In this document: positions 1-64,000 of the stretch, piece by piece
Layout of the letters: every line of letters starts with the position of its first letter
Numbering within the stretch: position 1 is the first letter of the stretch
DNA from: Candidatus Krumholzibacteriia bacterium
GTDB lineage: Bacteria; Krumholzibacteriota; Krumholzibacteriia; Krumholzibacteriales; Krumholzibacteriaceae
Assembly (NCBI GenBank): GCA_963836185.1
Contig: CAWIIQ010000001.1
Location: 1,280,001 to 1,344,000, forward strand
Direction: 5' to 3'
Length of the DNA: 64,000 nt
Notes under the pieces: model-generated
What the model was told of the DNA's origin: nothing
Databases searched by the model: none
What the model saw: the letters and a program-made list of their open reading frames with translations, nothing else
Position numbers and translations under genes: made by a program

Positions 1-97
1 GGCTACAACTCCGTCATATCGGTGGAATAGCAGCCGGCCTGATTTCGCCTGAATTCTTAACATCATGTAAATCGGAGGCTTACAGAGTGACAGAATG

Positions 98-126
98 TTG
101 CAATTTGCCCCGGTTTATGCTAATTT
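98..126 (+). promoter_or_regulatory. Possible sigma70-type promoter for the giant-gene operon
   Basis: TTGCAA-N17-TAATTT with an extended-10 TG, ~275 nt upstream of the ATG at 402. Confidence 0.3.
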
Positions 127-401
127 ATACTGAATCATCTGCTGTATTCTGCGCCGCGGAGCCCGGGCATGGAGAAGAGGCTTCCGTGGCGACGGTGGAT
201 AATCGGCCTGAAAAAAGCCGATGTATGGGCCGCTTGTGATGAAACATATTGCGGAAACAGCAGTTAGCGAGCCCCAAACATACCCCTGAGCCTGAAAAGG
301 GCACTGGTCAGGTATGTCCTCATACGGACTGATAAGCTTCATCTGGGCCGGTTCAAACGGTTCCGAATGTGGCATATACCTTGCCCCTGTATTGGTGAAT
401 C

Positions 402-3400
402 ATGTCCGGACCGATTAATAAGGCTTCCTCTGGAAGACCGGCGCATAAGCCGGGCAAAAGGGCCCTGAAGGGGCTTATGCTCGCAGTATGCCTCATTCCG
501 GGAATCCTCTTTTCCACGGCGGCATACGCTCAGCCGGGCAGCGGCACAGCCGCGATATTACCGGCGACAGATGTCGCGGCCGGATCCTCGGGGACCTGGA
601 CCGTCACCTATCAGGCCGCCACGAATTTTTCGACAGGGGTCGTAAGGCTGACAATACCGGCAGGCTGGACGACACCGCAGATATCCTTGAGCTCCTCCGC
701 GGGGTTTGTCACCGCGACAAGCCAGGGTGCACTTAACATCACTCCCATATCAATAGCGGGAAACAACATAACGGTCAATGTCGATACCTTGACAGCAGGC
801 GAAACGGTCACGATCGTTTATGGAGCTCCTGCCGGGCCGGCAGATGCCCAGACACTAACTCAGTCCGGCGTCGAGTTCACAGTCGGGTCCAACCCTCTCG
901 GTTCGTCGCCTTCTGATCTCACTGCCGGATCACCGACTCTGAACGTGGTGGCGGCGCCTGTCTCGAAACTTGTCTTCACTACTGCTGCCCAGACGGTAAA
1001 AGCTGGCGGAGAGAGCCAAGTCATGAGGGTCATGGCTTTCGACGAGTTCGACAATCCGTCACCGGTCGTTTCAGCCCAGGACGTTTCCCTGTCATCGACA
1101 TCGGGATCCGGGACCTTTTCGCATCTTCCCGCTGGAAGCTGGAGTGCGACGACTTCGGTCACGATATCGGCGGGAGAGGATACGGTCTCTTTCTATTACA
1201 GGGATACATTCCCTGGAGCCTACAATATCACCGCATCCGCGGACGGCCAGAGCTGGACCGATGCCCAGCAGACTGTAACGGTCGATCCGGGGGATGCGGC
1301 AAGCCTGGTCATCTCACCTGCTGATACGACGATCACGGCCGGAGAATTCGGCCGGTATATCCTTCGCACGATCGATATTATAGGGAACCCCAGCGCCCCT
1401 GCCGCGGATCAGACGATAACGCTGATCGCGGGCGGCGGCAGCTTCTATGACAAGGACGATCATGGTACGACCTTGACGGAGCTCGTGATCCCGTCGGGAT
1501 CGAGTGCGGCCGAGTTCGACTTCAGGCATACTATAAAGAATACCGGGGCCGGATACTTCCTCGTATTTCTCGACAATGACGGTGTCGCGCCTCTGCTCCA
1601 GTCGGACAACACTATAGTCTATATCGACAATGCGGCGGCTGATACGTCGGCCTCTTCAATCGAGACAGACGCGGCGACGGCCACCGCAGACGGTGTCGCT
1701 GAGATGGCTGTCACTGTGACGGTAAGGGATGAGTTCGGCAATCCCGTCCCAGGCGTCGCTGTAGTGCTTTCCATGACAGGTACGGGTAATGTGATCACAC
1801 AGCCTGGGGCAGTCACAGACGCGAGCGGTGTAGCGTCCGGATCGGTAAGATCGACAGTAGCCGAAGCCAAGAATATCCGCGCAACTGCGGATGGAACATA
1901 TCTCGAGGATATCATCCTGGTAACATTCACTGCCGGTCCTCTGGACCTTGCGGTATCGACGATAGGGGCTGTACCGCTGACGGTACCGGCGAACGGGACG
2001 GATATAACGACGGTGACTGTGACGGCCCGCGACGCCCAGGGGAACGCGGTGCCCGGGGCGGCTGTTGTGCTTGCGGCTACCGGCAGTGGCAACACGATAA
2101 CGCAGCCTGCGGTAGTGACGGACGCACTTGGGACAGCGACCGGGACGATATCGTCGACGGTGGCGGGGCTCAAGACAGTAAGCGCTACGATAAACGGATC
2201 GGCGCTGACGCCGACGGTGGATGTAGATTTTATAACGGGCACGTTCAGTCTGACAGAGTCCGAGATATCAGGGGACAAGTCTCTGGTGACAGCGGACGGA
2301 TCAGATGAGCTGACGGTGACGGTGACGGTAAGGGATGGAGAGGGGAACCCTGTAGCGGGTGCGGCGGTGACGCTGGAGGCGACCGGCACTGGCAATACGA
2401 TAACGGATCCTGGTCCTGTGACCGGAGTCGACGGGATAGCGACCGGGACGATATCGTCGACGGTGGCGGAGCAGAAGGTAGTGCGTGCTCTGATAGAGGG
2501 CTCGCAGATGGTCGACACTCTTGTCGTCGACTGGGAACACGGTCCTCTGGACCTTGCGGTATCGACGATAGGGGCTGTACCGCTGACGGTACCGGCGAAC
2601 GGGACGGATATAACGACGGTGACTGTGACGGCCCGCGACGCCCAGGGGAACGCGGTGCCCGGGGCGGCTGTTGTGCTTGCGGCTACCGGCAGTGGCAACA
2701 CGATAACGCAGCCTGCGGTAGTGACGGACGCACTTGGGACAGCGACCGGGACGATATCGTCGACGGTGGCGGGGCTCAAGACAGTAAGCGCTACGATAAA
2801 CGGATCGGCGCTGACGCCGACGGTGGATGTAGATTTTATAACGGGCACGTTCAGTCTGACAGAGTCCGAGATATCAGGGGACAAGTCTCTGGTGACAGCG
2901 GACGGATCAGATGAGCTGACGGTGACGGTGACGGTAAGGGATGGAGAGGGGAACCCTGTAGCGGGTGCGGCGGTGACGCTGGAGGCGACCGGCACTGGCA
3001 ATACGATAACGGATCCTGGTCCTGTGACCGGAGTCGACGGGATAGCGACCGGGACGATATCGTCGACGGTGGCGGAGCAGAAGGTAGTGCGTGCTCTGAT
3101 AGAGGGCTCGCAGATGGTCGACACTCTTGTCGTCGACTGGGAACACGGTCCTCTGGACCTTGCGGTATCGACGATAGGGGCTGTACCGCTGACGGTACCG
3201 GCGAACGGGACGGATATAACGACGGTGACTGTGACGGCCCGCGACGCCCAGGGGAACGCGGTGCCCGGGGCGGCTGTTGTGCTTGCGGCTACCGGCAGTG
3301 GCAACACGATAACGCAGCCTGCGGTAGTGACGGACGCACTTGGGACAGCGACCGGGACGATATCGTCGACGGTGGCGGGGCTCAAGACAGTAAGCGCTAC

Positions 3401-6400
3401 GATAAACGGATCGGCGCTGACGCCGACGGTGGATGTAGATTTTATAACGGGCACGTTCAGTCTGACAGAGTCCGAGATATCAGGGGACAAGTCTCTGGTG
3501 ACAGCGGACGGATCAGATGAGCTGACGGTGACGGTGACGGTAAGGGATGGAGAGGGGAACCCTGTAGCGGGTGCGGCGGTGACGCTGGAGGCGACCGGCA
3601 CTGGCAATACGATAACGGATCCTGGTCCTGTGACCGGAGTCGACGGGATAGCGACCGGGACGATATCGTCGACGGTGGCGGAGCAGAAGGTAGTGCGTGC
3701 TCTGATAGAGGGCTCGCAGATGGTCGACACTCTTGTCGTCGACTGGGAACACGGTCCTCTGGACCTTGCGGTATCGACGATAGGGGCTGTACCGCTGACG
3801 GTACCGGCGAACGGGACGGATATAACGACGGTGACTGTGACGGCCCGCGACGCCCAGGGGAACGCGGTGCCCGGGGCGGCTGTTGTGCTTGCGGCTACCG
3901 GCAGTGGCAACACGATAACGCAGCCTGCGGTAGTGACGGACGCACTTGGGACAGCGACCGGGACGATATCGTCGACGGTGGCGGGGCTCAAGACAGTAAG
4001 CGCTACGATAAACGGATCGGCGCTGACGCCGACGGTGGATGTAGATTTTATAACGGGCACGTTCAGTCTGACAGAGTCCGAGATATCAGGGGACAAGTCT
4101 CTGGTGACAGCGGACGGATCAGATGAGCTGACGGTGACGGTGACGGTAAGGGATGGAGAGGGGAACCCTGTAGCGGGTGCGGCGGTGACGCTGGAGGCGA
4201 CCGGCACTGGCAATACGATAACGGATCCTGGTCCTGTGACCGGAGTCGACGGGATAGCGACCGGGACGATATCGTCGACGGTGGCGGAGCAGAAGGTAGT
4301 GCGTGCTCTGATAGAGGGCTCGCAGATGGTCGACACTCTTGTCGTCGACTGGGAACACGGTCCTCTGGACCTTGCGGTATCGACGATAGGGGCTGTACCG
4401 CTGACGGTACCGGCGAACGGGACGGATATAACGACGGTGACTGTGACGGCCCGCGACGCCCAGGGGAACGCGGTGCCCGGGGCGGCTGTTGTGCTTGCGG
4501 CTACCGGCAGTGGCAACACGATAACGCAGCCTGCGGTAGTGACGGACGCACTTGGGACAGCGACCGGGACGATATCGTCGACGGTGGCGGGGCTCAAGAC
4601 AGTAAGCGCTACGATAAACGGATCGGCGCTGACGCCGACGGTGGATGTAGATTTTATAACGGGCACGTTCAGTCTGACAGAGTCCGAGATATCAGGGGAC
4701 AAGTCTCTGGTGACAGCGGACGGATCAGATGAGCTGACGGTGACGGTGACGGTAAGGGATGGAGAGGGGAACCCTGTAGCGGGTGCGGCGGTGACGCTGG
4801 AGGCGACCGGCACTGGCAATACGATAACGGATCCTGGTCCTGTGACCGGAGTCGACGGGATAGCGACCGGGACGATATCGTCGACGGTGGCGGAGCAGAA
4901 GGTAGTGCGTGCTCTGATAGAGGGCTCGCAGATGGTCGACACTCTTGTCGTCGACTGGGAACACGGTCCTCTGGACCTTGCGGTATCGACGATAGGGGCT
5001 GTACCGCTGACGGTACCGGCGAACGGGACGGATATAACGACGGTGACTGTGACGGCCCGCGACGCCCAGGGGAACGCGGTGCCCGGGGCGGCTGTTGTGC
5101 TTGCGGCTACCGGCAGTGGCAACACGATAACGCAGCCTGCGGTAGTGACGGACGCACTTGGGACAGCGACCGGGACGATATCGTCGACGGTGGCGGGGCT
5201 CAAGACAGTAAGCGCTACGATAAACGGATCGGCGCTGACGCCGACGGTGGATGTAGATTTTATAACGGGCACGTTCAGTCTGACAGAGTCCGAGATATCA
5301 GGGGACAAGTCTCTGGTGACAGCGGACGGATCAGATGAGCTGACGGTGACGGTGACGGTAAGGGATGGAGAGGGGAACCCTGTAGCGGGTGCGGCGGTGA
5401 CGCTGGAGGCGACCGGCACTGGCAATACGATAACGGATCCTGGTCCTGTGACCGGAGTCGACGGGATAGCGACCGGGACGATATCGTCGACGGTGGCGGA
5501 GCAGAAGGTAGTGCGTGCTCTGATAGAGGGCTCGCAGATGGTCGACACTCTTGTCGTCGACTGGGAACACGGTCCTCTGGACCTTGCGGTATCGACGATA
5601 GGGGCTGTACCGCTGACGGTACCGGCGAACGGGACGGATATAACGACGGTGACTGTGACGGCCCGCGACGCCCAGGGGAACGCGGTGCCCGGGGCGGCTG
5701 TTGTGCTTGCGGCTACCGGCAGTGGCAACACGATAACGCAGCCTGCGGTAGTGACGGACGCACTTGGGACAGCGACCGGGACGATATCGTCGACGGTGGC
5801 GGGGCTCAAGACAGTAAGCGCTACGATAAACGGATCGGCGCTGACGCCGACGGTGGATGTAGATTTTCTGACAGGATCGTTTGACATCGCTCTCTCCTTT
5901 ATGGATGGAGACAAGAACGAGGTCACGGCCGACGACGTGGACGCGCTGGGTGTTACTGTCATGGTGCGTGACCAGTATGACAATCCTGTGGTGGGAGCAG
6001 CCGTGACGCTGGAGGCGACCGGCACTGCCAATACAATAGTACAGCCTGTAGGTGGGACAGACATCGACGGGAAAGCGGATGGGACCATCAGTTCCACATT
6101 CGCCGAACGGAAGGTAATAAGGGCCCGTATCGGGACCGTGCAGATAACAGATACGCTGGTGGTCGACTGGGTGCCCGGGCCCGTGGACCTCGATCGCTCC
6201 CAGATATTCTCCGATGTGGACACTGTGACAGCCGATGGATCGGACAACTGCCGCATAACGGTAGTCGTCCGGGACGCGAATGACAATCCGATCGGCGGCG
6301 CCTCAGTAAATCTCCAGGCGGACGATACGGGCGGCAACAATACATACTTCCAGCCGGTCGACGACTCGAACGAATTTGGTATCGCGGTCGGATGGATCAG

Positions 6401-9400
6401 CTCGACCTACGCTGAGATAAAGACTGTAAGTGCTACAATAAATGGCTTTACGATGAGCGGCACGCGTGATGTCGCATTCGTGGCCGGAGAGCCGGACAGG
6501 TTTGTAATAACCCATGATGGATCGGGGACCGCGGGCGCTCCGGAAGAGATCTCGATCGAGATATTCGACGCGAATGACAATACCGTCGACTGGTTCGACG
6601 ATATCATACGTGTCTATACGGACAGTCCCGAGATAACGGATATGATCGACTGGGCCCTCGGCCCTGGAGCTTCGGGCAGTATAAGTGAGTCCGGGGATAC
6701 GGTCAGTTACGACTTCTCCGTGGCAGACAATGGAAGGGTAGTGCTGGGATTCCGTGATGAGAAGGCTGAGACTGTCTATTTCACTGCCAGGTACGGTTCC
6801 GTGATCGATCAGTCGGTGCTGTCGATGACGATCGCTCCCGCCCAAGCGGACAGCATCTTCATCATCGCGGGGAACGGTCAGCGTGCCGTTGTCGATCAGG
6901 CTGTGGCGCAGCCGCTGACAGTCGGCGTCGAGGACGCGTTCGGTAACCGGGTACCATCCCATGCCGTCAGGTTCCATGTCACAGCCGGCGCCGGTATGAT
7001 CGATGTCGATACTTCCTCACCGCCCGACGATCAGGAATGGACAGTGACCGATGGCGCGGGAGTCGCCGTATGTGATTCGTGGATACTCGGAACGGTAAGC
7101 GGGGAAGGCTCGGATGAAGCAAGCGCCTCGATCCCGTTCGGTTCGACCGATGAAGTGTTTTTTACCGCGACGACCGATCATGATGAACTGGCATCGGTAG
7201 TACTGGCCCCGGCTGTCGCCGGTGTCACGGTCAACAGCAACCTGATCGTGACCGCTACGATGAGGGATCAGTTTAACAACCTCGTTGTCGGCGAAAACCT
7301 CACGATCTTCATAAAGGATGCCGCTGACGGTACCCTCTCGGAAGATACGGGAAACGCGAATGCGACAGTTCCTCTGGGACCCGGTATCCGTTCCGGATCG
7401 AGCGATTCCACCGGAACAGTCACAGTCCAGTACAATTCGCCGGCTGCCGCGGGACTTTCGGACATCGTCGACGCTTCTCATGCCGTGTTGACAGCGGACC
7501 AGATAGCCGATGCTGTATACACCTCCGTCGCCAGTGGAGCTACCAAGCTTATTGTGACCGATATCACCGGCCAGCCCTCACAGGCGGGGACCGTATTCTC
7601 TTTCAGAGTGAGAGCGGTCGACAGCAACGACAACCTCGATCCGACAAATACAAGCCATATAGTGCTTGTACCCGAGGCTGGAGGAGGACTGATATTCAGC
7701 TCCGATATCGGATTAGTCCCGGCGATCACAGAAATCGATCTCATCAATGGCGAGTACCTCCTCTACGCAATGGGCACGGCCACCGGTGACTGGAACATCG
7801 ATGTGATAGATTCTCCTTCGAGCCTTACCGATGCGGCTTTCACGGCGTCAATTACGGCCAACGATAATGTCCATCACTATGCGATAACAGCGCCTGCTGT
7901 TGCGACGGCAGGTATCGATTTCCCTGTATCCCTCGAGGCGAGGGACGAATGGAACAACCTCGTTACAACGGCAAATTATGATATCGACCTTCGCGCAGTG
8001 CAGCCTGTTGACACTGCAGCAGCCGCGGGCGCGGCACTGAATATTACCGCCGGCGCTATCAGCAACGGCCGCTTCTCTGAAGATAATCTCAGGTATGACC
8101 TCGCCGAACCGATCAGGGTGGAGATCAGAGATGACAGCACCTCGGTCGTCGGCGTCAGCGGGGTCGTCGATATCGGTCACGCTCCCGCGTGGCAGATAGT
8201 GGAGGTCTCTGGAGATACGACAGGAGTGGCTGCCGGGAGCCTTGTACTGCTCAGCATGAGAGTTCTCGACAGTTTCGGCAACCCGGTGGGGGGTGAGACG
8301 GTCTCATTCAGCATACTGGAAGGCGGAGGCGGTCTCGGCGCGCTGCAGGGTGTGACCGGCGTGGACGGAATGACATCTGTCTCATACACGACTGGAGTGA
8401 TCGCGGGAACGAACAGGGTAAGGGCAGCGATACTCGATGGAAATCCCGAAGGTCTCGAGACGCGTGAATTCGTCATAGAGACTGTTCCCCAGGGAGCCAT
8501 CGCGTATGTACTCCTCGATATCACGGGAGACACTTTCGAGGCTGGTGAAGAGTTCACCGTCCACGTCACTGCTTACGATCTGAACAACAATCCCATAACC
8601 ACGGATAACTCTACCAGGCTCATACCAGTCGCCCAGACTCTCTCTGTAGTTTTCAATCCCGATACGTTGCAGCTCTCGTCAGGCGAGGCTTCGTTCACGG
8701 CAACGGATACTGTGATGGGTACGAACAGGATATTCATCGAAGAGCTTTCGGGGGTGACGCGCGGAGGGAGCAGTGACCTGACTATTACGGCGGGACCCGC
8801 GTACGAGCTCGTCAAGGTAAGCGGGGATACGACTGGTGTTATCTCGGGAGACACGACAGAGGTGCTGGTCCGGGTGGCCGATATGTACGGCAACCCTGTG
8901 CAGAACGAGACGGTGAGATTCCTGATAACGAGTAATCTCGGCGGCAGCCCGTCACTGATCGATGAAACAGGTGCCCCCGGTGATGGCCTTGTGCTCAGCG
9001 CAGCGAACGGCACGGCCGCGTGCAGGCTTGTTACTGACACGAATTACGGCACGAACAATGTGCTGACCACGATACTTGATGGAACACCGGAAAGGGAGAC
9101 TGCTACCTTCGATGTAGAGACTACCGCAGGCACCATCCAAAGATACACGTTGGTACCGGTCGGAACGATCCATACCGCCGGAGAGAGCTTCGACGTTGAG
9201 ATAACCGGCTATGACCTCAATGACAATGTCGCTGAAGGCGATTTTACGACCGTTGTAGATCTCGGGAGCGATGGAACAGCCGTGTGGGCGGAGAATCCTG
9301 TGACCCTGAACAACGGAAGGTACACCGTCAGCGTCTCGGAAAACGCCGCGGGTCCGCTTGTCCTGCATGCTGAGACCCAGGGCGGAGGAGCGCTCAGTAA

Positions 9401-12400
9401 CAGCGAGACGATCATGATCGTTCCGGAGCTTCCTTCAGGAGACATATGGATCGCCTCGATCAATCCCGATACGATCACTGCGGATGGAATGAGCCAGTCG
9501 GCGATCGAGACTGAGCCAGTATTCGATATCTACGGAAACGTCGTGCCCGAGAGGACTCTGGTAACTGTTTCGACTACCGGCGGCTCCGTAGCAAGCGAGG
9601 ATCTCGATCTGACAGAGCCCGGTGTCCAGAGAGAGACGGCCCAGAACGGGGTAGTTTCAGTCTTCGTCAGGTCCGGGATCACGCCGGGAGATTACGATGT
9701 AGATTTTGCCAGCGTTGAGGGATCTGCGACGGGTGACACAGTACTGACTTTCGCGCCTCCCCCCGCTGTGGCCTACGCCGATTCGATATATCCGATCTAC
9801 GCGGTGCCTGGATCGGACCTCCACTTCAGCGTCCGCATGACAAACACGAGCCCTACCAGGGTTCTCCTCGGCGCTGCGAGCAAGATCTCGTTCAGTGACG
9901 GAATCGGACATGAATTCGAAGCTGAACTGGGTTCCAGTCTCAGCCTCAACAGACTTGAGACGGCTGACCTGATATTTACCGAGACCACGATGCACCCGAT
10001 GTTCGAACCGGGAACATATTCACCGAGGATCTCACTGATCGGTACCGATGAATACGGATCGGCCTACACGGCGGGATTCGATGCCGGTGCCAACTCAGTG
10101 AGTGTATCTAGTATCGAGATCAGCAGTATCCTGCCCCTCAAGACCGTTGTGAGCAGGGGGGATACCGCAATAGTCAACGTGAACATCACTAATACAGGCG
10201 GAGCGGTAGTAAGGATACAGGAGATAGATCTTCTGTTCGCGTCCGGAAGTTATCTCGCTTTGCCCGATTCTACTTTCCCGGAACTGCCCGATACTCTGCC
10301 CGCCGGACTCAGCAGGACATATGCTCTAAAGACGATTGTGCTGCCGAACTGCCCGCTCGGTGTGGATACGATCGATGCCCAGGTGACCGCACGGGTCAAC
10401 GGCTATGAAGTCACAGACCTGACTGCTGATCATAACGTAGCGACCTGGACGGTCCAGTCCTCCGCTCTTATCTCTTATGAAGCTGGTACGCTCGCTCCGA
10501 TGGTCGTCTCTTCGGGGCAGGCTCATTCGTTCACTCTCGATCTCCTGAACTCTGGAGAAGCCGCGGTGATCCTCGATGCCGGCCTGACCACGTTATCATT
10601 TAACGATGGAACGGAGACATACGCTGTTGCTCTCGCCTCAGAAGGAGCGCTGCCGGGCGGAGCGGTCTCCGACCTGATATTCCCAGAGACCTCGATACCC
10701 GCCGGGATGAGTGCGGGAGCCTGGGAGGTGACCGTGGTGCTGAGCGGGACCGAGAACGGCGGCGAGTTCGATACCTCGTTCGTGCTGAGCGATCCGGTGA
10801 CGGTCGTAAGCCCGGCTGCTGTCAGTTATAACACCTCGTCACTCTCACCCTCGACCGTGAGCAAGAACAGCTCGGTGGCGTTCGAGGTCGGAATAAACAA
10901 CACCGGGGGCGCGGATGTCTTTCTCGATCCGGCTGCCACGACTTTCGAACTGGATGATGGCGCTACGACTTACATTGCTTATCTGGACGGCGCACGGAAT
11001 AATCTGCTGGCGCCAGGCGAAAATACGATATGGTTTGAAGCTGTCACGATCCCGCCAGGGTTTATTACAAACAGTTACACGCCGGTCATAGAACTGTCCG
11101 GTACGGAGAACGGCCTGCCATTCGCCGCGCAGCCTCCCGTTTCCGATGCGGTCTCTGTGCAGGATGCCTCGCAGCTTGCAATAAACAGCACCGAGATCTT
11201 ACTGACTGACCTGTTCACTGCTGACCAGACCGGATTCAGGATTGCTCAGATAAGGGTCGCCAACAATGGAGAAGCTGAGGTCAGGCTGGACAGCCTCGAT
11301 GTCAGGTTCTACATCGGCGGGAGCGAAGTCACTGGCGAGTATGTGTTGAGTCCCCTGCCGGATGTGGCGGGGATCCAGGTGCCCGGCGGAGCTGACACTC
11401 TCGTAAGGATGATGTTCGAAGATGGCGCCGGACCTGCGACGACAGGGACCGTGACTGTCGAGTCGTCCCTGTGGGGAACGGATCTCAACAGCATGGGTGA
11501 GCTGGAAGTGACGACTGAATACGGCGGCAAGGGGAGCTTCACAGTTCAGACACCCTCGGTCCTGGCAGTCGACCATGTCATCGCTTCGGTGACAGAGGCG
11601 ACGGCCGGCCAGGACAGGGACTGGGTTGTCGATGTGATAGTACGAAATGACGGGGAGTCAGACCTTGATCTGAATCTGGCAGCGACTGCCCTTACATTCT
11701 CGACTTCCGGTGATTTCACCGTCATCCCGCCGGCGGAGCTGGCAGGGGGCGGGATCACGCTCGAGGGAGAATCGTCCGATACATTGAGTTTTATTGTGGA
11801 TATTACAGGCTCAGTTTCCGGCAACTGCAGTGTGAACATGACTGCAAATGGAACTGAGATAAACTCAGCCAGGAATCTCGGTCCGGTCAGCGCCGACCCG
11901 GCTGACGCCGCTTCAGTGGATATCCAGGGTGAAGCGCTGCTGCAGGTCGTGTCCGTTACGGCTCTTCAGGATCCCGTGACTGTCGGCCAGTCTAACGAAT
12001 GGTCGATCGATATGGTCGTCATCAATGGCGGCGGATCGAGCGTGACGCTCGACCTCGACAGTTTCGATTCGACGTTTGTCGCGGTAGATGGAGGGATTGG
12101 TTTTGCCTTCACGCGGCCGACCGAGATACTCGAGGGAGGCCTGTCTCTCGAGGCGGGGGAGACGGGGACTCTGAGGTTTATTGTAAATACGACTGGATCG
12201 GTGCCTGCCGGAGCTACGGCACTCTCAGGAAGCATCATCGGCACCGAGGACAACAGCGGCTCCAGGGTATACGACGGGATAACAGGTCCTGTGGGAATCA
12301 ACTCGATGCTCTTTGAGGAGCGTCCCGTTCCTCAGTACACCCTCGACAGCCTCACTCCGACTGTAGCGAGCACGGGCTCGGATATCGGTATCCAGTTAGG

Positions 12401-15400
12401 GATATTCAGCGATGACCCTGATCACGCGACAATTATCCTCGACAGGGATAGGACAGTTGTGTGGTTCGGCGACGCGGACGGCGACACATTCCGGACCGAC
12501 CTCTCGGCTGTTTCTCCCGTGACGTTGGCTGGTGGATCGGACACTACCCTGACATTCAACAGCGCACCGGTCTCCGTGGATCTCGAGAGGATCGCCTACA
12601 TCGTCGGTATCCATCTCGAAGGAACGGAGAACGGGAATCCGTTCACTGCCGATATAACGACATCACCCGATACGATCGAAATCGAAGAAGCATCCCAGCT
12701 CGCCATAAGCAGCATAGTGGTGCCACAGAGTGTCACAGCGATCGAACAGCCTGACTGGGAAGTCCGCATGATCATCCGGAACACCGGCGAGGCTTCCGTG
12801 AGGCTGGTGCTTGATTCCGATTTAACCGATATCTCCTTCACGATGGCGGGAGTCGGAGACAGGACATACGAATACGAACCTATCGTCCGGCCGATGGAGC
12901 TTTCCGGCCTCGGCGGTGTTGTACTGCCCGGTGGGCAGACCGATACCCTCGTCTTCGGGATTACGACTACCGGGAGCACGACAGGGACAGCGTTAGTCAA
13001 CGGAATTGTCACGGCAGTTGACATCAACAGCAGCGAGATACTCACGGACGATACGTATACCGGCGGCGGCAGCTACATGGCCATTCAGTCCCCTGCGGCC
13101 CCAGTAGTGCTCGAAACTATCGCGAGCCAGGATTCGGTCACATCCGGTCAGACGACGCCGTGGAACGTGACCGTGCTGGTAAGGAACGACGGAGAGGCTG
13201 CGATGACTCTTCAGCCCGGTATCACGTCAATATATGCCTCTCCATACACCCTGACCGTACCGGTGCCTCCTGCCTCATTTGTCGAGGGCGGGACCGTGCT
13301 GGCAGCGGGCGAGGAAGGGCACCTCGCGTTCGGGATAACGCCGACGCCGTCGGTACCGGCAGGAGACGACCTGACCATCAATACCATTGCCATCTTCTCT
13401 GAAGACAACAGCGGCATTTCCCGTATGTTCGATACCGGAGCGGAGGGAAGCGGTTATGGCAGCGTCAGGGTCCAGGCTCCAGCCGATATTCATATAGTCG
13501 CTCTGACCGGTAACGCGCCGAGACAGCCATTCGTGAATATGGATCAGAGCTTCCCGCTCGCCGTTGAGATCATCAACTCCGGTGAAGCGGCGGCAGAGCT
13601 CGTCAGCACAGATCTTACGGGTGACGGTACGTCGATCATCCTCAATTCCCCCGTGACTTTCGGAACGATCGCGGGGGGAGAGACCCTCATAGATACCTTC
13701 AGGGTCACCGCCGCTGACGTGGCGGGATCAGAGGACTTCACCTCTTCGATAATCTCCGCGACTGATGTTAACTCTGGACAGGACGATCTTGTTACAGTGT
13801 CGTCGGGAGACGATACGACAGAGACGATGACGATACAGGAACCCGCCGGTCTGGCTGTGACCTCTGTCCAGACATCCCAGGATGAGCTCAATGCCGGCCA
13901 GACAGCCGACTGGACGATACGTCTGAATTTGACCAACAACGGTGATGCGCCGACGACGATCGATGTCCCGTCTCCGGATGACATGGAGTTCCTTGATTCA
14001 GGCAGCGGGTTCCCGCTGAGCGGCTACCTTGTCGTGCCGCCTGTCGATTTCGGCTCGGGCACACCGGGATGGACCCTCGATGGTGGCGAGACAGATTCGC
14101 TGATCTATATCGTATCTACTACCGGCACCGATACAGGCATCGTGGATATCAACGCGGACGTCTCATGGGTAGACGAGAACGATCCGGGGGCAGGGGCGTC
14201 GATATCGAGCGGAAATGCAACTGTACATGTGCACGAACCATCCGGCCTGAGAATAATCTCAGTAACGAGCAACGCGCCGAACAACACCCTTATCCCCAAC
14301 ACGTCTATAGTCAACGAGGGCCAGATTTTCAACGTGACCGTTACGGTAGAGAACACGGGCGGTGACGACCTGAGAGACATAGTCATGTCCATCACGTCCA
14401 ACGGCCCCGCTTCCATAACCGAGACGGTGTCGACGCCCGATCTGCCGAACGAAACCTCTGGAGATTTCGTCTACGAAGTCTATTCTCCGGCTGCGGGCGT
14501 GGAGATACTCACGGCGGAGATCACAGAAGCATACTCGGTCAATACAGGTGAGCCTGTTTCTCCGATCCAGGCCGTCGAGTCAGCCGAGAACCTTCAGGTA
14601 CAGGTCCCTGCCGCGCTGGTGACTTCGACCTACGTGCTTTCACCGGCAGGCGCGGTTGACGATACCGTCTCGACCGATCAGCAGTTCGTGTTCGCGGCCA
14701 TGGTGGAGAACACGGGGCAGGCGGAGATCGACGCCACCGGGCAGATCACGCTTTCTCTGCCCGCTGGATTCACACGGGTAAATCCGGGTACAGAATCGCT
14801 CACGATGTCGTTCGCCGCGGGACAACAGATCACGTGGACGCTCCAGGCACCTGCCGCCGCATCGGTTTCGCCGGAGCCGGTGACCGTTTCGATAACGAGT
14901 ACACCAAATGATATAAATATAGCATCAGCCTCCTTCGTGCAGAAGGACGCCGATACCGTTTCAGTAATGACCGAGGATGCCGCTGTGATAGCCGGCTGCC
15001 TGGCAGTCGTCTCAGACCCCTCTGGAGCCAGAGACCTGGTTCTTTCCTCGAATCAGGATTTCATCGTGACGTTCACCGCCATTCCTTCCGGAAACTCGGG
15101 GTCGAATACAGCTACGATAACGCTGCCGGCGGGATTCACGACGGCCGGCAACCAGACGATCCAGCTCGGAACCGGTGATGGCACCGAGAAGACAGCTGAA
15201 TGGGCAGTCACCGCCCCTGGGTTTATCTCGACGGCAAACGGGATATCTGTCTCGACGGCGGGTACGGATGATAACTCCGGGATCTCCTTCTCCGGGTGTA
15301 CGCACGAAATATACGTGGATATCGTAAGCAGGGCCGTGCTCAACCTCACGGCGATGATTTCGGGTCCTCCCGAGGCCGTTGATGGAAACCTCTCGGTCGG

Positions 15401-16517
15401 GTTGCCTTTCACGATACAGGCCGATGTTACAAACGCTCCCAGTGCGGCCGGGATAGATACGACAGGCGCGAGGCTCGAGATAGTCCTGCCTGACGGCGGA
15501 TCGTATACGCTGGCGGCCGGAGAGACTTACCGCAAGACGTTCTTCCCGGGAACGCCCGTGAACTGGAACATGACCGCGCCGGATGCTGCCGAACCTCCGA
15601 GGATAATTACTGTGCAGTTCGCGTCGCCGCCGGCGACAGACGAGAACACGAACGAGCCTGTCGCCTATCTGACCAGCGAGATTCCGATAGGCGTAACGAC
15701 CGAAGCGGGTACGATAACGATGCAGAACGTATCGAACCTCGATACGATCCCTCCGGTCATCGTACCGAGGGGCGCTTCCGACGTGCCGGTCCTGCGTGTG
15801 GTCTTCAAGAACAATTCAGCGTATACGGCAGGGCTGGATACGCTGTTTGTCAGCGTGGAGGACGGCAATGGAAACCTCAGGAGCGATCCTTCGAGGTATG
15901 TGTCGGCAATATCACTGAGCGCCGGCCTGGATAACTGGAGCGAACCGGTGGGCTCGGTGAATCCCGTGCCGGTGATAGTCGATCACAATTTCACGCTTCT
16001 TGCCGGAGCTTCCGACACGGCCCTCGTCTCGATCGACGTATCAACAGCCGCTCCTGACGGAGAGTTGAGGATCAACCTTGCAGAGAGCAGGGATGTCGTC
16101 TTCTCGATCGGCGATGGGGGGAGCCCGATCGGTGTCGTACGTGATGCCAATGGCGAGGACATCGCGGGATTCTTCTACAATACATCGCTTTCGGTGATGA
16201 GCGCGAACTTCGAGGAGTATGTACATAACTACCCGAACCCGTTCATGGCGGGAAGCGAAGTCACAAAGATAGCCTATTTCCTCACGGAAGATACAGCCGT
16301 GAGCATAAAGATATATGACTACACCGGCGTGCTCGTCTGGACGAAGGACATTCCGGCCGGCGGGCCCGGTGGCTCGGGAGAGCCCGGGGGCACATGGTGG
16401 GAAGCTGACTGGGACGGCCGTAACGGCAGGGGCGAGGTAGTAAGGAATGGAGTTTACATCTGCAAGGTGATGGCCGGCGGCGATTCCGCGATGTTCAAGA
16501 TCGCGGTGGCCAAGTAG
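402..16517 (+). CDS. Giant (5371 aa) secreted Ig-like repeat surface protein/adhesin with invasin/intimin Big_1-like domains and a C-terminal FlgD-Ig/T9SS-like sorting domain
   Basis: Uninterrupted ORF. Signal peptide (basic n-region, h-region LMLAVCLIPGILFS, AYA|Q). Repeated 'ADG.D...TVTVRD..GNPV.G..V.L' Big_1 motifs. T/G/A/V/D-rich and acidic. C-terminus 'VHNYPNPF...KIYDYTG.LV...WDGRNGRGEVVRNGVYI..'. Confidence 0.9.
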   Translation: MSGPINKASSGRPAHKPGKRALKGLMLAVCLIPGILFSTAAYAQPGSGTAAILPATDVAAGSSGTWTVTYQAATNFSTGVVRLTIPAGWTTPQISLSSSAGFVTATSQGALNITPISIAGNNITVNVDTLTAGETVTIVYGAPAGPADAQTLTQSGVEFTVGSNPLGSSPSDLTAGSPTLNVVAAPVSKLVFTTAAQTVKAGGESQVMRVMAFDEFDNPSPVVSAQDVSLSSTSGSGTFSHLPAGSWSATTSVTISAGEDTVSFYYRDTFPGAYNITASADGQSWTDAQQTVTVDPGDAASLVISPADTTITAGEFGRYILRTIDIIGNPSAPAADQTITLIAGGGSFYDKDDHGTTLTELVIPSGSSAAEFDFRHTIKNTGAGYFLVFLDNDGVAPLLQSDNTIVYIDNAAADTSASSIETDAATATADGVAEMAVTVTVRDEFGNPVPGVAVVLSMTGTGNVITQPGAVTDASGVASGSVRSTVAEAKNIRATADGTYLEDIILVTFTAGPLDLAVSTIGAVPLTVPANGTDITTVTVTARDAQGNAVPGAAVVLAATGSGNTITQPAVVTDALGTATGTISSTVAGLKTVSATINGSALTPTVDVDFITGTFSLTESEISGDKSLVTADGSDELTVTVTVRDGEGNPVAGAAVTLEATGTGNTITDPGPVTGVDGIATGTISSTVAEQKVVRALIEGSQMVDTLVVDWEHGPLDLAVSTIGAVPLTVPANGTDITTVTVTARDAQGNAVPGAAVVLAATGSGNTITQPAVVTDALGTATGTISSTVAGLKTVSATINGSALTPTVDVDFITGTFSLTESEISGDKSLVTADGSDELTVTVTVRDGEGNPVAGAAVTLEATGTGNTITDPGPVTGVDGIATGTISSTVAEQKVVRALIEGSQMVDTLVVDWEHGPLDLAVSTIGAVPLTVPANGTDITTVTVTARDAQGNAVPGAAVVLAATGSGNTITQPAVVTDALGTATGTISSTVAGLKTVSATINGSALTPTVDVDFITGTFSLTESEISGDKSLVTADGSDELTVTVTVRDGEGNPVAGAAVTLEATGTGNTITDPGPVTGVDGIATGTISSTVAEQKVVRALIEGSQMVDTLVVDWEHGPLDLAVSTIGAVPLTVPANGTDITTVTVTARDAQGNAVPGAAVVLAATGSGNTITQPAVVTDALGTATGTISSTVAGLKTVSATINGSALTPTVDVDFITGTFSLTESEISGDKSLVTADGSDELTVTVTVRDGEGNPVAGAAVTLEATGTGNTITDPGPVTGVDGIATGTISSTVAEQKVVRALIEGSQMVDTLVVDWEHGPLDLAVSTIGAVPLTVPANGTDITTVTVTARDAQGNAVPGAAVVLAATGSGNTITQPAVVTDALGTATGTISSTVAGLKTVSATINGSALTPTVDVDFITGTFSLTESEISGDKSLVTADGSDELTVTVTVRDGEGNPVAGAAVTLEATGTGNTITDPGPVTGVDGIATGTISSTVAEQKVVRALIEGSQMVDTLVVDWEHGPLDLAVSTIGAVPLTVPANGTDITTVTVTARDAQGNAVPGAAVVLAATGSGNTITQPAVVTDALGTATGTISSTVAGLKTVSATINGSALTPTVDVDFITGTFSLTESEISGDKSLVTADGSDELTVTVTVRDGEGNPVAGAAVTLEATGTGNTITDPGPVTGVDGIATGTISSTVAEQKVVRALIEGSQMVDTLVVDWEHGPLDLAVSTIGAVPLTVPANGTDITTVTVTARDAQGNAVPGAAVVLAATGSGNTITQPAVVTDALGTATGTISSTVAGLKTVSATINGSALTPTVDVDFLTGSFDIALSFMDGDKNEVTADDVDALGVTVMVRDQYDNPVVGAAVTLEATGTANTIVQPVGGTDIDGKADGTISSTFAERKVIRARIGTVQITDTLVVDWVPGPVDLDRSQIFSDVDTVTADGSDNCRITVVVRDANDNPIGGASVNLQADDTGGNNTYFQPVDDSNEFGIAVGWISSTYAEIKTVSATINGFTMSGTRDVAFVAGEPDRFVITHDGSGTAGAPEEISIEIFDANDNTVDWFDDIIRVYTDSPEITDMIDWALGPGASGSISESGDTVSYDFSVADNGRVVLGFRDEKAETVYFTARYGSVIDQSVLSMTIAPAQADSIFIIAGNGQRAVVDQAVAQPLTVGVEDAFGNRVPSHAVRFHVTAGAGMIDVDTSSPPDDQEWTVTDGAGVAVCDSWILGTVSGEGSDEASASIPFGSTDEVFFTATTDHDELASVVLAPAVAGVTVNSNLIVTATMRDQFNNLVVGENLTIFIKDAADGTLSEDTGNANATVPLGPGIRSGSSDSTGTVTVQYNSPAAAGLSDIVDASHAVLTADQIADAVYTSVASGATKLIVTDITGQPSQAGTVFSFRVRAVDSNDNLDPTNTSHIVLVPEAGGGLIFSSDIGLVPAITEIDLINGEYLLYAMGTATGDWNIDVIDSPSSLTDAAFTASITANDNVHHYAITAPAVATAGIDFPVSLEARDEWNNLVTTANYDIDLRAVQPVDTAAAAGAALNITAGAISNGRFSEDNLRYDLAEPIRVEIRDDSTSVVGVSGVVDIGHAPAWQIVEVSGDTTGVAAGSLVLLSMRVLDSFGNPVGGETVSFSILEGGGGLGALQGVTGVDGMTSVSYTTGVIAGTNRVRAAILDGNPEGLETREFVIETVPQGAIAYVLLDITGDTFEAGEEFTVHVTAYDLNNNPITTDNSTRLIPVAQTLSVVFNPDTLQLSSGEASFTATDTVMGTNRIFIEELSGVTRGGSSDLTITAGPAYELVKVSGDTTGVISGDTTEVLVRVADMYGNPVQNETVRFLITSNLGGSPSLIDETGAPGDGLVLSAANGTAACRLVTDTNYGTNNVLTTILDGTPERETATFDVETTAGTIQRYTLVPVGTIHTAGESFDVEITGYDLNDNVAEGDFTTVVDLGSDGTAVWAENPVTLNNGRYTVSVSENAAGPLVLHAETQGGGALSNSETIMIVPELPSGDIWIASINPDTITADGMSQSAIETEPVFDIYGNVVPERTLVTVSTTGGSVASEDLDLTEPGVQRETAQNGVVSVFVRSGITPGDYDVDFASVEGSATGDTVLTFAPPPAVAYADSIYPIYAVPGSDLHFSVRMTNTSPTRVLLGAASKISFSDGIGHEFEAELGSSLSLNRLETADLIFTETTMHPMFEPGTYSPRISLIGTDEYGSAYTAGFDAGANSVSVSSIEISSILPLKTVVSRGDTAIVNVNITNTGGAVVRIQEIDLLFASGSYLALPDSTFPELPDTLPAGLSRTYALKTIVLPNCPLGVDTIDAQVTARVNGYEVTDLTADHNVATWTVQSSALISYEAGTLAPMVVSSGQAHSFTLDLLNSGEAAVILDAGLTTLSFNDGTETYAVALASEGALPGGAVSDLIFPETSIPAGMSAGAWEVTVVLSGTENGGEFDTSFVLSDPVTVVSPAAVSYNTSSLSPSTVSKNSSVAFEVGINNTGGADVFLDPAATTFELDDGATTYIAYLDGARNNLLAPGENTIWFEAVTIPPGFITNSYTPVIELSGTENGLPFAAQPPVSDAVSVQDASQLAINSTEILLTDLFTADQTGFRIAQIRVANNGEAEVRLDSLDVRFYIGGSEVTGEYVLSPLPDVAGIQVPGGADTLVRMMFEDGAGPATTGTVTVESSLWGTDLNSMGELEVTTEYGGKGSFTVQTPSVLAVDHVIASVTEATAGQDRDWVVDVIVRNDGESDLDLNLAATALTFSTSGDFTVIPPAELAGGGITLEGESSDTLSFIVDITGSVSGNCSVNMTANGTEINSARNLGPVSADPADAASVDIQGEALLQVVSVTALQDPVTVGQSNEWSIDMVVINGGGSSVTLDLDSFDSTFVAVDGGIGFAFTRPTEILEGGLSLEAGETGTLRFIVNTTGSVPAGATALSGSIIGTEDNSGSRVYDGITGPVGINSMLFEERPVPQYTLDSLTPTVASTGSDIGIQLGIFSDDPDHATIILDRDRTVVWFGDADGDTFRTDLSAVSPVTLAGGSDTTLTFNSAPVSVDLERIAYIVGIHLEGTENGNPFTADITTSPDTIEIEEASQLAISSIVVPQSVTAIEQPDWEVRMIIRNTGEASVRLVLDSDLTDISFTMAGVGDRTYEYEPIVRPMELSGLGGVVLPGGQTDTLVFGITTTGSTTGTALVNGIVTAVDINSSEILTDDTYTGGGSYMAIQSPAAPVVLETIASQDSVTSGQTTPWNVTVLVRNDGEAAMTLQPGITSIYASPYTLTVPVPPASFVEGGTVLAAGEEGHLAFGITPTPSVPAGDDLTINTIAIFSEDNSGISRMFDTGAEGSGYGSVRVQAPADIHIVALTGNAPRQPFVNMDQSFPLAVEIINSGEAAAELVSTDLTGDGTSIILNSPVTFGTIAGGETLIDTFRVTAADVAGSEDFTSSIISATDVNSGQDDLVTVSSGDDTTETMTIQEPAGLAVTSVQTSQDELNAGQTADWTIRLNLTNNGDAPTTIDVPSPDDMEFLDSGSGFPLSGYLVVPPVDFGSGTPGWTLDGGETDSLIYIVSTTGTDTGIVDINADVSWVDENDPGAGASISSGNATVHVHEPSGLRIISVTSNAPNNTLIPNTSIVNEGQIFNVTVTVENTGGDDLRDIVMSITSNGPASITETVSTPDLPNETSGDFVYEVYSPAAGVEILTAEITEAYSVNTGEPVSPIQAVESAENLQVQVPAALVTSTYVLSPAGAVDDTVSTDQQFVFAAMVENTGQAEIDATGQITLSLPAGFTRVNPGTESLTMSFAAGQQITWTLQAPAAASVSPEPVTVSITSTPNDINIASASFVQKDADTVSVMTEDAAVIAGCLAVVSDPSGARDLVLSSNQDFIVTFTAIPSGNSGSNTATITLPAGFTTAGNQTIQLGTGDGTEKTAEWAVTAPGFISTANGISVSTAGTDDNSGISFSGCTHEIYVDIVSRAVLNLTAMISGPPEAVDGNLSVGLPFTIQADVTNAPSAAGIDTTGARLEIVLPDGGSYTLAAGETYRKTFFPGTPVNWNMTAPDAAEPPRIITVQFASPPATDENTNEPVAYLTSEIPIGVTTEAGTITMQNVSNLDTIPPVIVPRGASDVPVLRVVFKNNSAYTAGLDTLFVSVEDGNGNLRSDPSRYVSAISLSAGLDNWSEPVGSVNPVPVIVDHNFTLLAGASDTALVSIDVSTAAPDGELRINLAESRDVVFSIGDGGSPIGVVRDANGEDIAGFFYNTSLSVMSANFEEYVHNYPNPFMAGSEVTKIAYFLTEDTAVSIKIYDYTGVLVWTKDIPAGGPGGSGEPGGTWWEADWDGRNGRGEVVRNGVYICKVMAGGDSAMFKIAVAK
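1935..5867 (+). repeat. Intragenic tandem repeat, 606-bp unit (202 aa = two ~101-aa Ig domains), 6 full copies plus a 297-bp partial copy
   Basis: Units begin ggtcctctggaccttgcggtatcg at 1935, 2541, 3147, 3753, 4359, 4965 and 5571. Translations are identical, and the antisense shadow ORFs recur identically every 606 bp. Confidence 0.97.
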
Positions 16518-16527
16518 GTGGAAGAGG

Positions 16528-18418
16528 ATGAAGAGAGTACTTGAAATAACACTGATCATCGCTCTCGGACTCTGTCCTGTCGGCGCTGCCGCACAGGATG
16601 GAGGCGGGGGAACGAGATCGGTCTTTACTCTCGGCGCCGGGTCCCGGGCCATCGCCATGGGCGGAGCTTTCTCCGCAGTGGCCAACGACGCATCAGCGCT
16701 CTACTACAATCCCGCCGCGATGAAGATCAACGGCGCGCCAACTTTAATGGCGAACCATATATCGCTCTTCTCCGGATTCACCGATGCGAGCTACGATTAT
16801 CTTGGACTCGTCTGGCCGACACTTGGAGCCGGGGCATTCGGTGCAGGCCTGCTCACGACTGGAACGGGTGGTATCCAGGGGTATGACGAGTTCAGCAGGC
16901 CTACCGGAGAACTCTCGTACAGGGAGAGCCAGGGGATCGTTTCGTACGCGTTCGATGTCCCATGGAGATTTGCGGGCACCTGGTCGTTGGGGACCTCGAT
17001 AAAGGTCCTCCATCAGAAGGTGGGAGAATATTCCGATACGGGGGCGGGACTCGACCTGGGCCTTCTTTACCGCATCAAGTATATCGAAGGACTCGTTTTC
17101 GGCGTGAACCTCCAGGATATCGTCGGAGCGAGGACAAAGCTCGTTTCGGCGAGCGATGAGGTATATCGCACGATGATGTTCGGTCTCGGTTACATAAGAC
17201 CGATCGGTGAGAGTTCCAGGCTGACCCTGGCGGTACAGATGGATATGCCGGAGAAGGCTGACAACGATCTCAGGGTCGGAGCCGAGTACACGATCCGCGA
17301 CATGATCAGCATCAGGATTGGGTTACGATTCTGAGTCATTTACAGCGGGAATCGGATTCACATGGCACGGGTACGCGTTCGACTACGGGTACTTCAGCAG
17401 GGAAGAGGCGGGAAGTTCGCACCCGATCACGCTGTCGGCCAGGCTGGGCAAACCGCTCGAGCAGCAGATCGCCGAGCAGGATGAGGCAAGAAGGATCGAA
17501 GAGGAGAGAATGCTCAACGATCTCTTCGCGGCTCGTATAGCCTCGCACATCGACGCCGCCGACAGTCTCCGTGGAGCGGGCGAACTGGAGAGCGCCCTCG
17601 ACGAGGTCAAGATAGCGCTCGAGTACGATCCGGGCAGTGAGAGGGCGTTGACTCTGCGCGATGAGATCGGAACGGCGATCCTGGCAGCACAGGCGGAGCG
17701 TGCGAAGGACAGCGAGAAAGAGCTTCTGATAAACCAGCATTTCGAACTTGGATTGAGACATTACAACGCCAACGAATATATCCTCGCGAGGGCCGAATGG
17801 AGGAACGTCCTTGAGATCGATCCTGAAAACGTGGAGGCACTCGGCTACCTGCGCCGGACCGAGGAGAAGCTCGACGAGCAACTCCAGTCACACGTTTCCA
17901 CGGCGGCGGAATACGAGAGGACAGGAAGGCTCCCAGAGGCGATAGGTGAGTGGAATATCGTCAGTATGATCGAACCCGATAATGCCGAGGCTGCCGCCGC
18001 GATCGAGCGGATCAAGCTGCGTATTAACAGCATGAGCAGGGATTACAACGAGGCCAATCGCAAGCTCCAGACGATCGATCTCTACGAGAGAGCGCTAACA
18101 GCGTTCAGCGAGGGCAGGTACGAGGACGCGGTCACGCTCTCGCAGCAGGTGCTCCAGCTCGACCCGGCTCATGAAGGGGCGAAAGATCTGATCAATGGGG
18201 CGCAGCGCAGGATGAGACCTCTCAGCGACGAGGAAAATGAAGAGATAAGGACCCTGTATATCCAGGGCATGACATACTTCGGCCAGAAGGAATATGAGAA
18301 GGCGATCGAAATATATTCGAGGATACTTGAGATCAATCCATATAACGAGAGTGTCAGAAAGCAGGTCGAAGAGGCACGGCAGAGATTGAAGAAACTCGAA
18401 TCACCTGAAGGCGGATAA
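16528..18418 (+). CDS. PorV/PorQ (FadL-like, UPF0164-type) outer-membrane barrel fused to a C-terminal TPR region; one apparent frameshift at ~17320
   Basis: Signal peptide and 'GAGSRAIAMGGAFSAVANDASALYYNPA' motif, plus 'GLDLGLLY' and 'VGAEY' strands. Removing one G at att-ggg-ttac joins '...ISIRIG' to 'YDSESFTAGIGF...FDYGY...SHPITLSARLG' (the last barrel strands), followed by TPRs (ALEYDP, VLEIDP, VLQLDP, ILEINP). Confidence 0.8.
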
Positions 18419-21400
18419 GTGAAGCGGGAGCTCCTAAAGGGCAAAGAGACATTCCACCTCGAGATCCCGGCCGATGAGAATAATCTCAGCGATGTCCGGG
18501 ATTTCATCGCCGAGGTCTGTTTTAAAGCCGGTTTCTCCAAGCGTGAGATGAACAATACGAAGCTCGCGATGGATGAGGCCTGCACGAATATCATCAAGCA
18601 CGCCTATCGTGACAAAGCCGGAACCATACGCATCGACGTCGAGGCGGAACCCGGCAAAGTCGAGATGAACATCTTCGACAGGGGAAAACCTTTCGACTGG
18701 TCGAAGGTGAAGGATCCCGACCTGCAGAAATATGTCGAGATCGGCAAGAAGGGCGGCCTCGGCATCTACCTGATGAACAGGTTGATGGACGACCTGGATT
18801 ATCAGACCTCGGAGGACGGAAACCGGCTCTACATGGCAAAGGTCGCGGGCAGCGAAATGTCAGAGCCCCTGTTTCTGTCCATCAAGCCGAAATGGACCGC
18901 GACTCTTCGATTCAAATTTGCGTTCAGGGCGACTCTCGGGCTTCTCGGTCTCGTATTCTTCCTCTGGGCAATACAGTATGTGAACCAGACAAGGGTCGTC
19001 AATTCCCGGACGGACGAGGCCTGGCAGTCGATGAAAAATTATGCCAGGGCGGTCGAGGGAAAGAGCGAGACGGCGATGATCAAGGACGACCTGTTCGATC
19101 CGGAGTACAGGGAACTCACCGATTTCGTGATCGAGAGGGTCGCGAAGCATCCAGCCGTTAGATACACGAAGATCGTCAACAACAGACGGGGTCATCGTCT
19201 CTTCAAGCGATGTGGAAGAGTTCATGATCGGATACCAGATCCCGCCGGGCGCCGTGACGATGGACCAGGGCGGGACGTGGGTGATAAAAAAGGATGAGGA
19301 CGGCGAAGTCACAAGGGAACTGCATTTCCCCATTTTTATAACGCGGGATGAGGCCGAGAATGTAGCGTCACTCGGTCGTGTCGTAGTCGGGGTCTCCGAG
19401 GGCGTGATAATGAACAGTGTCGACGATCCGAGGCTGAAGACAGCCCTGATCCTTATCGGCATATTCATAGTCGGGCTATCCCTGATCTACCTGCTCATCT
19501 CGGTTTTCGTAAAGCCGATACAGGCCCTGACAGACGGAGTAAGGGCGATCGGAGAAGGTGCGCTTCACGACGAGATAAAGATCGACGGGCCGGAGGAGAT
19601 CGGAGAGATCGCCAGGGCCTTCAACGAGATAACGATGAAATTCCGCGACGCACAGCAGAGCGTAGTCGAGCAGGAAAGGATGCAGAAGGAGATGCAGGTC
19701 GCCCAGGAGATCCAGCATTCGCTCCTTCCCGGGAAGGTCCCCGATGTCAGCGGGTATGACATCGCCAGCCTCTACCGCGCGGCCAAGGAAGTCGGAGGAG
19801 ACTATTACGACTTCGTAAGTGTCGATGAGGATACGCTAGGTGTAGTCGTGGCGGATGTGTCAGGCAAGGGCGTACCCGGCTCCCTCGTAATGACGATGAT
19901 CCGTACAGCTCTGAGAATGGAGGCGAGGGGAAGCCATTCTGCCGCAGACGTCATGGCGCGTATGAACGATTTTGTCACCGAGGACATGAAGAAGGGGATG
20001 TTTGTAACGATCTTCTACGTGATCCTCGATTCGAAGAACAGGGTCATCAGCTACGCGAGCGCGGGTCACAATCCCATGGTCCTGTTCCGGGCCGAGACAG
20101 ACGAGACATTTTTCCTCAATCCGCAGAGGGTTCCCTGTCGGCATCAGCCTTCCGGATGAAAGTCTTTTCCGGCGTTCGATAGACGTAGAAAAGATCAAAC
20201 TGAAAAAAGACGACATGCTCGTCATATACACAGATGGTGTGACCGAGGCGATGAACGACGCGAGGGAGCAGTATGGAGAGGATCGTCTGCTCGCCCTGAT
20301 AAAGACTTGCGGCAAGAAGTCACCCGACGAATTCATAGATCTGCTCAACGAGGATATCAGGGAATTCACAGGTGGCTATCCGCAGAACGACGATATCACT
20401 GTCGTTGCCGTGAAAGAAAAGATGATGGCCGACGACGTGCTCTTCGGGATCAGGAAGAAACTGCTCGATCTCGTGGAGGTAGAGGGTCTCACTGTGGCCG
20501 AGGCTTGCCTGCGCATGAAGGTGTCGCCGTCTACATACTACCGGTACAAGAAGCGTATGACCGAGATGGGAGACCGCGGGCTGAAAAACAAGAGCCTGCG
20601 TGAGGAGCACGAGATAAAACGGGTCAGCCTGGAGCAGAGGAAAGGCCTTCTCGAGATAATCAGAAGGGATCCGAAGTTCGGAGCGAAGCGGATAGCGACC
20701 ACATTCAATGAAGACAAGGATGAAGGTGATCTGCTGACACCGTCGTTGATCTATGATGAGCTGAAGAGGATGCGACTGAATACATACGACAAGAGACTCG
20801 AATATCTCAGGCGCAACAGGTTCATCACTGAGGAACAGTTCCAGGCGATGCTGTCCGGTGAGGAAGATCGAGGTCGTCACGGGGGACGGGGTGCCGACAG
20901 TTCCTGTCGATGAAATGCCTGTTCCCGGCGATGAACCCGGTGAGATCATTGAGCCCGCGGCCGTTGTTCCGGCGGAAACCGGACCCGTGGATACCGATGT
21001 GCCCGAGTACCAGCCTGTGACCGTCTCGAAGTTCGATGAGGATGCGGAGGAGGATGATGTAGACAAACTTCTCGCTTCGGTACTCGGAACGGATCAGGGA
21101 GAAGGCGGCCTCGTCGAGGTCCTGACGCAGGATGAAGAGACGGGAATCATCGTCGTAAGGGTAACGGGCCATCTCGATTCGAGTTCGGCTGGAGAACTCG
21201 AAGTGTTCCTCGAGAGTGTATACGAATACGGATTCTCCAAGATCGTAATGGATCTTGGAAGCGTACCTTATATCAGCAGCGGCGGATGGGGCATCTTCAC
21301 CGGACGTGTGAAGATGCTGAGGGAGAAAGAGGGCGACGTCGTTCTTGCGGGCATGTCTCCCGAGGTGTTCGATATCTACGAGCTTCTCGGTTTTCAGGAT

Positions 21401-22793
21401 ATCATCATGCATTTCCGCAACGTCGACGAAGCAGTCGATTTCATATCTCTTCCGTTCGATGTCAGGCAGGAAAGGCTCGAGCTCGTTTCCGGCAATGTCT
21501 CGGAAGGCAAGCGTCTCGAGCAGAGGATAAGCGCTGTCTCCAGGGAAGAGGAAGAGGCGGAGGAGGAAGGGGCAGTTCCGTGGTCGCCGCTGAGGATCGA
21601 AGCGGGGACGGTCGGGCAGTCTGGCGAGATCACGATACTCAATCTGATCGGGGTCATAGATACGGTCAGCTGCATGAAGCTCCGGGACATCCTGGAGAAC
21701 CTCATCGCAAAGGGTGTGAACGAAATTCGTGGTGGATATGTCCCTGGTCGAATATGTCAGCAGCGCGGGATGGGGAGTGTTCGCATCGAGGATAGATGAT
21801 GTGAGACGTGCCGAGGGTGATATAAAGATATTCGGGATGGATCCCGAAGTAGACAGCATCTTCCATCTGCTCGGATTCGATGTGATCATGCGCTCGTTCA
21901 GCATCCTGTCGGAGGCGATCGACGATTTCGAACGGAAACCGGCTCTTGCCAGCGTCGACTGTGCCGGCCACATCGACTATTGCCGTCCCGGCTAGACAAG
22001 CCGGCATCAGCTGCCGTGGACCGATGAAGAGACCGTGCAGGAGGCCGTTGCGGAAGCACCGGAGGCTGATACCAGGCAGACAGGCCCGGATATGAGCAGG
22101 CTGGAGTTCGAGGTTGTCGCAAGGAGGTCGCCCGACGGGAGATCGATGGTGCTCGATATCTCCGGGGCGATAGACGCCGCTACATCGGCTGTCTTTCGAG
22201 GACAGGCTGGAGATCGCGATCGAGGACAGCCCAGGTTCCTTGTGCTCGATCTTTCCGGAGTGATATATATAAGCAGCAGCGGCTGGGGAGTCATCGTCAA
22301 GTACATGCAGAAGACAGGGGAGCTGGGGCGGTAAGATGGCGCTTTCAGGGATGAATCAGCCGATATTCAAGATATTCAGGGACCTTGGGTTCGAGCCGCT
22401 GATACCGCACTTCATGAGCAGTGGAGCGGCTCTGGCCGAACTCTCCGCACCGGCCGCCGAATCGATCGATAGAGGAACCGGCCGCCAGGAAGTCGAGAGT
22501 CCGCCTCCCGCTGAAGAGGTCGTGAAGGAAGAGCCGGCGCAGAGTGGACGCGTTCCGGTCCGACCCGCTTCCCGAGAAGTCAGCGGGTCCCGAGCTGGAG
22601 AAAACCGGCGTCGAGCCGATAGAGCCGGCGGAAAGGGAGCAGGTCGAGACCACTCGACGTCAAACTCGACCTTTCTGAGAAGGCCGGAGAGGCTGAAGGT
22701 AAGGACGGGAAGATTCGCAAGATGGGATGGGGCGAGTACGGCAGGAAGCTTTTCGAGCGGAACAGCAAGAGGGACGGGAGGAAGAAGAAATGA
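18419..22793 (+). CDS. Multidomain partner-switching membrane protein: RsbW-like HATPase kinase, TM, extracytoplasmic domain, TM, HAMP, SpoIIE/PP2C phosphatase, tandem HTH, 3 STAS domains (~1450 aa after correcting multiple frameshifts)
   Basis: Kinase motifs 'DEACTNIIKHAY', 'DRGKPFD', 'GGLGIYLM'. HAMP 'KPIQALTDGVRAIGEG...EEIGEIARAFN'. PP2C 'VGGDYYDF', 'VADVSGKG', 'SAGHNP', 'YTDGVTEA', 'DDIT'. STAS 'YISSGGWG', 'YVSSAGWG', 'YISSSGWG'. Fragments join through +1 insertions inside domains (~19181, ~20124, ~21719, ~22327); joins in the linkers (~20863, ~21950-22020, ~22560-22670) are less certain. Final TGA overlaps the ParA ATG (ATGA). Confidence 0.75.
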
Positions 22794-23542
22794 AGAGCTT
22801 CGCGATAATGACTATGAAGGGGGGCACGGGCAAGACGACGACGGCAATAAGTCTCGCGCACGGATTGACCCTCAGCGGAAGAAAGGTGCTTCTCGTCGAC
22901 TGCGATCCGCAGCGAAATGTAGCCGTCACCTTCGGTGTCAAGGGAGAGAAGGGTCTCGACGGGCTCCTGATGACGGGCGACGTCGATATCATACAGGTAA
23001 GGGAGAACCTTTTCATCATAGACTCGGGCGGACGCCGGCTGGTCGAAGTAGAGCTGCAGCTGGGAAGACAGGAAAAACGCGAAGGAAGGATGCGGGACGC
23101 CCTGGCGCATCTGAAGGGGTGCGATTACGTTATCTGCGACTGCCCTCCCTCGATGAACCTGATAAATGTCAACGTGCTTGCTTACTGCGACGAAGTGATA
23201 GTCCCGGTAGGTATGGACTATCTTTCCGAAGTGGGGGCACGCCAGACGATGGAGATCATCGAGGAGATCAAGTGGATCACTGAAAAGAGCGCAATCGATT
23301 ACAGGATACTGCCTACATTCTACGATTCCCGCACGAGGATATCGAAGACCGTACTGAAGGACCTGAAGGAACATTTCGGTGACAGGGTTTTCAATACCGT
23401 GATCAGGATCAATACGGCGATAAAGGAAGCCCCGGGCTCAAACAAGACAATATATGAGCACGCTCCCCTGTCGAGGGGAGCGTACGATTACTACAAGCTG
23501 ACCGAAGAAGTGCTCGCTCTCGAAAAAGAGGATGAGCTCTGA
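22790..23542 (+). CDS. ParA/Soj/MinD-family ATPase (orphan; no parB adjacent)
   Basis: 'MKGGTGKTTT' deviant Walker A, 'VDCDPQ', 'DCPP', 'IRINTAIKEAP'. Start at 22790 with an upstream GGAGG and an ATGA overlap. Confidence 0.9.
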   Translation: MKSFAIMTMKGGTGKTTTAISLAHGLTLSGRKVLLVDCDPQRNVAVTFGVKGEKGLDGLLMTGDVDIIQVRENLFIIDSGGRRLVEVELQLGRQEKREGRMRDALAHLKGCDYVICDCPPSMNLINVNVLAYCDEVIVPVGMDYLSEVGARQTMEIIEEIKWITEKSAIDYRILPTFYDSRTRISKTVLKDLKEHFGDRVFNTVIRINTAIKEAPGSNKTIYEHAPLSRGAYDYYKLTEEVLALEKEDEL

Positions 23543-23612
23543 AGGCAGGCTGTTTTACTGTATTCCGCGGAGGAGATATGATACTATTCCCTCCATGCGG
23601 GAGGAGATCCTA

Positions 23613-24730
23613 TTGGACAGTTTTGAATTGAGGGAAGAGATACGTCACGGCGGGGCAAGTTATTTCCTGCAGACGAGCTATCAATCCTGAGAGCGGGCAG
23701 ATAAAGAGCGCGTTCTTCAGGGACGGAAATGTCTTTGATTCGATCGTAAGGCAGGCAGGGGATGCTGACGCCGACGAGCTCAGGGAACTCACGAAGGAGA
23801 TCCACCAGCGCAACAAGCGGAGCTTCCGGTTCATCCTCGACGCGAGAGACAACATCAGCAGATCGGACGATCCCAACCCGCATCTCAGGCTCGCCGAGAC
23901 CCTGTTGAGGAGGAATCTCTTCCGGGAGGCTGATAGCCGAGGCCGAGATGGCAGTGGAGAAGGGCGCGAAAGACTCGAGGGCATGGATGGTCACAGGCGA
24001 GGCTCTGTACATGATCGACGAGCTGGACATGGCCCTGGACGCGATCCGAAAAGGTATTGAGATCAGTCCCGATTATCCCGACCTGCACAACATCATCGGA
24101 AAGATATTTCTCAGGCAGAACATGTGCGGCATGGCGGTCGAGAGTTTCAAGAAGGCGATCAGCCTGAACATCTATTACGGAGAACCGTATCTGAACCTGA
24201 TCCGGGCATATCTGACCAACACGATAGTCAAGCAGGACTACGAGCTTTCCCGCGGGCTCGAGGAGAAATTCTCGACGAATCTCGAGAGGGCCGGTCAGCT
24301 CAATACAAACCTCAAAGACGGGATCCTCGATGAAGTAAGGGAACATTTCAAGCGGGAGCAGTATGAAGAGGCTCTGAAGCTGCTCGAAGGAATCGATACG
24401 GTCAATCCCCGAAGTCTCGTAGACGATATTATCCTCGAGCTCTATCTGATGCTCATCCAGAGCGGAGATGAGATCGAGGAGGCGGATATCGAAAAGTACC
24501 TGGAGAAGGTCGAGGAGATACTGGACCGGAATCCTACCTTCGCCGATGCCTGGAACTCGCTGGGAATCCTTTATACTGCAAAATGCAAGGTATTCATGGA
24601 TAAAGCCAGTGTAGCATTCGGGAAGGCTCTCGAGATCAACCCGGAGTATGAAAAAGCGAGGAAAAACCTGAGGCTTACGGAGAACGACCGACAAGGAATT
24701 TTTATCCTTTTAAAGGCATTATTGGACTGA
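23613..24730 (+). CDS. Cytoplasmic TPR protein with an uncharacterised N-terminal domain; apparent frameshifts at ~23682 and ~23931
   Basis: RBS GGAGGAG followed by TTG. Reading across two +1 insertions gives MDSFELREEIRHGGASYFLQTSY-NPESGQIK...LRLAETLLRRNLFREA-IAEAEMAVEKG. TPRs 'EISPDYPDLHNIIG', 'RNPTFADAWNSLG', 'ALEINPEYEKARKNL'. Confidence 0.75.
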
Positions 24731-24777
24731 AAGTTGCAGTTCAAGGACGCGAGGCAATAAAAACAGGAATCTGACGC

Positions 24778-25146
24778 ATGGACAAGCTGCTTATAAACGA
24801 AGAAAAGGTCGAGGACGTAGTCGTCCTGAAGCTACAGGGGCTGGTAGATTCCGGCACCTCTCAGCAGATGGAAGGACGGCTTAACGATCTGATCTCTGAC
24901 GGTAACGTCAAGATCGTCGTGGATCTCGACCTGGTGGATTACATAAGTTCCGCCGGATGGGGGATATTCGTAGGTGAGATAAAGGGAGTAAGAGAGAGCG
25001 ACGGCGATATCAAACTAGCCTCGATGCGTCCCGATGTTCGGGAGGTATTCGACCTGCTCGAGTTCAACACCCTGCTGACACCGTACGATTCCCGGGGGGA
25101 TGCTCTGGCAGCGTTTGAAGCGGATAAAAGAAGCGAACTGGCTTGA
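24778..25146 (+). CDS. STAS-domain anti-sigma-factor antagonist (RsbV/SpoIIAA-like)
   Basis: 'LQGLVD', 'IVVDLDLVDYISSAGWGIF', 'VREVFDLL'. Confidence 0.92.
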   Translation: MDKLLINEEKVEDVVVLKLQGLVDSGTSQQMEGRLNDLISDGNVKIVVDLDLVDYISSAGWGIFVGEIKGVRESDGDIKLASMRPDVREVFDLLEFNTLLTPYDSRGDALAAFEADKRSELA

Positions 25147-25173
25147 GCAAGGAAGCAAAGGGGAACAATACCG

Positions 25174-25575
25174 ATGAATGACATCAACATTTCTTTTTCT
25201 AAATCTGACGAGAATCCCGATGTATCGGTCATATCCGTGAAGGGATATGTCGACACCACGACCTCGACCGATCTCGAAGAGAGCCTCAAGCGACTGCTGG
25301 GCAAGGGAAGATACGACATAGTAATAGACCTGGGAGATGTGAACTATATCAGTTCCGCAGGATGGGGTATCTTCATCAGTGAGATCAAGGAGATCAGGGA
25401 AAACGGCGGGGACCTGAAGCTTGCCGCTATGATCGGCGACGTCTACGAGGTATTCGAACTGCTCGAGTTCCAGACTATCCTGGAGAGTTTTGATACTGTC
25501 GAGGAAGCTGTCACTAGCTTTGGCGAGTCTTCTCGCGGGAAAAACGGAAGCGAGGAGAACCAGATCAAGGCTTGA
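25174..25575 (+). CDS. STAS-domain anti-sigma-factor antagonist (RsbV/SpoIIAA-like), paralog of the preceding gene
   Basis: 'VKGYVD', 'IVIDLGDVNYISSAGWGIF', 'VYEVFELL'. Confidence 0.92.
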   Translation: MNDINISFSKSDENPDVSVISVKGYVDTTTSTDLEESLKRLLGKGRYDIVIDLGDVNYISSAGWGIFISEIKEIRENGGDLKLAAMIGDVYEVFELLEFQTILESFDTVEEAVTSFGESSRGKNGSEENQIKA

Positions 25576-25605
25576 TCGCTGACTCGATATAGCTGAAAAT
25601 TACAG

Positions 25606-25632
25606 ACCTCCGCCAACGGCGGAGGTTTTTTT
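25606..25632 (+). terminator. Rho-independent terminator ending the operon
   Basis: acctccgcc-aac-ggcggaggt stem-loop followed by a T-tract. Confidence 0.85.
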
Positions 25633-25690
25633 ATTATCCGGCTACGGCCATCCTCGGTTAAACTCTCCCTGTTGTATCGATGGAGGTATT

Positions 25691-27843
25691 TTGGAATCGT
25701 CGACTTGGACAATCGTAACGGATCCTGATCCCTGGAGGCTCGCTGCCGGGGCGGCTCTGGTATTGTATGCGCTCTGGGCCTATAGAAGGACCGTTCCGCC
25801 CGTTTCCCTTTCGAGACGTGCGGTCCTGGCAGCTCTCAGGGTGACCGGTTTCGCGATGCTCGTTTTCTTCGCGCTCGATCCATCGATCGTGACGAGGCGC
25901 GAATCATCACGAGAACCGGTAATTCCTGTTCTCGTCGATGTATCGAGGAGCATGAGCATCGAGGACGCCGGCGGGGAGATGAGGATATCGGAGGCACGCA
26001 GGGTGGCCGGCCGTATTTCCCGGTCGTTCGGCGGGGTGAGGGTAGAGATATTGCCGTTTGCCGCCGGCCTCCATGCGGCGGCGGTGACTCCTGACAGCAT
26101 TCCACCGGCTGACGGCGAAGGGACAGATATCTACAGCGCAGTCGCCGGAGCTGAGAGAAGATATTCCGACGATAATCTGGCGGCTTTGATAGTCATCTCC
26201 GACGGCCGGATCACCAGGGGGATGGCGGGGAGGACCGCGCCTGGCCGTGTGCCTCTCTTTGCGGTCGCCACCGGGGATACAGTCGATGGGGCCGACCTGT
26301 CCGTCGACCGGGTAGAGTACGAGAGGACCGTCTATACGGGGACGCGGGAGAGTGTAAAAGCAATCATAAGGTATTCATCCGCCGGGGGAGAACGGCGGAT
26401 GTCGAACTGATAGAGGAGGGAAGGGTCCTCGACAGATTCAGCACAGCTCCCCTGAAAGGGGACGGCCTCATAGAAGCGGAACTGCAATATGTCCCTTCCA
26501 GGGAGGGAATCCGCTCGATGGAGGTGCGTGTGGCGCCGGTTGACGGCGAGGTCACGGAAGGGAACAACAGGGAGATGTTCAGGGTAAGCGCGCTCAAGGA
26601 CCGGGTCGAGATACTCTTCTTTGACGCCAGCCCGGACTGGAACATGACATTCCTGCGCAGGATGTGTGAAGGTTCGAAGAGGCTTCACCTCGAAACGGTG
26701 TTCCCCGCGCCCGATGGAGGTCTGAGGATGCAGGGGGGCGGAAGATGGGTATTTCCTCCAGCCGCGGATGGACTCGCGAAGTATGATCTCGTCATCGCCG
26801 GGGGTGGAGGGAGTTTCCCTTCGGCAAGGGATGCTGAGACGCTGACTGGATATATAGAGGCGGGCGGTGCGGTCCTGTTTATAGCTTCAGAGAGATCTCC
26901 CCTGCTTCATCCAGGTACGGCGATGATCCTTCGTAAAGTTCTACCGGTATCAGTCTCGGGTTCCCCGCGTATTGTTACCGGCGATTTCCTCGTGAGCCAG
27001 GGGCCCGAGGGGGATACTCCATGGCTTCCCGATATGAGCGCAGGAGGCAGCGGGTCACTTCCTCCTCTTTCGGCCGTGGTCGAGGGACTGGTTCCGACCT
27101 CGGGAGCAAGGGTGCCTCTTGTTCTGACCGGCAGCGATGAGGAGATGCCTTTTCTCGTTGTCGAGCAGAAAGAGAAGGGGATATCGGCGGTCATGCTGGG
27201 TTTCCCGGTCTGGAGATGGAGGCTCGCCGGAGAGGATGGGGCCGAAGCCTGGGACGGACTTTTCGGAGGATTGATACAGTATCTCGCTGAAGGACACGCG
27301 GCTCCAGATCTGGACGTGCAGACCGACAGAACAGCTTACAGGACCGGAGAACGGCTGAGGATCACTGTCTATCCCTCGACGGGACGGGCAGGAGAGAACA
27401 TCCGGGGAGAGATATTCGCTTCGGGAACTGACGGTGTCCCGGTCGAGACTTTCATCCCTGAACCCGATCCGGACATACCCGGGGCATGGTTTGCCGAAAC
27501 GGGGACGTTGCCCCCGGGCGACTACTCGATCAGGGTCAGGTCGGGCGAGGGCGCTGCTCCCATGGCGGAGGGAAGCACGTCGTTCGCCGTAGAACCTCTC
27601 TCCGTGGAGATGCTGAGGACCTCCGCCGATACGCACCTCCTCGGGAGGTTGGCTTCGGCTGCAGGAGGCCGCCTCGTCGACCCGGGGGAGGTGGAGAATA
27701 TCGCCGGCATGATCGATCTCAAAGATGATACGGTGGTATCGACATCTGTCCGGAAGATCAGGGGCAAGGTATGGTTCTTCGTTCTGATCATCCTCGTTTT
27801 CGCCGCCGAATGGCTGCTGCGAAAGATCCTCGGCCTGGTCTAG
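25691..27843 (+). CDS. Membrane-anchored vWA-domain protein with Ig-like and glutamine-amidotransferase-like regions; apparent frameshift at ~26390
   Basis: Two N-terminal TM helices. MIDAS-like 'VDVSRSM', 'GTDI', 'VISDG'. 'E.TEGNN' and 'WRWRL' motifs. C-terminal TM 'EWLLRKILGL'. The reading frame continues across one indel. Confidence 0.7.
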
Positions 27844-27915
27844 GCCGGGATAATCCGAAAATCCTTGATATAGCCGCTGCCCGGGAGTAAACTTCCTGTC
27901 GGAAGACAGGGAGGT

Positions 27916-29550
27916 GTGGTGATGAAGGCGTGGAGCTTCCTTCCGCTTATATTTGCGGTCACAGTGGCGGATTCCGCTTTATCGCAGGTCGTACTCAACG
28001 AGATCTATTACGATCATCCCGGCAGTGACGCGGGTTTTGAATTCATCGAGCTGTATTGTGCGGGCAGCGTGGAGATCCCTCTCGCGGGATGGTCGATCGT
28101 CATGATCGACGGGAGGACGGGTACATCGCGCGAGCTGTGGGCGGCAGGTGCCGGGAGGGTCATCGATAGCGGCGGATTGATCCTCATAGGAGGCGACAGC
28201 GTCGCCGTCTCTACGGCTGACCTGCTGGCCGGCTCGATCGAAAACGGGCCCGACGCGGTGGCCCTTCTGCGGGCTGGCGAGAGCATGGACCTGGTGCGCT
28301 ACGGTGGTGACGATCCGGGTTGCAGCGCCGGCAGATCCCTGTCCCGCAGGCCGGATGGATCGGGCCTTGTCTGCTCATCGCCGACTCCCGGACGGATAAA
28401 TTTTCATAAAATCGATCTGGCGGTCGCGTTCGCCGGCCCCGTCCATGTTCATTGCGCTTCCGGATGGTCGGAAATATTCATCTGTCTCGAAAACAGGGGG
28501 CTGGAAGGATTCTCCGGAGACTGTTTTCTGACAGTAACGAGTGTGCGGGATGGTCTTAGGTCAGTAGCGGGCAGCAGGCGGGTCAGTCCTTCGCTCGATG
28601 CGGGGGAAGGGCGGGAAATAGGGGTAAGCTGCGGCGGGATGCCTTCCGGGATCTCGACTCTGGAGATATTGATAGAGGCTGACGGCGACACCTGTCCCGA
28701 AAACGACATCGAAACTGTCTCGACCAGTTCTTCGCCGGGAGAGGTCGTTGTGACCGAGATAATGTACAGGCCCGAAGGCGGCGGCGAATGGATCGAGATC
28801 TTTAACAGGTCATACGGAACAGTCGATCTTGCAGGATGGTCCGTGACTGACTTGTCGGGAGCCTCAGGGTCCATTCCCGGAGGTGTGGAGATAGAGACGG
28901 GAGGCTTCGTCGTCCTCGCTCAGGACCCTGCAGCCGTCCTGTCTGTGTTTCCGGGTATCACCGCTCCTGTTCTGCCGCTCGAGAACGGGTGGCCCCGTCT
29001 CAACGACGGGGATGGGGACGGCACTGCTGAAGAGATATTTATCAGGCGTTCCGACGGGACCATTATGGAAAGTGTCTCGTACCGCTCCATGATCGAAGAT
29101 GAGAAAGGCCGCTCTATCGAGAGGCTCTCGCCCGAACTGTGCAGCACCGGCAGGGACGGTCTCTGGCTGCGGTGCGGAGCGGCCGCCGGCGGCACTCCCG
29201 GTGAGAGGAACTACTGCAATGCCTCCGTTATCCCATCGGAGGGGATGCATGTCTCTCCCGACCCTTTCTGCCCTCAGAAAGATGGCATGGTGCGATTCAC
29301 CGTTGCCGCCGGCTCAGCGGATGTCTCGTATGGAGCGAGAGTGTTTGATATGTCGGGCAGGGAGGTTTCCAGGCTGGCATCGGGGCCGGTCGACGCTCCG
29401 GCTGTCGTCTGCGGCTGGGACGGGCGGGATTCAGGAGGGAAGCCGGCCGGTACAGGCCTTTACATATGTGTGGTGGAATTCATGGGAAGCGGAGGTGGGG
29501 TATGCAGAAGGGAAAAAGGTACCGTGGCGGTCTGGACCGGACAGCGATGA
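27916..29550 (+). CDS. Secreted protein with two lamin-tail-like domains and a C-terminal FlgD-Ig/T9SS-like sorting domain
   Basis: Signal peptide, 'VVLNEIYYD...EFIELY', 'VVVTEIMY..EWIEIFN', 'TPG..N'. C-terminus 'SPDPF...VFDMSGREV...WDGRDSGG...TGLYI'. Confidence 0.8.
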   Translation: MVMKAWSFLPLIFAVTVADSALSQVVLNEIYYDHPGSDAGFEFIELYCAGSVEIPLAGWSIVMIDGRTGTSRELWAAGAGRVIDSGGLILIGGDSVAVSTADLLAGSIENGPDAVALLRAGESMDLVRYGGDDPGCSAGRSLSRRPDGSGLVCSSPTPGRINFHKIDLAVAFAGPVHVHCASGWSEIFICLENRGLEGFSGDCFLTVTSVRDGLRSVAGSRRVSPSLDAGEGREIGVSCGGMPSGISTLEILIEADGDTCPENDIETVSTSSSPGEVVVTEIMYRPEGGGEWIEIFNRSYGTVDLAGWSVTDLSGASGSIPGGVEIETGGFVVLAQDPAAVLSVFPGITAPVLPLENGWPRLNDGDGDGTAEEIFIRRSDGTIMESVSYRSMIEDEKGRSIERLSPELCSTGRDGLWLRCGAAAGGTPGERNYCNASVIPSEGMHVSPDPFCPQKDGMVRFTVAAGSADVSYGARVFDMSGREVSRLASGPVDAPAVVCGWDGRDSGGKPAGTGLYICVVEFMGSGGGVCRREKGTVAVWTGQR

Positions 29551-30278
29551 TGGTGGTGCTTGCCTTTGCGCTGTCACGGGGAGAGTGCAGGGCAGCGGAT
29601 TCGTGGCAGAGAGCAATGGGGGGTGTGATCTTTCCGAGGAGGAGGCATCCGGCGGTCTACGGCGCAACTGAAGGATACCTGCTCGCCGCGGCATCGGCAG
29701 CGAATCCGTTCGCCATACCGGGGCTCTGTGAATCGACGGCCTTCCTCTCCCTCGTACGGAACAGATGTTCGGCAGGGTTGGAGTGGGAACGTACAGGCAT
29801 CGCCGGATATTCGCATGACCTTCTCGAGGTGTCAGGAGGCTTCGCCCTTCCCGGAGGATTCATACATGCGGCAGCCTCGATGCGCGCGGAAAGCTGGAAT
29901 GTGACCGGGTACGGGAGGGATACGTCGGTCTCGGTTCTGTATTCCCTGTCGATGAAGCTGTCATCGATAGCCGTTATCGAGCTGGAAGGGGGAGGCAGGC
30001 AGATTGAGGCCCCCGCTCACATAACGGTCGCAGCCGGCCGCGGCACAGCAGTTATCATCCTGACATATGGCAGAGACGGATACGGAGGGAAAGTCGCGAG
30101 GGCTGGAGGGACGGTCAGTATCACTGGAAGGTTTTCGTTTCTTGCAGGATACGACATGGATACAGGTGAGGCCTCAGGGGGCCTCGCGTTCCGCACCCGG
30201 GTCCTGGCAGCGATTTCGTGGAGTATCCATCCTGCACTTGGTCCGACATTCTCAGTATCCGCGGGAGCGGTACGATGA
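29502..30278 (+). CDS. Putative outer-membrane beta-barrel, divergent PorV-like
   Basis: GGAGGT RBS before ATG 29502 (an alternative start at 29547 overlaps the upstream stop). Signal-like N-terminus, 'NPFAIPGL' motif, alternating beta strands, C-terminal 'HPALGPTFSVSAG'. Confidence 0.5.
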   Translation: MQKGKRYRGGLDRTAMMVVLAFALSRGECRAADSWQRAMGGVIFPRRRHPAVYGATEGYLLAAASAANPFAIPGLCESTAFLSLVRNRCSAGLEWERTGIAGYSHDLLEVSGGFALPGGFIHAAASMRAESWNVTGYGRDTSVSVLYSLSMKLSSIAVIELEGGGRQIEAPAHITVAAGRGTAVIILTYGRDGYGGKVARAGGTVSITGRFSFLAGYDMDTGEASGGLAFRTRVLAAISWSIHPALGPTFSVSAGAVR

Positions 30279-31768
30279 GGCGGGCGGCTCTGGCGGCCGC
30301 AATCCCGCTGATGCTCTCATGTGCCCGGGCGAGCGGTCCCCGGGGACCGGGCAGCGCCCTGTCGGAAGGGATCGATCCGTCCAGGGACCGGTATTTCAGT
30401 GAGACCTTTCTCGACGAGGTCTCACCGGGACCCGCGGTCGAAGCAGGAGTCGGCAGTGAACTCGATCTCTCCTGCGGCAGAGAGAGAAGGGATGCCTGGG
30501 TGCGGATCGGTACCCGGGGCGCAAGTTGCGCTGGGAGAGTGAGGAGTGCGGACGGCTGTTTCCGGGAGGCCTTTCATCTGGCGATAGCGCATGCAGGGAG
30601 GTTGAGGGTCGATCTTGGAGACCTTGTTCCAGACCTGGGGATCGGGCTTGTCTCGAGTGGCAGGAGATTCGCCTATCCATTCTCCTCGAGGCATCCGCTC
30701 TACCGCCCCAGAGGGATAAGGGGCTGGACAGGTTTCTACGGCTCTTTCATCCGGGGTGGGGCGATCCGTACCACTGTCGGGCCGGTCAGGGTGACACTCC
30801 TTTCCGGAATACTGGCGAGTCACGGCAGCCAGGGTGTCGAATACTCAGGCAGCGGCGCTGTTTCCGGAATCAGATTCGAAGTGGAAAGGGGCGCGGTCAC
30901 CGGGGGGCTGACCACGATAGATCCCGGTTCCCGAGGTGGTGAGAGGATAGCGGGACTCGACTTCACCGTTTCGTCGCCGGGCAGGATATACATGCTGGAG
31001 ACGGCGGCATCCCGGCCGGGGAATATATCGGCGGCATGGGGCATGACTGTCGATGGAAAGGATCTTGACTGCGGGATGATCGGGTGGTCGGTTCCTGCCG
31101 GATCAGACGGTTTCCTTGCATCCTTCCCCGGGCTTTCCACCGCATCCAGACGTTCCCGCAGCGGTGCATCTCTGGTGCTGAAAGGAAAGCTGCCCCGGAG
31201 GATCCATATTTCGGCATGGGGAGAGGTGAGGCAAAGCAGCGATGGAAGAGACAGGGAACTCGACAGGGCGCTGCGGTTAGAGGCCCGGATCAGGTGGAAA
31301 AGAAGCGCGGCGAGGTGTGCCTGGTCCTCACGTAATAAAGAATCAGAAGACCTCGTTCCTTTCCCGCCTCTCCAGGAGCTCTGCCGGGACGAGACCAGTG
31401 GGCTGGTACTCTCCTTTTCATGCAGGCCGGCGGCCTCGCTTGCCCTGGTGATCGAATTCAAGAGGCCGGGGGGTACTGGCGGCGACGGTCTGATGTGTGC
31501 ATCGAGGGCATCTCTCGCGCTTCGCAGTATCGATTCGCGGCTTTCGATATCGGCCGCGGCATACGGCTCTCAGAGTGGCAATCCCCGCTTCTCCCTGTAT
31601 GAACCGTCAGGGGGCGGGAAATACCCCTGGAAGACGCTCTACGGAAGTGGAAAGCGCATTGCGCTCGGTCTGGATACCGGAATCAGCATCGTCAGGGCAT
31701 CCGTATTTTTTCTGTGGACCCCTGAAGGGGCAGCGGAAGCGGCCTTCAGGCTGTCAGCTGCTATTTAA
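30275..31768 (+). CDS. Putative large outer-membrane beta-barrel protein
   Basis: ATGA overlap with the upstream gene, lipoprotein/signal-like N-terminus (LMLSC), amphipathic strands. 'LGDL..DLGIGLV' and 'FIRGGA' recall the barrel part of FCB-group helix-hairpin-helix proteins. Confidence 0.5.
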   Translation: MRRAALAAAIPLMLSCARASGPRGPGSALSEGIDPSRDRYFSETFLDEVSPGPAVEAGVGSELDLSCGRERRDAWVRIGTRGASCAGRVRSADGCFREAFHLAIAHAGRLRVDLGDLVPDLGIGLVSSGRRFAYPFSSRHPLYRPRGIRGWTGFYGSFIRGGAIRTTVGPVRVTLLSGILASHGSQGVEYSGSGAVSGIRFEVERGAVTGGLTTIDPGSRGGERIAGLDFTVSSPGRIYMLETAASRPGNISAAWGMTVDGKDLDCGMIGWSVPAGSDGFLASFPGLSTASRRSRSGASLVLKGKLPRRIHISAWGEVRQSSDGRDRELDRALRLEARIRWKRSAARCAWSSRNKESEDLVPFPPLQELCRDETSGLVLSFSCRPAASLALVIEFKRPGGTGGDGLMCASRASLALRSIDSRLSISAAAYGSQSGNPRFSLYEPSGGGKYPWKTLYGSGKRIALGLDTGISIVRASVFFLWTPEGAAEAAFRLSAAI

Positions 31769-31814
31769 CATATTTTCAGTGAATTGGAACCATTCATGCA
31801 TAAAATTCATCGGA

Positions 31815-33350
31815 ATGGAAACTCTAAAGACACTATCGTATGATTACGAGGCCGCGGGCCGCAGGATCGTCACGATCCCGACGGAACTGCCATTCTCTGA
31901 GTTTTACGAGGGGTTCAAAGCAATACGTGATTTTGAGCAGAGGCAGAAAGAGCTGACCGCGATAGCCGAGAACGGGAATATTTACGAGCTCTCAGCATCT
32001 CTTTCCTCTCATCTCCTCATCGCTGAATATCCTCATCTCGATCTCCTGACCATACTGGCCATGGCAGGTTCCGGTGATACGGCCGGGGTCAGGCTGCTCT
32101 ACGCCTCGATGCTCGCCGTTCAGCCGGCGACAGTGATGATAGGCAAGATGGCCGATTTCCATAACATCAAGCGGGTGATGGACAGGATACACAACAGAAA
32201 GAAAGCGCACGCTCCACTCAGCGATGCGGAAGAATGGTTCAGTAAAAAAGTCATGCTGCTGTCCATGGCGCAGAAGCTGCCCGATACCTCTGAATACGAT
32301 GCCGAGAAGCCATGGCACTCGTGGAGCGAAGGAGTACGCAGGGCGCTGTCCGAAGCCGACGACAGGTGGGACGAGGCAGTCACCGAGAGGGCCAAGGCCG
32401 AGGTAGAGGCTCTCGACATGAAGATAAGAAATATCGTTGCTTCTCTCGATCCGGACAGACGCGGCGCTGTCGCGATCTATCTCGGATCAATGTGTGAAGA
32501 GAACAAGTTCAAGATGCAGGCGCTCGGTGAATCGATAGGCGATGGACGGTCGGACCCGCTGATACTCAGGCGCGGGCTGGAAAATATCTGGGAGAATACG
32601 ATCACATCACTGCGTCAGAGCAGAGCGGGGAACCTGCTCGCCGACATGTTCGACGCCCAGGCACAGAAGACACACACGCTGCCGCAGCTCAAGGCGGGCG
32701 CTTCGCTGCTGAGGTCCCTTAACATGCATCCTGAGATCAGAGGTGTCACCGGCAGTATCGACCTGCTCAGCTGTCTTTACCAGTTTATAACGAGCGCGGG
32801 GGACGGTATTCTCGAGGTGATGGTGCCGAAAGGTACAAGACTCGACGCTATCCGGGATTCTTCGGGATTTACGTTCGAGGACGAGGTCCTTACGATAGAT
32901 CTCGTGAGGATCTCACGTGGAACATTCGTAGACGATGATGGAATGCCGATCAATGTCGACTGGACGCTCGCTACGCTCGACAAGCAACTGAGCTACAAGA
33001 GCCTGGTACTTTCCTATATGGACAACGACAGCTTCCTGGTCGAACTGCTGAACAACCCCAAGGCCAGTTCCAAGCCTGGTGTCGTGGACCTTATCTCGAC
33101 GAGATGCCGGTCACTCAGGGTCCTCACTCTCATAGCGACCCGAAGGGATCTCTTTACAGGTTTTGCGAACAAGAACGTTCCTCTCAATCTTCTGATGAGT
33201 CCCTGCAAGATACCGCTGACTTCGCTTAGAAAGTTCGTCCATGTCAGGTATGTCGATAAGATGACCCTGGCGAAGCTCACCGGCCGCGGGGGCAATATCC
33301 GCGAGGAAGTCAGGCGGGAGATCACCCGATACCTCGAATCGTCCCATTGA
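31815..33350 (+). CDS. Hypothetical alpha-helical cytoplasmic protein with a C-terminal helical-repeat-like domain
   Basis: Long ORF with genome-typical codon usage from ATG 31815. C-terminal 'LLNNPK...VLTLIATRRDL...LLMSP.KIPL'. Confidence 0.7.
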   Translation: METLKTLSYDYEAAGRRIVTIPTELPFSEFYEGFKAIRDFEQRQKELTAIAENGNIYELSASLSSHLLIAEYPHLDLLTILAMAGSGDTAGVRLLYASMLAVQPATVMIGKMADFHNIKRVMDRIHNRKKAHAPLSDAEEWFSKKVMLLSMAQKLPDTSEYDAEKPWHSWSEGVRRALSEADDRWDEAVTERAKAEVEALDMKIRNIVASLDPDRRGAVAIYLGSMCEENKFKMQALGESIGDGRSDPLILRRGLENIWENTITSLRQSRAGNLLADMFDAQAQKTHTLPQLKAGASLLRSLNMHPEIRGVTGSIDLLSCLYQFITSAGDGILEVMVPKGTRLDAIRDSSGFTFEDEVLTIDLVRISRGTFVDDDGMPINVDWTLATLDKQLSYKSLVLSYMDNDSFLVELLNNPKASSKPGVVDLISTRCRSLRVLTLIATRRDLFTGFANKNVPLNLLMSPCKIPLTSLRKFVHVRYVDKMTLAKLTGRGGNIREEVRREITRYLESSH

Positions 33351-33356
33351 TCGACG

Positions 33357-34538
33357 CTATCTCCTGAATCTTTTCCGTATTTCTCCCCAGGAGCTTTTCC
33401 GCGTCCCTACCGTACCGCACTCGGCGCGGTAAGCCCCGATATGGCTGCAGAAGATCCCGTCAGAAGCATTCAACCACAGGCAGGGTGAATCTGCCTGAAG
33501 ATACCAGTTCCCTGAGCCGGGGAGGCCGCAGAACTGAGGGTCGATGATATGATTGTTGCCCGAATCGGTTCCGCCTTCCGGTATGGAATCGCCGCCTGCG
33601 TTCTTCCAGAATACACAGGTTTCTACATCTATCGCGGAGCTTTCCAGCAAGCTGAGCGCGCTGCCCAGGTGACTGAACGAAATGATTGAGCACTCGAGCC
33701 TGATGCTGGATCCATCCTGCAGATGAATGCCTCCGCCGTCGGGCGCGTCGTTTTCGGACAAGGTGCATTGTCTGATAGTAGCGGGTTTATCCTCGCTGAC
33801 GCTGATCCCACCTCCGCGGTTATCGGATCTGTTAGCGCATATGATCGATCTCTCGATCCTGAAGTCGTAGTTATGCGCCAGCAGTCCCCCTCCTCGATCT
33901 TCGGCAATGTTGTCCCGGATCACACAGTTTCTTAGTGTCCCAGTAGTGGAGCTGTTTACCAGGCAGATCCCACCGCCGTAGTAAGCGCTGTTATTGTGGA
34001 ATACGCAGTCCTCTATCACAGGGGCGCTGACTCCGCCATACCACAGGCCGCCGCCCTGCTGGGCCGAGTTGGCGGTGAAGACACAGTTTTTTATGACGGG
34101 AGAGGACAGGTGCCCGATCAGACCGCCGCCGGCATCGTAATTGTCCGGCGCGACGCCATTCACGAAGGTGAAGCCGTCTATAACGATATCGTTGTAACCC
34201 TGGATGAACATGATCCTTCCCTGATATTGCGCGTCGAGTACAGTCACATCGGGGCCGTTGGAGCTTCGAAGTGTGAATCCGCTGACATCACGCCCGAAAA
34301 AGATCATTCCATAATCATCGGTATGGCCCTGGCTCGACCATGTATATGTCCCGGGGGCGACGAGGATCTCATCGCCGGCCCCTGACGAGTCTATGGCAGC
34401 CTGTATCGTCGGCGCATCGCCGGTCCCAGCCGCGTTGACGTTCCAGGTACGGGCCATGGATGCATACGAGAGTGAAAGAACGAGGAGGGACGTAAGGGAA
34501 ATAAGGGAGAGCGCTCCTGCGGTGGTATTTATTCTCAT
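33357..34538 (-). CDS. Secreted right-handed parallel beta-helix (pectin-lyase-fold) protein with a C-terminal SWG tail
   Basis: Signal peptide, 'PTIQAAID', 'VAPGTY', repeated 'NSA..GGG', 'DPQFC', 'DSPC'. Ends 'TRKSSWGEIRKRFRR'. RBS GGAGG upstream on the minus strand. Confidence 0.85.
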   Translation of the reverse strand: MRINTTAGALSLISLTSLLVLSLSYASMARTWNVNAAGTGDAPTIQAAIDSSGAGDEILVAPGTYTWSSQGHTDDYGMIFFGRDVSGFTLRSSNGPDVTVLDAQYQGRIMFIQGYNDIVIDGFTFVNGVAPDNYDAGGGLIGHLSSPVIKNCVFTANSAQQGGGLWYGGVSAPVIEDCVFHNNSAYYGGGICLVNSSTTGTLRNCVIRDNIAEDRGGGLLAHNYDFRIERSIICANRSDNRGGGISVSEDKPATIRQCTLSENDAPDGGGIHLQDGSSIRLECSIISFSHLGSALSLLESSAIDVETCVFWKNAGGDSIPEGGTDSGNNHIIDPQFCGLPGSGNWYLQADSPCLWLNASDGIFCSHIGAYRAECGTVGTRKSSWGEIRKRFRR

Positions 34539-34629
34539 CTGGCCTCCTTGCCTATAGCTTATTGATTGTAATGGTTATAATCAAGGGGTGTTCCTTGACG
34601 GGAAATGTATATTTATTGTCCTGCTGATG

Positions 34630-34658
34630 TTGACAAACGGAACCATGATACCTAATAT
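34630..34658 (+). promoter_or_regulatory. sigma70-type promoter upstream of the aminotransferase
   Basis: TTGACA-N17-TAATAT in an AT-rich divergent intergenic region. Confidence 0.5.
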
Positions 34659-34725
34659 CCGTATGTTATATCAGGAGCAATGGCGTATTCACGAAGATGG
34701 GGACCGATTCCATACAGGAGGAGTA

Positions 34726-35877
34726 ATGCTTGCTGAAAGAATGAGCAGGTTGGGGACCGAGACAGCGTTCGAGGTTCTGGCCCGTGCGAAGGCGATGGAA
34801 GCACAGGGACGCGATGTCGTTCATCTCGAGATCGGCGAGCCCGATTTCGATACCCCCGCGAATATTCGGGAAGCTGCAAAGAAGGCGATAGATGAAGGGT
34901 TCACGCATTACGGTCCATCCGCGGGCATGCTGAATGTCAGAGAGGCTTTTGCCGAGTTCCTTACGAAGGATCGCGGAATCGAGGTCAAGCCCGAAAACAT
35001 CGTCGTTACACCCGGCGCGAAGCCGATACTCTTCTTCACGATCCTCGCCCTGGTAGACAAGGGTGACGAGGTCGTCTATCCCAACCCGGGATTTCCGATC
35101 TACGAGTCAGTCATCAACTTCGTTGGTGCGAAGCCGGTTCCTGTTCCGCTGAGGGAGGAGAAAGCGTTCTCCTTCGATCTCGACGAGATGCGCTCCCTTG
35201 TCAATGACAAGACAAAGCTGATCATCATCAATTCTCCCCAGAATCCTACAGGCGGAGTCCTTACTTCAGAGGATATGAAGGGAATCGCCGAACTCGCGGA
35301 GAAGCATGACGCATACATCCTCAGCGATGAGGTCTACAGCAAGATGGTATACGAGGGCAAGCATGTCAGCATTTACGATTATCCCGAGGTGCGCGACAGA
35401 GTGATCCTCCTCGAGGGCCACTCGAAGACGTATGCCATGACAGGCTGGAGACTCGGTTATGCCTCGATGAATCCCGAACTGGCGGCGCAGATCTCGAAGA
35501 TCCAGACGAACAGCAACTCGTGCACGGCTGCTTTTACACAGATCGCAGGTGTAGAGGCTCTCACTGGCCCGCAGGACGAGTCTCTCAAGATGATGGCCGA
35601 GTTCAAGGCGAGAAGGGACCTGATCGTCGACGGTCTTAACGACCTTCCCGGGTTCTCATGCCTGAGTCCTAAGGGTGCTTTCTACGTATTTCCGAACATC
35701 ACGGGAACGGGCCGCAAATCGAAGGAACTCGAGGAGTTCCTGCTCGAGGAAGCCGGAGTGGCCGGCCTGAGCGGTACGAGTTTCGGCAAGTATGGCGAGG
35801 GATACCTGAGATTCTCGTACGCCAACTCGCAGGAAAACCTGAGGAAAGCCCTGGATATGATCAGGAAGGTCCTCTAA
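34726..35877 (+). CDS. PLP-dependent class I/II (aspartate-type) aminotransferase
   Basis: 'IGEPDF', 'NSPQNPTG', 'SDEVY', 'SKTYAMTGWRLGY'. AGGAGG RBS before ATG 34726. Confidence 0.93.
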   Translation: MLAERMSRLGTETAFEVLARAKAMEAQGRDVVHLEIGEPDFDTPANIREAAKKAIDEGFTHYGPSAGMLNVREAFAEFLTKDRGIEVKPENIVVTPGAKPILFFTILALVDKGDEVVYPNPGFPIYESVINFVGAKPVPVPLREEKAFSFDLDEMRSLVNDKTKLIIINSPQNPTGGVLTSEDMKGIAELAEKHDAYILSDEVYSKMVYEGKHVSIYDYPEVRDRVILLEGHSKTYAMTGWRLGYASMNPELAAQISKIQTNSNSCTAAFTQIAGVEALTGPQDESLKMMAEFKARRDLIVDGLNDLPGFSCLSPKGAFYVFPNITGTGRKSKELEEFLLEEAGVAGLSGTSFGKYGEGYLRFSYANSQENLRKALDMIRKVL

Positions 35878-35951
35878 GATAAGCAGATGATAACATCGAG
35901 TACCCCTGGCGGAGATATCTTCGCCGGGGGTATCGTTTCCGGAGGTAATCC

Positions 35952-36905
35952 TTGGCTGGTGAAATAGATGTGGTGGCCCTCGGAGGGAACGCGATAATCC
36001 CTTCCGGCGGAACGGGGACGATAGAAGAACAGAGAGAAGTCACGATACGCTCGATGGAGCATGTGGCCGACCTTATCCAGTCGGGCAGAAAAGTGATAAT
36101 CACTCATGGGAACGGACCGATAGTCGGGAACATACTCGAGAGGAACGAGGCGGCCAAGGACAGGATACCTCCGATGCCGCTCGACATCTGCGGGGCCGAC
36201 TCCCAGGGCGGGATCGGATACATGATCCAGCAGATCCTCGGCAATGTCCTCAGGAGCCGCAAGATCGACAAGCCCGTCGTCTCGATCGTATCTCAGGTGG
36301 TCGTCTCGGAAGAAGACGATGCCTTTCAGGACCCGACCAAGCCCATAGGCCCATACTATTCCCAGGACGAATCGAAAGAGCTGGAGAAGTCGAAGGGCTG
36401 GATCATGAAGGAAGACGCGGGAGGCAGGGGATACCGTCGCGTTGTGCCGAGCCCGACGCCGAAGGACATCGTCGAAGCCGATGTCATCTCGCATCTGCTC
36501 TCCAGGGGCGCTGTTGTCATCGCGGTAGGCGGCGGCGGGATACCGGTCGTGTTCAGGGACGGAAGGCTCGAGGGTGTCGAGGCCGTCATAGACAAGGACA
36601 GGGCAGCGTCCGCGCTCGCGACAGGTATCGGTGCTGAGAATCTGATAATCCTCACAAATGTCGAACAGGTATATACCGATTTTGGCAAACCGGAACAGCT
36701 GGGGCTCGGCAGGATCGAGGTCTCCGAGATACGGAAGATGTACGAGGCCTACGAGTTCCCCGCGGGCAGCATGGGGCCGAAGATCAGGGCCGCCATCGAT
36801 TTCGTGGAGGCAGGTGGACAGTCGGCGATCATCACCCATTCTGCCACCCTCAGGGAAGCTGTGGAGGGGAAAGTCGGCACCCATATAGTTCCGGACGGAA
36901 CCTGA
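35952..36905 (+). CDS. arcC: Carbamate kinase
   Basis: 'VVALGGNA', 'THGNGP', 'PTKPIGP', 'RRVVPSP', 'GGGGIPV', 'AVIDKD', 'GSMGPK'. Confidence 0.95.
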   Translation: MAGEIDVVALGGNAIIPSGGTGTIEEQREVTIRSMEHVADLIQSGRKVIITHGNGPIVGNILERNEAAKDRIPPMPLDICGADSQGGIGYMIQQILGNVLRSRKIDKPVVSIVSQVVVSEEDDAFQDPTKPIGPYYSQDESKELEKSKGWIMKEDAGGRGYRRVVPSPTPKDIVEADVISHLLSRGAVVIAVGGGGIPVVFRDGRLEGVEAVIDKDRAASALATGIGAENLIILTNVEQVYTDFGKPEQLGLGRIEVSEIRKMYEAYEFPAGSMGPKIRAAIDFVEAGGQSAIITHSATLREAVEGKVGTHIVPDGT

Positions 36906-36917
36906 TCCCGGCTTCAG

Positions 36918-38180
36918 GTGATAATGGACCCGATCATACTTCCTTATGGAGATTCGAAGATCCCGGTTCCCTTTACGGGAGAGATCTCCGCATGCGCGTT
37001 TCCCGAGCCCCTTCCTGATATATCAAGTTCGGTAGAACAGGCGCTCGATGAGCCCGCGGGGTGCGGGCCTCTCTCGGATCTGATACCCGGCTCGGAAAGG
37101 GTCGCCGTACTCGTTTCAGATCTTACCAGGGGAAGGACAGCAGCGGCAATACTTGTTCCCGCCTTGGAATATCTCGAGAGGAATGGAGCGGGGCCTGAAC
37201 GCACCACCATATATATTGCAAGCGGTATGCACCGCGGCCAGTCCGCAGCCGAGATAGAAGACCAGCTTGGAGCTTCGGTCGCCGGCAGGTACAGGATCGT
37301 CCAGCATGATGCCCGCGACAGATCATCCCTTGTCGAGGCCGGCACGACATCGTCCGGAACCCGGTGCCTCTTTAACAGGGATGTCGCACGGTCAGGTCTT
37401 GTTGTAGGCGCCGGCGCTGTGTCGTTCCATTACTTCGCAGGTTACGGCGGCGGTAGAAAACTTATACTGCCTGGGATCTCGGGTGAAGAGACGATCATGG
37501 CCAATCACAGGCTGTCATTGAGGGCGGATCCCGCTGAAGGGCTGTCGCATGGCTGTAAGCCGGGTCTTCTCGACGGAAATCCCGTACATGAGGATATGAT
37601 CGAAGGGGCATCGCTGATGGCCGCGCCGGTATTCATGGTATGCGCGGTAGTCGGGGCGGGAGGGGAGCCGGCCTTTGTCAGCGCCGGCGATATGGACCTT
37701 TCGCATCGCATCGCCGCGGCAAAGCTGCGGAAGGCATACGCCCTTTCTCCCGGCAGACGCAGGAGGGTAGTCGTCGCTTCGGCAGGAGGATCGCCCGGGG
37801 ACATCAACCTGCTGCAGGCCCACAAAGCGATCAGACATGCCTCGCTCGCCGTGGCTGACGGAGGTCTTCTGCTTATGGCGGCCGCCTGCAGTGAGGGTGT
37901 CGGTTCGGATTCGCTCGAGGAGGATTTCTCGGGAGGAAGGGAAAGTGTTTTGTCGAGGGTATCAGAAAGATATACGTTGAACTCCCAGGCATCGATGTCG
38001 ATTCACGAGATCACGGGGAGAATAGAAGTCAGGCTTCTCTCTGAATTTCCCGATGGCGCCCTCGAGAAGTTCGGTTTCGGTTCCTGGAATGCCGAGGATA
38101 CGCTTTCTCTGCTCAAGGGGATCCCGGAAAGAGAGATACTTGCCGTTCCGCATGCCGCTTCATTTCTGCCTGTCGATTAA
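36918..38180 (+). CDS. larA: Nickel-pincer (NPN)-dependent lactate racemase/2-hydroxyacid epimerase family protein
   Basis: 'SDLTR', 'ASGMHR', 'HD', 'FHYFAGYGGGRKLILPG', 'NPVHEDM', 'DINLLQAHKA', 'CSEGVG'. Substrate unknown. Confidence 0.85.
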   Translation: MIMDPIILPYGDSKIPVPFTGEISACAFPEPLPDISSSVEQALDEPAGCGPLSDLIPGSERVAVLVSDLTRGRTAAAILVPALEYLERNGAGPERTTIYIASGMHRGQSAAEIEDQLGASVAGRYRIVQHDARDRSSLVEAGTTSSGTRCLFNRDVARSGLVVGAGAVSFHYFAGYGGGRKLILPGISGEETIMANHRLSLRADPAEGLSHGCKPGLLDGNPVHEDMIEGASLMAAPVFMVCAVVGAGGEPAFVSAGDMDLSHRIAAAKLRKAYALSPGRRRRVVVASAGGSPGDINLLQAHKAIRHASLAVADGGLLLMAAACSEGVGSDSLEEDFSGGRESVLSRVSERYTLNSQASMSIHEITGRIEVRLLSEFPDGALEKFGFGSWNAEDTLSLLKGIPEREILAVPHAASFLPVD

Positions 38181-38264
38181 ACGGAAATCTCTTCACAGTG
38201 ACCGCTGCAGTGTGTAATATATCACTCGTACTGTAAGGTATTCAAAAGTGTCCGGGAGGTAGAG

Positions 38265-39479
38265 ATGTCCGATAAGAAAAGCAGCCTTTCGCGAAGGGAT
38301 TTCATGACGGCAACCGCAGCCGGTATCGTCGGAGCGGGACTGGCCTCGCTTCCGGGCGGGAAGGCAGCGGCTGGGGAGGAGAAGAAGGCTGGCGGAAAAC
38401 TGATCACGAGAAAGCTCGGAAGGACCGGCCTCGAGCTCCCGATCGTAAGCATGGGAGCCCTCAATATCGACAGCCCAGGTATCCTCAAGGCCGCGTACGA
38501 CAAGGGCGTGCGGCACATCGATACCGCTTCGGGTTATCATTCGGGCCGTAACGAGGAGATCGTCGGCGAGATAATCAAGAAAGAAGGAATCAGGAAAGAT
38601 ATAGTCCTCGGCACGAAGATCTTCGTACCGAACCAGAGGAAGGGACTCGATCCCGACAAGGTCCCCGCCAGGATGATGAAATACACCGACGACAGCCTCG
38701 AGCGGCTGCAGATGGATTATGTAGACATCATGTACATACATGTCGTCAAGAGCGCCGACGAGATCAACGACGAGGCGATGATCGAGGGTATGAGGCAGAT
38801 CAAGAAGTCCGGCAAGGCGAGGTTCGTCGGGGTATCGACCCACGAGAACATGGCCGAGGTCCTCAATGCCGTAGTGGCAGGCGGTTTCTACGATGTCGTT
38901 CTTCATACGATAAACTTCACGCTCGCCGATGACGAGGAATTCATCAAGGCTGTTAAGAACGCCCACGCGAAGGGTGTAGGCCTGATCGCGATGAAGACCC
39001 AGGCAGGCGGCAAGCTGATAAAGGACGACGAGGAAGCGCTGAAGACTTACTCAGAGGGAACGATCGCCGCGGCAGCGCTGAAGTGGGCTCTTTCTCACGA
39101 AGAGATCACTACGGCGATACCGAGCTTCAAGACCTTCGAGATCATGGAGCAGGATGTCGCCATAGGGATGGACCTTGCTCTAAGCGCTGACGAAAAGAAG
39201 TTCCTTTCCGAGAAGCTCGATACGCTCAAGACCGGGATGGGGTTCTGTCGACAGTGCCATATATGCAGCAGCACCTGTCCCCGGGGAACGGACGTCGCCT
39301 CACTGATGAGGACACACATGTACGCTGCCCGGTATTCCGATTTCCGCATGGCCCGGACGACGATCGACCAGACCGCAGGTATCTCGGGCTGTGTCGAGTG
39401 TGGATCGTGCAGCGCGAGATGCGCGCACGGCGTGGATATCGCCAGGAATATCGAGGATCTGAAGCTGATCTACGCCTAG
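38265..39479 (+). CDS. Aldo/keto reductase with a Tat signal and a C-terminal 4Fe-4S dicluster
   Basis: 'SRRDF' Tat motif, 'RKLGRTG', 'DTASGY', 'GTK', 'IAMK', CxxCxxCxxxCP and CxxCxxCxxxC. Confidence 0.9.
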   Translation: MSDKKSSLSRRDFMTATAAGIVGAGLASLPGGKAAAGEEKKAGGKLITRKLGRTGLELPIVSMGALNIDSPGILKAAYDKGVRHIDTASGYHSGRNEEIVGEIIKKEGIRKDIVLGTKIFVPNQRKGLDPDKVPARMMKYTDDSLERLQMDYVDIMYIHVVKSADEINDEAMIEGMRQIKKSGKARFVGVSTHENMAEVLNAVVAGGFYDVVLHTINFTLADDEEFIKAVKNAHAKGVGLIAMKTQAGGKLIKDDEEALKTYSEGTIAAAALKWALSHEEITTAIPSFKTFEIMEQDVAIGMDLALSADEKKFLSEKLDTLKTGMGFCRQCHICSSTCPRGTDVASLMRTHMYAARYSDFRMARTTIDQTAGISGCVECGSCSARCAHGVDIARNIEDLKLIYA

Positions 39480-39500
39480 AGGAACCCGAAGAATGTGATC

Positions 39501-39533
39501 ACAGACGGCCGGTGTCCAGCCCTGGCCGTCTGT
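39501..39533. terminator. Hairpin between convergent genes (possible bidirectional terminator)
   Basis: acagacggcc...ggccgtctgt inverted repeat. Confidence 0.5.
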
Positions 39534-39535
39534 TT

Positions 39536-40312
39536 CTATATATTCATCCTGAGGGAGAGGCAGGAGAGTCCGCCGTCCATCTTCTGGAACTCAGTCATGT
39601 CTACTTCTACGATCTCCAGCCCTTTTTTTTTGAGCTTCTCCCGGGTTACAGGGAATCCGGCGGGAAAGAGTATCCGGCCGTTGATCTCTATACTGTTCGC
39701 GCAATACTCTTCCCCTTCGGCGACAGTGATTGTATCGAGCCCGGTGAACTCATCTCTGCCCGCCATAGATCCGTCGGCAAGCAAGGTGCCGTTTCCCATG
39801 TAGCTGACGCCCGATTTCAGGTGGAGGCCGCAGGCGACAGGAACAGTCCCGCACTTGAATCCGTCCTTCTCAAAGATCTCACTGAGCTGTCTGGCGCCTG
39901 CTTCATCGGTCCTGTCCGAAAGACCGATGAGGATCCGGTCATCGATCTCGAGAACGTCACCTCCGTCTATCCTCCCCGGTGGTTCGATCCTGTCGACCTC
40001 GAAGTAACGGGAAAGGACCGGTTCGATAAGGGCGGCCTCGCCGAGGCGTGAAGGATGCCCGGGTCTCGTGATCACGGCGCGGCTGCCTGCGATCACGGCC
40101 GGGTCCTCGATAAATGTGGAGTCGGGGTAATCTTCGATGGCATCGAGAAGTATGACTTCTATTCCGCAAGAGCGCAGCGCCTCGCAGTAAGCCGCGTGCT
40201 GCTGTACGGCCAGATCCATATCGGGGCTGCCGAGGCCGGCTCCGGTGAGCCCCTGGCCGAGCGACATGGCCGGCCGCCTCGCTACAGCTTTCGTAAATAC
40301 TCCACTTTTCAA
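39536..40312 (-). CDS. Dimethylarginine dimethylaminohydrolase/amidinotransferase (pentein) family
   Basis: 'QH..Y', 'PDSTFIED', 'SRLGE', 'DGGDVL', 'LHLKS', 'KMDGGLSCLS'. Confidence 0.9.
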   Translation of the reverse strand: MKSGVFTKAVARRPAMSLGQGLTGAGLGSPDMDLAVQQHAAYCEALRSCGIEVILLDAIEDYPDSTFIEDPAVIAGSRAVITRPGHPSRLGEAALIEPVLSRYFEVDRIEPPGRIDGGDVLEIDDRILIGLSDRTDEAGARQLSEIFEKDGFKCGTVPVACGLHLKSGVSYMGNGTLLADGSMAGRDEFTGLDTITVAEGEEYCANSIEINGRILFPAGFPVTREKLKKKGLEIVEVDMTEFQKMDGGLSCLSLRMNI

Positions 40313-40412
40313 GAGTTACCTCCGTCAGTATTTTGCGTAAACTTAGTTACGATTATGATGTATACTCAAATACAGGGTAGTTTCAAGTACTCATTAGGCC
40401 AGGGAGGCGATC

Positions 40413-41627
40413 ATGGAAAGGAAGAAGGGCGGCCTGACCAGGCGGGGATTCATAACGGCAGCGGCGGGAGGACTCGTCGGAGCCGGAATCGCGGGGCTTA
40501 CTCATGCCGGCCCGGCCAGCGACAATAAGGAAGAGAAGAAAGGGAAGATCATCACTCGCAAACTCGGCAGGACGGGGATCGAGATCCCCGTCGTGAGCAT
40601 GGGCGTGATGAACGCGAATAATCCCGAGGTCGTCAGAGCGTCTTATGATCTGGGCGTCAGGCATTTCGACACCGCCGCCTATTACCAGGGCGGCAAGAAT
40701 GAGCGTATGGTCGGCGAGGTCATCAAAGAGCTAGGCGTAAGGGACGATGTCATCATCGCGACAAAGATATACACGCCGAACATGAGGGTGGGAGATACCG
40801 CTGATGAGACGCGCAAGAAGATACGCGTGCAGGTAGACGAATGCCTCAACAGACTTCAGATGAATCATGTCGATATCCTGTATGTACATGTCGTCGATTC
40901 CGCGGATTTCGCCATGAACGAAGCGGTCCACGAAGCGATGGAAGAGGCGCGCAAGAGCGGCAGGACGAGGTTCACAGGTCTATCAACGCACAAGAATATG
41001 AGCGAAGTGATCAATGCGGTCACTGAATCGGGATGGTACGACGTTGTACTGACCGCGATAAACATGACGCTGGCCGATGACAGCAAGCTGCTCGACTCGA
41101 TTGAGAAGGCGGCCGCGAAGGGAGTGGGGATCGTCGCGATGAAGACACAGGTCGGCGGCAGGCGTTTCCAGCTGCCGGAAGGGATCGCCGACTACGACAG
41201 CACGACGATAAACCAGGCCGCCCTCAAGTGGGTGATGAGAAACGAGAACATCACCACGTCGATTCCGGGGTATACGACATTCGAGCATATGAAGGAAGAT
41301 TTTGATATTGCATATGATCTCGAGTACAGCGAGAAGGAAAAATGTCTCCTCGGAGATTGCAAGCTCAAGGTCGGGATGGGATACTGCAGGCAGTGCGATC
41401 TCTGCCTCGGCGACTGTCCGGCCGGGGTCGATGTCCCGACTCTTATGAGGACGCATATGTACGCGTCGCAGTACGCCAATTTCCATCATGCCAGGGCGAC
41501 TCTTGATGAGATAGAGAATGGCAGGGGCCTCGACGGGTGCTCGGGCTGCGGCGCCTGCACCGTCCGGTGCCCGCATTCGGTCGATGTCGCGGCGAAGATA
41601 GAGGAACTCAAGCTCATCTACGCGTGA
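40413..41627 (+). CDS. Second Tat-exported aldo/keto reductase with a C-terminal 4Fe-4S dicluster
   Basis: 'TRRGF', 'RKLGRTG', 'DTAAYY', 'ATK', two Cys clusters. Collinear paralog of 38265..39479. Confidence 0.9.
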   Translation: MERKKGGLTRRGFITAAAGGLVGAGIAGLTHAGPASDNKEEKKGKIITRKLGRTGIEIPVVSMGVMNANNPEVVRASYDLGVRHFDTAAYYQGGKNERMVGEVIKELGVRDDVIIATKIYTPNMRVGDTADETRKKIRVQVDECLNRLQMNHVDILYVHVVDSADFAMNEAVHEAMEEARKSGRTRFTGLSTHKNMSEVINAVTESGWYDVVLTAINMTLADDSKLLDSIEKAAAKGVGIVAMKTQVGGRRFQLPEGIADYDSTTINQAALKWVMRNENITTSIPGYTTFEHMKEDFDIAYDLEYSEKEKCLLGDCKLKVGMGYCRQCDLCLGDCPAGVDVPTLMRTHMYASQYANFHHARATLDEIENGRGLDGCSGCGACTVRCPHSVDVAAKIEELKLIYA

Positions 41628-41727
41628 CGCCCGGGCAGATTTATGATAACTTCCTTTTCCGGCGCACCTCGCCGCGCCGGATCCAGTAAGCAACTGTGTA
41701 TCCGTATGAGATAAGGAGAATGCAGGG

Positions 41728-42996
41728 ATGAAGGTTCTTGTTGTAGGCGGCGGTGGCAGAGAACATACGATAGCCTGGAAGCTGTCGAAATCCCCCCATG
41801 TGGATCAGATATACGCGGCTCCCGGAAACGCGGGAATCGCCGAGATCGGTGAATGTGTTTCCATAGACGCGGCTGACAAAAAGGCGCTGCTCGAATTCGC
41901 TCGGGAGAATAAAGTGGATCTCACCGTCGTGGGGCCCGAGGCTCCTCTGGTCTCGGGAATAGTCGATCTCTTTAACGGCGAGGGCCTGCGTATATTCGGA
42001 TTCGACAGCAAGGGAGCACTTCTCGAGGGCAGCAAGGTCTGGGCGAAGCAGTTCATGGAGAGATACGATGTGCCAACGGGCGGCTTCGCGGTATTCGATA
42101 ATCACTGCGCGGCGCAGAACGCCATTGAAGCGGGAAAACCTCCATTCGTGATCAAGGCTGACGGCCTCGCCGCCGGCAAGGGTGTGCTGATATGCCAGAC
42201 CCTGGAGGAAGCCCGTGACGCGGTCGAGACGGTGATGAAGAAGAAGGAGTTCGGCACAGCCGGAGACAGGATAATATTCGAGGAGTTTCTCGAAGGAACG
42301 GAACTTTCGGTCATAGCCGTATTCGATGGAAAAGATTACAGGCTTCTCGTTCCATCGCAGGATCACAAGAGAGCCTTCGACGGAGATATGGGGCCTAACA
42401 CAGGCGGTATGGGGGCATACGCGCCGGTCCCGGTCCTCGGTCACGCTCTTGAGGAGAAGATAAGGATAGAGATTATAGAGCGTACGCTCAGCGGGATACA
42501 GTCAGAGAGGATCAAGGGAGCTGGTGTGGTCTATTTCGGTCTGATGCTGACACCCACCGGTCCAAGGGTCCTGGAGTACAACTGCAGGTTCGGCGATCCG
42601 GAGACCCAGGTGATCCTTCCACTTCTGAAGACGGACCTGTTCGAGGTCCTCTTCGAGGCGACGGAAAGCAATCTGGAGAGTGTCGATTTCGAGAACAGCG
42701 ATGAGGCATGCGCCTGTGTCGTGATCGCATCCGGAGGGTACCCCGGGAAATACGACAAGGGTAAAGAGATATCGGGTATCGCGGAGGCTGAGGAGGCGGG
42801 ATGTGCCGTCTTCCATGCGGGGACGAAGCTCGATGATGGCAGGATCGTGACTTCGGGAGGACGCGTTCTCGGTGTGACCGCGATCGCGCCTACGCTCAAA
42901 GGGGCCATCGACAAGGCTTATGCAGGCGTTGACAAGATTTCTTTTGAGGGATGTTTCTCCAGGCGCGACATTGCCTGGAGGGCGCTGAAGGAATAG
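41728..42996 (+). CDS. purD: Phosphoribosylamine--glycine ligase
   Basis: 'GGGGREH', 'APGNAG', 'VGPEAPL', 'KADGLAAGKGV', 'QDHKR', 'GPNTGGMGAY', 'EYNCRFGDPE'. Confidence 0.97.
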   Translation: MKVLVVGGGGREHTIAWKLSKSPHVDQIYAAPGNAGIAEIGECVSIDAADKKALLEFARENKVDLTVVGPEAPLVSGIVDLFNGEGLRIFGFDSKGALLEGSKVWAKQFMERYDVPTGGFAVFDNHCAAQNAIEAGKPPFVIKADGLAAGKGVLICQTLEEARDAVETVMKKKEFGTAGDRIIFEEFLEGTELSVIAVFDGKDYRLLVPSQDHKRAFDGDMGPNTGGMGAYAPVPVLGHALEEKIRIEIIERTLSGIQSERIKGAGVVYFGLMLTPTGPRVLEYNCRFGDPETQVILPLLKTDLFEVLFEATESNLESVDFENSDEACACVVIASGGYPGKYDKGKEISGIAEAEEAGCAVFHAGTKLDDGRIVTSGGRVLGVTAIAPTLKGAIDKAYAGVDKISFEGCFSRRDIAWRALKE

Positions 42997-43021
42997 TCGG
43001 AACAATCGAAAGGAGAATGAC

Positions 43022-43489
43022 GTGGGCGGAGAACTTCAGGTCGCCGTCATAATGGGGAGCGAATCGGACAGGGAGACGATGGAAGTATGTCTCGCTCAAC
43101 TCGAGAAACTCGGCGTGAAGAGCGAGCTCAAGGTGTCTTCCGCGCACAGGATGCCCGAAGCGACGAAGGCTTACATCGAAGAATCGATCGAGAGGGGAGC
43201 GAAGGTCTTCATCGCCGGCGCCGGCATGTCGGCCGCACTGCCCGGTTTCGTGGCATCGGTAACGACCAGGCCCGTGATCGGAGTTCCGATACCTTCCGGT
43301 CTGCCTGACGGTATGGATGCGCTACTATCGATGGTACAGATGCCTCCCGGGATACCTGTCGCCACGGTCGCCGTGGGGAAGGCCGGCGCGAAGAACGCCG
43401 CCGTGCTCGCGACAGAGATCCTCTCACTCGTCGATGACAGGTTCTCAAAAGAACTCGACAAGATGCGTGACCAATGGAAAAGCCGGTAA
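43022..43489 (+). CDS. purE: N5-carboxyaminoimidazole ribonucleotide mutase
   Basis: 'IMGSESD', 'SAHR', 'AGAGMSAALPG', 'DALLSMVQMPPGIPVATV'. Confidence 0.96.
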   Translation: MGGELQVAVIMGSESDRETMEVCLAQLEKLGVKSELKVSSAHRMPEATKAYIEESIERGAKVFIAGAGMSAALPGFVASVTTRPVIGVPIPSGLPDGMDALLSMVQMPPGIPVATVAVGKAGAKNAAVLATEILSLVDDRFSKELDKMRDQWKSR

Positions 43490-44095
43490 AAGGGTATCTC
43501 GAGGGCCGAAACATCGACAAGGTCGCGGCGATACTGAGGTCGGGCGGCCTGGCGGTGCTTCCGACTGACACGATATACGGATTTCACTGCGTATATTCGA
43601 GCAGGCCTACCATCGAGAGGATAAGAAGGCTCAAGGGGCGTTCGAAGTCCGCGGGATTCATATTGCTCGCTTCATCACTTGAAATGGCCGACATGCTCGT
43701 CAGGAAGATGGCCGGCAGGGGCGAGGGATATCCTCGACACTCTCTGGCCCGCTCCCGTGACCGTGATACTTCCCGCTTCAGGGAAGATCCCGGCGGCGCT
43801 TAGGCCGGACGGGAGGGTGGCGGTCAGGATCCCGGCGATGGATCCCCTTATCTCACTGATCGAGAAGACAGGTGAACCGCTCGTCTCGACGAGCGTCAAC
43901 AGGTCGGGGCAGAACCCCTTGAACAGGATCGGGGAGATCCTGCGAGTCTTCCCCGGTCTGGAAGCATATATATCGAGAAGAGGGCCCGGCAGCCGGATTC
44001 CTTCGACCCTGATAGATCTTTCCGGCAGAGAGCCGCGCATCCTCAGGACTGGAAAGTGCGCGCGCAAGGCGGCCTCGGCCTTCGGCATGGAATAA
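43474..44095 (+). CDS. tsaC: L-threonylcarbamoyladenylate synthase (YrdC/TsaC family); apparent frameshift at ~43705
   Basis: 'PTDTIYG' and 'LKGR' in one frame; 'LWPAPVTVIL', 'VAVRIP', 'STSVNRSG', 'PSTLID' in the next. Confidence 0.85.
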
Positions 44096-44112
44096 CCGCG
44101 AGGTGGTACCTG

Positions 44113-44562
44113 ATGAAGAGATCGATCACTTTAATAATCATCCTTGCCGCGATTCTGATCGGCTGTGAGGCCGGCGGCAGAATGAGCAGCGAATACGAGA
44201 CTTCGACGATGGAGGAGATCGGCTCGGCGATGAAGGAACAGGTCGAAAGCTGGAATTCGGGCGAGTTGGCCGGATTCATGAAGTACTACTGGCACTCGGA
44301 GGAGATGACCTTTCACGGAGGCAAGCGAAGGCTGCAGGGCTGGGATACGCTGAACTCGATGTATATTGAGACTTACTCGGGAGAGCAGAGGGGGATCCTC
44401 GAATTCTCAGGCCTCGAGATCACAGTCCTTTCACCCGAATCGGCGTATGTACTCGGCGACTGGAAGGTCGAGCTTCCCGATACCGTCAAACAGGGAAAGT
44501 TTACACTTATCTGGAGAAAGATGGACGTGGGCTGGCGGATCGTGCACGACCACTCATCCTGA
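44113..44562 (+). CDS. NTF2/SnoaL-like (DUF4440-type) lipoprotein
   Basis: Lipobox 'ILIGC', 'WNSGELAGFM..Y', 'GKFTLIWRK...WRIVHDHSS'. Confidence 0.85.
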   Translation: MKRSITLIIILAAILIGCEAGGRMSSEYETSTMEEIGSAMKEQVESWNSGELAGFMKYYWHSEEMTFHGGKRRLQGWDTLNSMYIETYSGEQRGILEFSGLEITVLSPESAYVLGDWKVELPDTVKQGKFTLIWRKMDVGWRIVHDHSS

Positions 44563-44575
44563 AAGGGATCACATC

Positions 44576-45676
44576 ATGAGATCGCCTGTGAGAGCATTCC
44601 GGCTGTATTTTATCCTTCTGGCTGCTGTTGTATCGATGGCGGCGTCATGTACGTCGACAGCCCCGGACAGACCGAAGAACGTGATCCTTCTTATAGGCGA
44701 CGGGATGGGAGTCGCCCATCTGACCTACGGCAACCTTGCGGGTGACAGCCTGAACGCAGAGCGGATGCCTGTAGGAGGCCTGGTCAAGACATTCCCGGTC
44801 GGTGCACTCATCACCGATTCCGCGGCGTCAGGAACCGCGATGGCGACCGGACACAAGACGCGGAACGGGATGATCTCAATATCGCCCGAAGGGGATACTC
44901 TGATGACAGTCTTCGAGTATGCCGAAGAAAATGGGATGTCGACCGGCCTTGTGGCGACCAGCTCAATAACGCACGCCACGCCGGCGGTTTTCACTTCGCA
45001 TGTCACAGACCGCGGGATGGAGGCGGAGATAGCACGCCAAATGACCGCAAGCGGCCTGGATCTGATCATCGGCGGTGGGTGGGCCTATTTCGTGCACGCC
45101 GGCATAGAGGGGAGCAGGCGGACGGACGATCTCGACCTGATCGGTGCGCTGAGAGAGAGGATGCCTGTCGTAAGATCGGTTGAAGAGTTGAAGGCTCTCG
45201 ACGGTGCGACAATGGCGGCGGCATTTCTCGCTCCGCACGAGTGTCCCGTGGCAACGGAGAGGCTGTACTCGCTGGCGGATCTGACTTCGAAAGCGATCGA
45301 GATACTGTCGGCTGGCGGCAACGGATTTATTCTCATGGTAGAGGGATCACAGATCGACTGGGCTGCCCATGACAATGATTTCAAAGGGATCTACAACGAG
45401 ATGAAAGATTTCGACGGGGCTGTAGGCGCCGCCCTGGACTTTGCGGAGAAAGACGGCAATACGCTGGTGATCATGACCGCCGATCATGAGACCGGTGGGA
45501 TGGCTCTTCACGATACGCCGGAGCACTCGAGCATGACGGTAAGTCCAAGGTTCACGACGGACGGTCATACGATGGAGATGGTGCCGATCTTCGCCTTCGG
45601 TCCGGGAGCGGGTCCGTTCGGCGGGATCTGTGACAATACCTTCATCGGTTCTACACTTATCGAATATGTAAAATAG
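44576..45676 (+). CDS. Alkaline phosphatase (PhoA family), probably a lipoprotein
   Basis: 'KNVILLIGDGMG', 'TDSAASGTAMATG', 'THATPA', 'VEGSQIDWAAH', 'TADHETGG'. Confidence 0.93.
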   Translation: MRSPVRAFRLYFILLAAVVSMAASCTSTAPDRPKNVILLIGDGMGVAHLTYGNLAGDSLNAERMPVGGLVKTFPVGALITDSAASGTAMATGHKTRNGMISISPEGDTLMTVFEYAEENGMSTGLVATSSITHATPAVFTSHVTDRGMEAEIARQMTASGLDLIIGGGWAYFVHAGIEGSRRTDDLDLIGALRERMPVVRSVEELKALDGATMAAAFLAPHECPVATERLYSLADLTSKAIEILSAGGNGFILMVEGSQIDWAAHDNDFKGIYNEMKDFDGAVGAALDFAEKDGNTLVIMTADHETGGMALHDTPEHSSMTVSPRFTTDGHTMEMVPIFAFGPGAGPFGGICDNTFIGSTLIEYVK

Positions 45677-45726
45677 AAGGCGATTGGAAGAGGATGTCCA
45701 CCGGTCCCGATTTTTTATATAAAGAA

Positions 45727-45784
45727 GTATGAAATACTTGACATTGTGACTGAATATATATACAATATGTATGAAAACGATTAC
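45727..45784 (+). promoter_or_regulatory. sigma70 promoter flanked by two putative operator boxes
   Basis: TTGACA(45738)-N17-TACAAT(45761). Boxes gtatgaaatacttgac (45727) and gtatgaaaacgattac (45769). Confidence 0.6.
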
Positions 45785-45803
45785 TGACCTGAAGGAGGAT
45801 CAA

Positions 45804-46259
45804 ATGATGACGCAGTCGACTTACAGGGCGAGAGGGAAGATAATCATATGGAGCATCGTGCTTGTCGTGTTCATGGCCCTTTTCTTCAGCGGGAGCGGGC
45901 CCGGGGGTTTCGCCCGGGACAAGGGGAGGATCGTCGCCATCGCGGTCCTGTTTGCCGCAGGTTACGGCGCCTTCTTCGCGATGATGGGTCTTTCCAGGAA
46001 AAAGAAGGGCGACACCCTTGTCAGGGACGAGAGAGATGAACGGATCGAGGGCAGGGCCGGAGGGATCACTCTGACAATAGTACTCGTATATGTCTATTTC
46101 CTCGGGATAGCGCTGTGGGCCGTCTTCCAGGATGACGGCAGCGTTCCGGCAGGATGGATGTGGTTTCTCGCGTATTCGACCGTTTTCATCGGTACGATCT
46201 CACACGGGATATTCACGCTTCTGATGGCGGCCGGGAGGCTGAACGATGGCGAAGGCTGA
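45804..46259 (+). CDS. Small 4-TM membrane protein (DUF2178-like)
   Basis: AGGAGG RBS, TM helices, 'RDERDERI' motif, adjacent to an XRE gene. Confidence 0.75.
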
Positions 46260-46476
46260 GATAAAGAACAGCGTAAGGCGGCTTCGGTTCGATAACGGCG
46301 AGATGACACAGCAGGAGCTCGCCGACAGGGCCGGATGCACAAGGCAGACGATCGTCGCCCTCGAGCAGGGAAAGTATGTGCCGTCGCTCTCCCTCGCCTT
46401 CAGGATCGCCGGGGTCTTCGGCCTGAAGATCGAGGATGTCTTCGAGTATAGAAAAGGGAAAAAAAGTGCTGAATGA
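46246..46476 (+). CDS. XRE/Cro-family HTH transcriptional regulator
   Basis: '[36 protein letters not shown]'. Confidence 0.92.
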
Positions 46477-46536
46477 AGCGGCAAAATGTAGTGTACTCGT
46501 AAAGACAGCAGTACTGATCAGGGAAAGGAAAGCTCT

Positions 46537-47989
46537 ATGAAATCAAGATCTATGAAGATCGTACGGATAGCAGCAGCATCGATGTTCGTTGTAATCATCT
46601 TTTCTCTCGCTGCACCCGCGGCCGAGCCAGGTGATATTGTCGGCGACTGGGCCGGGGTCCTCAGGTTCTCGGGAATGGAGATGAGGATCGTCTTTCATTT
46701 TACACTGGGAGAGGCCGGGACGCTGGCCGCCACGATGGACAGTCCCGACCAGGGAGCGGCCGGGATCCCGACGAGCGGAGTCTCGTTCGATGGTGACAGT
46801 CTTGCCGTCGAGGTCGCCGTCTCCCAGGGCGGTTATTACGCGAAATATTATCCCGACAGCCTCTATTTATGACGGCGAATGGAGGCAGGCCGGACTTCGT
46901 GCTTCCGCTGAGGCTCGAGAAGAGCCGGAGAGATAACTCCTCCGGCGAGGCCGCAGGAGCCGGAGTCGTCCGCTCCCGTATGCCGAAGAGGAAGTCACTT
47001 TCGAGAATACAGGGGCCGGGATAAGGCTGGCCGGAACACTGACGATTCCCGAAGGGGAAGGGCCCTTCCCCGCGGTAGTGCTGGTCACTGGGTCAGGCCC
47101 GCAGGACAGGGATGAGACGGTAATGGGGCATAAGCCGTTCCTCGTGCTGTCGGATCATCTGACGAGGAACGGGATAGCTGTGTTGAGGTATGACGACCGG
47201 GGAGTGGGAAGTTCAGAGGGTGACCACGGCGCAGCCACTACGGCTGATTTCGCGACCGACGCGGGCGCGGCGTTTGAATATCTCGCCGCGAGAAAGGAGA
47301 CAGATCCCGCTCTCACCGGAATAGCCGGCCACAGCGAGGGAGGGATAGTCGCCTCGATGGTAGCAGCCGACTCCGATGATATTGGTTTCATAGTCCTGCT
47401 TGCGGGACCCGGGGTGCCGGGATCGCAGATACTCCTTACCCAGAATGTCAAACTTCTTAAACTTCAGGGCGCATCCGACGAGGTGTGCGAAAAATTGACC
47501 GGGCAGCTCAGACGGGAGTACAGCATCCTCGAGAAGGACGGGGATGACGAGGAGATAAAGAAGGAGATCATTACCGTATCGACCGGATTGCTGGAGGAGT
47601 ATACTCCCGAAGAGAGAGAGACGTACGGGTTCACTGAGGCTGTTGTGAGACAGAGGGCTGATATCATGGTTACTCCGTGGTTCAGGTTCTTTGTAAGGTA
47701 CGATCCTTCAACGGCCATTCGCAGGGTCGAATGCCCCGTGCTCGCTGTAATAGGGGAGAAGGATATACAGGTCGATGCCGGGGAAAACCTTCCCGCCATC
47801 GAGAAGGCCCTGAAGGATGGGGAAAACAGTGATTACCTAGTCAGGGAGATGCCGGGATTGAATCATCTGTTCCAGACGGCCGATACAGGGAGCATATCTG
47901 AATATGCCAATATCGAGGAGACGATGTCACCGGCTGCGCTTGACATGATAAGCGGCTGGATACTGTCGCTGAAGCCAGGAGGAAAGTGA
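46537..47989 (+). CDS. Secreted alpha/beta hydrolase; several apparent insertions at ~46865-46965
   Basis: Signal peptide, 'DSPDQG', 'RPQEP', 'LAGTLTIP', 'GSGPQDRDE', nucleophile 'GHSEGG', 'GEKDIQV', 'LNHLFQ'. Confidence 0.85.
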
Positions 47990-48666
47990 TGAGTGAGATG
48001 TCCGGACAGAGAGATATGGCCCTTCCGGAGCCTACCGTAGGTGGGAGTTACGGTTACGGGCTGGAAACGTTGAAGAAGTATTTTCTCGAGGTCCTTCTGA
48101 TCACACTTGTGGTATTTGTGCTTGTCTCGCCTTATTACATCGCGAGGGAAGCGGCTGATGAATGGGACTCGGGTTTCTCGCTGATCATTCAGCTCTTCGC
48201 GCTGGGCTTCTGGCTGCTGATCCTCGGACCGGTCGAATGGGGAGCGAATGTCGCTATGCTCAAAGCTGTGCGTGGAGAGAAGCTGGAATTCCTCGAGATA
48301 TTCGCATTCCAGAAGAACTATCTCAATGTCGTACTAGCTCATCTGCTCGTTACGGTGATCATCGGGATAGGATTCCTCTTTCTGATCGTCCCGGGAGTCA
48401 TATTTGCCTGCAGGCTAGCTTTCGTTTCCTACCTCGTGATCGACAGGAAGATGGAAGCGACCGAGGCGATAAGGGAGAGCTGGAGGATGACCGGCGGGCA
48501 CAGTATGACGATATTCCTGATGGCCCTGCTCGCATTCCCGCTGGCGATTGCCGGATTGCTCCTTCTCGGTGTCGGGATCGTCATCGCTGTGATGTGGATA
48601 GATCTTGCCTTCGCGGTGATATATTCTTCCGTGGCGGCGAGGGACATGCCCGCAGAACAGGCCTAG
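47986..48666 (+). CDS. Integral membrane protein of unknown function
   Basis: About 5 TM segments, 'LIVPGVI', 'EAIRESWRMTGGH'. Confidence 0.75.
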   Translation: MMSEMSGQRDMALPEPTVGGSYGYGLETLKKYFLEVLLITLVVFVLVSPYYIAREAADEWDSGFSLIIQLFALGFWLLILGPVEWGANVAMLKAVRGEKLEFLEIFAFQKNYLNVVLAHLLVTVIIGIGFLFLIVPGVIFACRLAFVSYLVIDRKMEATEAIRESWRMTGGHSMTIFLMALLAFPLAIAGLLLLGVGIVIAVMWIDLAFAVIYSSVAARDMPAEQA

Positions 48667-48672
48667 GCCGGC

Positions 48673-50167
48673 ATGTATAGTGCCAGGCAGAGGATCGGGC
48701 TCGCTCTCGGTCCGGCGATATTCATCCTTGTTCTCGTAATGCCTCTGCCGGAGGGGATGAGTCCCGCGGCGAGAAAAGTCGCCGCGGCAGCCGCCCTGAT
48801 GGCGATCTGGTGGATCACCGAGGCCGCTCCGCTGGCAGCCACCGCTCTTCTGCCCCTTGCGCTTTTTCCCGCGATGGGAATCATGAAAGCCTCCGAGGCG
48901 GCCGCTCCTTATGCGAACCACCTGATATTCCTCTTTCTCGGCGGATTCTTCATCGCGGTGACGATGGAGAAGTGGAACCTGCACAAACGTATCGCTCTTT
49001 TCACGATCAGGCTCGTCGGTACGGGGACCGACCGGATAATCCTCGGCTTCATGGTGGCGACAGCCTTCCTCTCGATGTGGATCAGCAACACTGCTACCGC
49101 GATGATGATGGTACCGATAGGCATGGCCGTTATAAAGCAGGTCACCTCGAGTAATTCGTACGGCGCTGAGGATTGTATCGACGGGCCTCACCCCCCGCCC
49201 GGATTCGGTTCGGCCCTGATGCTTTCGGTCGCCTATTCCGCATCGATAGGGGGAGTGGCCACCCTGATAGGGACTCCGCCCAATGTTATCTTCGCGGGAT
49301 TTATCGAGAGCACATTCGGCAGGCCGGTCAGCTTTCTCTCCTGGATGGCGGTGGGCCTGCCGCTTGCCGTCGTGATGCTCCTGTTTACATGGTTCTACCT
49401 GACAAGGTGCGCTTTCCATCTCGGCTCCGGGGAACTTCCGGGCGGGATGGCCTGCATCGAAGAAGAGTCGCGAGGACTCGGGCCGGTGTCATCGGCAGAG
49501 AAGAAGATACTGGCCGTATTCTTCCTCGTCGCCTCAGCGTGGATACTGCGCGGATTCTTTTCTACAGGCGATGATCGCTGATTCGACGATCGCGATAATC
49601 GGTGCGCTGCTGCTCTTCCTTATCCCCGCTGATATGAAAACGGGCGAATTTCTTCTCGACTGGAAAACGGCATCGAAGGTCCCATGGGACGTGATTATTC
49701 TCTTCGGTGGAGGATTGTCCCTTGCAGCGGGATTCAGGATGTCGGGTCTCGACGAATGGATAGGGGGGAGTATAACGGTCCTGCACGGAGTGAACTACAC
49801 GGTGCTGATATCGGCTGTGGCCCTGCTGACGATCTTTCTCACCGAAGTGACGTCGAACACAGCGACATCGGCGATGCTTATACCTATTATATCAGGAGTG
49901 GCGATCTCGATGTCGATACATCCGTACGGTCCGGTAGTAGCTGTATGCATCGCCGCATCGTACGCATTCATGCTTCCTGTCGCGACACCTCCAAACGCCG
50001 TGGTCTTCGGGAGCAGGCAGGTGACGATCACGCAGATGGTCAGGGCGGGCCTTGTCCTGAACATATTCGGATGGCTGCTGATAACCCTTGTTGTGGCCCT
50101 GCTTCTTCCGCTGCTGTGGGGTATAGATCCGGGCGCGCTTCCTTCGTGGATCGATCCGCAGGGTTGA
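48673..50167 (+). CDS. DASS/SLC13-family sodium:dicarboxylate/sulfate symporter; apparent frameshift at ~49560
   Basis: 'WWITEA', 'SMWISNTAT', 'TLIGTPPN', then 'LFGGG', 'TEVTSNTAT', 'FMLPVATPPNA'. Confidence 0.88.
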
Positions 50168-50194
50168 GAGCACTGAAAAAAAATACAAATATAA

Positions 50195-50258
50195 TGTAAA
50201 GCGGGCTTGACAAAAGATGAAGGACGGCTATATTTAGTAATGTAAAGCAAGCTTGACA
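50195..50258 (+). promoter_or_regulatory. Promoter with two near-palindromic operator sites
   Basis: TGTAAAGC-gg-GCTTGACA (50195-50212) and TGTAAAGC-aa-GCTTGACA (50241-50258). -35 TTGACA lies inside the first box; -10 TATATT at 50229. Confidence 0.75.
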
Positions 50259-50289
50259 AATGCCGGGAGGAGAGAAAGGAGCTGGAACT

Positions 50290-50487
50290 ATGACCAGAAA
50301 GGAAAAGATGCTTCTTCCCGCGGGGATGGGGTGCCTCTTCGCAGGATTTATGGTCAAGAGGTTCAGCGGAGAGAGTTACCCGATGATAGCCCTGCAGATC
50401 GCGATGTTCGGGTGTTCGATATTTCTGAACATCAGGCACATACTGAAGCTTCGGTCCGACAGGGCGCGGAATACCGGGGGCCGATAA
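50290..50487 (+). CDS. Small 2-TM membrane protein
   Basis: AAGGAG RBS, two hydrophobic segments, stop 1 nt before the XRE start. Confidence 0.55.
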   Translation: MTRKEKMLLPAGMGCLFAGFMVKRFSGESYPMIALQIAMFGCSIFLNIRHILKLRSDRARNTGGR

Positions 50488-50488
50488 A

Positions 50489-50698
50489 ATGGAAGAGAAG
50501 GTAGCAAACAGGATAAGGGAGTTCAGGAAAAAAGCCGGTCTCACCCAGGAGGATCTGGCGAAAGAGATGAAGGTGTCGCGTCAGACTATAATTTCGATCG
50601 AAAAGGGAAAATACATACCGAGTCTTCAGCTGGCACTGAAGATCTCCGGGTATTTCGGATGCTCGACCGACGAGATGTTCGTTATCAAGGAGGAGTAG
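50489..50698 (+). CDS. XRE/Cro-family HTH transcriptional regulator
   Basis: 'LTQEDLAKEMKVSRQTIISIEKGKYIPSLQLALKI'. Confidence 0.92.
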   Translation: MEEKVANRIREFRKKAGLTQEDLAKEMKVSRQTIISIEKGKYIPSLQLALKISGYFGCSTDEMFVIKEE

Positions 50699-50701
50699 AG
50701 G

Positions 50702-50896
50702 ATGGATGAGAGGTTTATGATACACCAGATGAAATCGATGAAGTTAGCCACGAGAGTGGGAGCGGGGCTCATCGGTGCGCTGCTGCTTTACAGGCTGTAC
50801 GTGGATGGATATTTTGATTGGCAGCTCTTTTCATGCGTCGCGATAATGGCAGTCGTCAAGGTAACGTCGCTGATCTATCTTCGCAGAACGAACTGA
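50702..50896 (+). CDS. Small 2-TM membrane protein (DUF2178-like 'DER' N-terminus)
   Basis: RBS, 'MDERF', two TM helices. Confidence 0.7.
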   Translation: MDERFMIHQMKSMKLATRVGAGLIGALLLYRLYVDGYFDWQLFSCVAIMAVVKVTSLIYLRRTN

Positions 50897-50978
50897 TGCG
50901 GTTTGTGCATGGAATCATCACAATATATATTGATATGGTAACGGTGAGACCCCGCGCCGATACCTCCGAAAGGGCCTG

Positions 50979-52427
50979 ATGAGATATATACTGCCTGCTT
51001 TGCTCACAGCCGCTGTGGTCCTCTTCTCGGCGGGATGCTCTGATGAGGATCCTGTTTTACATCAATCTGATCCGCCTGTCATAGTCGACCAGGATCTGTG
51101 GTACGTCGACTCGGCAGCGTCGGGGGCGAGGACAGGATCATCCTGGGACAATGCATTTACCCACGTCAAGGAAGCGCTCGACAACGCTTCAGAAGGCGAT
51201 GTGATTTGGGTCGCAGCCGGGACATACGGCTGTCCCGAGCCCGGAGATTCCTCGATCCCTGTTGTGATGATGAAGCAGTACGTCGATATCTACGGAGGAT
51301 TCTCTACCGCTGATACCACCCTTTCCCAGAGGGACCCGGAAGTGAACCGGACGGTCCTCGATGGTGAGAACAGGGCGTGGCATGTCGTCATAGGGGCGGA
51401 TCACGCGAAGCTCGATGGCTTCACCATCCAGTCGGGACATGCGCATGGTATTTACCCGGACAACTGCGGCGGAGGCATGTTCAACGAAGGCGTCTCACCT
51501 GAGGTCATGAACTGCATCTTCACATCGAACGAATCAGGATTCCTCGGTGCGGGGATGGCGAACTTTAATGCCTCTCCCTGTGTGGAGAACTGTATCTTCA
51601 GGATAAACAGCGCGTTTAATAACGGGGCCGGTGTCTATAACGACGGACGGGACGGTTTCGATAGCAGGCCGCAATTCGAATCATGCGTCTTCGGACCTGG
51701 CAACAGCTGCCGTTTCGGCGCCGGGATGTTCAACAGCTGGTGCGAGGTGGAATTAAACGATTGCCTTTTCTACGATAACCTGGCAAATCATAACGGCGGC
51801 GGTCTGTACAACACGAGCTCGAAGGTGCTTGTGAAGAACTGTGTGTTCCGTGAGAACCGCGCGGGTTACGGGGGCGGGATCTACATGAACGGCATCGCCG
51901 CAGAAGATTCCACAAAACTGATGAACTGCCTCATAGAGACGAACACGGCATATGCCAGCGGAGGGGGAGTCTATCTGCTGAAGTCATCCGCGGTCCTTAT
52001 CAACTGCACGATCGTCGAAAATGTCGCTATATATGGGGGAGGGATAAGCTGCTGGGGAAGTGAGGCGGAGTTCACCAATTCCATAGTCTGGGGCAACGTG
52101 GCCCATTACAGCTGGCCGGCTATCGAGATCGGCACTGAAGAAATACCGGAGATAGGATACTGCGACATCGACCAGGCCGGGTACGGGCTGTCGGGCAGCG
52201 GACTGGCCGACGCCGAGGGGAACATCAGTCTCGCTCCGCTGTTTACGTCAGGGCCTCTGGGCGGCTGGTATCTCTCACACATCGTTGCCGGAGAGGCGGA
52301 GGACAGCCCGTGCATCGATGCCGGGAGGCATACTGCCATCAGCGCCTGGCTTATGGAGTACACGACGAGGACGGACGGCGCACCAGACTCAGGCCCCGTC
52401 GATATCGGTTTCCATCACGCACCCTGA
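50979..52427 (+). CDS. Lipoprotein with right-handed beta-helix (Pmp-like 'GGG..N') repeats
   Basis: Lipobox 'FSAGC', 'GSSWDNAF', 'IWVAAGTY', 'IYGGF', repeated N.A..GGG, 'SPCIDAG', 'VDIG'. Confidence 0.85.
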   Translation: MRYILPALLTAAVVLFSAGCSDEDPVLHQSDPPVIVDQDLWYVDSAASGARTGSSWDNAFTHVKEALDNASEGDVIWVAAGTYGCPEPGDSSIPVVMMKQYVDIYGGFSTADTTLSQRDPEVNRTVLDGENRAWHVVIGADHAKLDGFTIQSGHAHGIYPDNCGGGMFNEGVSPEVMNCIFTSNESGFLGAGMANFNASPCVENCIFRINSAFNNGAGVYNDGRDGFDSRPQFESCVFGPGNSCRFGAGMFNSWCEVELNDCLFYDNLANHNGGGLYNTSSKVLVKNCVFRENRAGYGGGIYMNGIAAEDSTKLMNCLIETNTAYASGGGVYLLKSSAVLINCTIVENVAIYGGGISCWGSEAEFTNSIVWGNVAHYSWPAIEIGTEEIPEIGYCDIDQAGYGLSGSGLADAEGNISLAPLFTSGPLGGWYLSHIVAGEAEDSPCIDAGRHTAISAWLMEYTTRTDGAPDSGPVDIGFHHAP

Positions 52428-52489
52428 TATAGTAGAATAGCTCCAGGAAACACCCCTGAATTTAAATCCCCCTGGAACTGGAGGTTTCG

Positions 52490-53479
52490 ATGAAGATCTC
52501 TGGAAGAAATTTCCTTATTCTTGCCGTGTTGTCGCTGCTGCTCGGGCTTGTTTCAAGCGGCTGCTCGGAAGACGAATCCGAGTGCCCCGTCTGCCCGGGG
52601 ACACCCTCACCGACACTGGATAATCTATGGCCGGATGACGATGGCAATTCGTGGACGTATGACCAGATGAAGCGGCGATGGGAGACGACTCCGTGGACGC
52701 TCTACGAGGATCCGGGTGATGTTCCAGACGCTCCGACTCTCGATTATGTCGAGGTGCGCCTGGGCGATCTTGGTACCGGGACCAACGCCGATACGATGTC
52801 CTTTATATTCAGGCTCGAATTCGACGGGATCTGTGTCTCGGATTCAGGAGCGATTGGCCAGTGTCTCGACGAGACGCTCTTCGATGAATGGGACGATGAC
52901 ATCACGATGGTCTCGTTCGATCAGGCCCTGCTCAGCAGGCTTCTGGTCTCGAGGCCGGATCTTGAGCACGAGATAAGGAGCATCGGCGGAGTGAACCGGG
53001 TCCCCGCGGAAGTGGAAGCCGTTCAGATTGCCAGGGCATCACTGATCCTTCACGGCGGTATCTGGGAGAAGACGGATGATCATATCGGTACATACGGGGA
53101 TATAGACACACTCCTTGCCTGGAAATACCTCGAATCTGACATCTCCGTGGGACACGAGTTCACATTTCAGCTTCTTCCATCCCTGTCCGGCGAAATCTAC
53201 CTGCACTGCAGGGTCCTCAGCAGCGGAACTGTCGAGACTGAGTACGGGACATACAAGAACGCTGTCAAATGCCTGTATCTCATCGACCACGGGATAGGGG
53301 AGATGCAGCCACCCTCCGGGCCGAGGTTTTTCAGGGTCTACGACTACGGGACGATCACGTACGCTCCAGGTATCGGCCCGATATCAAGCTATGAGCGTAT
53401 GTTGATAGATACGACGGTTCCGGACGGTCCGGGGTACGGGGATATCCATATGGAACTGATCGGCTCGGGTAGCGATTGA
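52490..53479 (+). CDS. Hypothetical lipoprotein
   Basis: GGAGG RBS, lipobox 'VSSGC', 'GNSWTY', 'VETEYGTY', 'YAPGIG'. Confidence 0.75.
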   Translation: MKISGRNFLILAVLSLLLGLVSSGCSEDESECPVCPGTPSPTLDNLWPDDDGNSWTYDQMKRRWETTPWTLYEDPGDVPDAPTLDYVEVRLGDLGTGTNADTMSFIFRLEFDGICVSDSGAIGQCLDETLFDEWDDDITMVSFDQALLSRLLVSRPDLEHEIRSIGGVNRVPAEVEAVQIARASLILHGGIWEKTDDHIGTYGDIDTLLAWKYLESDISVGHEFTFQLLPSLSGEIYLHCRVLSSGTVETEYGTYKNAVKCLYLIDHGIGEMQPPSGPRFFRVYDYGTITYAPGIGPISSYERMLIDTTVPDGPGYGDIHMELIGSGSD

Positions 53480-53622
53480 GTGTAAAGATGAGAAAAATTT
53501 AACATTTTTTCGTCACTGCGGGAACAAGCGTTCCCGCAGTGCGTACATATAGGCATAGAGAGACGGTCCGACCCCACCGGGCCAGAGATCATGACCCCGC
53601 TTAACAGAGGAGGGAGCGCTCC

Positions 53623-55677
53623 ATGAGGAACGGGATATTTTCACGGACCATGTTCATCGTCCTGATGGCCATACTCTTTTCCGCGGCCGCTGCGGCAGGA
53701 GAGATCCACGAAAAGGCTCAGGAAGGCGATCTGGCAAGGGTAAAGGGACTTATAGACGCCGATCCGTCCATGCTCGAATCGAAGGACGCCGCCGGATCGA
53801 CGCCTCTTATAGCGGCATGCGCCGGCGGGCAGCTCGAGGTCGCTAAGTTCCTCGTGGGGAAGGGAGCCGACATCAATGCCGGCGACAATGAGGACAGCAG
53901 GGCTATACATCTCGCCGGTGTAAGTGGCAGCGTGGAATTACTCGGGTATCTGCTCGGCCTCGGTATAGAGGTGGACACGAGGGATGAGAACGGGATGACA
54001 GCCCTGTTGTTCGCCGGATACAGGGGGCAGGCGGAGGCCGTTGATTATCTCATCTCAAAGGGAGCGGATGTCAACGTCACGACGAACGGCGGAGGTACCA
54101 TGGTTCATGCCGCTTCGTACGCCGGTAACGTCGATATGCTCGAAAGGCTCTTCGCTGGAGGGGCAAAAGCCGATCTCCCGCCTGACCAGTACAATAATAC
54201 ACCGCTGGCGGGCGCCGCGATGAGATGCCGCGACGACGCGGTCAAGCTGCTGATCAAGAACGGCGCTTCTCTCGAGCCCGGATTCGAGGGAGCCAATCCT
54301 CCGCTGATCGCCGCAACATGGAGGGGCTGCAACAGCGTCATCGAGATACTGGTAAGCAGCGGCGCCGATGTCGATGTTCTGGATGACGGCGGGGGCACTG
54401 CGCTCCTGGTGGCCGCCTCGGCGGGCCAGGCCGAGACGGCCAGGCTGCTGGTCGGCCATGGAGCTGACGTGGATCACCCTGACAGCAGGGGATGGACCCC
54501 GCTTATCTGGGCGGCACGCTCCGACAGTTCCGAAATAACCAGGCTGCTCCTCTCGAAAGGGGCCTCGCCGGATGCGGCGAATAACAATGGAGTGACGCCT
54601 CTGATCATGGCTGCAAGGGAAGGGCAGGCCGAGTCGGCCGAGCTTCTGATAACTGCCGGAGCGGATATCGACGCACGCCAGGAAGAGCGTGGCTGGACAG
54701 CTCTGCATATGGCTTCAGCCTGCGGATATACCGATATAGCGGAAGAGCTGATCGAGGCGGGAGCGGATGTCGACGTGAAGGATAACGCCGGCCTGACGCC
54801 GGTATACTACGCCTCGATGTATGGAAACAAGTCGGCGGCCGGCTGTCTTAAGGCCCATGGATGTAAATCCGTAAAATGTGAAAATAATGAAGCTTGCTGC
54901 AAACAGTTGACAAAGAAGATGAAAGATGGAGAGGCGTACGTCTGGTACCTCGGGCACAGTGGATGGGCGATAAGGACGAAGGATAATCTCCTTCTCTTCG
55001 ATTGCTGGGAGAACGGTAGAAAGCCGGACGAACCATGCATATCGAACGGGTATATAGTCCCCGAAGAGGTCGCAGGGCTGAATGTCACCGTATTCGTCAG
55101 CCACGTCCACGGAGATCACTATTCAAAGCACATACTCGAATGGCGAGGCAAGGTCGATGGGATCGACTACGTGATGGGATTCCCCTGTGAAGATTTCGAT
55201 GATTACATATTCGCGGGGCCGAGGGAAAGCCTCGAGCATGAAGGGATGAAAATAGCCACGATCGAGTCGAACGACAGTGGAGTAGGATTCTTCGTCGAGG
55301 TTGACGGCGTGCGTATCTTCCACGCAGGCGACCACGCGAACAGGATGAGGGACTTCTCCGGCCCGTACAGCGCGGAGATCGATTATCTCTCCAGCAGCTT
55401 CGAGAAGGTAGACCTGGCCTTTCTTCCCGTATCGGGATGCGGCTTCGGCGATCAGGAGGCTGTGAAGAAGGGAGTCTTCTACGCGCTGAAGAAACTCGAT
55501 CCCGCAGTCTTCTTTCCAATGCATAACGGCAAATGGCCTTCACGCTACGCCGAGTATAAAAAGGAAGCGGCCGAGATGGGATTCAAGGCTGAGACGGTCT
55601 GCGCCGAAGGGCCGGGAGACAGGTTTCATTTCAGCCGCATGGATGACGGAACGCCTGTAGTCTCGCTGCAGGACTGA
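53623..55677 (+). CDS. Exported ankyrin-repeat protein fused to a metallo-beta-lactamase-fold hydrolase
   Basis: Signal peptide, about 11-12 ankyrin repeats (G.TPL..AA..G...LL..GAD), then 'YLGHSG', 'SHVHGDH', 'FHAGD', 'PMH'. Confidence 0.88.
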   Translation: MRNGIFSRTMFIVLMAILFSAAAAAGEIHEKAQEGDLARVKGLIDADPSMLESKDAAGSTPLIAACAGGQLEVAKFLVGKGADINAGDNEDSRAIHLAGVSGSVELLGYLLGLGIEVDTRDENGMTALLFAGYRGQAEAVDYLISKGADVNVTTNGGGTMVHAASYAGNVDMLERLFAGGAKADLPPDQYNNTPLAGAAMRCRDDAVKLLIKNGASLEPGFEGANPPLIAATWRGCNSVIEILVSSGADVDVLDDGGGTALLVAASAGQAETARLLVGHGADVDHPDSRGWTPLIWAARSDSSEITRLLLSKGASPDAANNNGVTPLIMAAREGQAESAELLITAGADIDARQEERGWTALHMASACGYTDIAEELIEAGADVDVKDNAGLTPVYYASMYGNKSAAGCLKAHGCKSVKCENNEACCKQLTKKMKDGEAYVWYLGHSGWAIRTKDNLLLFDCWENGRKPDEPCISNGYIVPEEVAGLNVTVFVSHVHGDHYSKHILEWRGKVDGIDYVMGFPCEDFDDYIFAGPRESLEHEGMKIATIESNDSGVGFFVEVDGVRIFHAGDHANRMRDFSGPYSAEIDYLSSSFEKVDLAFLPVSGCGFGDQEAVKKGVFYALKKLDPAVFFPMHNGKWPSRYAEYKKEAAEMGFKAETVCAEGPGDRFHFSRMDDGTPVVSLQD

Positions 55678-55708
55678 CGATTCGAAGACTCTACACAGAC
55701 GAACTTGG

Positions 55709-55733
55709 AGGGGCGGAGCGATCCGCCCCTTTT
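55709..55733 (+). terminator. Probable intrinsic terminator
   Basis: aggggcgga-gcga-tccgcccct followed by ttt. Confidence 0.65.
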
Positions 55734-55802
55734 CCAGTTATAGCGGGCAGGTTCCCAATCTGGTATAATGTGTAAGGGTAGTAATCTTACAAGGAGAGTC
55801 AT

Positions 55803-58334
55803 ATGAATTCCGTCAGAGTCACGGCCATTCTCACAGTCGTATTTTCCATTATGACGCTGATGCCGTCTGGAGCATCCGCACAGAGCGATCCGGCTATCGA
55901 ATACCTGCAGAGAGAGATAGATTCGAAAGGATACAACTGGACCGCGAAGAGAACATGGCTGACTGACCTGCCGGAAGAGGACCGCCTGAAGATGATCGGC
56001 GTCAATCTGCCCGAAGAGATGATCAAGAAGTTCGCGACCCTTCAAAAGAGGTTCGACGATGGTACACTCAGCATGCCGATGATGCCTGCTGCTCCGTCGA
56101 ACTGGGACTGGCGCGATCTCGGAGGCGTATCGGCTGTAACAAACCAGGGAGGGTGCGGGAGCTGCGCTATCTTTGCCGGTACGGCGGCCCTCGAATCGGT
56201 CGTCATGATCAACGAGGGGATCGAATACGACCTGGCCGAGCAGCAGATTCTCTCATGCAGGACCTGGGGATACGGATGCGAAGGAGCCTGGTACTCCTGG
56301 GGGTGGGACTACGTCCGCAGCAATGGCGCTGTGCTCGAGCCGTGCATGCCATACCAGGCGAACGACTCGATCCCCTGTGCCGACGATCCGTGCGATATCT
56401 ACGTCACCAACGGAGGGTGGGTCGATATCCCCAACGATGTCGAATCCATAAAGCAGCAGGTGATGATATCCCCGGTAGCGACGACATTCACCGTATATGG
56501 CGATTTCTATTCGTATGGCGGCGGGTGCTACGAGCACGCGGATACCGATCAGATCAACCACGCCGTTCTCATAGTCGGATGGGATGATGATCTCTGTGGA
56601 GGCGAGGGGGCCTGGCTCTGCAAGAACAGCTGGGGCGAAGGCTGGGGACTCGACGGCTTCTTCTGGATAAAGTACGGGACATGCAGAATCGGATACGCCA
56701 CTCAGCGGGTCCTCTACAACTCGGGGCTCGATGTATGGTACTCCGGCCATGAGATACTCGACGCTGGCGGTGACAGCGACGGCAGGGCAGATCCTGGCGA
56801 AAGTGTGGATATGCCTGTCACTCTCTGGTGCGATATTCTGTCGCCCGACAGGACAAGTGTCTCCGCGACTCTGTCGACTGCCGGCGGTCTTGTCGTGGTG
56901 ACACAGTCGACTGTGATGTACGGCGCGGTTCCGGCCGGATCCTCTTCATCGGGGACCGGTTACTTTGAATTCGACGTCGACCAGTTCGCCGTTCCCGGCG
57001 CCAGGATCGAATTTGTACTCGAGATAACAGCCGACGGCGGGTACTCGCACAATGATACCTTCGAGGTCAGTGTGGGAGATTGCCCTGTCCTCCTTGTCGA
57101 TGACGATGACGGCGCCCAGCTCGAACAGTTTTTCGAGACCTCGCTGCAGAATGACGGATATATTTACGAGGTCTGGGACGAGACAGCCAGCGGTTATATC
57201 GACGTGGCCGATTTATCGGGATACACAGCCGTCATCTGGCTTACAGGGGTCGGAGGCGATATCGAACCGCAGAATATAACGGCGATCGAGGGACTGCTGG
57301 ACGGTGGCGGCGCCCTGCTCATGACGGGACAGGATGTCGGCTGGCAGCTGAATGCGTACGGGGTCCCTGAGGATATAGTTTTCTATCACGATTATCTTCA
57401 TGCCGACTATATACATGACGACTCGGGGTTCCGGTCGCTCGCCGGAATACCCGGGGACGCTGTCGGCGATGGGCTGGCTTTCGATATAGGCGGAGGCGAT
57501 GGAAGCGGCACCCAGGATTATCCCAGTGAGATTGAGCCGCGAAGCAGCGCTCTCCCGGTACTCGAATATTCTCCCGGAGCGGAAGGTGCGCTGAGGTACG
57601 ACATCGGTCACAGGCTTGTATACCTTGCCTTCGGCTTCGAGGCTGTCAATACCCAGGCGGACAGGGATACCCTGATGTCGAGATGCCTCGAATGGCTAGC
57701 CGGCGGGACATGGCCCGACACCGCGCCGCCGATAGTCACGACCCTTTCCCCTGACGGGGGGGAAGAGTACTCGACTGGAGAGAATGTCACGATCTCGTGG
57801 ACAGCGGACGATAATGCCGGCGTCACAAGTATAGATATACTGCTGTCGATCGACGGAGGCATGACCTGGGATGAGACGATAGTGGAAGGGACCGTGAACG
57901 CCGGCGCCTATACCTGGGTCGCGTCCGACGGGGCGTCGAGTGAATGCAGGATACGCGTTATCGCCCGCGACGCCGCGGGGCTTGCCGCGTACGACGATTC
58001 CGATGCCGATTTCTCAAAGGGCTCTGCGACCGGTGGTCCCGACTCGCCCGATATAAGGGACTACTACCTCGCCCAGAATGTTCCTAACCCGTTCAATCCG
58101 GTCACGACGGTCCGGTTCGGGCTGCCTGTATCCTCGTCAGTATCCCTTCGTATTTATGATGCAGCCGGGAGGCTTGTCAGGGTACTGATCGAAGATCACC
58201 TTGAAGCGGGACACCACGAGACGGTCTGGGACGGCCTTGACAGGGTGGGCAGGCCAGTTGCCAGCGGAGTGTATTTCTGCCGCCTCGCGACAAATGCTTT
58301 CGCCGAAGAGAAAAAGATGATACTTTTAAGATGA
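55803..58334 (+). CDS. Secreted papain-family (C1A) cysteine peptidase with accessory Ig-like domains and a C-terminal FlgD-Ig/T9SS-like sorting domain
   Basis: Signal/propeptide, 'WDWR', 'QGGCGSC', 'NHAVLIVGW', 'KNSWG..WG.DGFF'. C-terminus 'QNVPNPFNP...IYDAAGRLV...WDG...SGVYF...KKMILLR'. Confidence 0.9.
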   Translation: MNSVRVTAILTVVFSIMTLMPSGASAQSDPAIEYLQREIDSKGYNWTAKRTWLTDLPEEDRLKMIGVNLPEEMIKKFATLQKRFDDGTLSMPMMPAAPSNWDWRDLGGVSAVTNQGGCGSCAIFAGTAALESVVMINEGIEYDLAEQQILSCRTWGYGCEGAWYSWGWDYVRSNGAVLEPCMPYQANDSIPCADDPCDIYVTNGGWVDIPNDVESIKQQVMISPVATTFTVYGDFYSYGGGCYEHADTDQINHAVLIVGWDDDLCGGEGAWLCKNSWGEGWGLDGFFWIKYGTCRIGYATQRVLYNSGLDVWYSGHEILDAGGDSDGRADPGESVDMPVTLWCDILSPDRTSVSATLSTAGGLVVVTQSTVMYGAVPAGSSSSGTGYFEFDVDQFAVPGARIEFVLEITADGGYSHNDTFEVSVGDCPVLLVDDDDGAQLEQFFETSLQNDGYIYEVWDETASGYIDVADLSGYTAVIWLTGVGGDIEPQNITAIEGLLDGGGALLMTGQDVGWQLNAYGVPEDIVFYHDYLHADYIHDDSGFRSLAGIPGDAVGDGLAFDIGGGDGSGTQDYPSEIEPRSSALPVLEYSPGAEGALRYDIGHRLVYLAFGFEAVNTQADRDTLMSRCLEWLAGGTWPDTAPPIVTTLSPDGGEEYSTGENVTISWTADDNAGVTSIDILLSIDGGMTWDETIVEGTVNAGAYTWVASDGASSECRIRVIARDAAGLAAYDDSDADFSKGSATGGPDSPDIRDYYLAQNVPNPFNPVTTVRFGLPVSSSVSLRIYDAAGRLVRVLIEDHLEAGHHETVWDGLDRVGRPVASGVYFCRLATNAFAEEKKMILLR

Positions 58335-58387
58335 CAGTCGTGGCCCCCTGCTGACTACCCCTGACAGATACGAGGAGGGGTTGTATC

Positions 58388-59077
58388 ATGCGGGACCTAT
58401 CAGGACCTTCGGTCGTGGTACGGACAGGGATCACTGCTGCGCTGCTTTTCACTGTGTTTTCATCGCAGGGCTGCCTGACCTATTCTTCCTATCAATCAGC
58501 GCGAATCGTCGAGCGCGGATACCCGCACGCCGTTGTCGGCATCACCAGAAGCGTTTCTCCCGGCACGGAAAAGTCTGACCGGGAAGTAAGCTGGTGGACC
58601 ATCGACGGGGATATGCGCTTCGGAATCGCGAGACGGATCGATGGGGCGGTCCGTGTCTCGGTGTTTCAGAATTTTGTTGAAGGCTTGGGTGGAGGTCAGA
58701 TCTCCGTGGACCTGCGCGGAGGAATAATCGAGGATCATATCGTGATAGTCATGCCGGCCACGGTGACCCTTGGTGATTTCTACTTTTACACGCTTCGGAT
58801 CCAGCCGGGATTCGTCGGTACGATCCCCCTTGGCAAGCAGCTGGAACTCAACGGTTCTGTCAGGGCCCATGTCTATCTCAGGGTGATGGAACTGTACGGA
58901 ATCGATTATACTCTGGGGCTGGGCATAACGACCCGGTCAGGTGAATGGACGATCCGACCCGAAGTCGGGTGGCTCCAGCTGGCAGGGCTTAACTCCGATT
59001 CAGCCTGTCTCCAGTACGGAGTAGGGATCGAGCACAACTTTATCACGGCGCCGACAGGATGTGAGGAGCTCCGTTAA
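58388..59077 (+). CDS. Hypothetical exported protein, possible small beta-barrel
   Basis: Lipobox-like 'SQGC', 'YQSAR', alternating strands, 'IRPEVG'. Confidence 0.6.
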   Translation: MRDLSGPSVVVRTGITAALLFTVFSSQGCLTYSSYQSARIVERGYPHAVVGITRSVSPGTEKSDREVSWWTIDGDMRFGIARRIDGAVRVSVFQNFVEGLGGGQISVDLRGGIIEDHIVIVMPATVTLGDFYFYTLRIQPGFVGTIPLGKQLELNGSVRAHVYLRVMELYGIDYTLGLGITTRSGEWTIRPEVGWLQLAGLNSDSACLQYGVGIEHNFITAPTGCEELR

Positions 59078-59198
59078 TTGATTGAAACTATCCCCTGACA
59101 TCTGTAGAATGGCCCGTAACAGGTGAAACCGCTTTACGGCTGTTGACGTAGAAGAGAGGTGCGTCGGGGCCGGGGTACGTACTTTTGGAGGTCAGTCT

Positions 59199-59657
59199 AT
59201 GCGCCGGGGATACTTCTGTATGACTCTTCTCGCAGTTTTCGTGATCACAGCCGGAGCCACCGCTCCGCTGCATGCCGGGGACGATGAGGCAGCGGTCAGG
59301 GAGACGATCATCAACGCTTACGTCAAGGGCATCCATATCGATCGGGATATCCCGGCGATAAGGAAGGGATTCCATCCCTCGTTTCTGATGTTCATCAGGA
59401 AAGGCGAGGAAGTAAATACTTTGTCATTAGACGACTGGGTGGAGGGGATCGAGCACAGCAAACAAAAGGACCCTGAAGGTCCGTCGTGGAAGGTGACCAG
59501 TGATATCCCGATGGTCAGCATATCGGGGGATGCCGCGGTCGCCAAGGTCATGATATACAGGGACGAGAAACTGATCTACAGCGACTATATGTCACTGTAC
59601 AAGTTCGATGACGGGTGGAAGATCGTAGGCAAGATCTATTACAGCCACAAGGATTAA
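59199..59657 (+). CDS. Exported NTF2-like (putative lumazine-binding family) protein
   Basis: Signal peptide, 'Y..G....D...IRKGFHP', 'GDAAVAKV', 'DYMSLYK...WKIVGK'. Confidence 0.85.
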   Translation: MRRGYFCMTLLAVFVITAGATAPLHAGDDEAAVRETIINAYVKGIHIDRDIPAIRKGFHPSFLMFIRKGEEVNTLSLDDWVEGIEHSKQKDPEGPSWKVTSDIPMVSISGDAAVAKVMIYRDEKLIYSDYMSLYKFDDGWKIVGKIYYSHKD

Positions 59658-59694
59658 GAACATCAGACGATCATTCTGTTTTTTAATCGCCGCC

Positions 59695-61227
59695 ATGATG
59701 CTGCTGCCGCTTTCGATCCCGGCTTCCGGGTCGGATAGTGCCGACGGCCTGGAGAGGGAACGCGAGGAGATAAAGCCGAAGGAGCTTACCGCCAGGGTCG
59801 ATCTGCCCTCCAGGGAGGTCCACTATGGTGGACTGATGATCGCGGCGGGCGATACGGTCTCCGGGCCCGTCATCGTGATCAAGGGTTCGCTCGACATCCA
59901 GGACGGTGGGGTCCTGACGGGAGATGCCTGGGTGATAAACGGCGATATGATCCTTACAGGTACCGCCGCCATCGTGGGAAAAGTCAACCTGGTAAACGGC
60001 TCCGACTATCTGTCGCACAAAGCGGGCATAGCTGGAGGCATCGTTTACTATCACAGCGAGTGCCGGCTGGACGACAAGAAATACGAGGATTCCGGAGAGG
60101 TCTCGTTCGTAAAGAAGGAAGATCCCAGAGTGGTCAGGACGAAGTTCGCCCACAAGCCCGGCAGGCCTTCGAGGGTCGACTACGAGATCGCCCGTCCAGG
60201 ATTCAAGCGCGAGAACGACAAGGCCAGGAAGCCGTACACGAAGGCATTCGGATATCTGCACGTACCGATCTGGAAGGATTCCGGTGGATTCCTCGGTTTC
60301 GACACGGGTATATCCTTTCCTCTCGCGGGCGACGATCTGAGGCTTGAAGTCAACGGGTTCAAGAGGACAGAGTCGAACGATACCTGGCAGACAGGGCGTC
60401 TCGAGAACGGTTTTATCGTCATGATGACGGCTGATGACTATCTTGACTACTGGGAACGAAGGGGAGGCGAGGCGGGGTTGAAATGGATCCTCTCAGAGCA
60501 TACGACTCTGGCTGGATTCGTATCATACCAGGAGGATGTATCCCTTGAGGCGATGAAGATCCCTTCGCTGCTGCGGGGCACTGACCGCTACCGGGAAAAT
60601 CCCGCTATAGATGACGGGGAGAGGCTCGCTGCGGCACTGCGATTCTGCTACGACGGCCGCGAGGACGAGGGGTGGCGCAGAAGCGCCTGGCGTTTCGACT
60701 TCTGGTTCGAGAAAGGATTCAGGACCGGCGCGGCTGATTTCTCTTACGAGGCTTTTGATATCGACCTGTCGAGGTACCAGTACATCGGCCGCCGTTCACA
60801 GGTGGGGCTGAGGGGCAAGGTCTTCTCGGCATTCAGCCCTGTACCGGGACAGTTGAGACGTACACTGACCGGATATGGTGGTGTCAGAGGGGCGAGAGAC
60901 ATACCGTTCCCAAATGAGAAGGGGGACCGGCTCGCGCTATTTTCGATCGAGGCCAGGACCAGGCTCCCCGATGTATGGGGGATAAGGTGGTTGTTTACAT
61001 CCTGGGACCTGCTGGTGTTCTCGGATATAGGACTCCTCGCCGATGCTGAAAACAAGGAATCACCCTTCGGTTTCTTCGAAACACCTTTCGAGGAGTGGAG
61101 GAAGACGGCAGGGCTGGGATTTTCAGGCCAGTCTTTTCTGCCGTACGTAGGATTCTATATCGCCCAGGATCTCGACAGGGACAAGTTCGAGCCGAGGGCG
61201 ATACTGAGATTCGAGCAATCGTTTTGA
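59695..61227 (+). CDS. Outer-membrane protein: bactofilin-like beta-helix N-domain plus Omp85/surface-antigen-like barrel
   Basis: 'GDTVSGPVIVIKGSLDI...LTGDAWVINGDM...IVGKV' repeats, amphipathic strands, 'GYGGVRG', 'FSDIG', terminal Phe ('LRFEQSF'). True start uncertain. Confidence 0.6.
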   Translation: MMLLPLSIPASGSDSADGLEREREEIKPKELTARVDLPSREVHYGGLMIAAGDTVSGPVIVIKGSLDIQDGGVLTGDAWVINGDMILTGTAAIVGKVNLVNGSDYLSHKAGIAGGIVYYHSECRLDDKKYEDSGEVSFVKKEDPRVVRTKFAHKPGRPSRVDYEIARPGFKRENDKARKPYTKAFGYLHVPIWKDSGGFLGFDTGISFPLAGDDLRLEVNGFKRTESNDTWQTGRLENGFIVMMTADDYLDYWERRGGEAGLKWILSEHTTLAGFVSYQEDVSLEAMKIPSLLRGTDRYRENPAIDDGERLAAALRFCYDGREDEGWRRSAWRFDFWFEKGFRTGAADFSYEAFDIDLSRYQYIGRRSQVGLRGKVFSAFSPVPGQLRRTLTGYGGVRGARDIPFPNEKGDRLALFSIEARTRLPDVWGIRWLFTSWDLLVFSDIGLLADAENKESPFGFFETPFEEWRKTAGLGFSGQSFLPYVGFYIAQDLDRDKFEPRAILRFEQSF

Positions 61228-61255
61228 CCGTATAAATAATAGCAAAAGGTATCAG

Positions 61256-62191
61256 GTGATGAGTGACAAGAAGATGGCGATGTTGAGGGTCGAGAAGCTC
61301 GAGAAGCGGTTCGGCCGGGTACACGCCCTCAAAGGTGTGGATATCGTTCTGGACAAGCCGGGCGTCTATGGATTCCTTGGCCCTAACGGAGCGGGAAAGA
61401 CCACGACCTTCAAGGTGATCGGCGGACTACTCAGGCCCACAGGTGGAACAGTGCTGATCGATGGTATCGATGTCAGGACCGATACGGCGAAGGCCGTTTC
61501 GAAGCTCGGCATCCTCTTCGATCAGCCCGCCTACTATCCTTTCCTTTCAGGGCGGGAGAATCTTTCCGTTTTCAACAGGTGGATGGGCCTCGATGATACG
61601 GAGCATGCCGACCGGCTCCTCGAAATGGTAGGTCTCGGTGGCGCCGGCAGCAGGAAAGCCGGGGGATATTCATGGGGAATGAAGAGGAGGCTGGGAATCG
61701 CCGCGGCGCTGCTTGGTGATCCGGCGATACTGCTCCTCGATGAGCCGACTAACGGGCTCGACCCGGCGGGGATCGCGGACATGAGAAAACTGCTGCCCCG
61801 CCTCGCTTGGGAAGAGAAGAGGACTGTCCTGCTTTCATCTCACAGGATGGAGGAGGTAACACAGATCTGCGATCATGTCACCATCATCAACAGGGGGGAG
61901 ATCGCGGCGGCCGGTACTCCGGCGGAACTATCCACCGGGATTCCATGGATAGAGATAGAACTGCCTGACGCTGACAGGGCCGTGAGATTACTCGAGGAAT
62001 CGGGAATGGCCGATGAGATAAAGCGCAGGAGCGCGTCTGTCGTGGAAATCATGGCGTCTGGAAAGACCGCTTCGTCGATAAATACCTTCCTCGTCGAAAA
62101 GGGCTTCGAAATCACCGGTATCCGCGAAAAAAGAGAATCACTGGAGGATATATTCTTCCGGCTGACGGGAGGGGGCGATGATGACAGGTGA
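61256..62191 (+). CDS. ABC transporter ATP-binding protein
   Basis: 'GPNGAGKTT', 'YSWGMKRRL', 'LLLDEPTNGLDP', 'SSH'. Confidence 0.95.
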   Translation: MMSDKKMAMLRVEKLEKRFGRVHALKGVDIVLDKPGVYGFLGPNGAGKTTTFKVIGGLLRPTGGTVLIDGIDVRTDTAKAVSKLGILFDQPAYYPFLSGRENLSVFNRWMGLDDTEHADRLLEMVGLGGAGSRKAGGYSWGMKRRLGIAAALLGDPAILLLDEPTNGLDPAGIADMRKLLPRLAWEEKRTVLLSSHRMEEVTQICDHVTIINRGEIAAAGTPAELSTGIPWIEIELPDADRAVRLLEESGMADEIKRRSASVVEIMASGKTASSINTFLVEKGFEITGIREKRESLEDIFFRLTGGGDDDR

Positions 62192-62990
62192 GATAAAAAA
62201 GGTGCTTCTCGCCGAAAAGGTCAAGCTTCGCAGGAAGAGGACGACATGGTTCGTACCCTCCGCAGTCGCTGTCATGGCACTGCTCGTTTTCATGGCGATC
62301 GCCTATGCCGCGTCGAGGGACTGGGCAGGTATTCCAAGCGGGTTCTATCTCGCTTCTTCGGCATCCGGATGGATGATAAATGTCACGGGGCTGCTCGCGA
62401 TGATAATCACATGTTTCCAGATATCGGGGGAGTTCGCCCTGGGTACGGTAAAACCGGCGTGGGTCAGAGGGCTGTCGAGACATGGATGGCTCTCGGGAAA
62501 GGTTGTTTCGGCCGCGATGGCTGTTACAGTCCTCTTCCTTATCATAATCGCGGTTTCGCTGGTAAGCGCCGGCGCCAGGTATGGATATACCGACCTGAAA
62601 GAGAAAGATTTTATAGTTCATACAGCATCCGCCCTGTGGAAGGGATATTTGGTCAGCGCGGCGCTGACGCTCTTTTCCCTCTGGGCCGTGGTTACGGTCA
62701 CGTCGATGCTGTCTGCCTGTTTCAACAGGCCCGGTTCGGCGATTGCAGTCGTTGTGCTGGTCGCCGTTGCTCTGACGGTAGTGGCTGTGTTCAAACCGGC
62801 GAGGCCGTTTCTTCTCACCTCTGCGATCAGCATGCCCTTTGAGCAGATGACGTCGATGTCGAAGGGGCTGCCGCTGCCGCTTGAATGGGGAGATCTCATA
62901 TGGAGGACCATCGCCTGCGCGGGAAGCTGGCTTGTACTGTCCTGCGCCGCAGGACACGCGATCATTGCGAGAAAGGAGATTACCTTCTAG
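62178..62990 (+). CDS. ABC-2 type transporter permease
   Basis: Six TM helices, 'GEFALGT', 'SR...L.GK'; overlaps the ATPase gene. Confidence 0.88.
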   Translation: MMTGEIKKVLLAEKVKLRRKRTTWFVPSAVAVMALLVFMAIAYAASRDWAGIPSGFYLASSASGWMINVTGLLAMIITCFQISGEFALGTVKPAWVRGLSRHGWLSGKVVSAAMAVTVLFLIIIAVSLVSAGARYGYTDLKEKDFIVHTASALWKGYLVSAALTLFSLWAVVTVTSMLSACFNRPGSAIAVVVLVAVALTVVAVFKPARPFLLTSAISMPFEQMTSMSKGLPLPLEWGDLIWRTIACAGSWLVLSCAAGHAIIARKEITF

Positions 62991-62999
62991 AAGGTCATC

Positions 63000-64000
63000 A
63001 TGAAGCATACAACACGAATAGTGAGTTCGATGGTGATTGCGGTCCTTGTCACTGCGGCCATACCATGTGTCGTCTTCGCCGAAGAGGAAGTCTTCAAACG
63101 ATCGACCCTGAGCGTTGCCGACAAGCTTTTGTATCTTGAGGCAGAGGACCTCAATCTCGACGGCCTGAAGGATATCCTCATAATACACCGTAAAGGACTG
63201 CAGCCGCTGGAGACGAAGTGGGTTTCGATATTCTGGCAGATGGAAGACGGCGGATTCTCTACTGCGGCTGATCAGTCGTGGGAGATCGATTCGCTGGCTA
63301 TCTCGATAGATATCGGTGATGTGGTGGGGGACGGGCGCAAGGAACTATGCATCCTTACGCCCACCGGAGTGGGCTATTATCCCATTGATGGCAATGTCTA
63401 CGAGATGACTCTCCGAGTGCTTCTCGAGACTGACGACCTGGCCGGACTGTTTCCATCTAAGAGGACCGTCCCGGTGATCGATTTTGTCAAGGACTGGAAC
63501 GGCGACGGCCGCGATGAGGTCGCCGTATTCAAGTTCAACGGTCTGTCGATCTTTCATCCCGACTCTTCCGGGGCATATTCGATAGAGAACGCGCTGGAAA
63601 TGGAACTGAGGACGGCCATAGGCAGGGTCGTGTCTGAAGGAGAAATGAATCAGACTCCCGGTCTTTATATGGCCTATTCATTCCCCTCGATGAAACTTCT
63701 CGATTTCGACGGGGACGGGTTTGACGATCTGTGTGCCACCAGGCAGGGGTGGGTAAGGGTCTACAGGCGAAATCCGGACGGCTTTTTCGAAGCAAAACCT
63801 GTGATAGATCATTACTTCGATGTGCTCACTCAGAAAGAGAAGATCGAGGGGATAGCGAATGTCCAGACTCTCGTATACGACCTGAACAATGACGGTATGG
63901 GCGACGCTATCGTGACAAAGCAGACGGCTAAAGGGCTCTCCAATTTCAGGGGAGTGATCAATATCTTCAACGGCAGTCCTGAGGGATTCTCTGAAACTCC
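63000..64000 (+). CDS. Secreted FG-GAP/VCBS-repeat beta-propeller protein (runs off the window end)
   Basis: ATG at 63000 (MKHTTRIVSSMVIAVLVTAA...). Repeats DLNLDGLKDI, DVVGDGRKEL, DWNGDGRDEV, DFDGDGFDDL, DLNNDGMGDA. Absent from the ORF track because it has no stop in the window. Confidence 0.85.
   Translation, partial: MKHTTRIVSSMVIAVLVTAAIPCVVFAEEEVFKRSTLSVADKLLYLEAEDLNLDGLKDILIIHRKGLQPLETKWVSIFWQMEDGGFSTAADQSWEIDSLAISIDIGDVVGDGRKELCILTPTGVGYYPIDGNVYEMTLRVLLETDDLAGLFPSKRTVPVIDFVKDWNGDGRDEVAVFKFNGLSIFHPDSSGAYSIENALEMELRTAIGRVVSEGEMNQTPGLYMAYSFPSMKLLDFDGDGFDDLCATRQGWVRVYRRNPDGFFEAKPVIDHYFDVLTQKEKIEGIANVQTLVYDLNNDGMGDAIVTKQTAKGLSNFRGVINIFNGSPEGFSET

Follow-up and report, generated by a model that had tools for sequence, protein, structure and literature searches.

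Gene order and structure prediction point to a candidate trans-envelope relay built on a sorting-domain cargo, a PorV-family barrel-TPR protein and an sCache-HAMP receptor

The locus described here raises the question of whether the state of a giant surface protein can be passed through the envelope to a cytoplasmic switch. It comprises seven co-directional genes, all on the + strand and within positions 402-25575 of the window, which is the whole 64-kb stretch of DNA analysed. A preliminary description had reported these seven genes, one terminator at their end and no sigma factor gene. The genes, their intergenic gaps (10, 0, -4, 70, 47 and 27 nt) and the hairpin were all re-read from the sequence, and the family HMM search gave zero matches to sigma-factor families among the proteins of the region. 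Family searches and fold matches also supported its domain calls across the locus, whose features are the following:

402-16517, +: giant Ig-repeat protein, 5371 aa, predicted type IX secretion system (T9SS) type A cargo (Big_1 in 16+2 stretches; Invasin_D3)
1941-5576, +: six identical 606-nt units, each with two Big_1 domains (0 mismatches among units)
16200-16517, +: type A C-terminal sorting domain, CTD (TIGR04183, 29.1 bits against a cut-off of 23, last 121 aa)
16528-18418, +: barrel-TPR gene, directly 5' of the receptor gene
16528-17443, +: PorV/PorQ-family 14-strand barrel (NF033709, 93 bits, cut-off 90; fold model)
17444-18418, +: helical TPR rod in one chain with the barrel, predicted to be periplasmic (TPR families; all-helical model)
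18248-18373, +: distal TPR cap with a predicted binding face for the Cache sensor (residues 574-585 and 606-615 in the orthologue from genome G003)
18419-22793, +: receptor, with RsbW-type kinase, TM, sCache_3, TM, HAMP, PP2C, IS481-like HTH, three STAS units and a basic tail
18974-19450, +: extracytoplasmic sCache domain (PF17203, 29.9 against a cut-off of 28.4)
20437-20826, +: bipartite HTH like the N-terminus of IS481 transposase, without integrase core (NF033577, E 1.5e-15, profile positions 2-112 of 284)
22790-23542, +: orphan ParA-family ATPase, accessory (AAA_31; Walker A KGGTGKT)
23554-23582, +: sigma70-like consensus match, possible internal promoter, in the parA-TPR gap
23613-24730, +: accessory TPR protein without an evident signal peptide (two frame breaks)
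24778-25146, +: STAS-only protein 1 (serine motif ISSAGWG)
25174-25575, +: STAS-only protein 2 (serine motif ISSAGWG)
25604-25638, +: intrinsic terminator-like hairpin (11-pair stem, then a T run, at 25604-25628)

At least 10 frame breaks are spread over the barrel (one, near 17320), receptor (at least seven) and cytoplasmic TPR (two) genes of the window, and the giant-protein gene at 402-16517 is free of them. They are most likely assembly errors, because each of the three genes is one unbroken ORF in its orthologues (629, about 1450 and about 372 aa), independent contigs from the short reads of run X1 have one letter fewer at two break sites, 22321 and 22653 (one contig per site, depth 2.6 and 4.1), and the housekeeping gene tsaC/yrdC (43474-44092) is split likewise. 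Real pseudogenisation of the locus was rejected on the same grounds of intact relatives, contigs and split gene. The receptor orthologue of G003 is intact, with 1455 aa, and its AF2 model was built. Regarding transcription, nine sigma70-like sites were found, against 5.8±2.2 in shuffles, and the only one on the + strand falls between parA and the TPR gene; therefore, the TPR gene and the two STAS genes may have an extra promoter of their own. The sequence of this gap is alike in four congeners.

The giant protein starts with a basic and then hydrophobic, signal-like stretch that ends in A-x-A, as judged by eye. Its orthologous ORFs range from 2850 to 5918 aa in 20 genomes, some being shortened by frameshifts, and the one in G003 falls 989 aa short of the giant. 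A profile made from 20 orthologous CTDs gives 152 for the CTD of the giant, against 76.5 for the next ORF of the genome, and this CTD is not among the 106 matches of a genome-wide CTD scan. The earlier name of adhesin was drawn from the Ig repeats, which are present, but no ligand-binding domain was identified with domain families and clusters, the N-terminal 370 aa matching unnamed clusters only. The host carries SprA (308.6, cut-off 200), PorU (554, cut-off 420) and a PorV-family gene adjoining that of PorU (208, cut-off 90). GldM and GldN gave no match in this genome, which is 92.5% complete, and control genomes were likewise without a match above the cut-off.

As a generic PorU-PorV pair is encoded elsewhere in the genome, the barrel of the locus is an extra paralogue. 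NF033709 also recognizes the G003 barrel (113 bits, cut-off 90), and the canonical PorV equivalog NF033710 gives 27.5 against a cut-off of 250. The AF2 model of the barrel has a pLDDT of 88, and its best fold match is PorV (8gl6_F). As the main reading, an importer of the FadL type was discarded, since PorV outranks FadL by fold; of 136 PDB sequence matches to the barrel, the 60 best include no FadL chain, and UPF0164 gives 16.5, under its cut-off of 21.4. The rod would lie in the periplasm because it starts after the last barrel strand, and its orientation relative to the barrel is uncertain in the model (pTM 0.59).

Which parts belong together can be seen from gene neighbourhoods, where the adjacency counts leave out loci without room at contig ends and related genomes are non-independent samples throughout. 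In the orthologous set (60 stretches, 59 genomes), the barrel-TPR gene lies directly 5' of the receptor gene in 57 of 58 assessable loci, and the giant directly 5' of the barrel in 49 of 50. A paralogous family of about 25% identity, with 80 barrel-TPR copies in 79 stretches, has a Cache/HAMP gene next in 79/79 cases with room and a CTD cargo directly 5' of the barrel in 75/80. The reverse search, with a sensor profile built from barrel-TPR-linked loci, returned 131 strong matches in 128 genomes, 124 of 129 assessable ones being directly 3' of a barrel-TPR gene; the five exceptions, within the host phylum (Ca. Krumholzibacteriota), are three sensors with no barrel nearby, one with a cap remnant only and one second copy three genes downstream. 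In other phyla (Calditrichota, KSB1, Eisenbacteria and others, as titled in the records; 3 of 64 parts scanned), the barrel-TPR gene is upstream in 13 of 14 loci with room, and giant plus barrel occur in 12 of 14; 12 sensor matches fall in five genomes of other phyla. An order kept to this degree lies far outside what chance would give, and the neighbourhood check suggested in the preliminary description bears out the conserved linkage. Signalling genes without the barrel or the giant, which it had named as a refuting case, are seen in a minority only (5/129 in the phylum and 1/14 outside).

The output follows a different pattern, as 54 paralogous loci have PP2C with or without RsbW, 24 have HD-GYP and one has an unknown output. 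The change to HD-GYP seems to have happened in few events, because the sensor tree needs two changes; the cap and barrel trees need five to six. The invariant unit is a type A CTD cargo, a PorV-family barrel-TPR protein and a TM-sCache-TM-HAMP sensor, with a swappable output. Consequently, the seven-part system first proposed keeps its conserved linkage, but its core is smaller and more general; similarly, the proposed partner switch is present, with kinase, PP2C and STAS, but is one output only.

The loci that deviate bear on another reading, an unlikely one, where the cap does bind the Cache domain, yet what the two watch is the envelope itself (the distance between outer and inner membranes, or barrel assembly), and the giant is an anchored or co-regulated passenger. 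Barrel and sensor occur without adjacent cargo at L204, L090, L179, L180 and L181, and secreted TPR proteins that have this cap at their end but no barrel lie upstream of Cache-HAMP-PP2C at L208, L210 and L211, both as such a monitor would have it, and the predicted cap-Cache complex fits it equally well. Against it speak the cargo lying directly upstream in the 49, 75 and 12 loci counted above, a cargo that is inverted yet still adjacent in G050, and the distinctive CTD of each family. As for the relay favoured below, the pairs without adjacent cargo, L183, which has no barrel, and the split loci of G200 and G201 weigh against it, and the distal cap weighs for it, being still beside the sensor gene in L204, where the rest of the rod is lost, and in L208, L210 and L211, where the barrel is absent.

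The contact between TPR tail and sensor, proposed in the preliminary description, is supported by controlled structure prediction. The predicted complex of the distal TPR cap and the Cache domain, folded with the G003 orthologue, scored 0.74, against 0.01 for the best of three controls, which were unrelated proteins only. Among solved complexes, 116 of 157 score at or above the mark, as do 2 of 215 mismatched pairs, figures that hold roughly, given the alignments made for this analysis. The runs agree in 100% of contacts, with a partner pLDDT of at least 83. On the sensor, the predicted interface (G003 residues 224-238 and 265-269) is situated just past the far end of a long helix (163-220) that starts in TM1, that is, at the membrane-distal tip. 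The cap interface is more conserved than the remaining cap (mean top-residue frequency 0.77 versus 0.63, type A rows), whereas the sensor side equals the rest of its domain (0.46 versus 0.46). Mean-field DCA on 149 cap-sensor pairs, with L079, L185 and L186 left out of the paired alignments (frameshift, duplicates), gave no covariation signal (maximum z 5.1, versus 4.2-5.8 in eight shuffles).

The closest solved sequences to the sCache domain are DcuS and CitA, both small-molecule sensors. This resemblance, the covariation null and the few sensors without barrels would suit a locus with no physical relay, where the sCache senses a small molecule, the switch controls how the adjacent surface protein is expressed or released, and the TPR tail binds peptidoglycan-linked, chaperone or other proteins. 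SiaABC offers a precedent, as this partner switch works without a sigma factor and is reported to control aggregation and biofilm (10.1101/674879). Nevertheless, this explanation is improbable considering the controlled interface prediction, the persistence of the cap beside the sensor gene through fusions and deletions, and the family-conserved cap residues that fall in the predicted interface. More doubtful still is a secretion checkpoint similar to PorA-PorY, in which the CTD of unexported cargo binds the periplasmic Cache and reports T9SS load: cargo and sensor are inherited together, and the PorA CTD binds PorY in the periplasm (PMC12152298), but such a checkpoint leaves unexplained why the barrel carries a TPR rod, why some barrel-sensor loci have no cargo and why a cap-Cache interface is predicted.

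On the cytoplasmic side, the catalytic motifs of the receptor are intact. The GHKL kinase residues E53, N57, H61, D87, G89, G112, G113 and G115 (N and G boxes) and the PP2C metal-binding residues D461, D464, D479, D605, D657 and D658 are invariant in 27/27 orthologues, and all five STAS units carry the SS[AG]GWG motif, whose serine is presumably equivalent to the phospho-acceptor serine of RsbV/SypA. The kinase matches SpoIIAB and RsbW by fold, and the top fold matches of the receptor include Rv1364c and SiaA-PP2C. There is no cognate SigB/F/G sigma factor at the locus, the best match in the genome being 131 against a cut-off of 234. The HTH described earlier as a built-in output is present and resembles the IS481 N-terminus; its role in DNA binding is putative. 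It is 26% identical to an IS481 fragment of the same genome (E 6e-10), and the IS481 transposase test matches the HTH region alone (57.5, cut-off 224). Insertion of an IS element was rejected, as the HTH is in frame, is kept in 27/27 aligned orthologues and comes with no integrase match in a family search of the receptor. Pairwise BLAST of this HTH against a STAS C-terminus gave E 0.048, and the HTH profile matches 12 STAS proteins. Upstream of 13 giant genes, the search for a shared HTH operator found only coding-sequence words in common and no meaningful repeats.

ParA, the triple fused STAS and the cytoplasmic TPR gene are accessories, because short forms exist where the TPR gene is lost along with ParA and the STAS tail. 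STAS protein 2 is the better conserved one and usually the nearer match where one STAS gene is left. ParA occurs in 47/47 loci with a GW-x-x-Y receptor tail and in 0/8 with intact receptors lacking this motif, a count that excludes seven loci with frameshifts or truncation and the whole of L182-L205; L193, L201 and L202 have ParA without the motif. No parB, as the ParABS criterion demands, was found next to ParA, whose neighbours are the receptor and TPR genes.

Considering the observed gene order, domains, intact catalytic motifs, conservation, output swapping and host SprA/PorU/PorV, together with the predicted barrel fold and cap-Cache interface, the locus is probably a trans-envelope relay from surface protein through barrel-TPR to inner-membrane receptor. 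In this reading, the type IX system would export the giant Ig protein, and the dedicated PorV-family barrel would bind the CTD and likely keep the cargo attached, without PorU cleavage. The TPR rod would span the periplasm, with its tip predicted to dock on the receptor sCache, and load, ligand binding or fibre loss could move it. The signal would then pass through TM2 and HAMP to PP2C, countered by the N-terminal RsbW kinase, so that the kinase/phosphatase balance on the STAS proteins would change with the state of the surface protein. The output would be sigma-independent, via the STAS proteins and the IS481-like HTH, and ParA may position the apparatus through the basic tail of the receptor. 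That the same input feeds HD-GYP in paralogous loci suggests that a sessile or surface-associated state is under its control.

There is about an even chance that the relay represents a new signalling class, with a T9SS fibre of several thousand residues, a PorV-TPR barrel and an sCache-HAMP receptor forming a continuous surface-to-cytoplasm wire with plug-in outputs (a Ser/STAS switch with transposase-derived HTH, or a c-di-GMP phosphodiesterase), in use in several uncultured phyla with a T9SS that may have no Gld motor. If so, this surface-to-cytoplasm route would be undescribed so far, PorV-family barrels, known solely as shuttles or anchors, would gain a signalling role, a large sCache subfamily would have a protein ligand, and a way for uncultured phyla of sediment and subsurface to sense surfaces or neighbours would come to light. 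If the cap-Cache contact fails, a dedicated type A cargo-barrel pair tied to an unusual partner switch is left.

The literature search found no description of this system, and its parts can be compared with known ones. Type B cargo genes adjoin a dedicated anchoring barrel with a periplasmic partner (PMC9143113, PMC12618676); the latter has 9 of 12 of them beside an SprF-like gene and all type A CTDs recognised by the PorV shuttle. As in PG1035-PorP-PorE of P. gingivalis and SprB-SprF of F. johnsoniae, the cargo gene here stands beside a dedicated barrel; unlike these PorP/SprF type B systems, it has a type A CTD, a PorV/PorQ barrel, a fused TPR and a predicted inner-membrane sensor partner. 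The PorV shuttle (6h3i_F, 8gl6_F), whose loops bind type A CTDs (PMC10994853), is the closest solved barrel by sequence and fold, but the locus barrel has a 320-residue TPR rod, scores far below the equivalog cut-off and is separate from the PorU-PorV of the genome. The FadL-like Treponema pallidum proteins TP0548, TP0859 and TP0865 share the 14 strands, NPA-type hatch motif and C-terminal helical TPR extension, assigned to the periplasm; however, PMC8407342 reads them as nutrient importers, with a three-helix tail and no cargo or sensor link mentioned there. PorA-PorXY-SigP also ties a T9SS cargo to an inner-membrane sensor (PMC12152298), but there the CTD itself binds a histidine kinase, whereas here a barrel-TPR-sCache contact is predicted, with Ser phosphorylation or HD-GYP as output. 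The RsbW-type kinase, PP2C and STAS resemble the sigma-less or fused partner switches SypE/SypA, SiaABC, BtrUVW and Rv1364c, SypE being a dual kinase/phosphatase (PMC8256260). In the available descriptions, none of these places a kinase and a phosphatase on the two sides of a periplasmic sensor, has an HTH like that of IS481 or takes its input from the outer membrane. In FecA-FecR-FecI and RcsF-IgaA, an outer-membrane component reaches an inner-membrane regulator across the periplasm, a relay logic like the one proposed here, with zero components in common.

The seven forward-strand genes, encoding a giant Ig protein, a barrel-TPR protein, a receptor, ParA, a TPR protein and two STAS proteins, are separated by gaps of 10, 0, -4, 70, 47 and 27 nt in the window sequence, with a terminator after the last gene and no sigma factor gene in the locus, as the preliminary description had it. 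A sigma70-like site, a sequence match and candidate promoter, precedes the TPR gene, so the locus may have more than one transcript. The gene after the giant one encodes a PorV/PorQ-family 14-strand barrel followed by a 320-residue TPR rod, and the receptor has the architecture RsbW-TM-sCache_3-TM-HAMP-PP2C-HTH-3xSTAS, its kinase and phosphatase motifs being invariant in 27/27 aligned orthologues. The receptor HTH is similar to the N-terminus of IS481 transposases, with the integrase core absent, and no SigB/F/G-type sigma factor was found at cut-off anywhere in the source genome G000 (6 contigs, 3.5 Mb), of which the window is C1:1280001-1344000. The closest named proteins belong to Ca. Krumholzibacteriota. 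An IS481-like transposase fragment with 26% identity to this HTH lies on contig C3 of G000 (L082:17413-18027).

In the window, the barrel, receptor and TPR genes are split by at least 10 frame breaks. They are taken as assembly errors because the barrel, receptor and TPR orthologues of relatives are intact, contigs of X1, a read run with independent short-read contigs, are one letter short at two of these sites, and the nearby tsaC is also split; modelling was done on the orthologue from G003, a relative with intact genes. Upstream of the window start lies a CBM48/AMPK1_CBM gene of ~650 aa (L102:10988-12937), and in many relatives a gene of that size precedes the giant one. Past the terminator, a VWA-like membrane protein gene is followed by a lamin-tail/FlgD-Ig gene (25691-29550), an order common to Krumholzibacteriota and Eisenbacteria-labelled loci. 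Elsewhere, the window carries two tandem aldo-keto reductase/4Fe-4S paralogues (38265-41627), a long ankyrin-repeat protein (53623-55677) and a protease of the papain family with a CTD-like FlgD-Ig end (55803-58334).

The giant protein contains at least 18 Big_1 stretches and ends in a type A C-terminal sorting domain (CTD); the giant protein of the closest relative is shorter by 989 aa. The window's giant protein has the following array among its repeats, whose identity points to expansion in the very recent past or, alternatively, to a consensus artefact of long reads:

Window 1941-5576, forward strand: six repeat units of 606 nt, two Big_1 domains each, with zero DNA differences

The G000 genome encodes SprA and a PorU-PorV pair, and genome scans gave 106 CTD matches, while six barrels of the PorV family exceed the cut-off. 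GldM and GldN had no match in G000, which is 92.5% complete, the control genomes also being without an above-cut-off match; the type IX system is possibly motor-less or divergent. With these SprA and PorU-PorV genes and type A CTD matches (G000 C2:331131-335548, C1:2036249-2040659), it is a type IX system outside Bacteroidota. A second cargo gene of G000 (C1:1230982-1235244, 1068 aa) has as its immediate downstream neighbour a PorV-family barrel lacking TPR. The locus could also be read as a CTD checkpoint like PorA-PorY, which we regard as very improbable.

Within the phylum, a query from the PP2C end and HTH matched 94/208 genomes (E ≤ 1e-5), namely 40/42, 8/8, 22/23 and 12/13 in four families, against 1/91 (a weak match) and 0/12 in two further families. 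Among 60 mapped stretches from 59 genomes, the receptor gene is immediately preceded by barrel-TPR in 57 of 58 assessable loci, and the barrel gene by the giant gene in 49 of 50. The exceptions come from two genomes, G200 and G201, and their breaks fall inside genes, with the halves far apart (L066 and L067 in G200, L072 in G201), reflecting either rearrangement or misassembly. In eight loci with an intact short receptor, the three STAS domains and the GW-x-x-Y tail are missing, and so are the ParA and TPR genes; these losses represent few events because they are confined to two or three lineages. ParA is present in 47/47 loci with the tail.

A second, paralogous barrel-TPR family, of ~25% identity, is found throughout the phylum, also in the two families without the first, and has no copy in G000. 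In 80 copies from 79 stretches, picked from ~110 listed, the next gene is a Cache/HAMP gene in 79/79 with room, and CTD cargo lies directly upstream in 75/80, the remaining five comprising one with adjacent inverted cargo and four without cargo. The outputs are PP2C (54), HD-GYP (24) and one of unknown type; PP2C loci also have RsbW, as a fusion or in an adjacent gene, and mostly a STAS gene, and the HD-GYP label requires 2 changes on the sensor tree and 5-6 on the cap and barrel trees. Conversely, the sensor profile gave 131 strong matches (at least 87 bits), found in 128 genomes at least 90% complete; the group that follows is at 63 bits or less. Two are without room and 124 of the other 129 lie directly behind a barrel-TPR gene, which shows just that few close relatives occur elsewhere, since loci of this kind had served to build the profile.

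Across 1.84 billion representatives searched with a profile, the RsbW-to-HTH architecture is whole in many clusters, some of them carrying a fused C-terminal TPR. In 3/64 parts of the genome collection, 24 loci had matches into the HTH region; of these, 21 are not from Krumholzibacteriota (labelled Calditrichota, KSB1, Eisenbacteria, Zixiibacteriota, FCPU426, Spirochaetes and others), and those of other phyla with upstream room have barrel-TPR in 13/14 and giant plus barrel in 12/14. The STAS tail of some receptors gives way to a cytoplasmic TPR at the C-terminus, and their linker is long:

L187:9977-13831
L189:6088-10092
L190:9977-13519

The second HTH of the receptor recurs at the C-terminus of twelve STAS partners in other phyla, these being candidate output regulators:

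L191:7610-8272
L192:11412-12134
L187:13969-14628
nine more

One locus, L204, has a barrel bearing the distal TPR end of the rod (the cap) only, and no cargo. Three others encode barrel-free secreted TPR proteins with the same cap at the end:

L208:8006-9943
L210:8359-9933
L211:7962-9929

These capped proteins directly precede a related HAMP-PP2C sensor gene, with STAS and RsbW genes also downstream. From these four variants, the element kept beside the sensor gene is the distal cap. The L211 genome has 7 matches to the sensor profile. A monitor of the envelope, making the same contact with no input from cargo, would be a rather unlikely reading.

Folding the C-terminal 125 residues of the barrel-TPR protein of G003 with the G003 sCache domain (149-row alignments each) gave a complex score of 0.74, compared to 0.01 for the best of 3 controls with unrelated proteins. 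This score mark is reached by 116/157 solved complexes and 2/215 mismatched pairs, a rough guide given the custom alignments. The runs agreed in 100% of contacts, with partner pLDDT of at least 83. In the predicted interface, cap residues 574-585 and 606-615 contact residues 224-238 and 265-269 of the sensor, which lie where the helix beginning in TM1 reaches its membrane-distal end. Cap conservation is 0.77 at interface columns compared to 0.63 elsewhere in the cap; the sensor columns are no more conserved than the rest (0.46 and 0.46), and cap-sensor covariation gave no signal. As a prediction, the model supports binding of the cap to the Cache domain. In a PDB sequence search, the Cache relatives listed include kinase sensors such as DcuS and CitA, with no TPR complex named among them. 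A small-molecule sensor regulating the neighbouring adhesin seems distinctly unlikely.

Considering the observed gene order, domains and motifs and the predicted interface, a relay from the surface into the cell through cargo, barrel, rod and Cache is the most likely reading and a reasonably probable one, of which we infer the remaining steps. The cargo would be exported via SprA and retained on its own barrel, while the Cache domain would be held by the rod tip. Changes at the fibre would then alter both HAMP and the balance of PP2C and RsbW acting on STAS serines, the STAS proteins and HTH would act as sigma-independent outputs, and ParA would position the long form of the system.

No open-access text was found joining Krumholzibacteriota with type IX secretion, and a single unrelated open-access paper combined three of four topics (partner switching, PorV, STAS and type IX secretion). 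Among the titles and abstract openings listed from the open-access literature, none describes the module; comparative-genomics supplements could list these loci. In FecA-FecR and RcsF-IgaA, an outer-membrane component reaches across the periplasm to an inner-membrane regulator. The locus is real, widespread and modular, with known parts in an arrangement for which no open-access description was found. How new it is hinges on the cap-Cache contact, and it would be less so if that contact fails.
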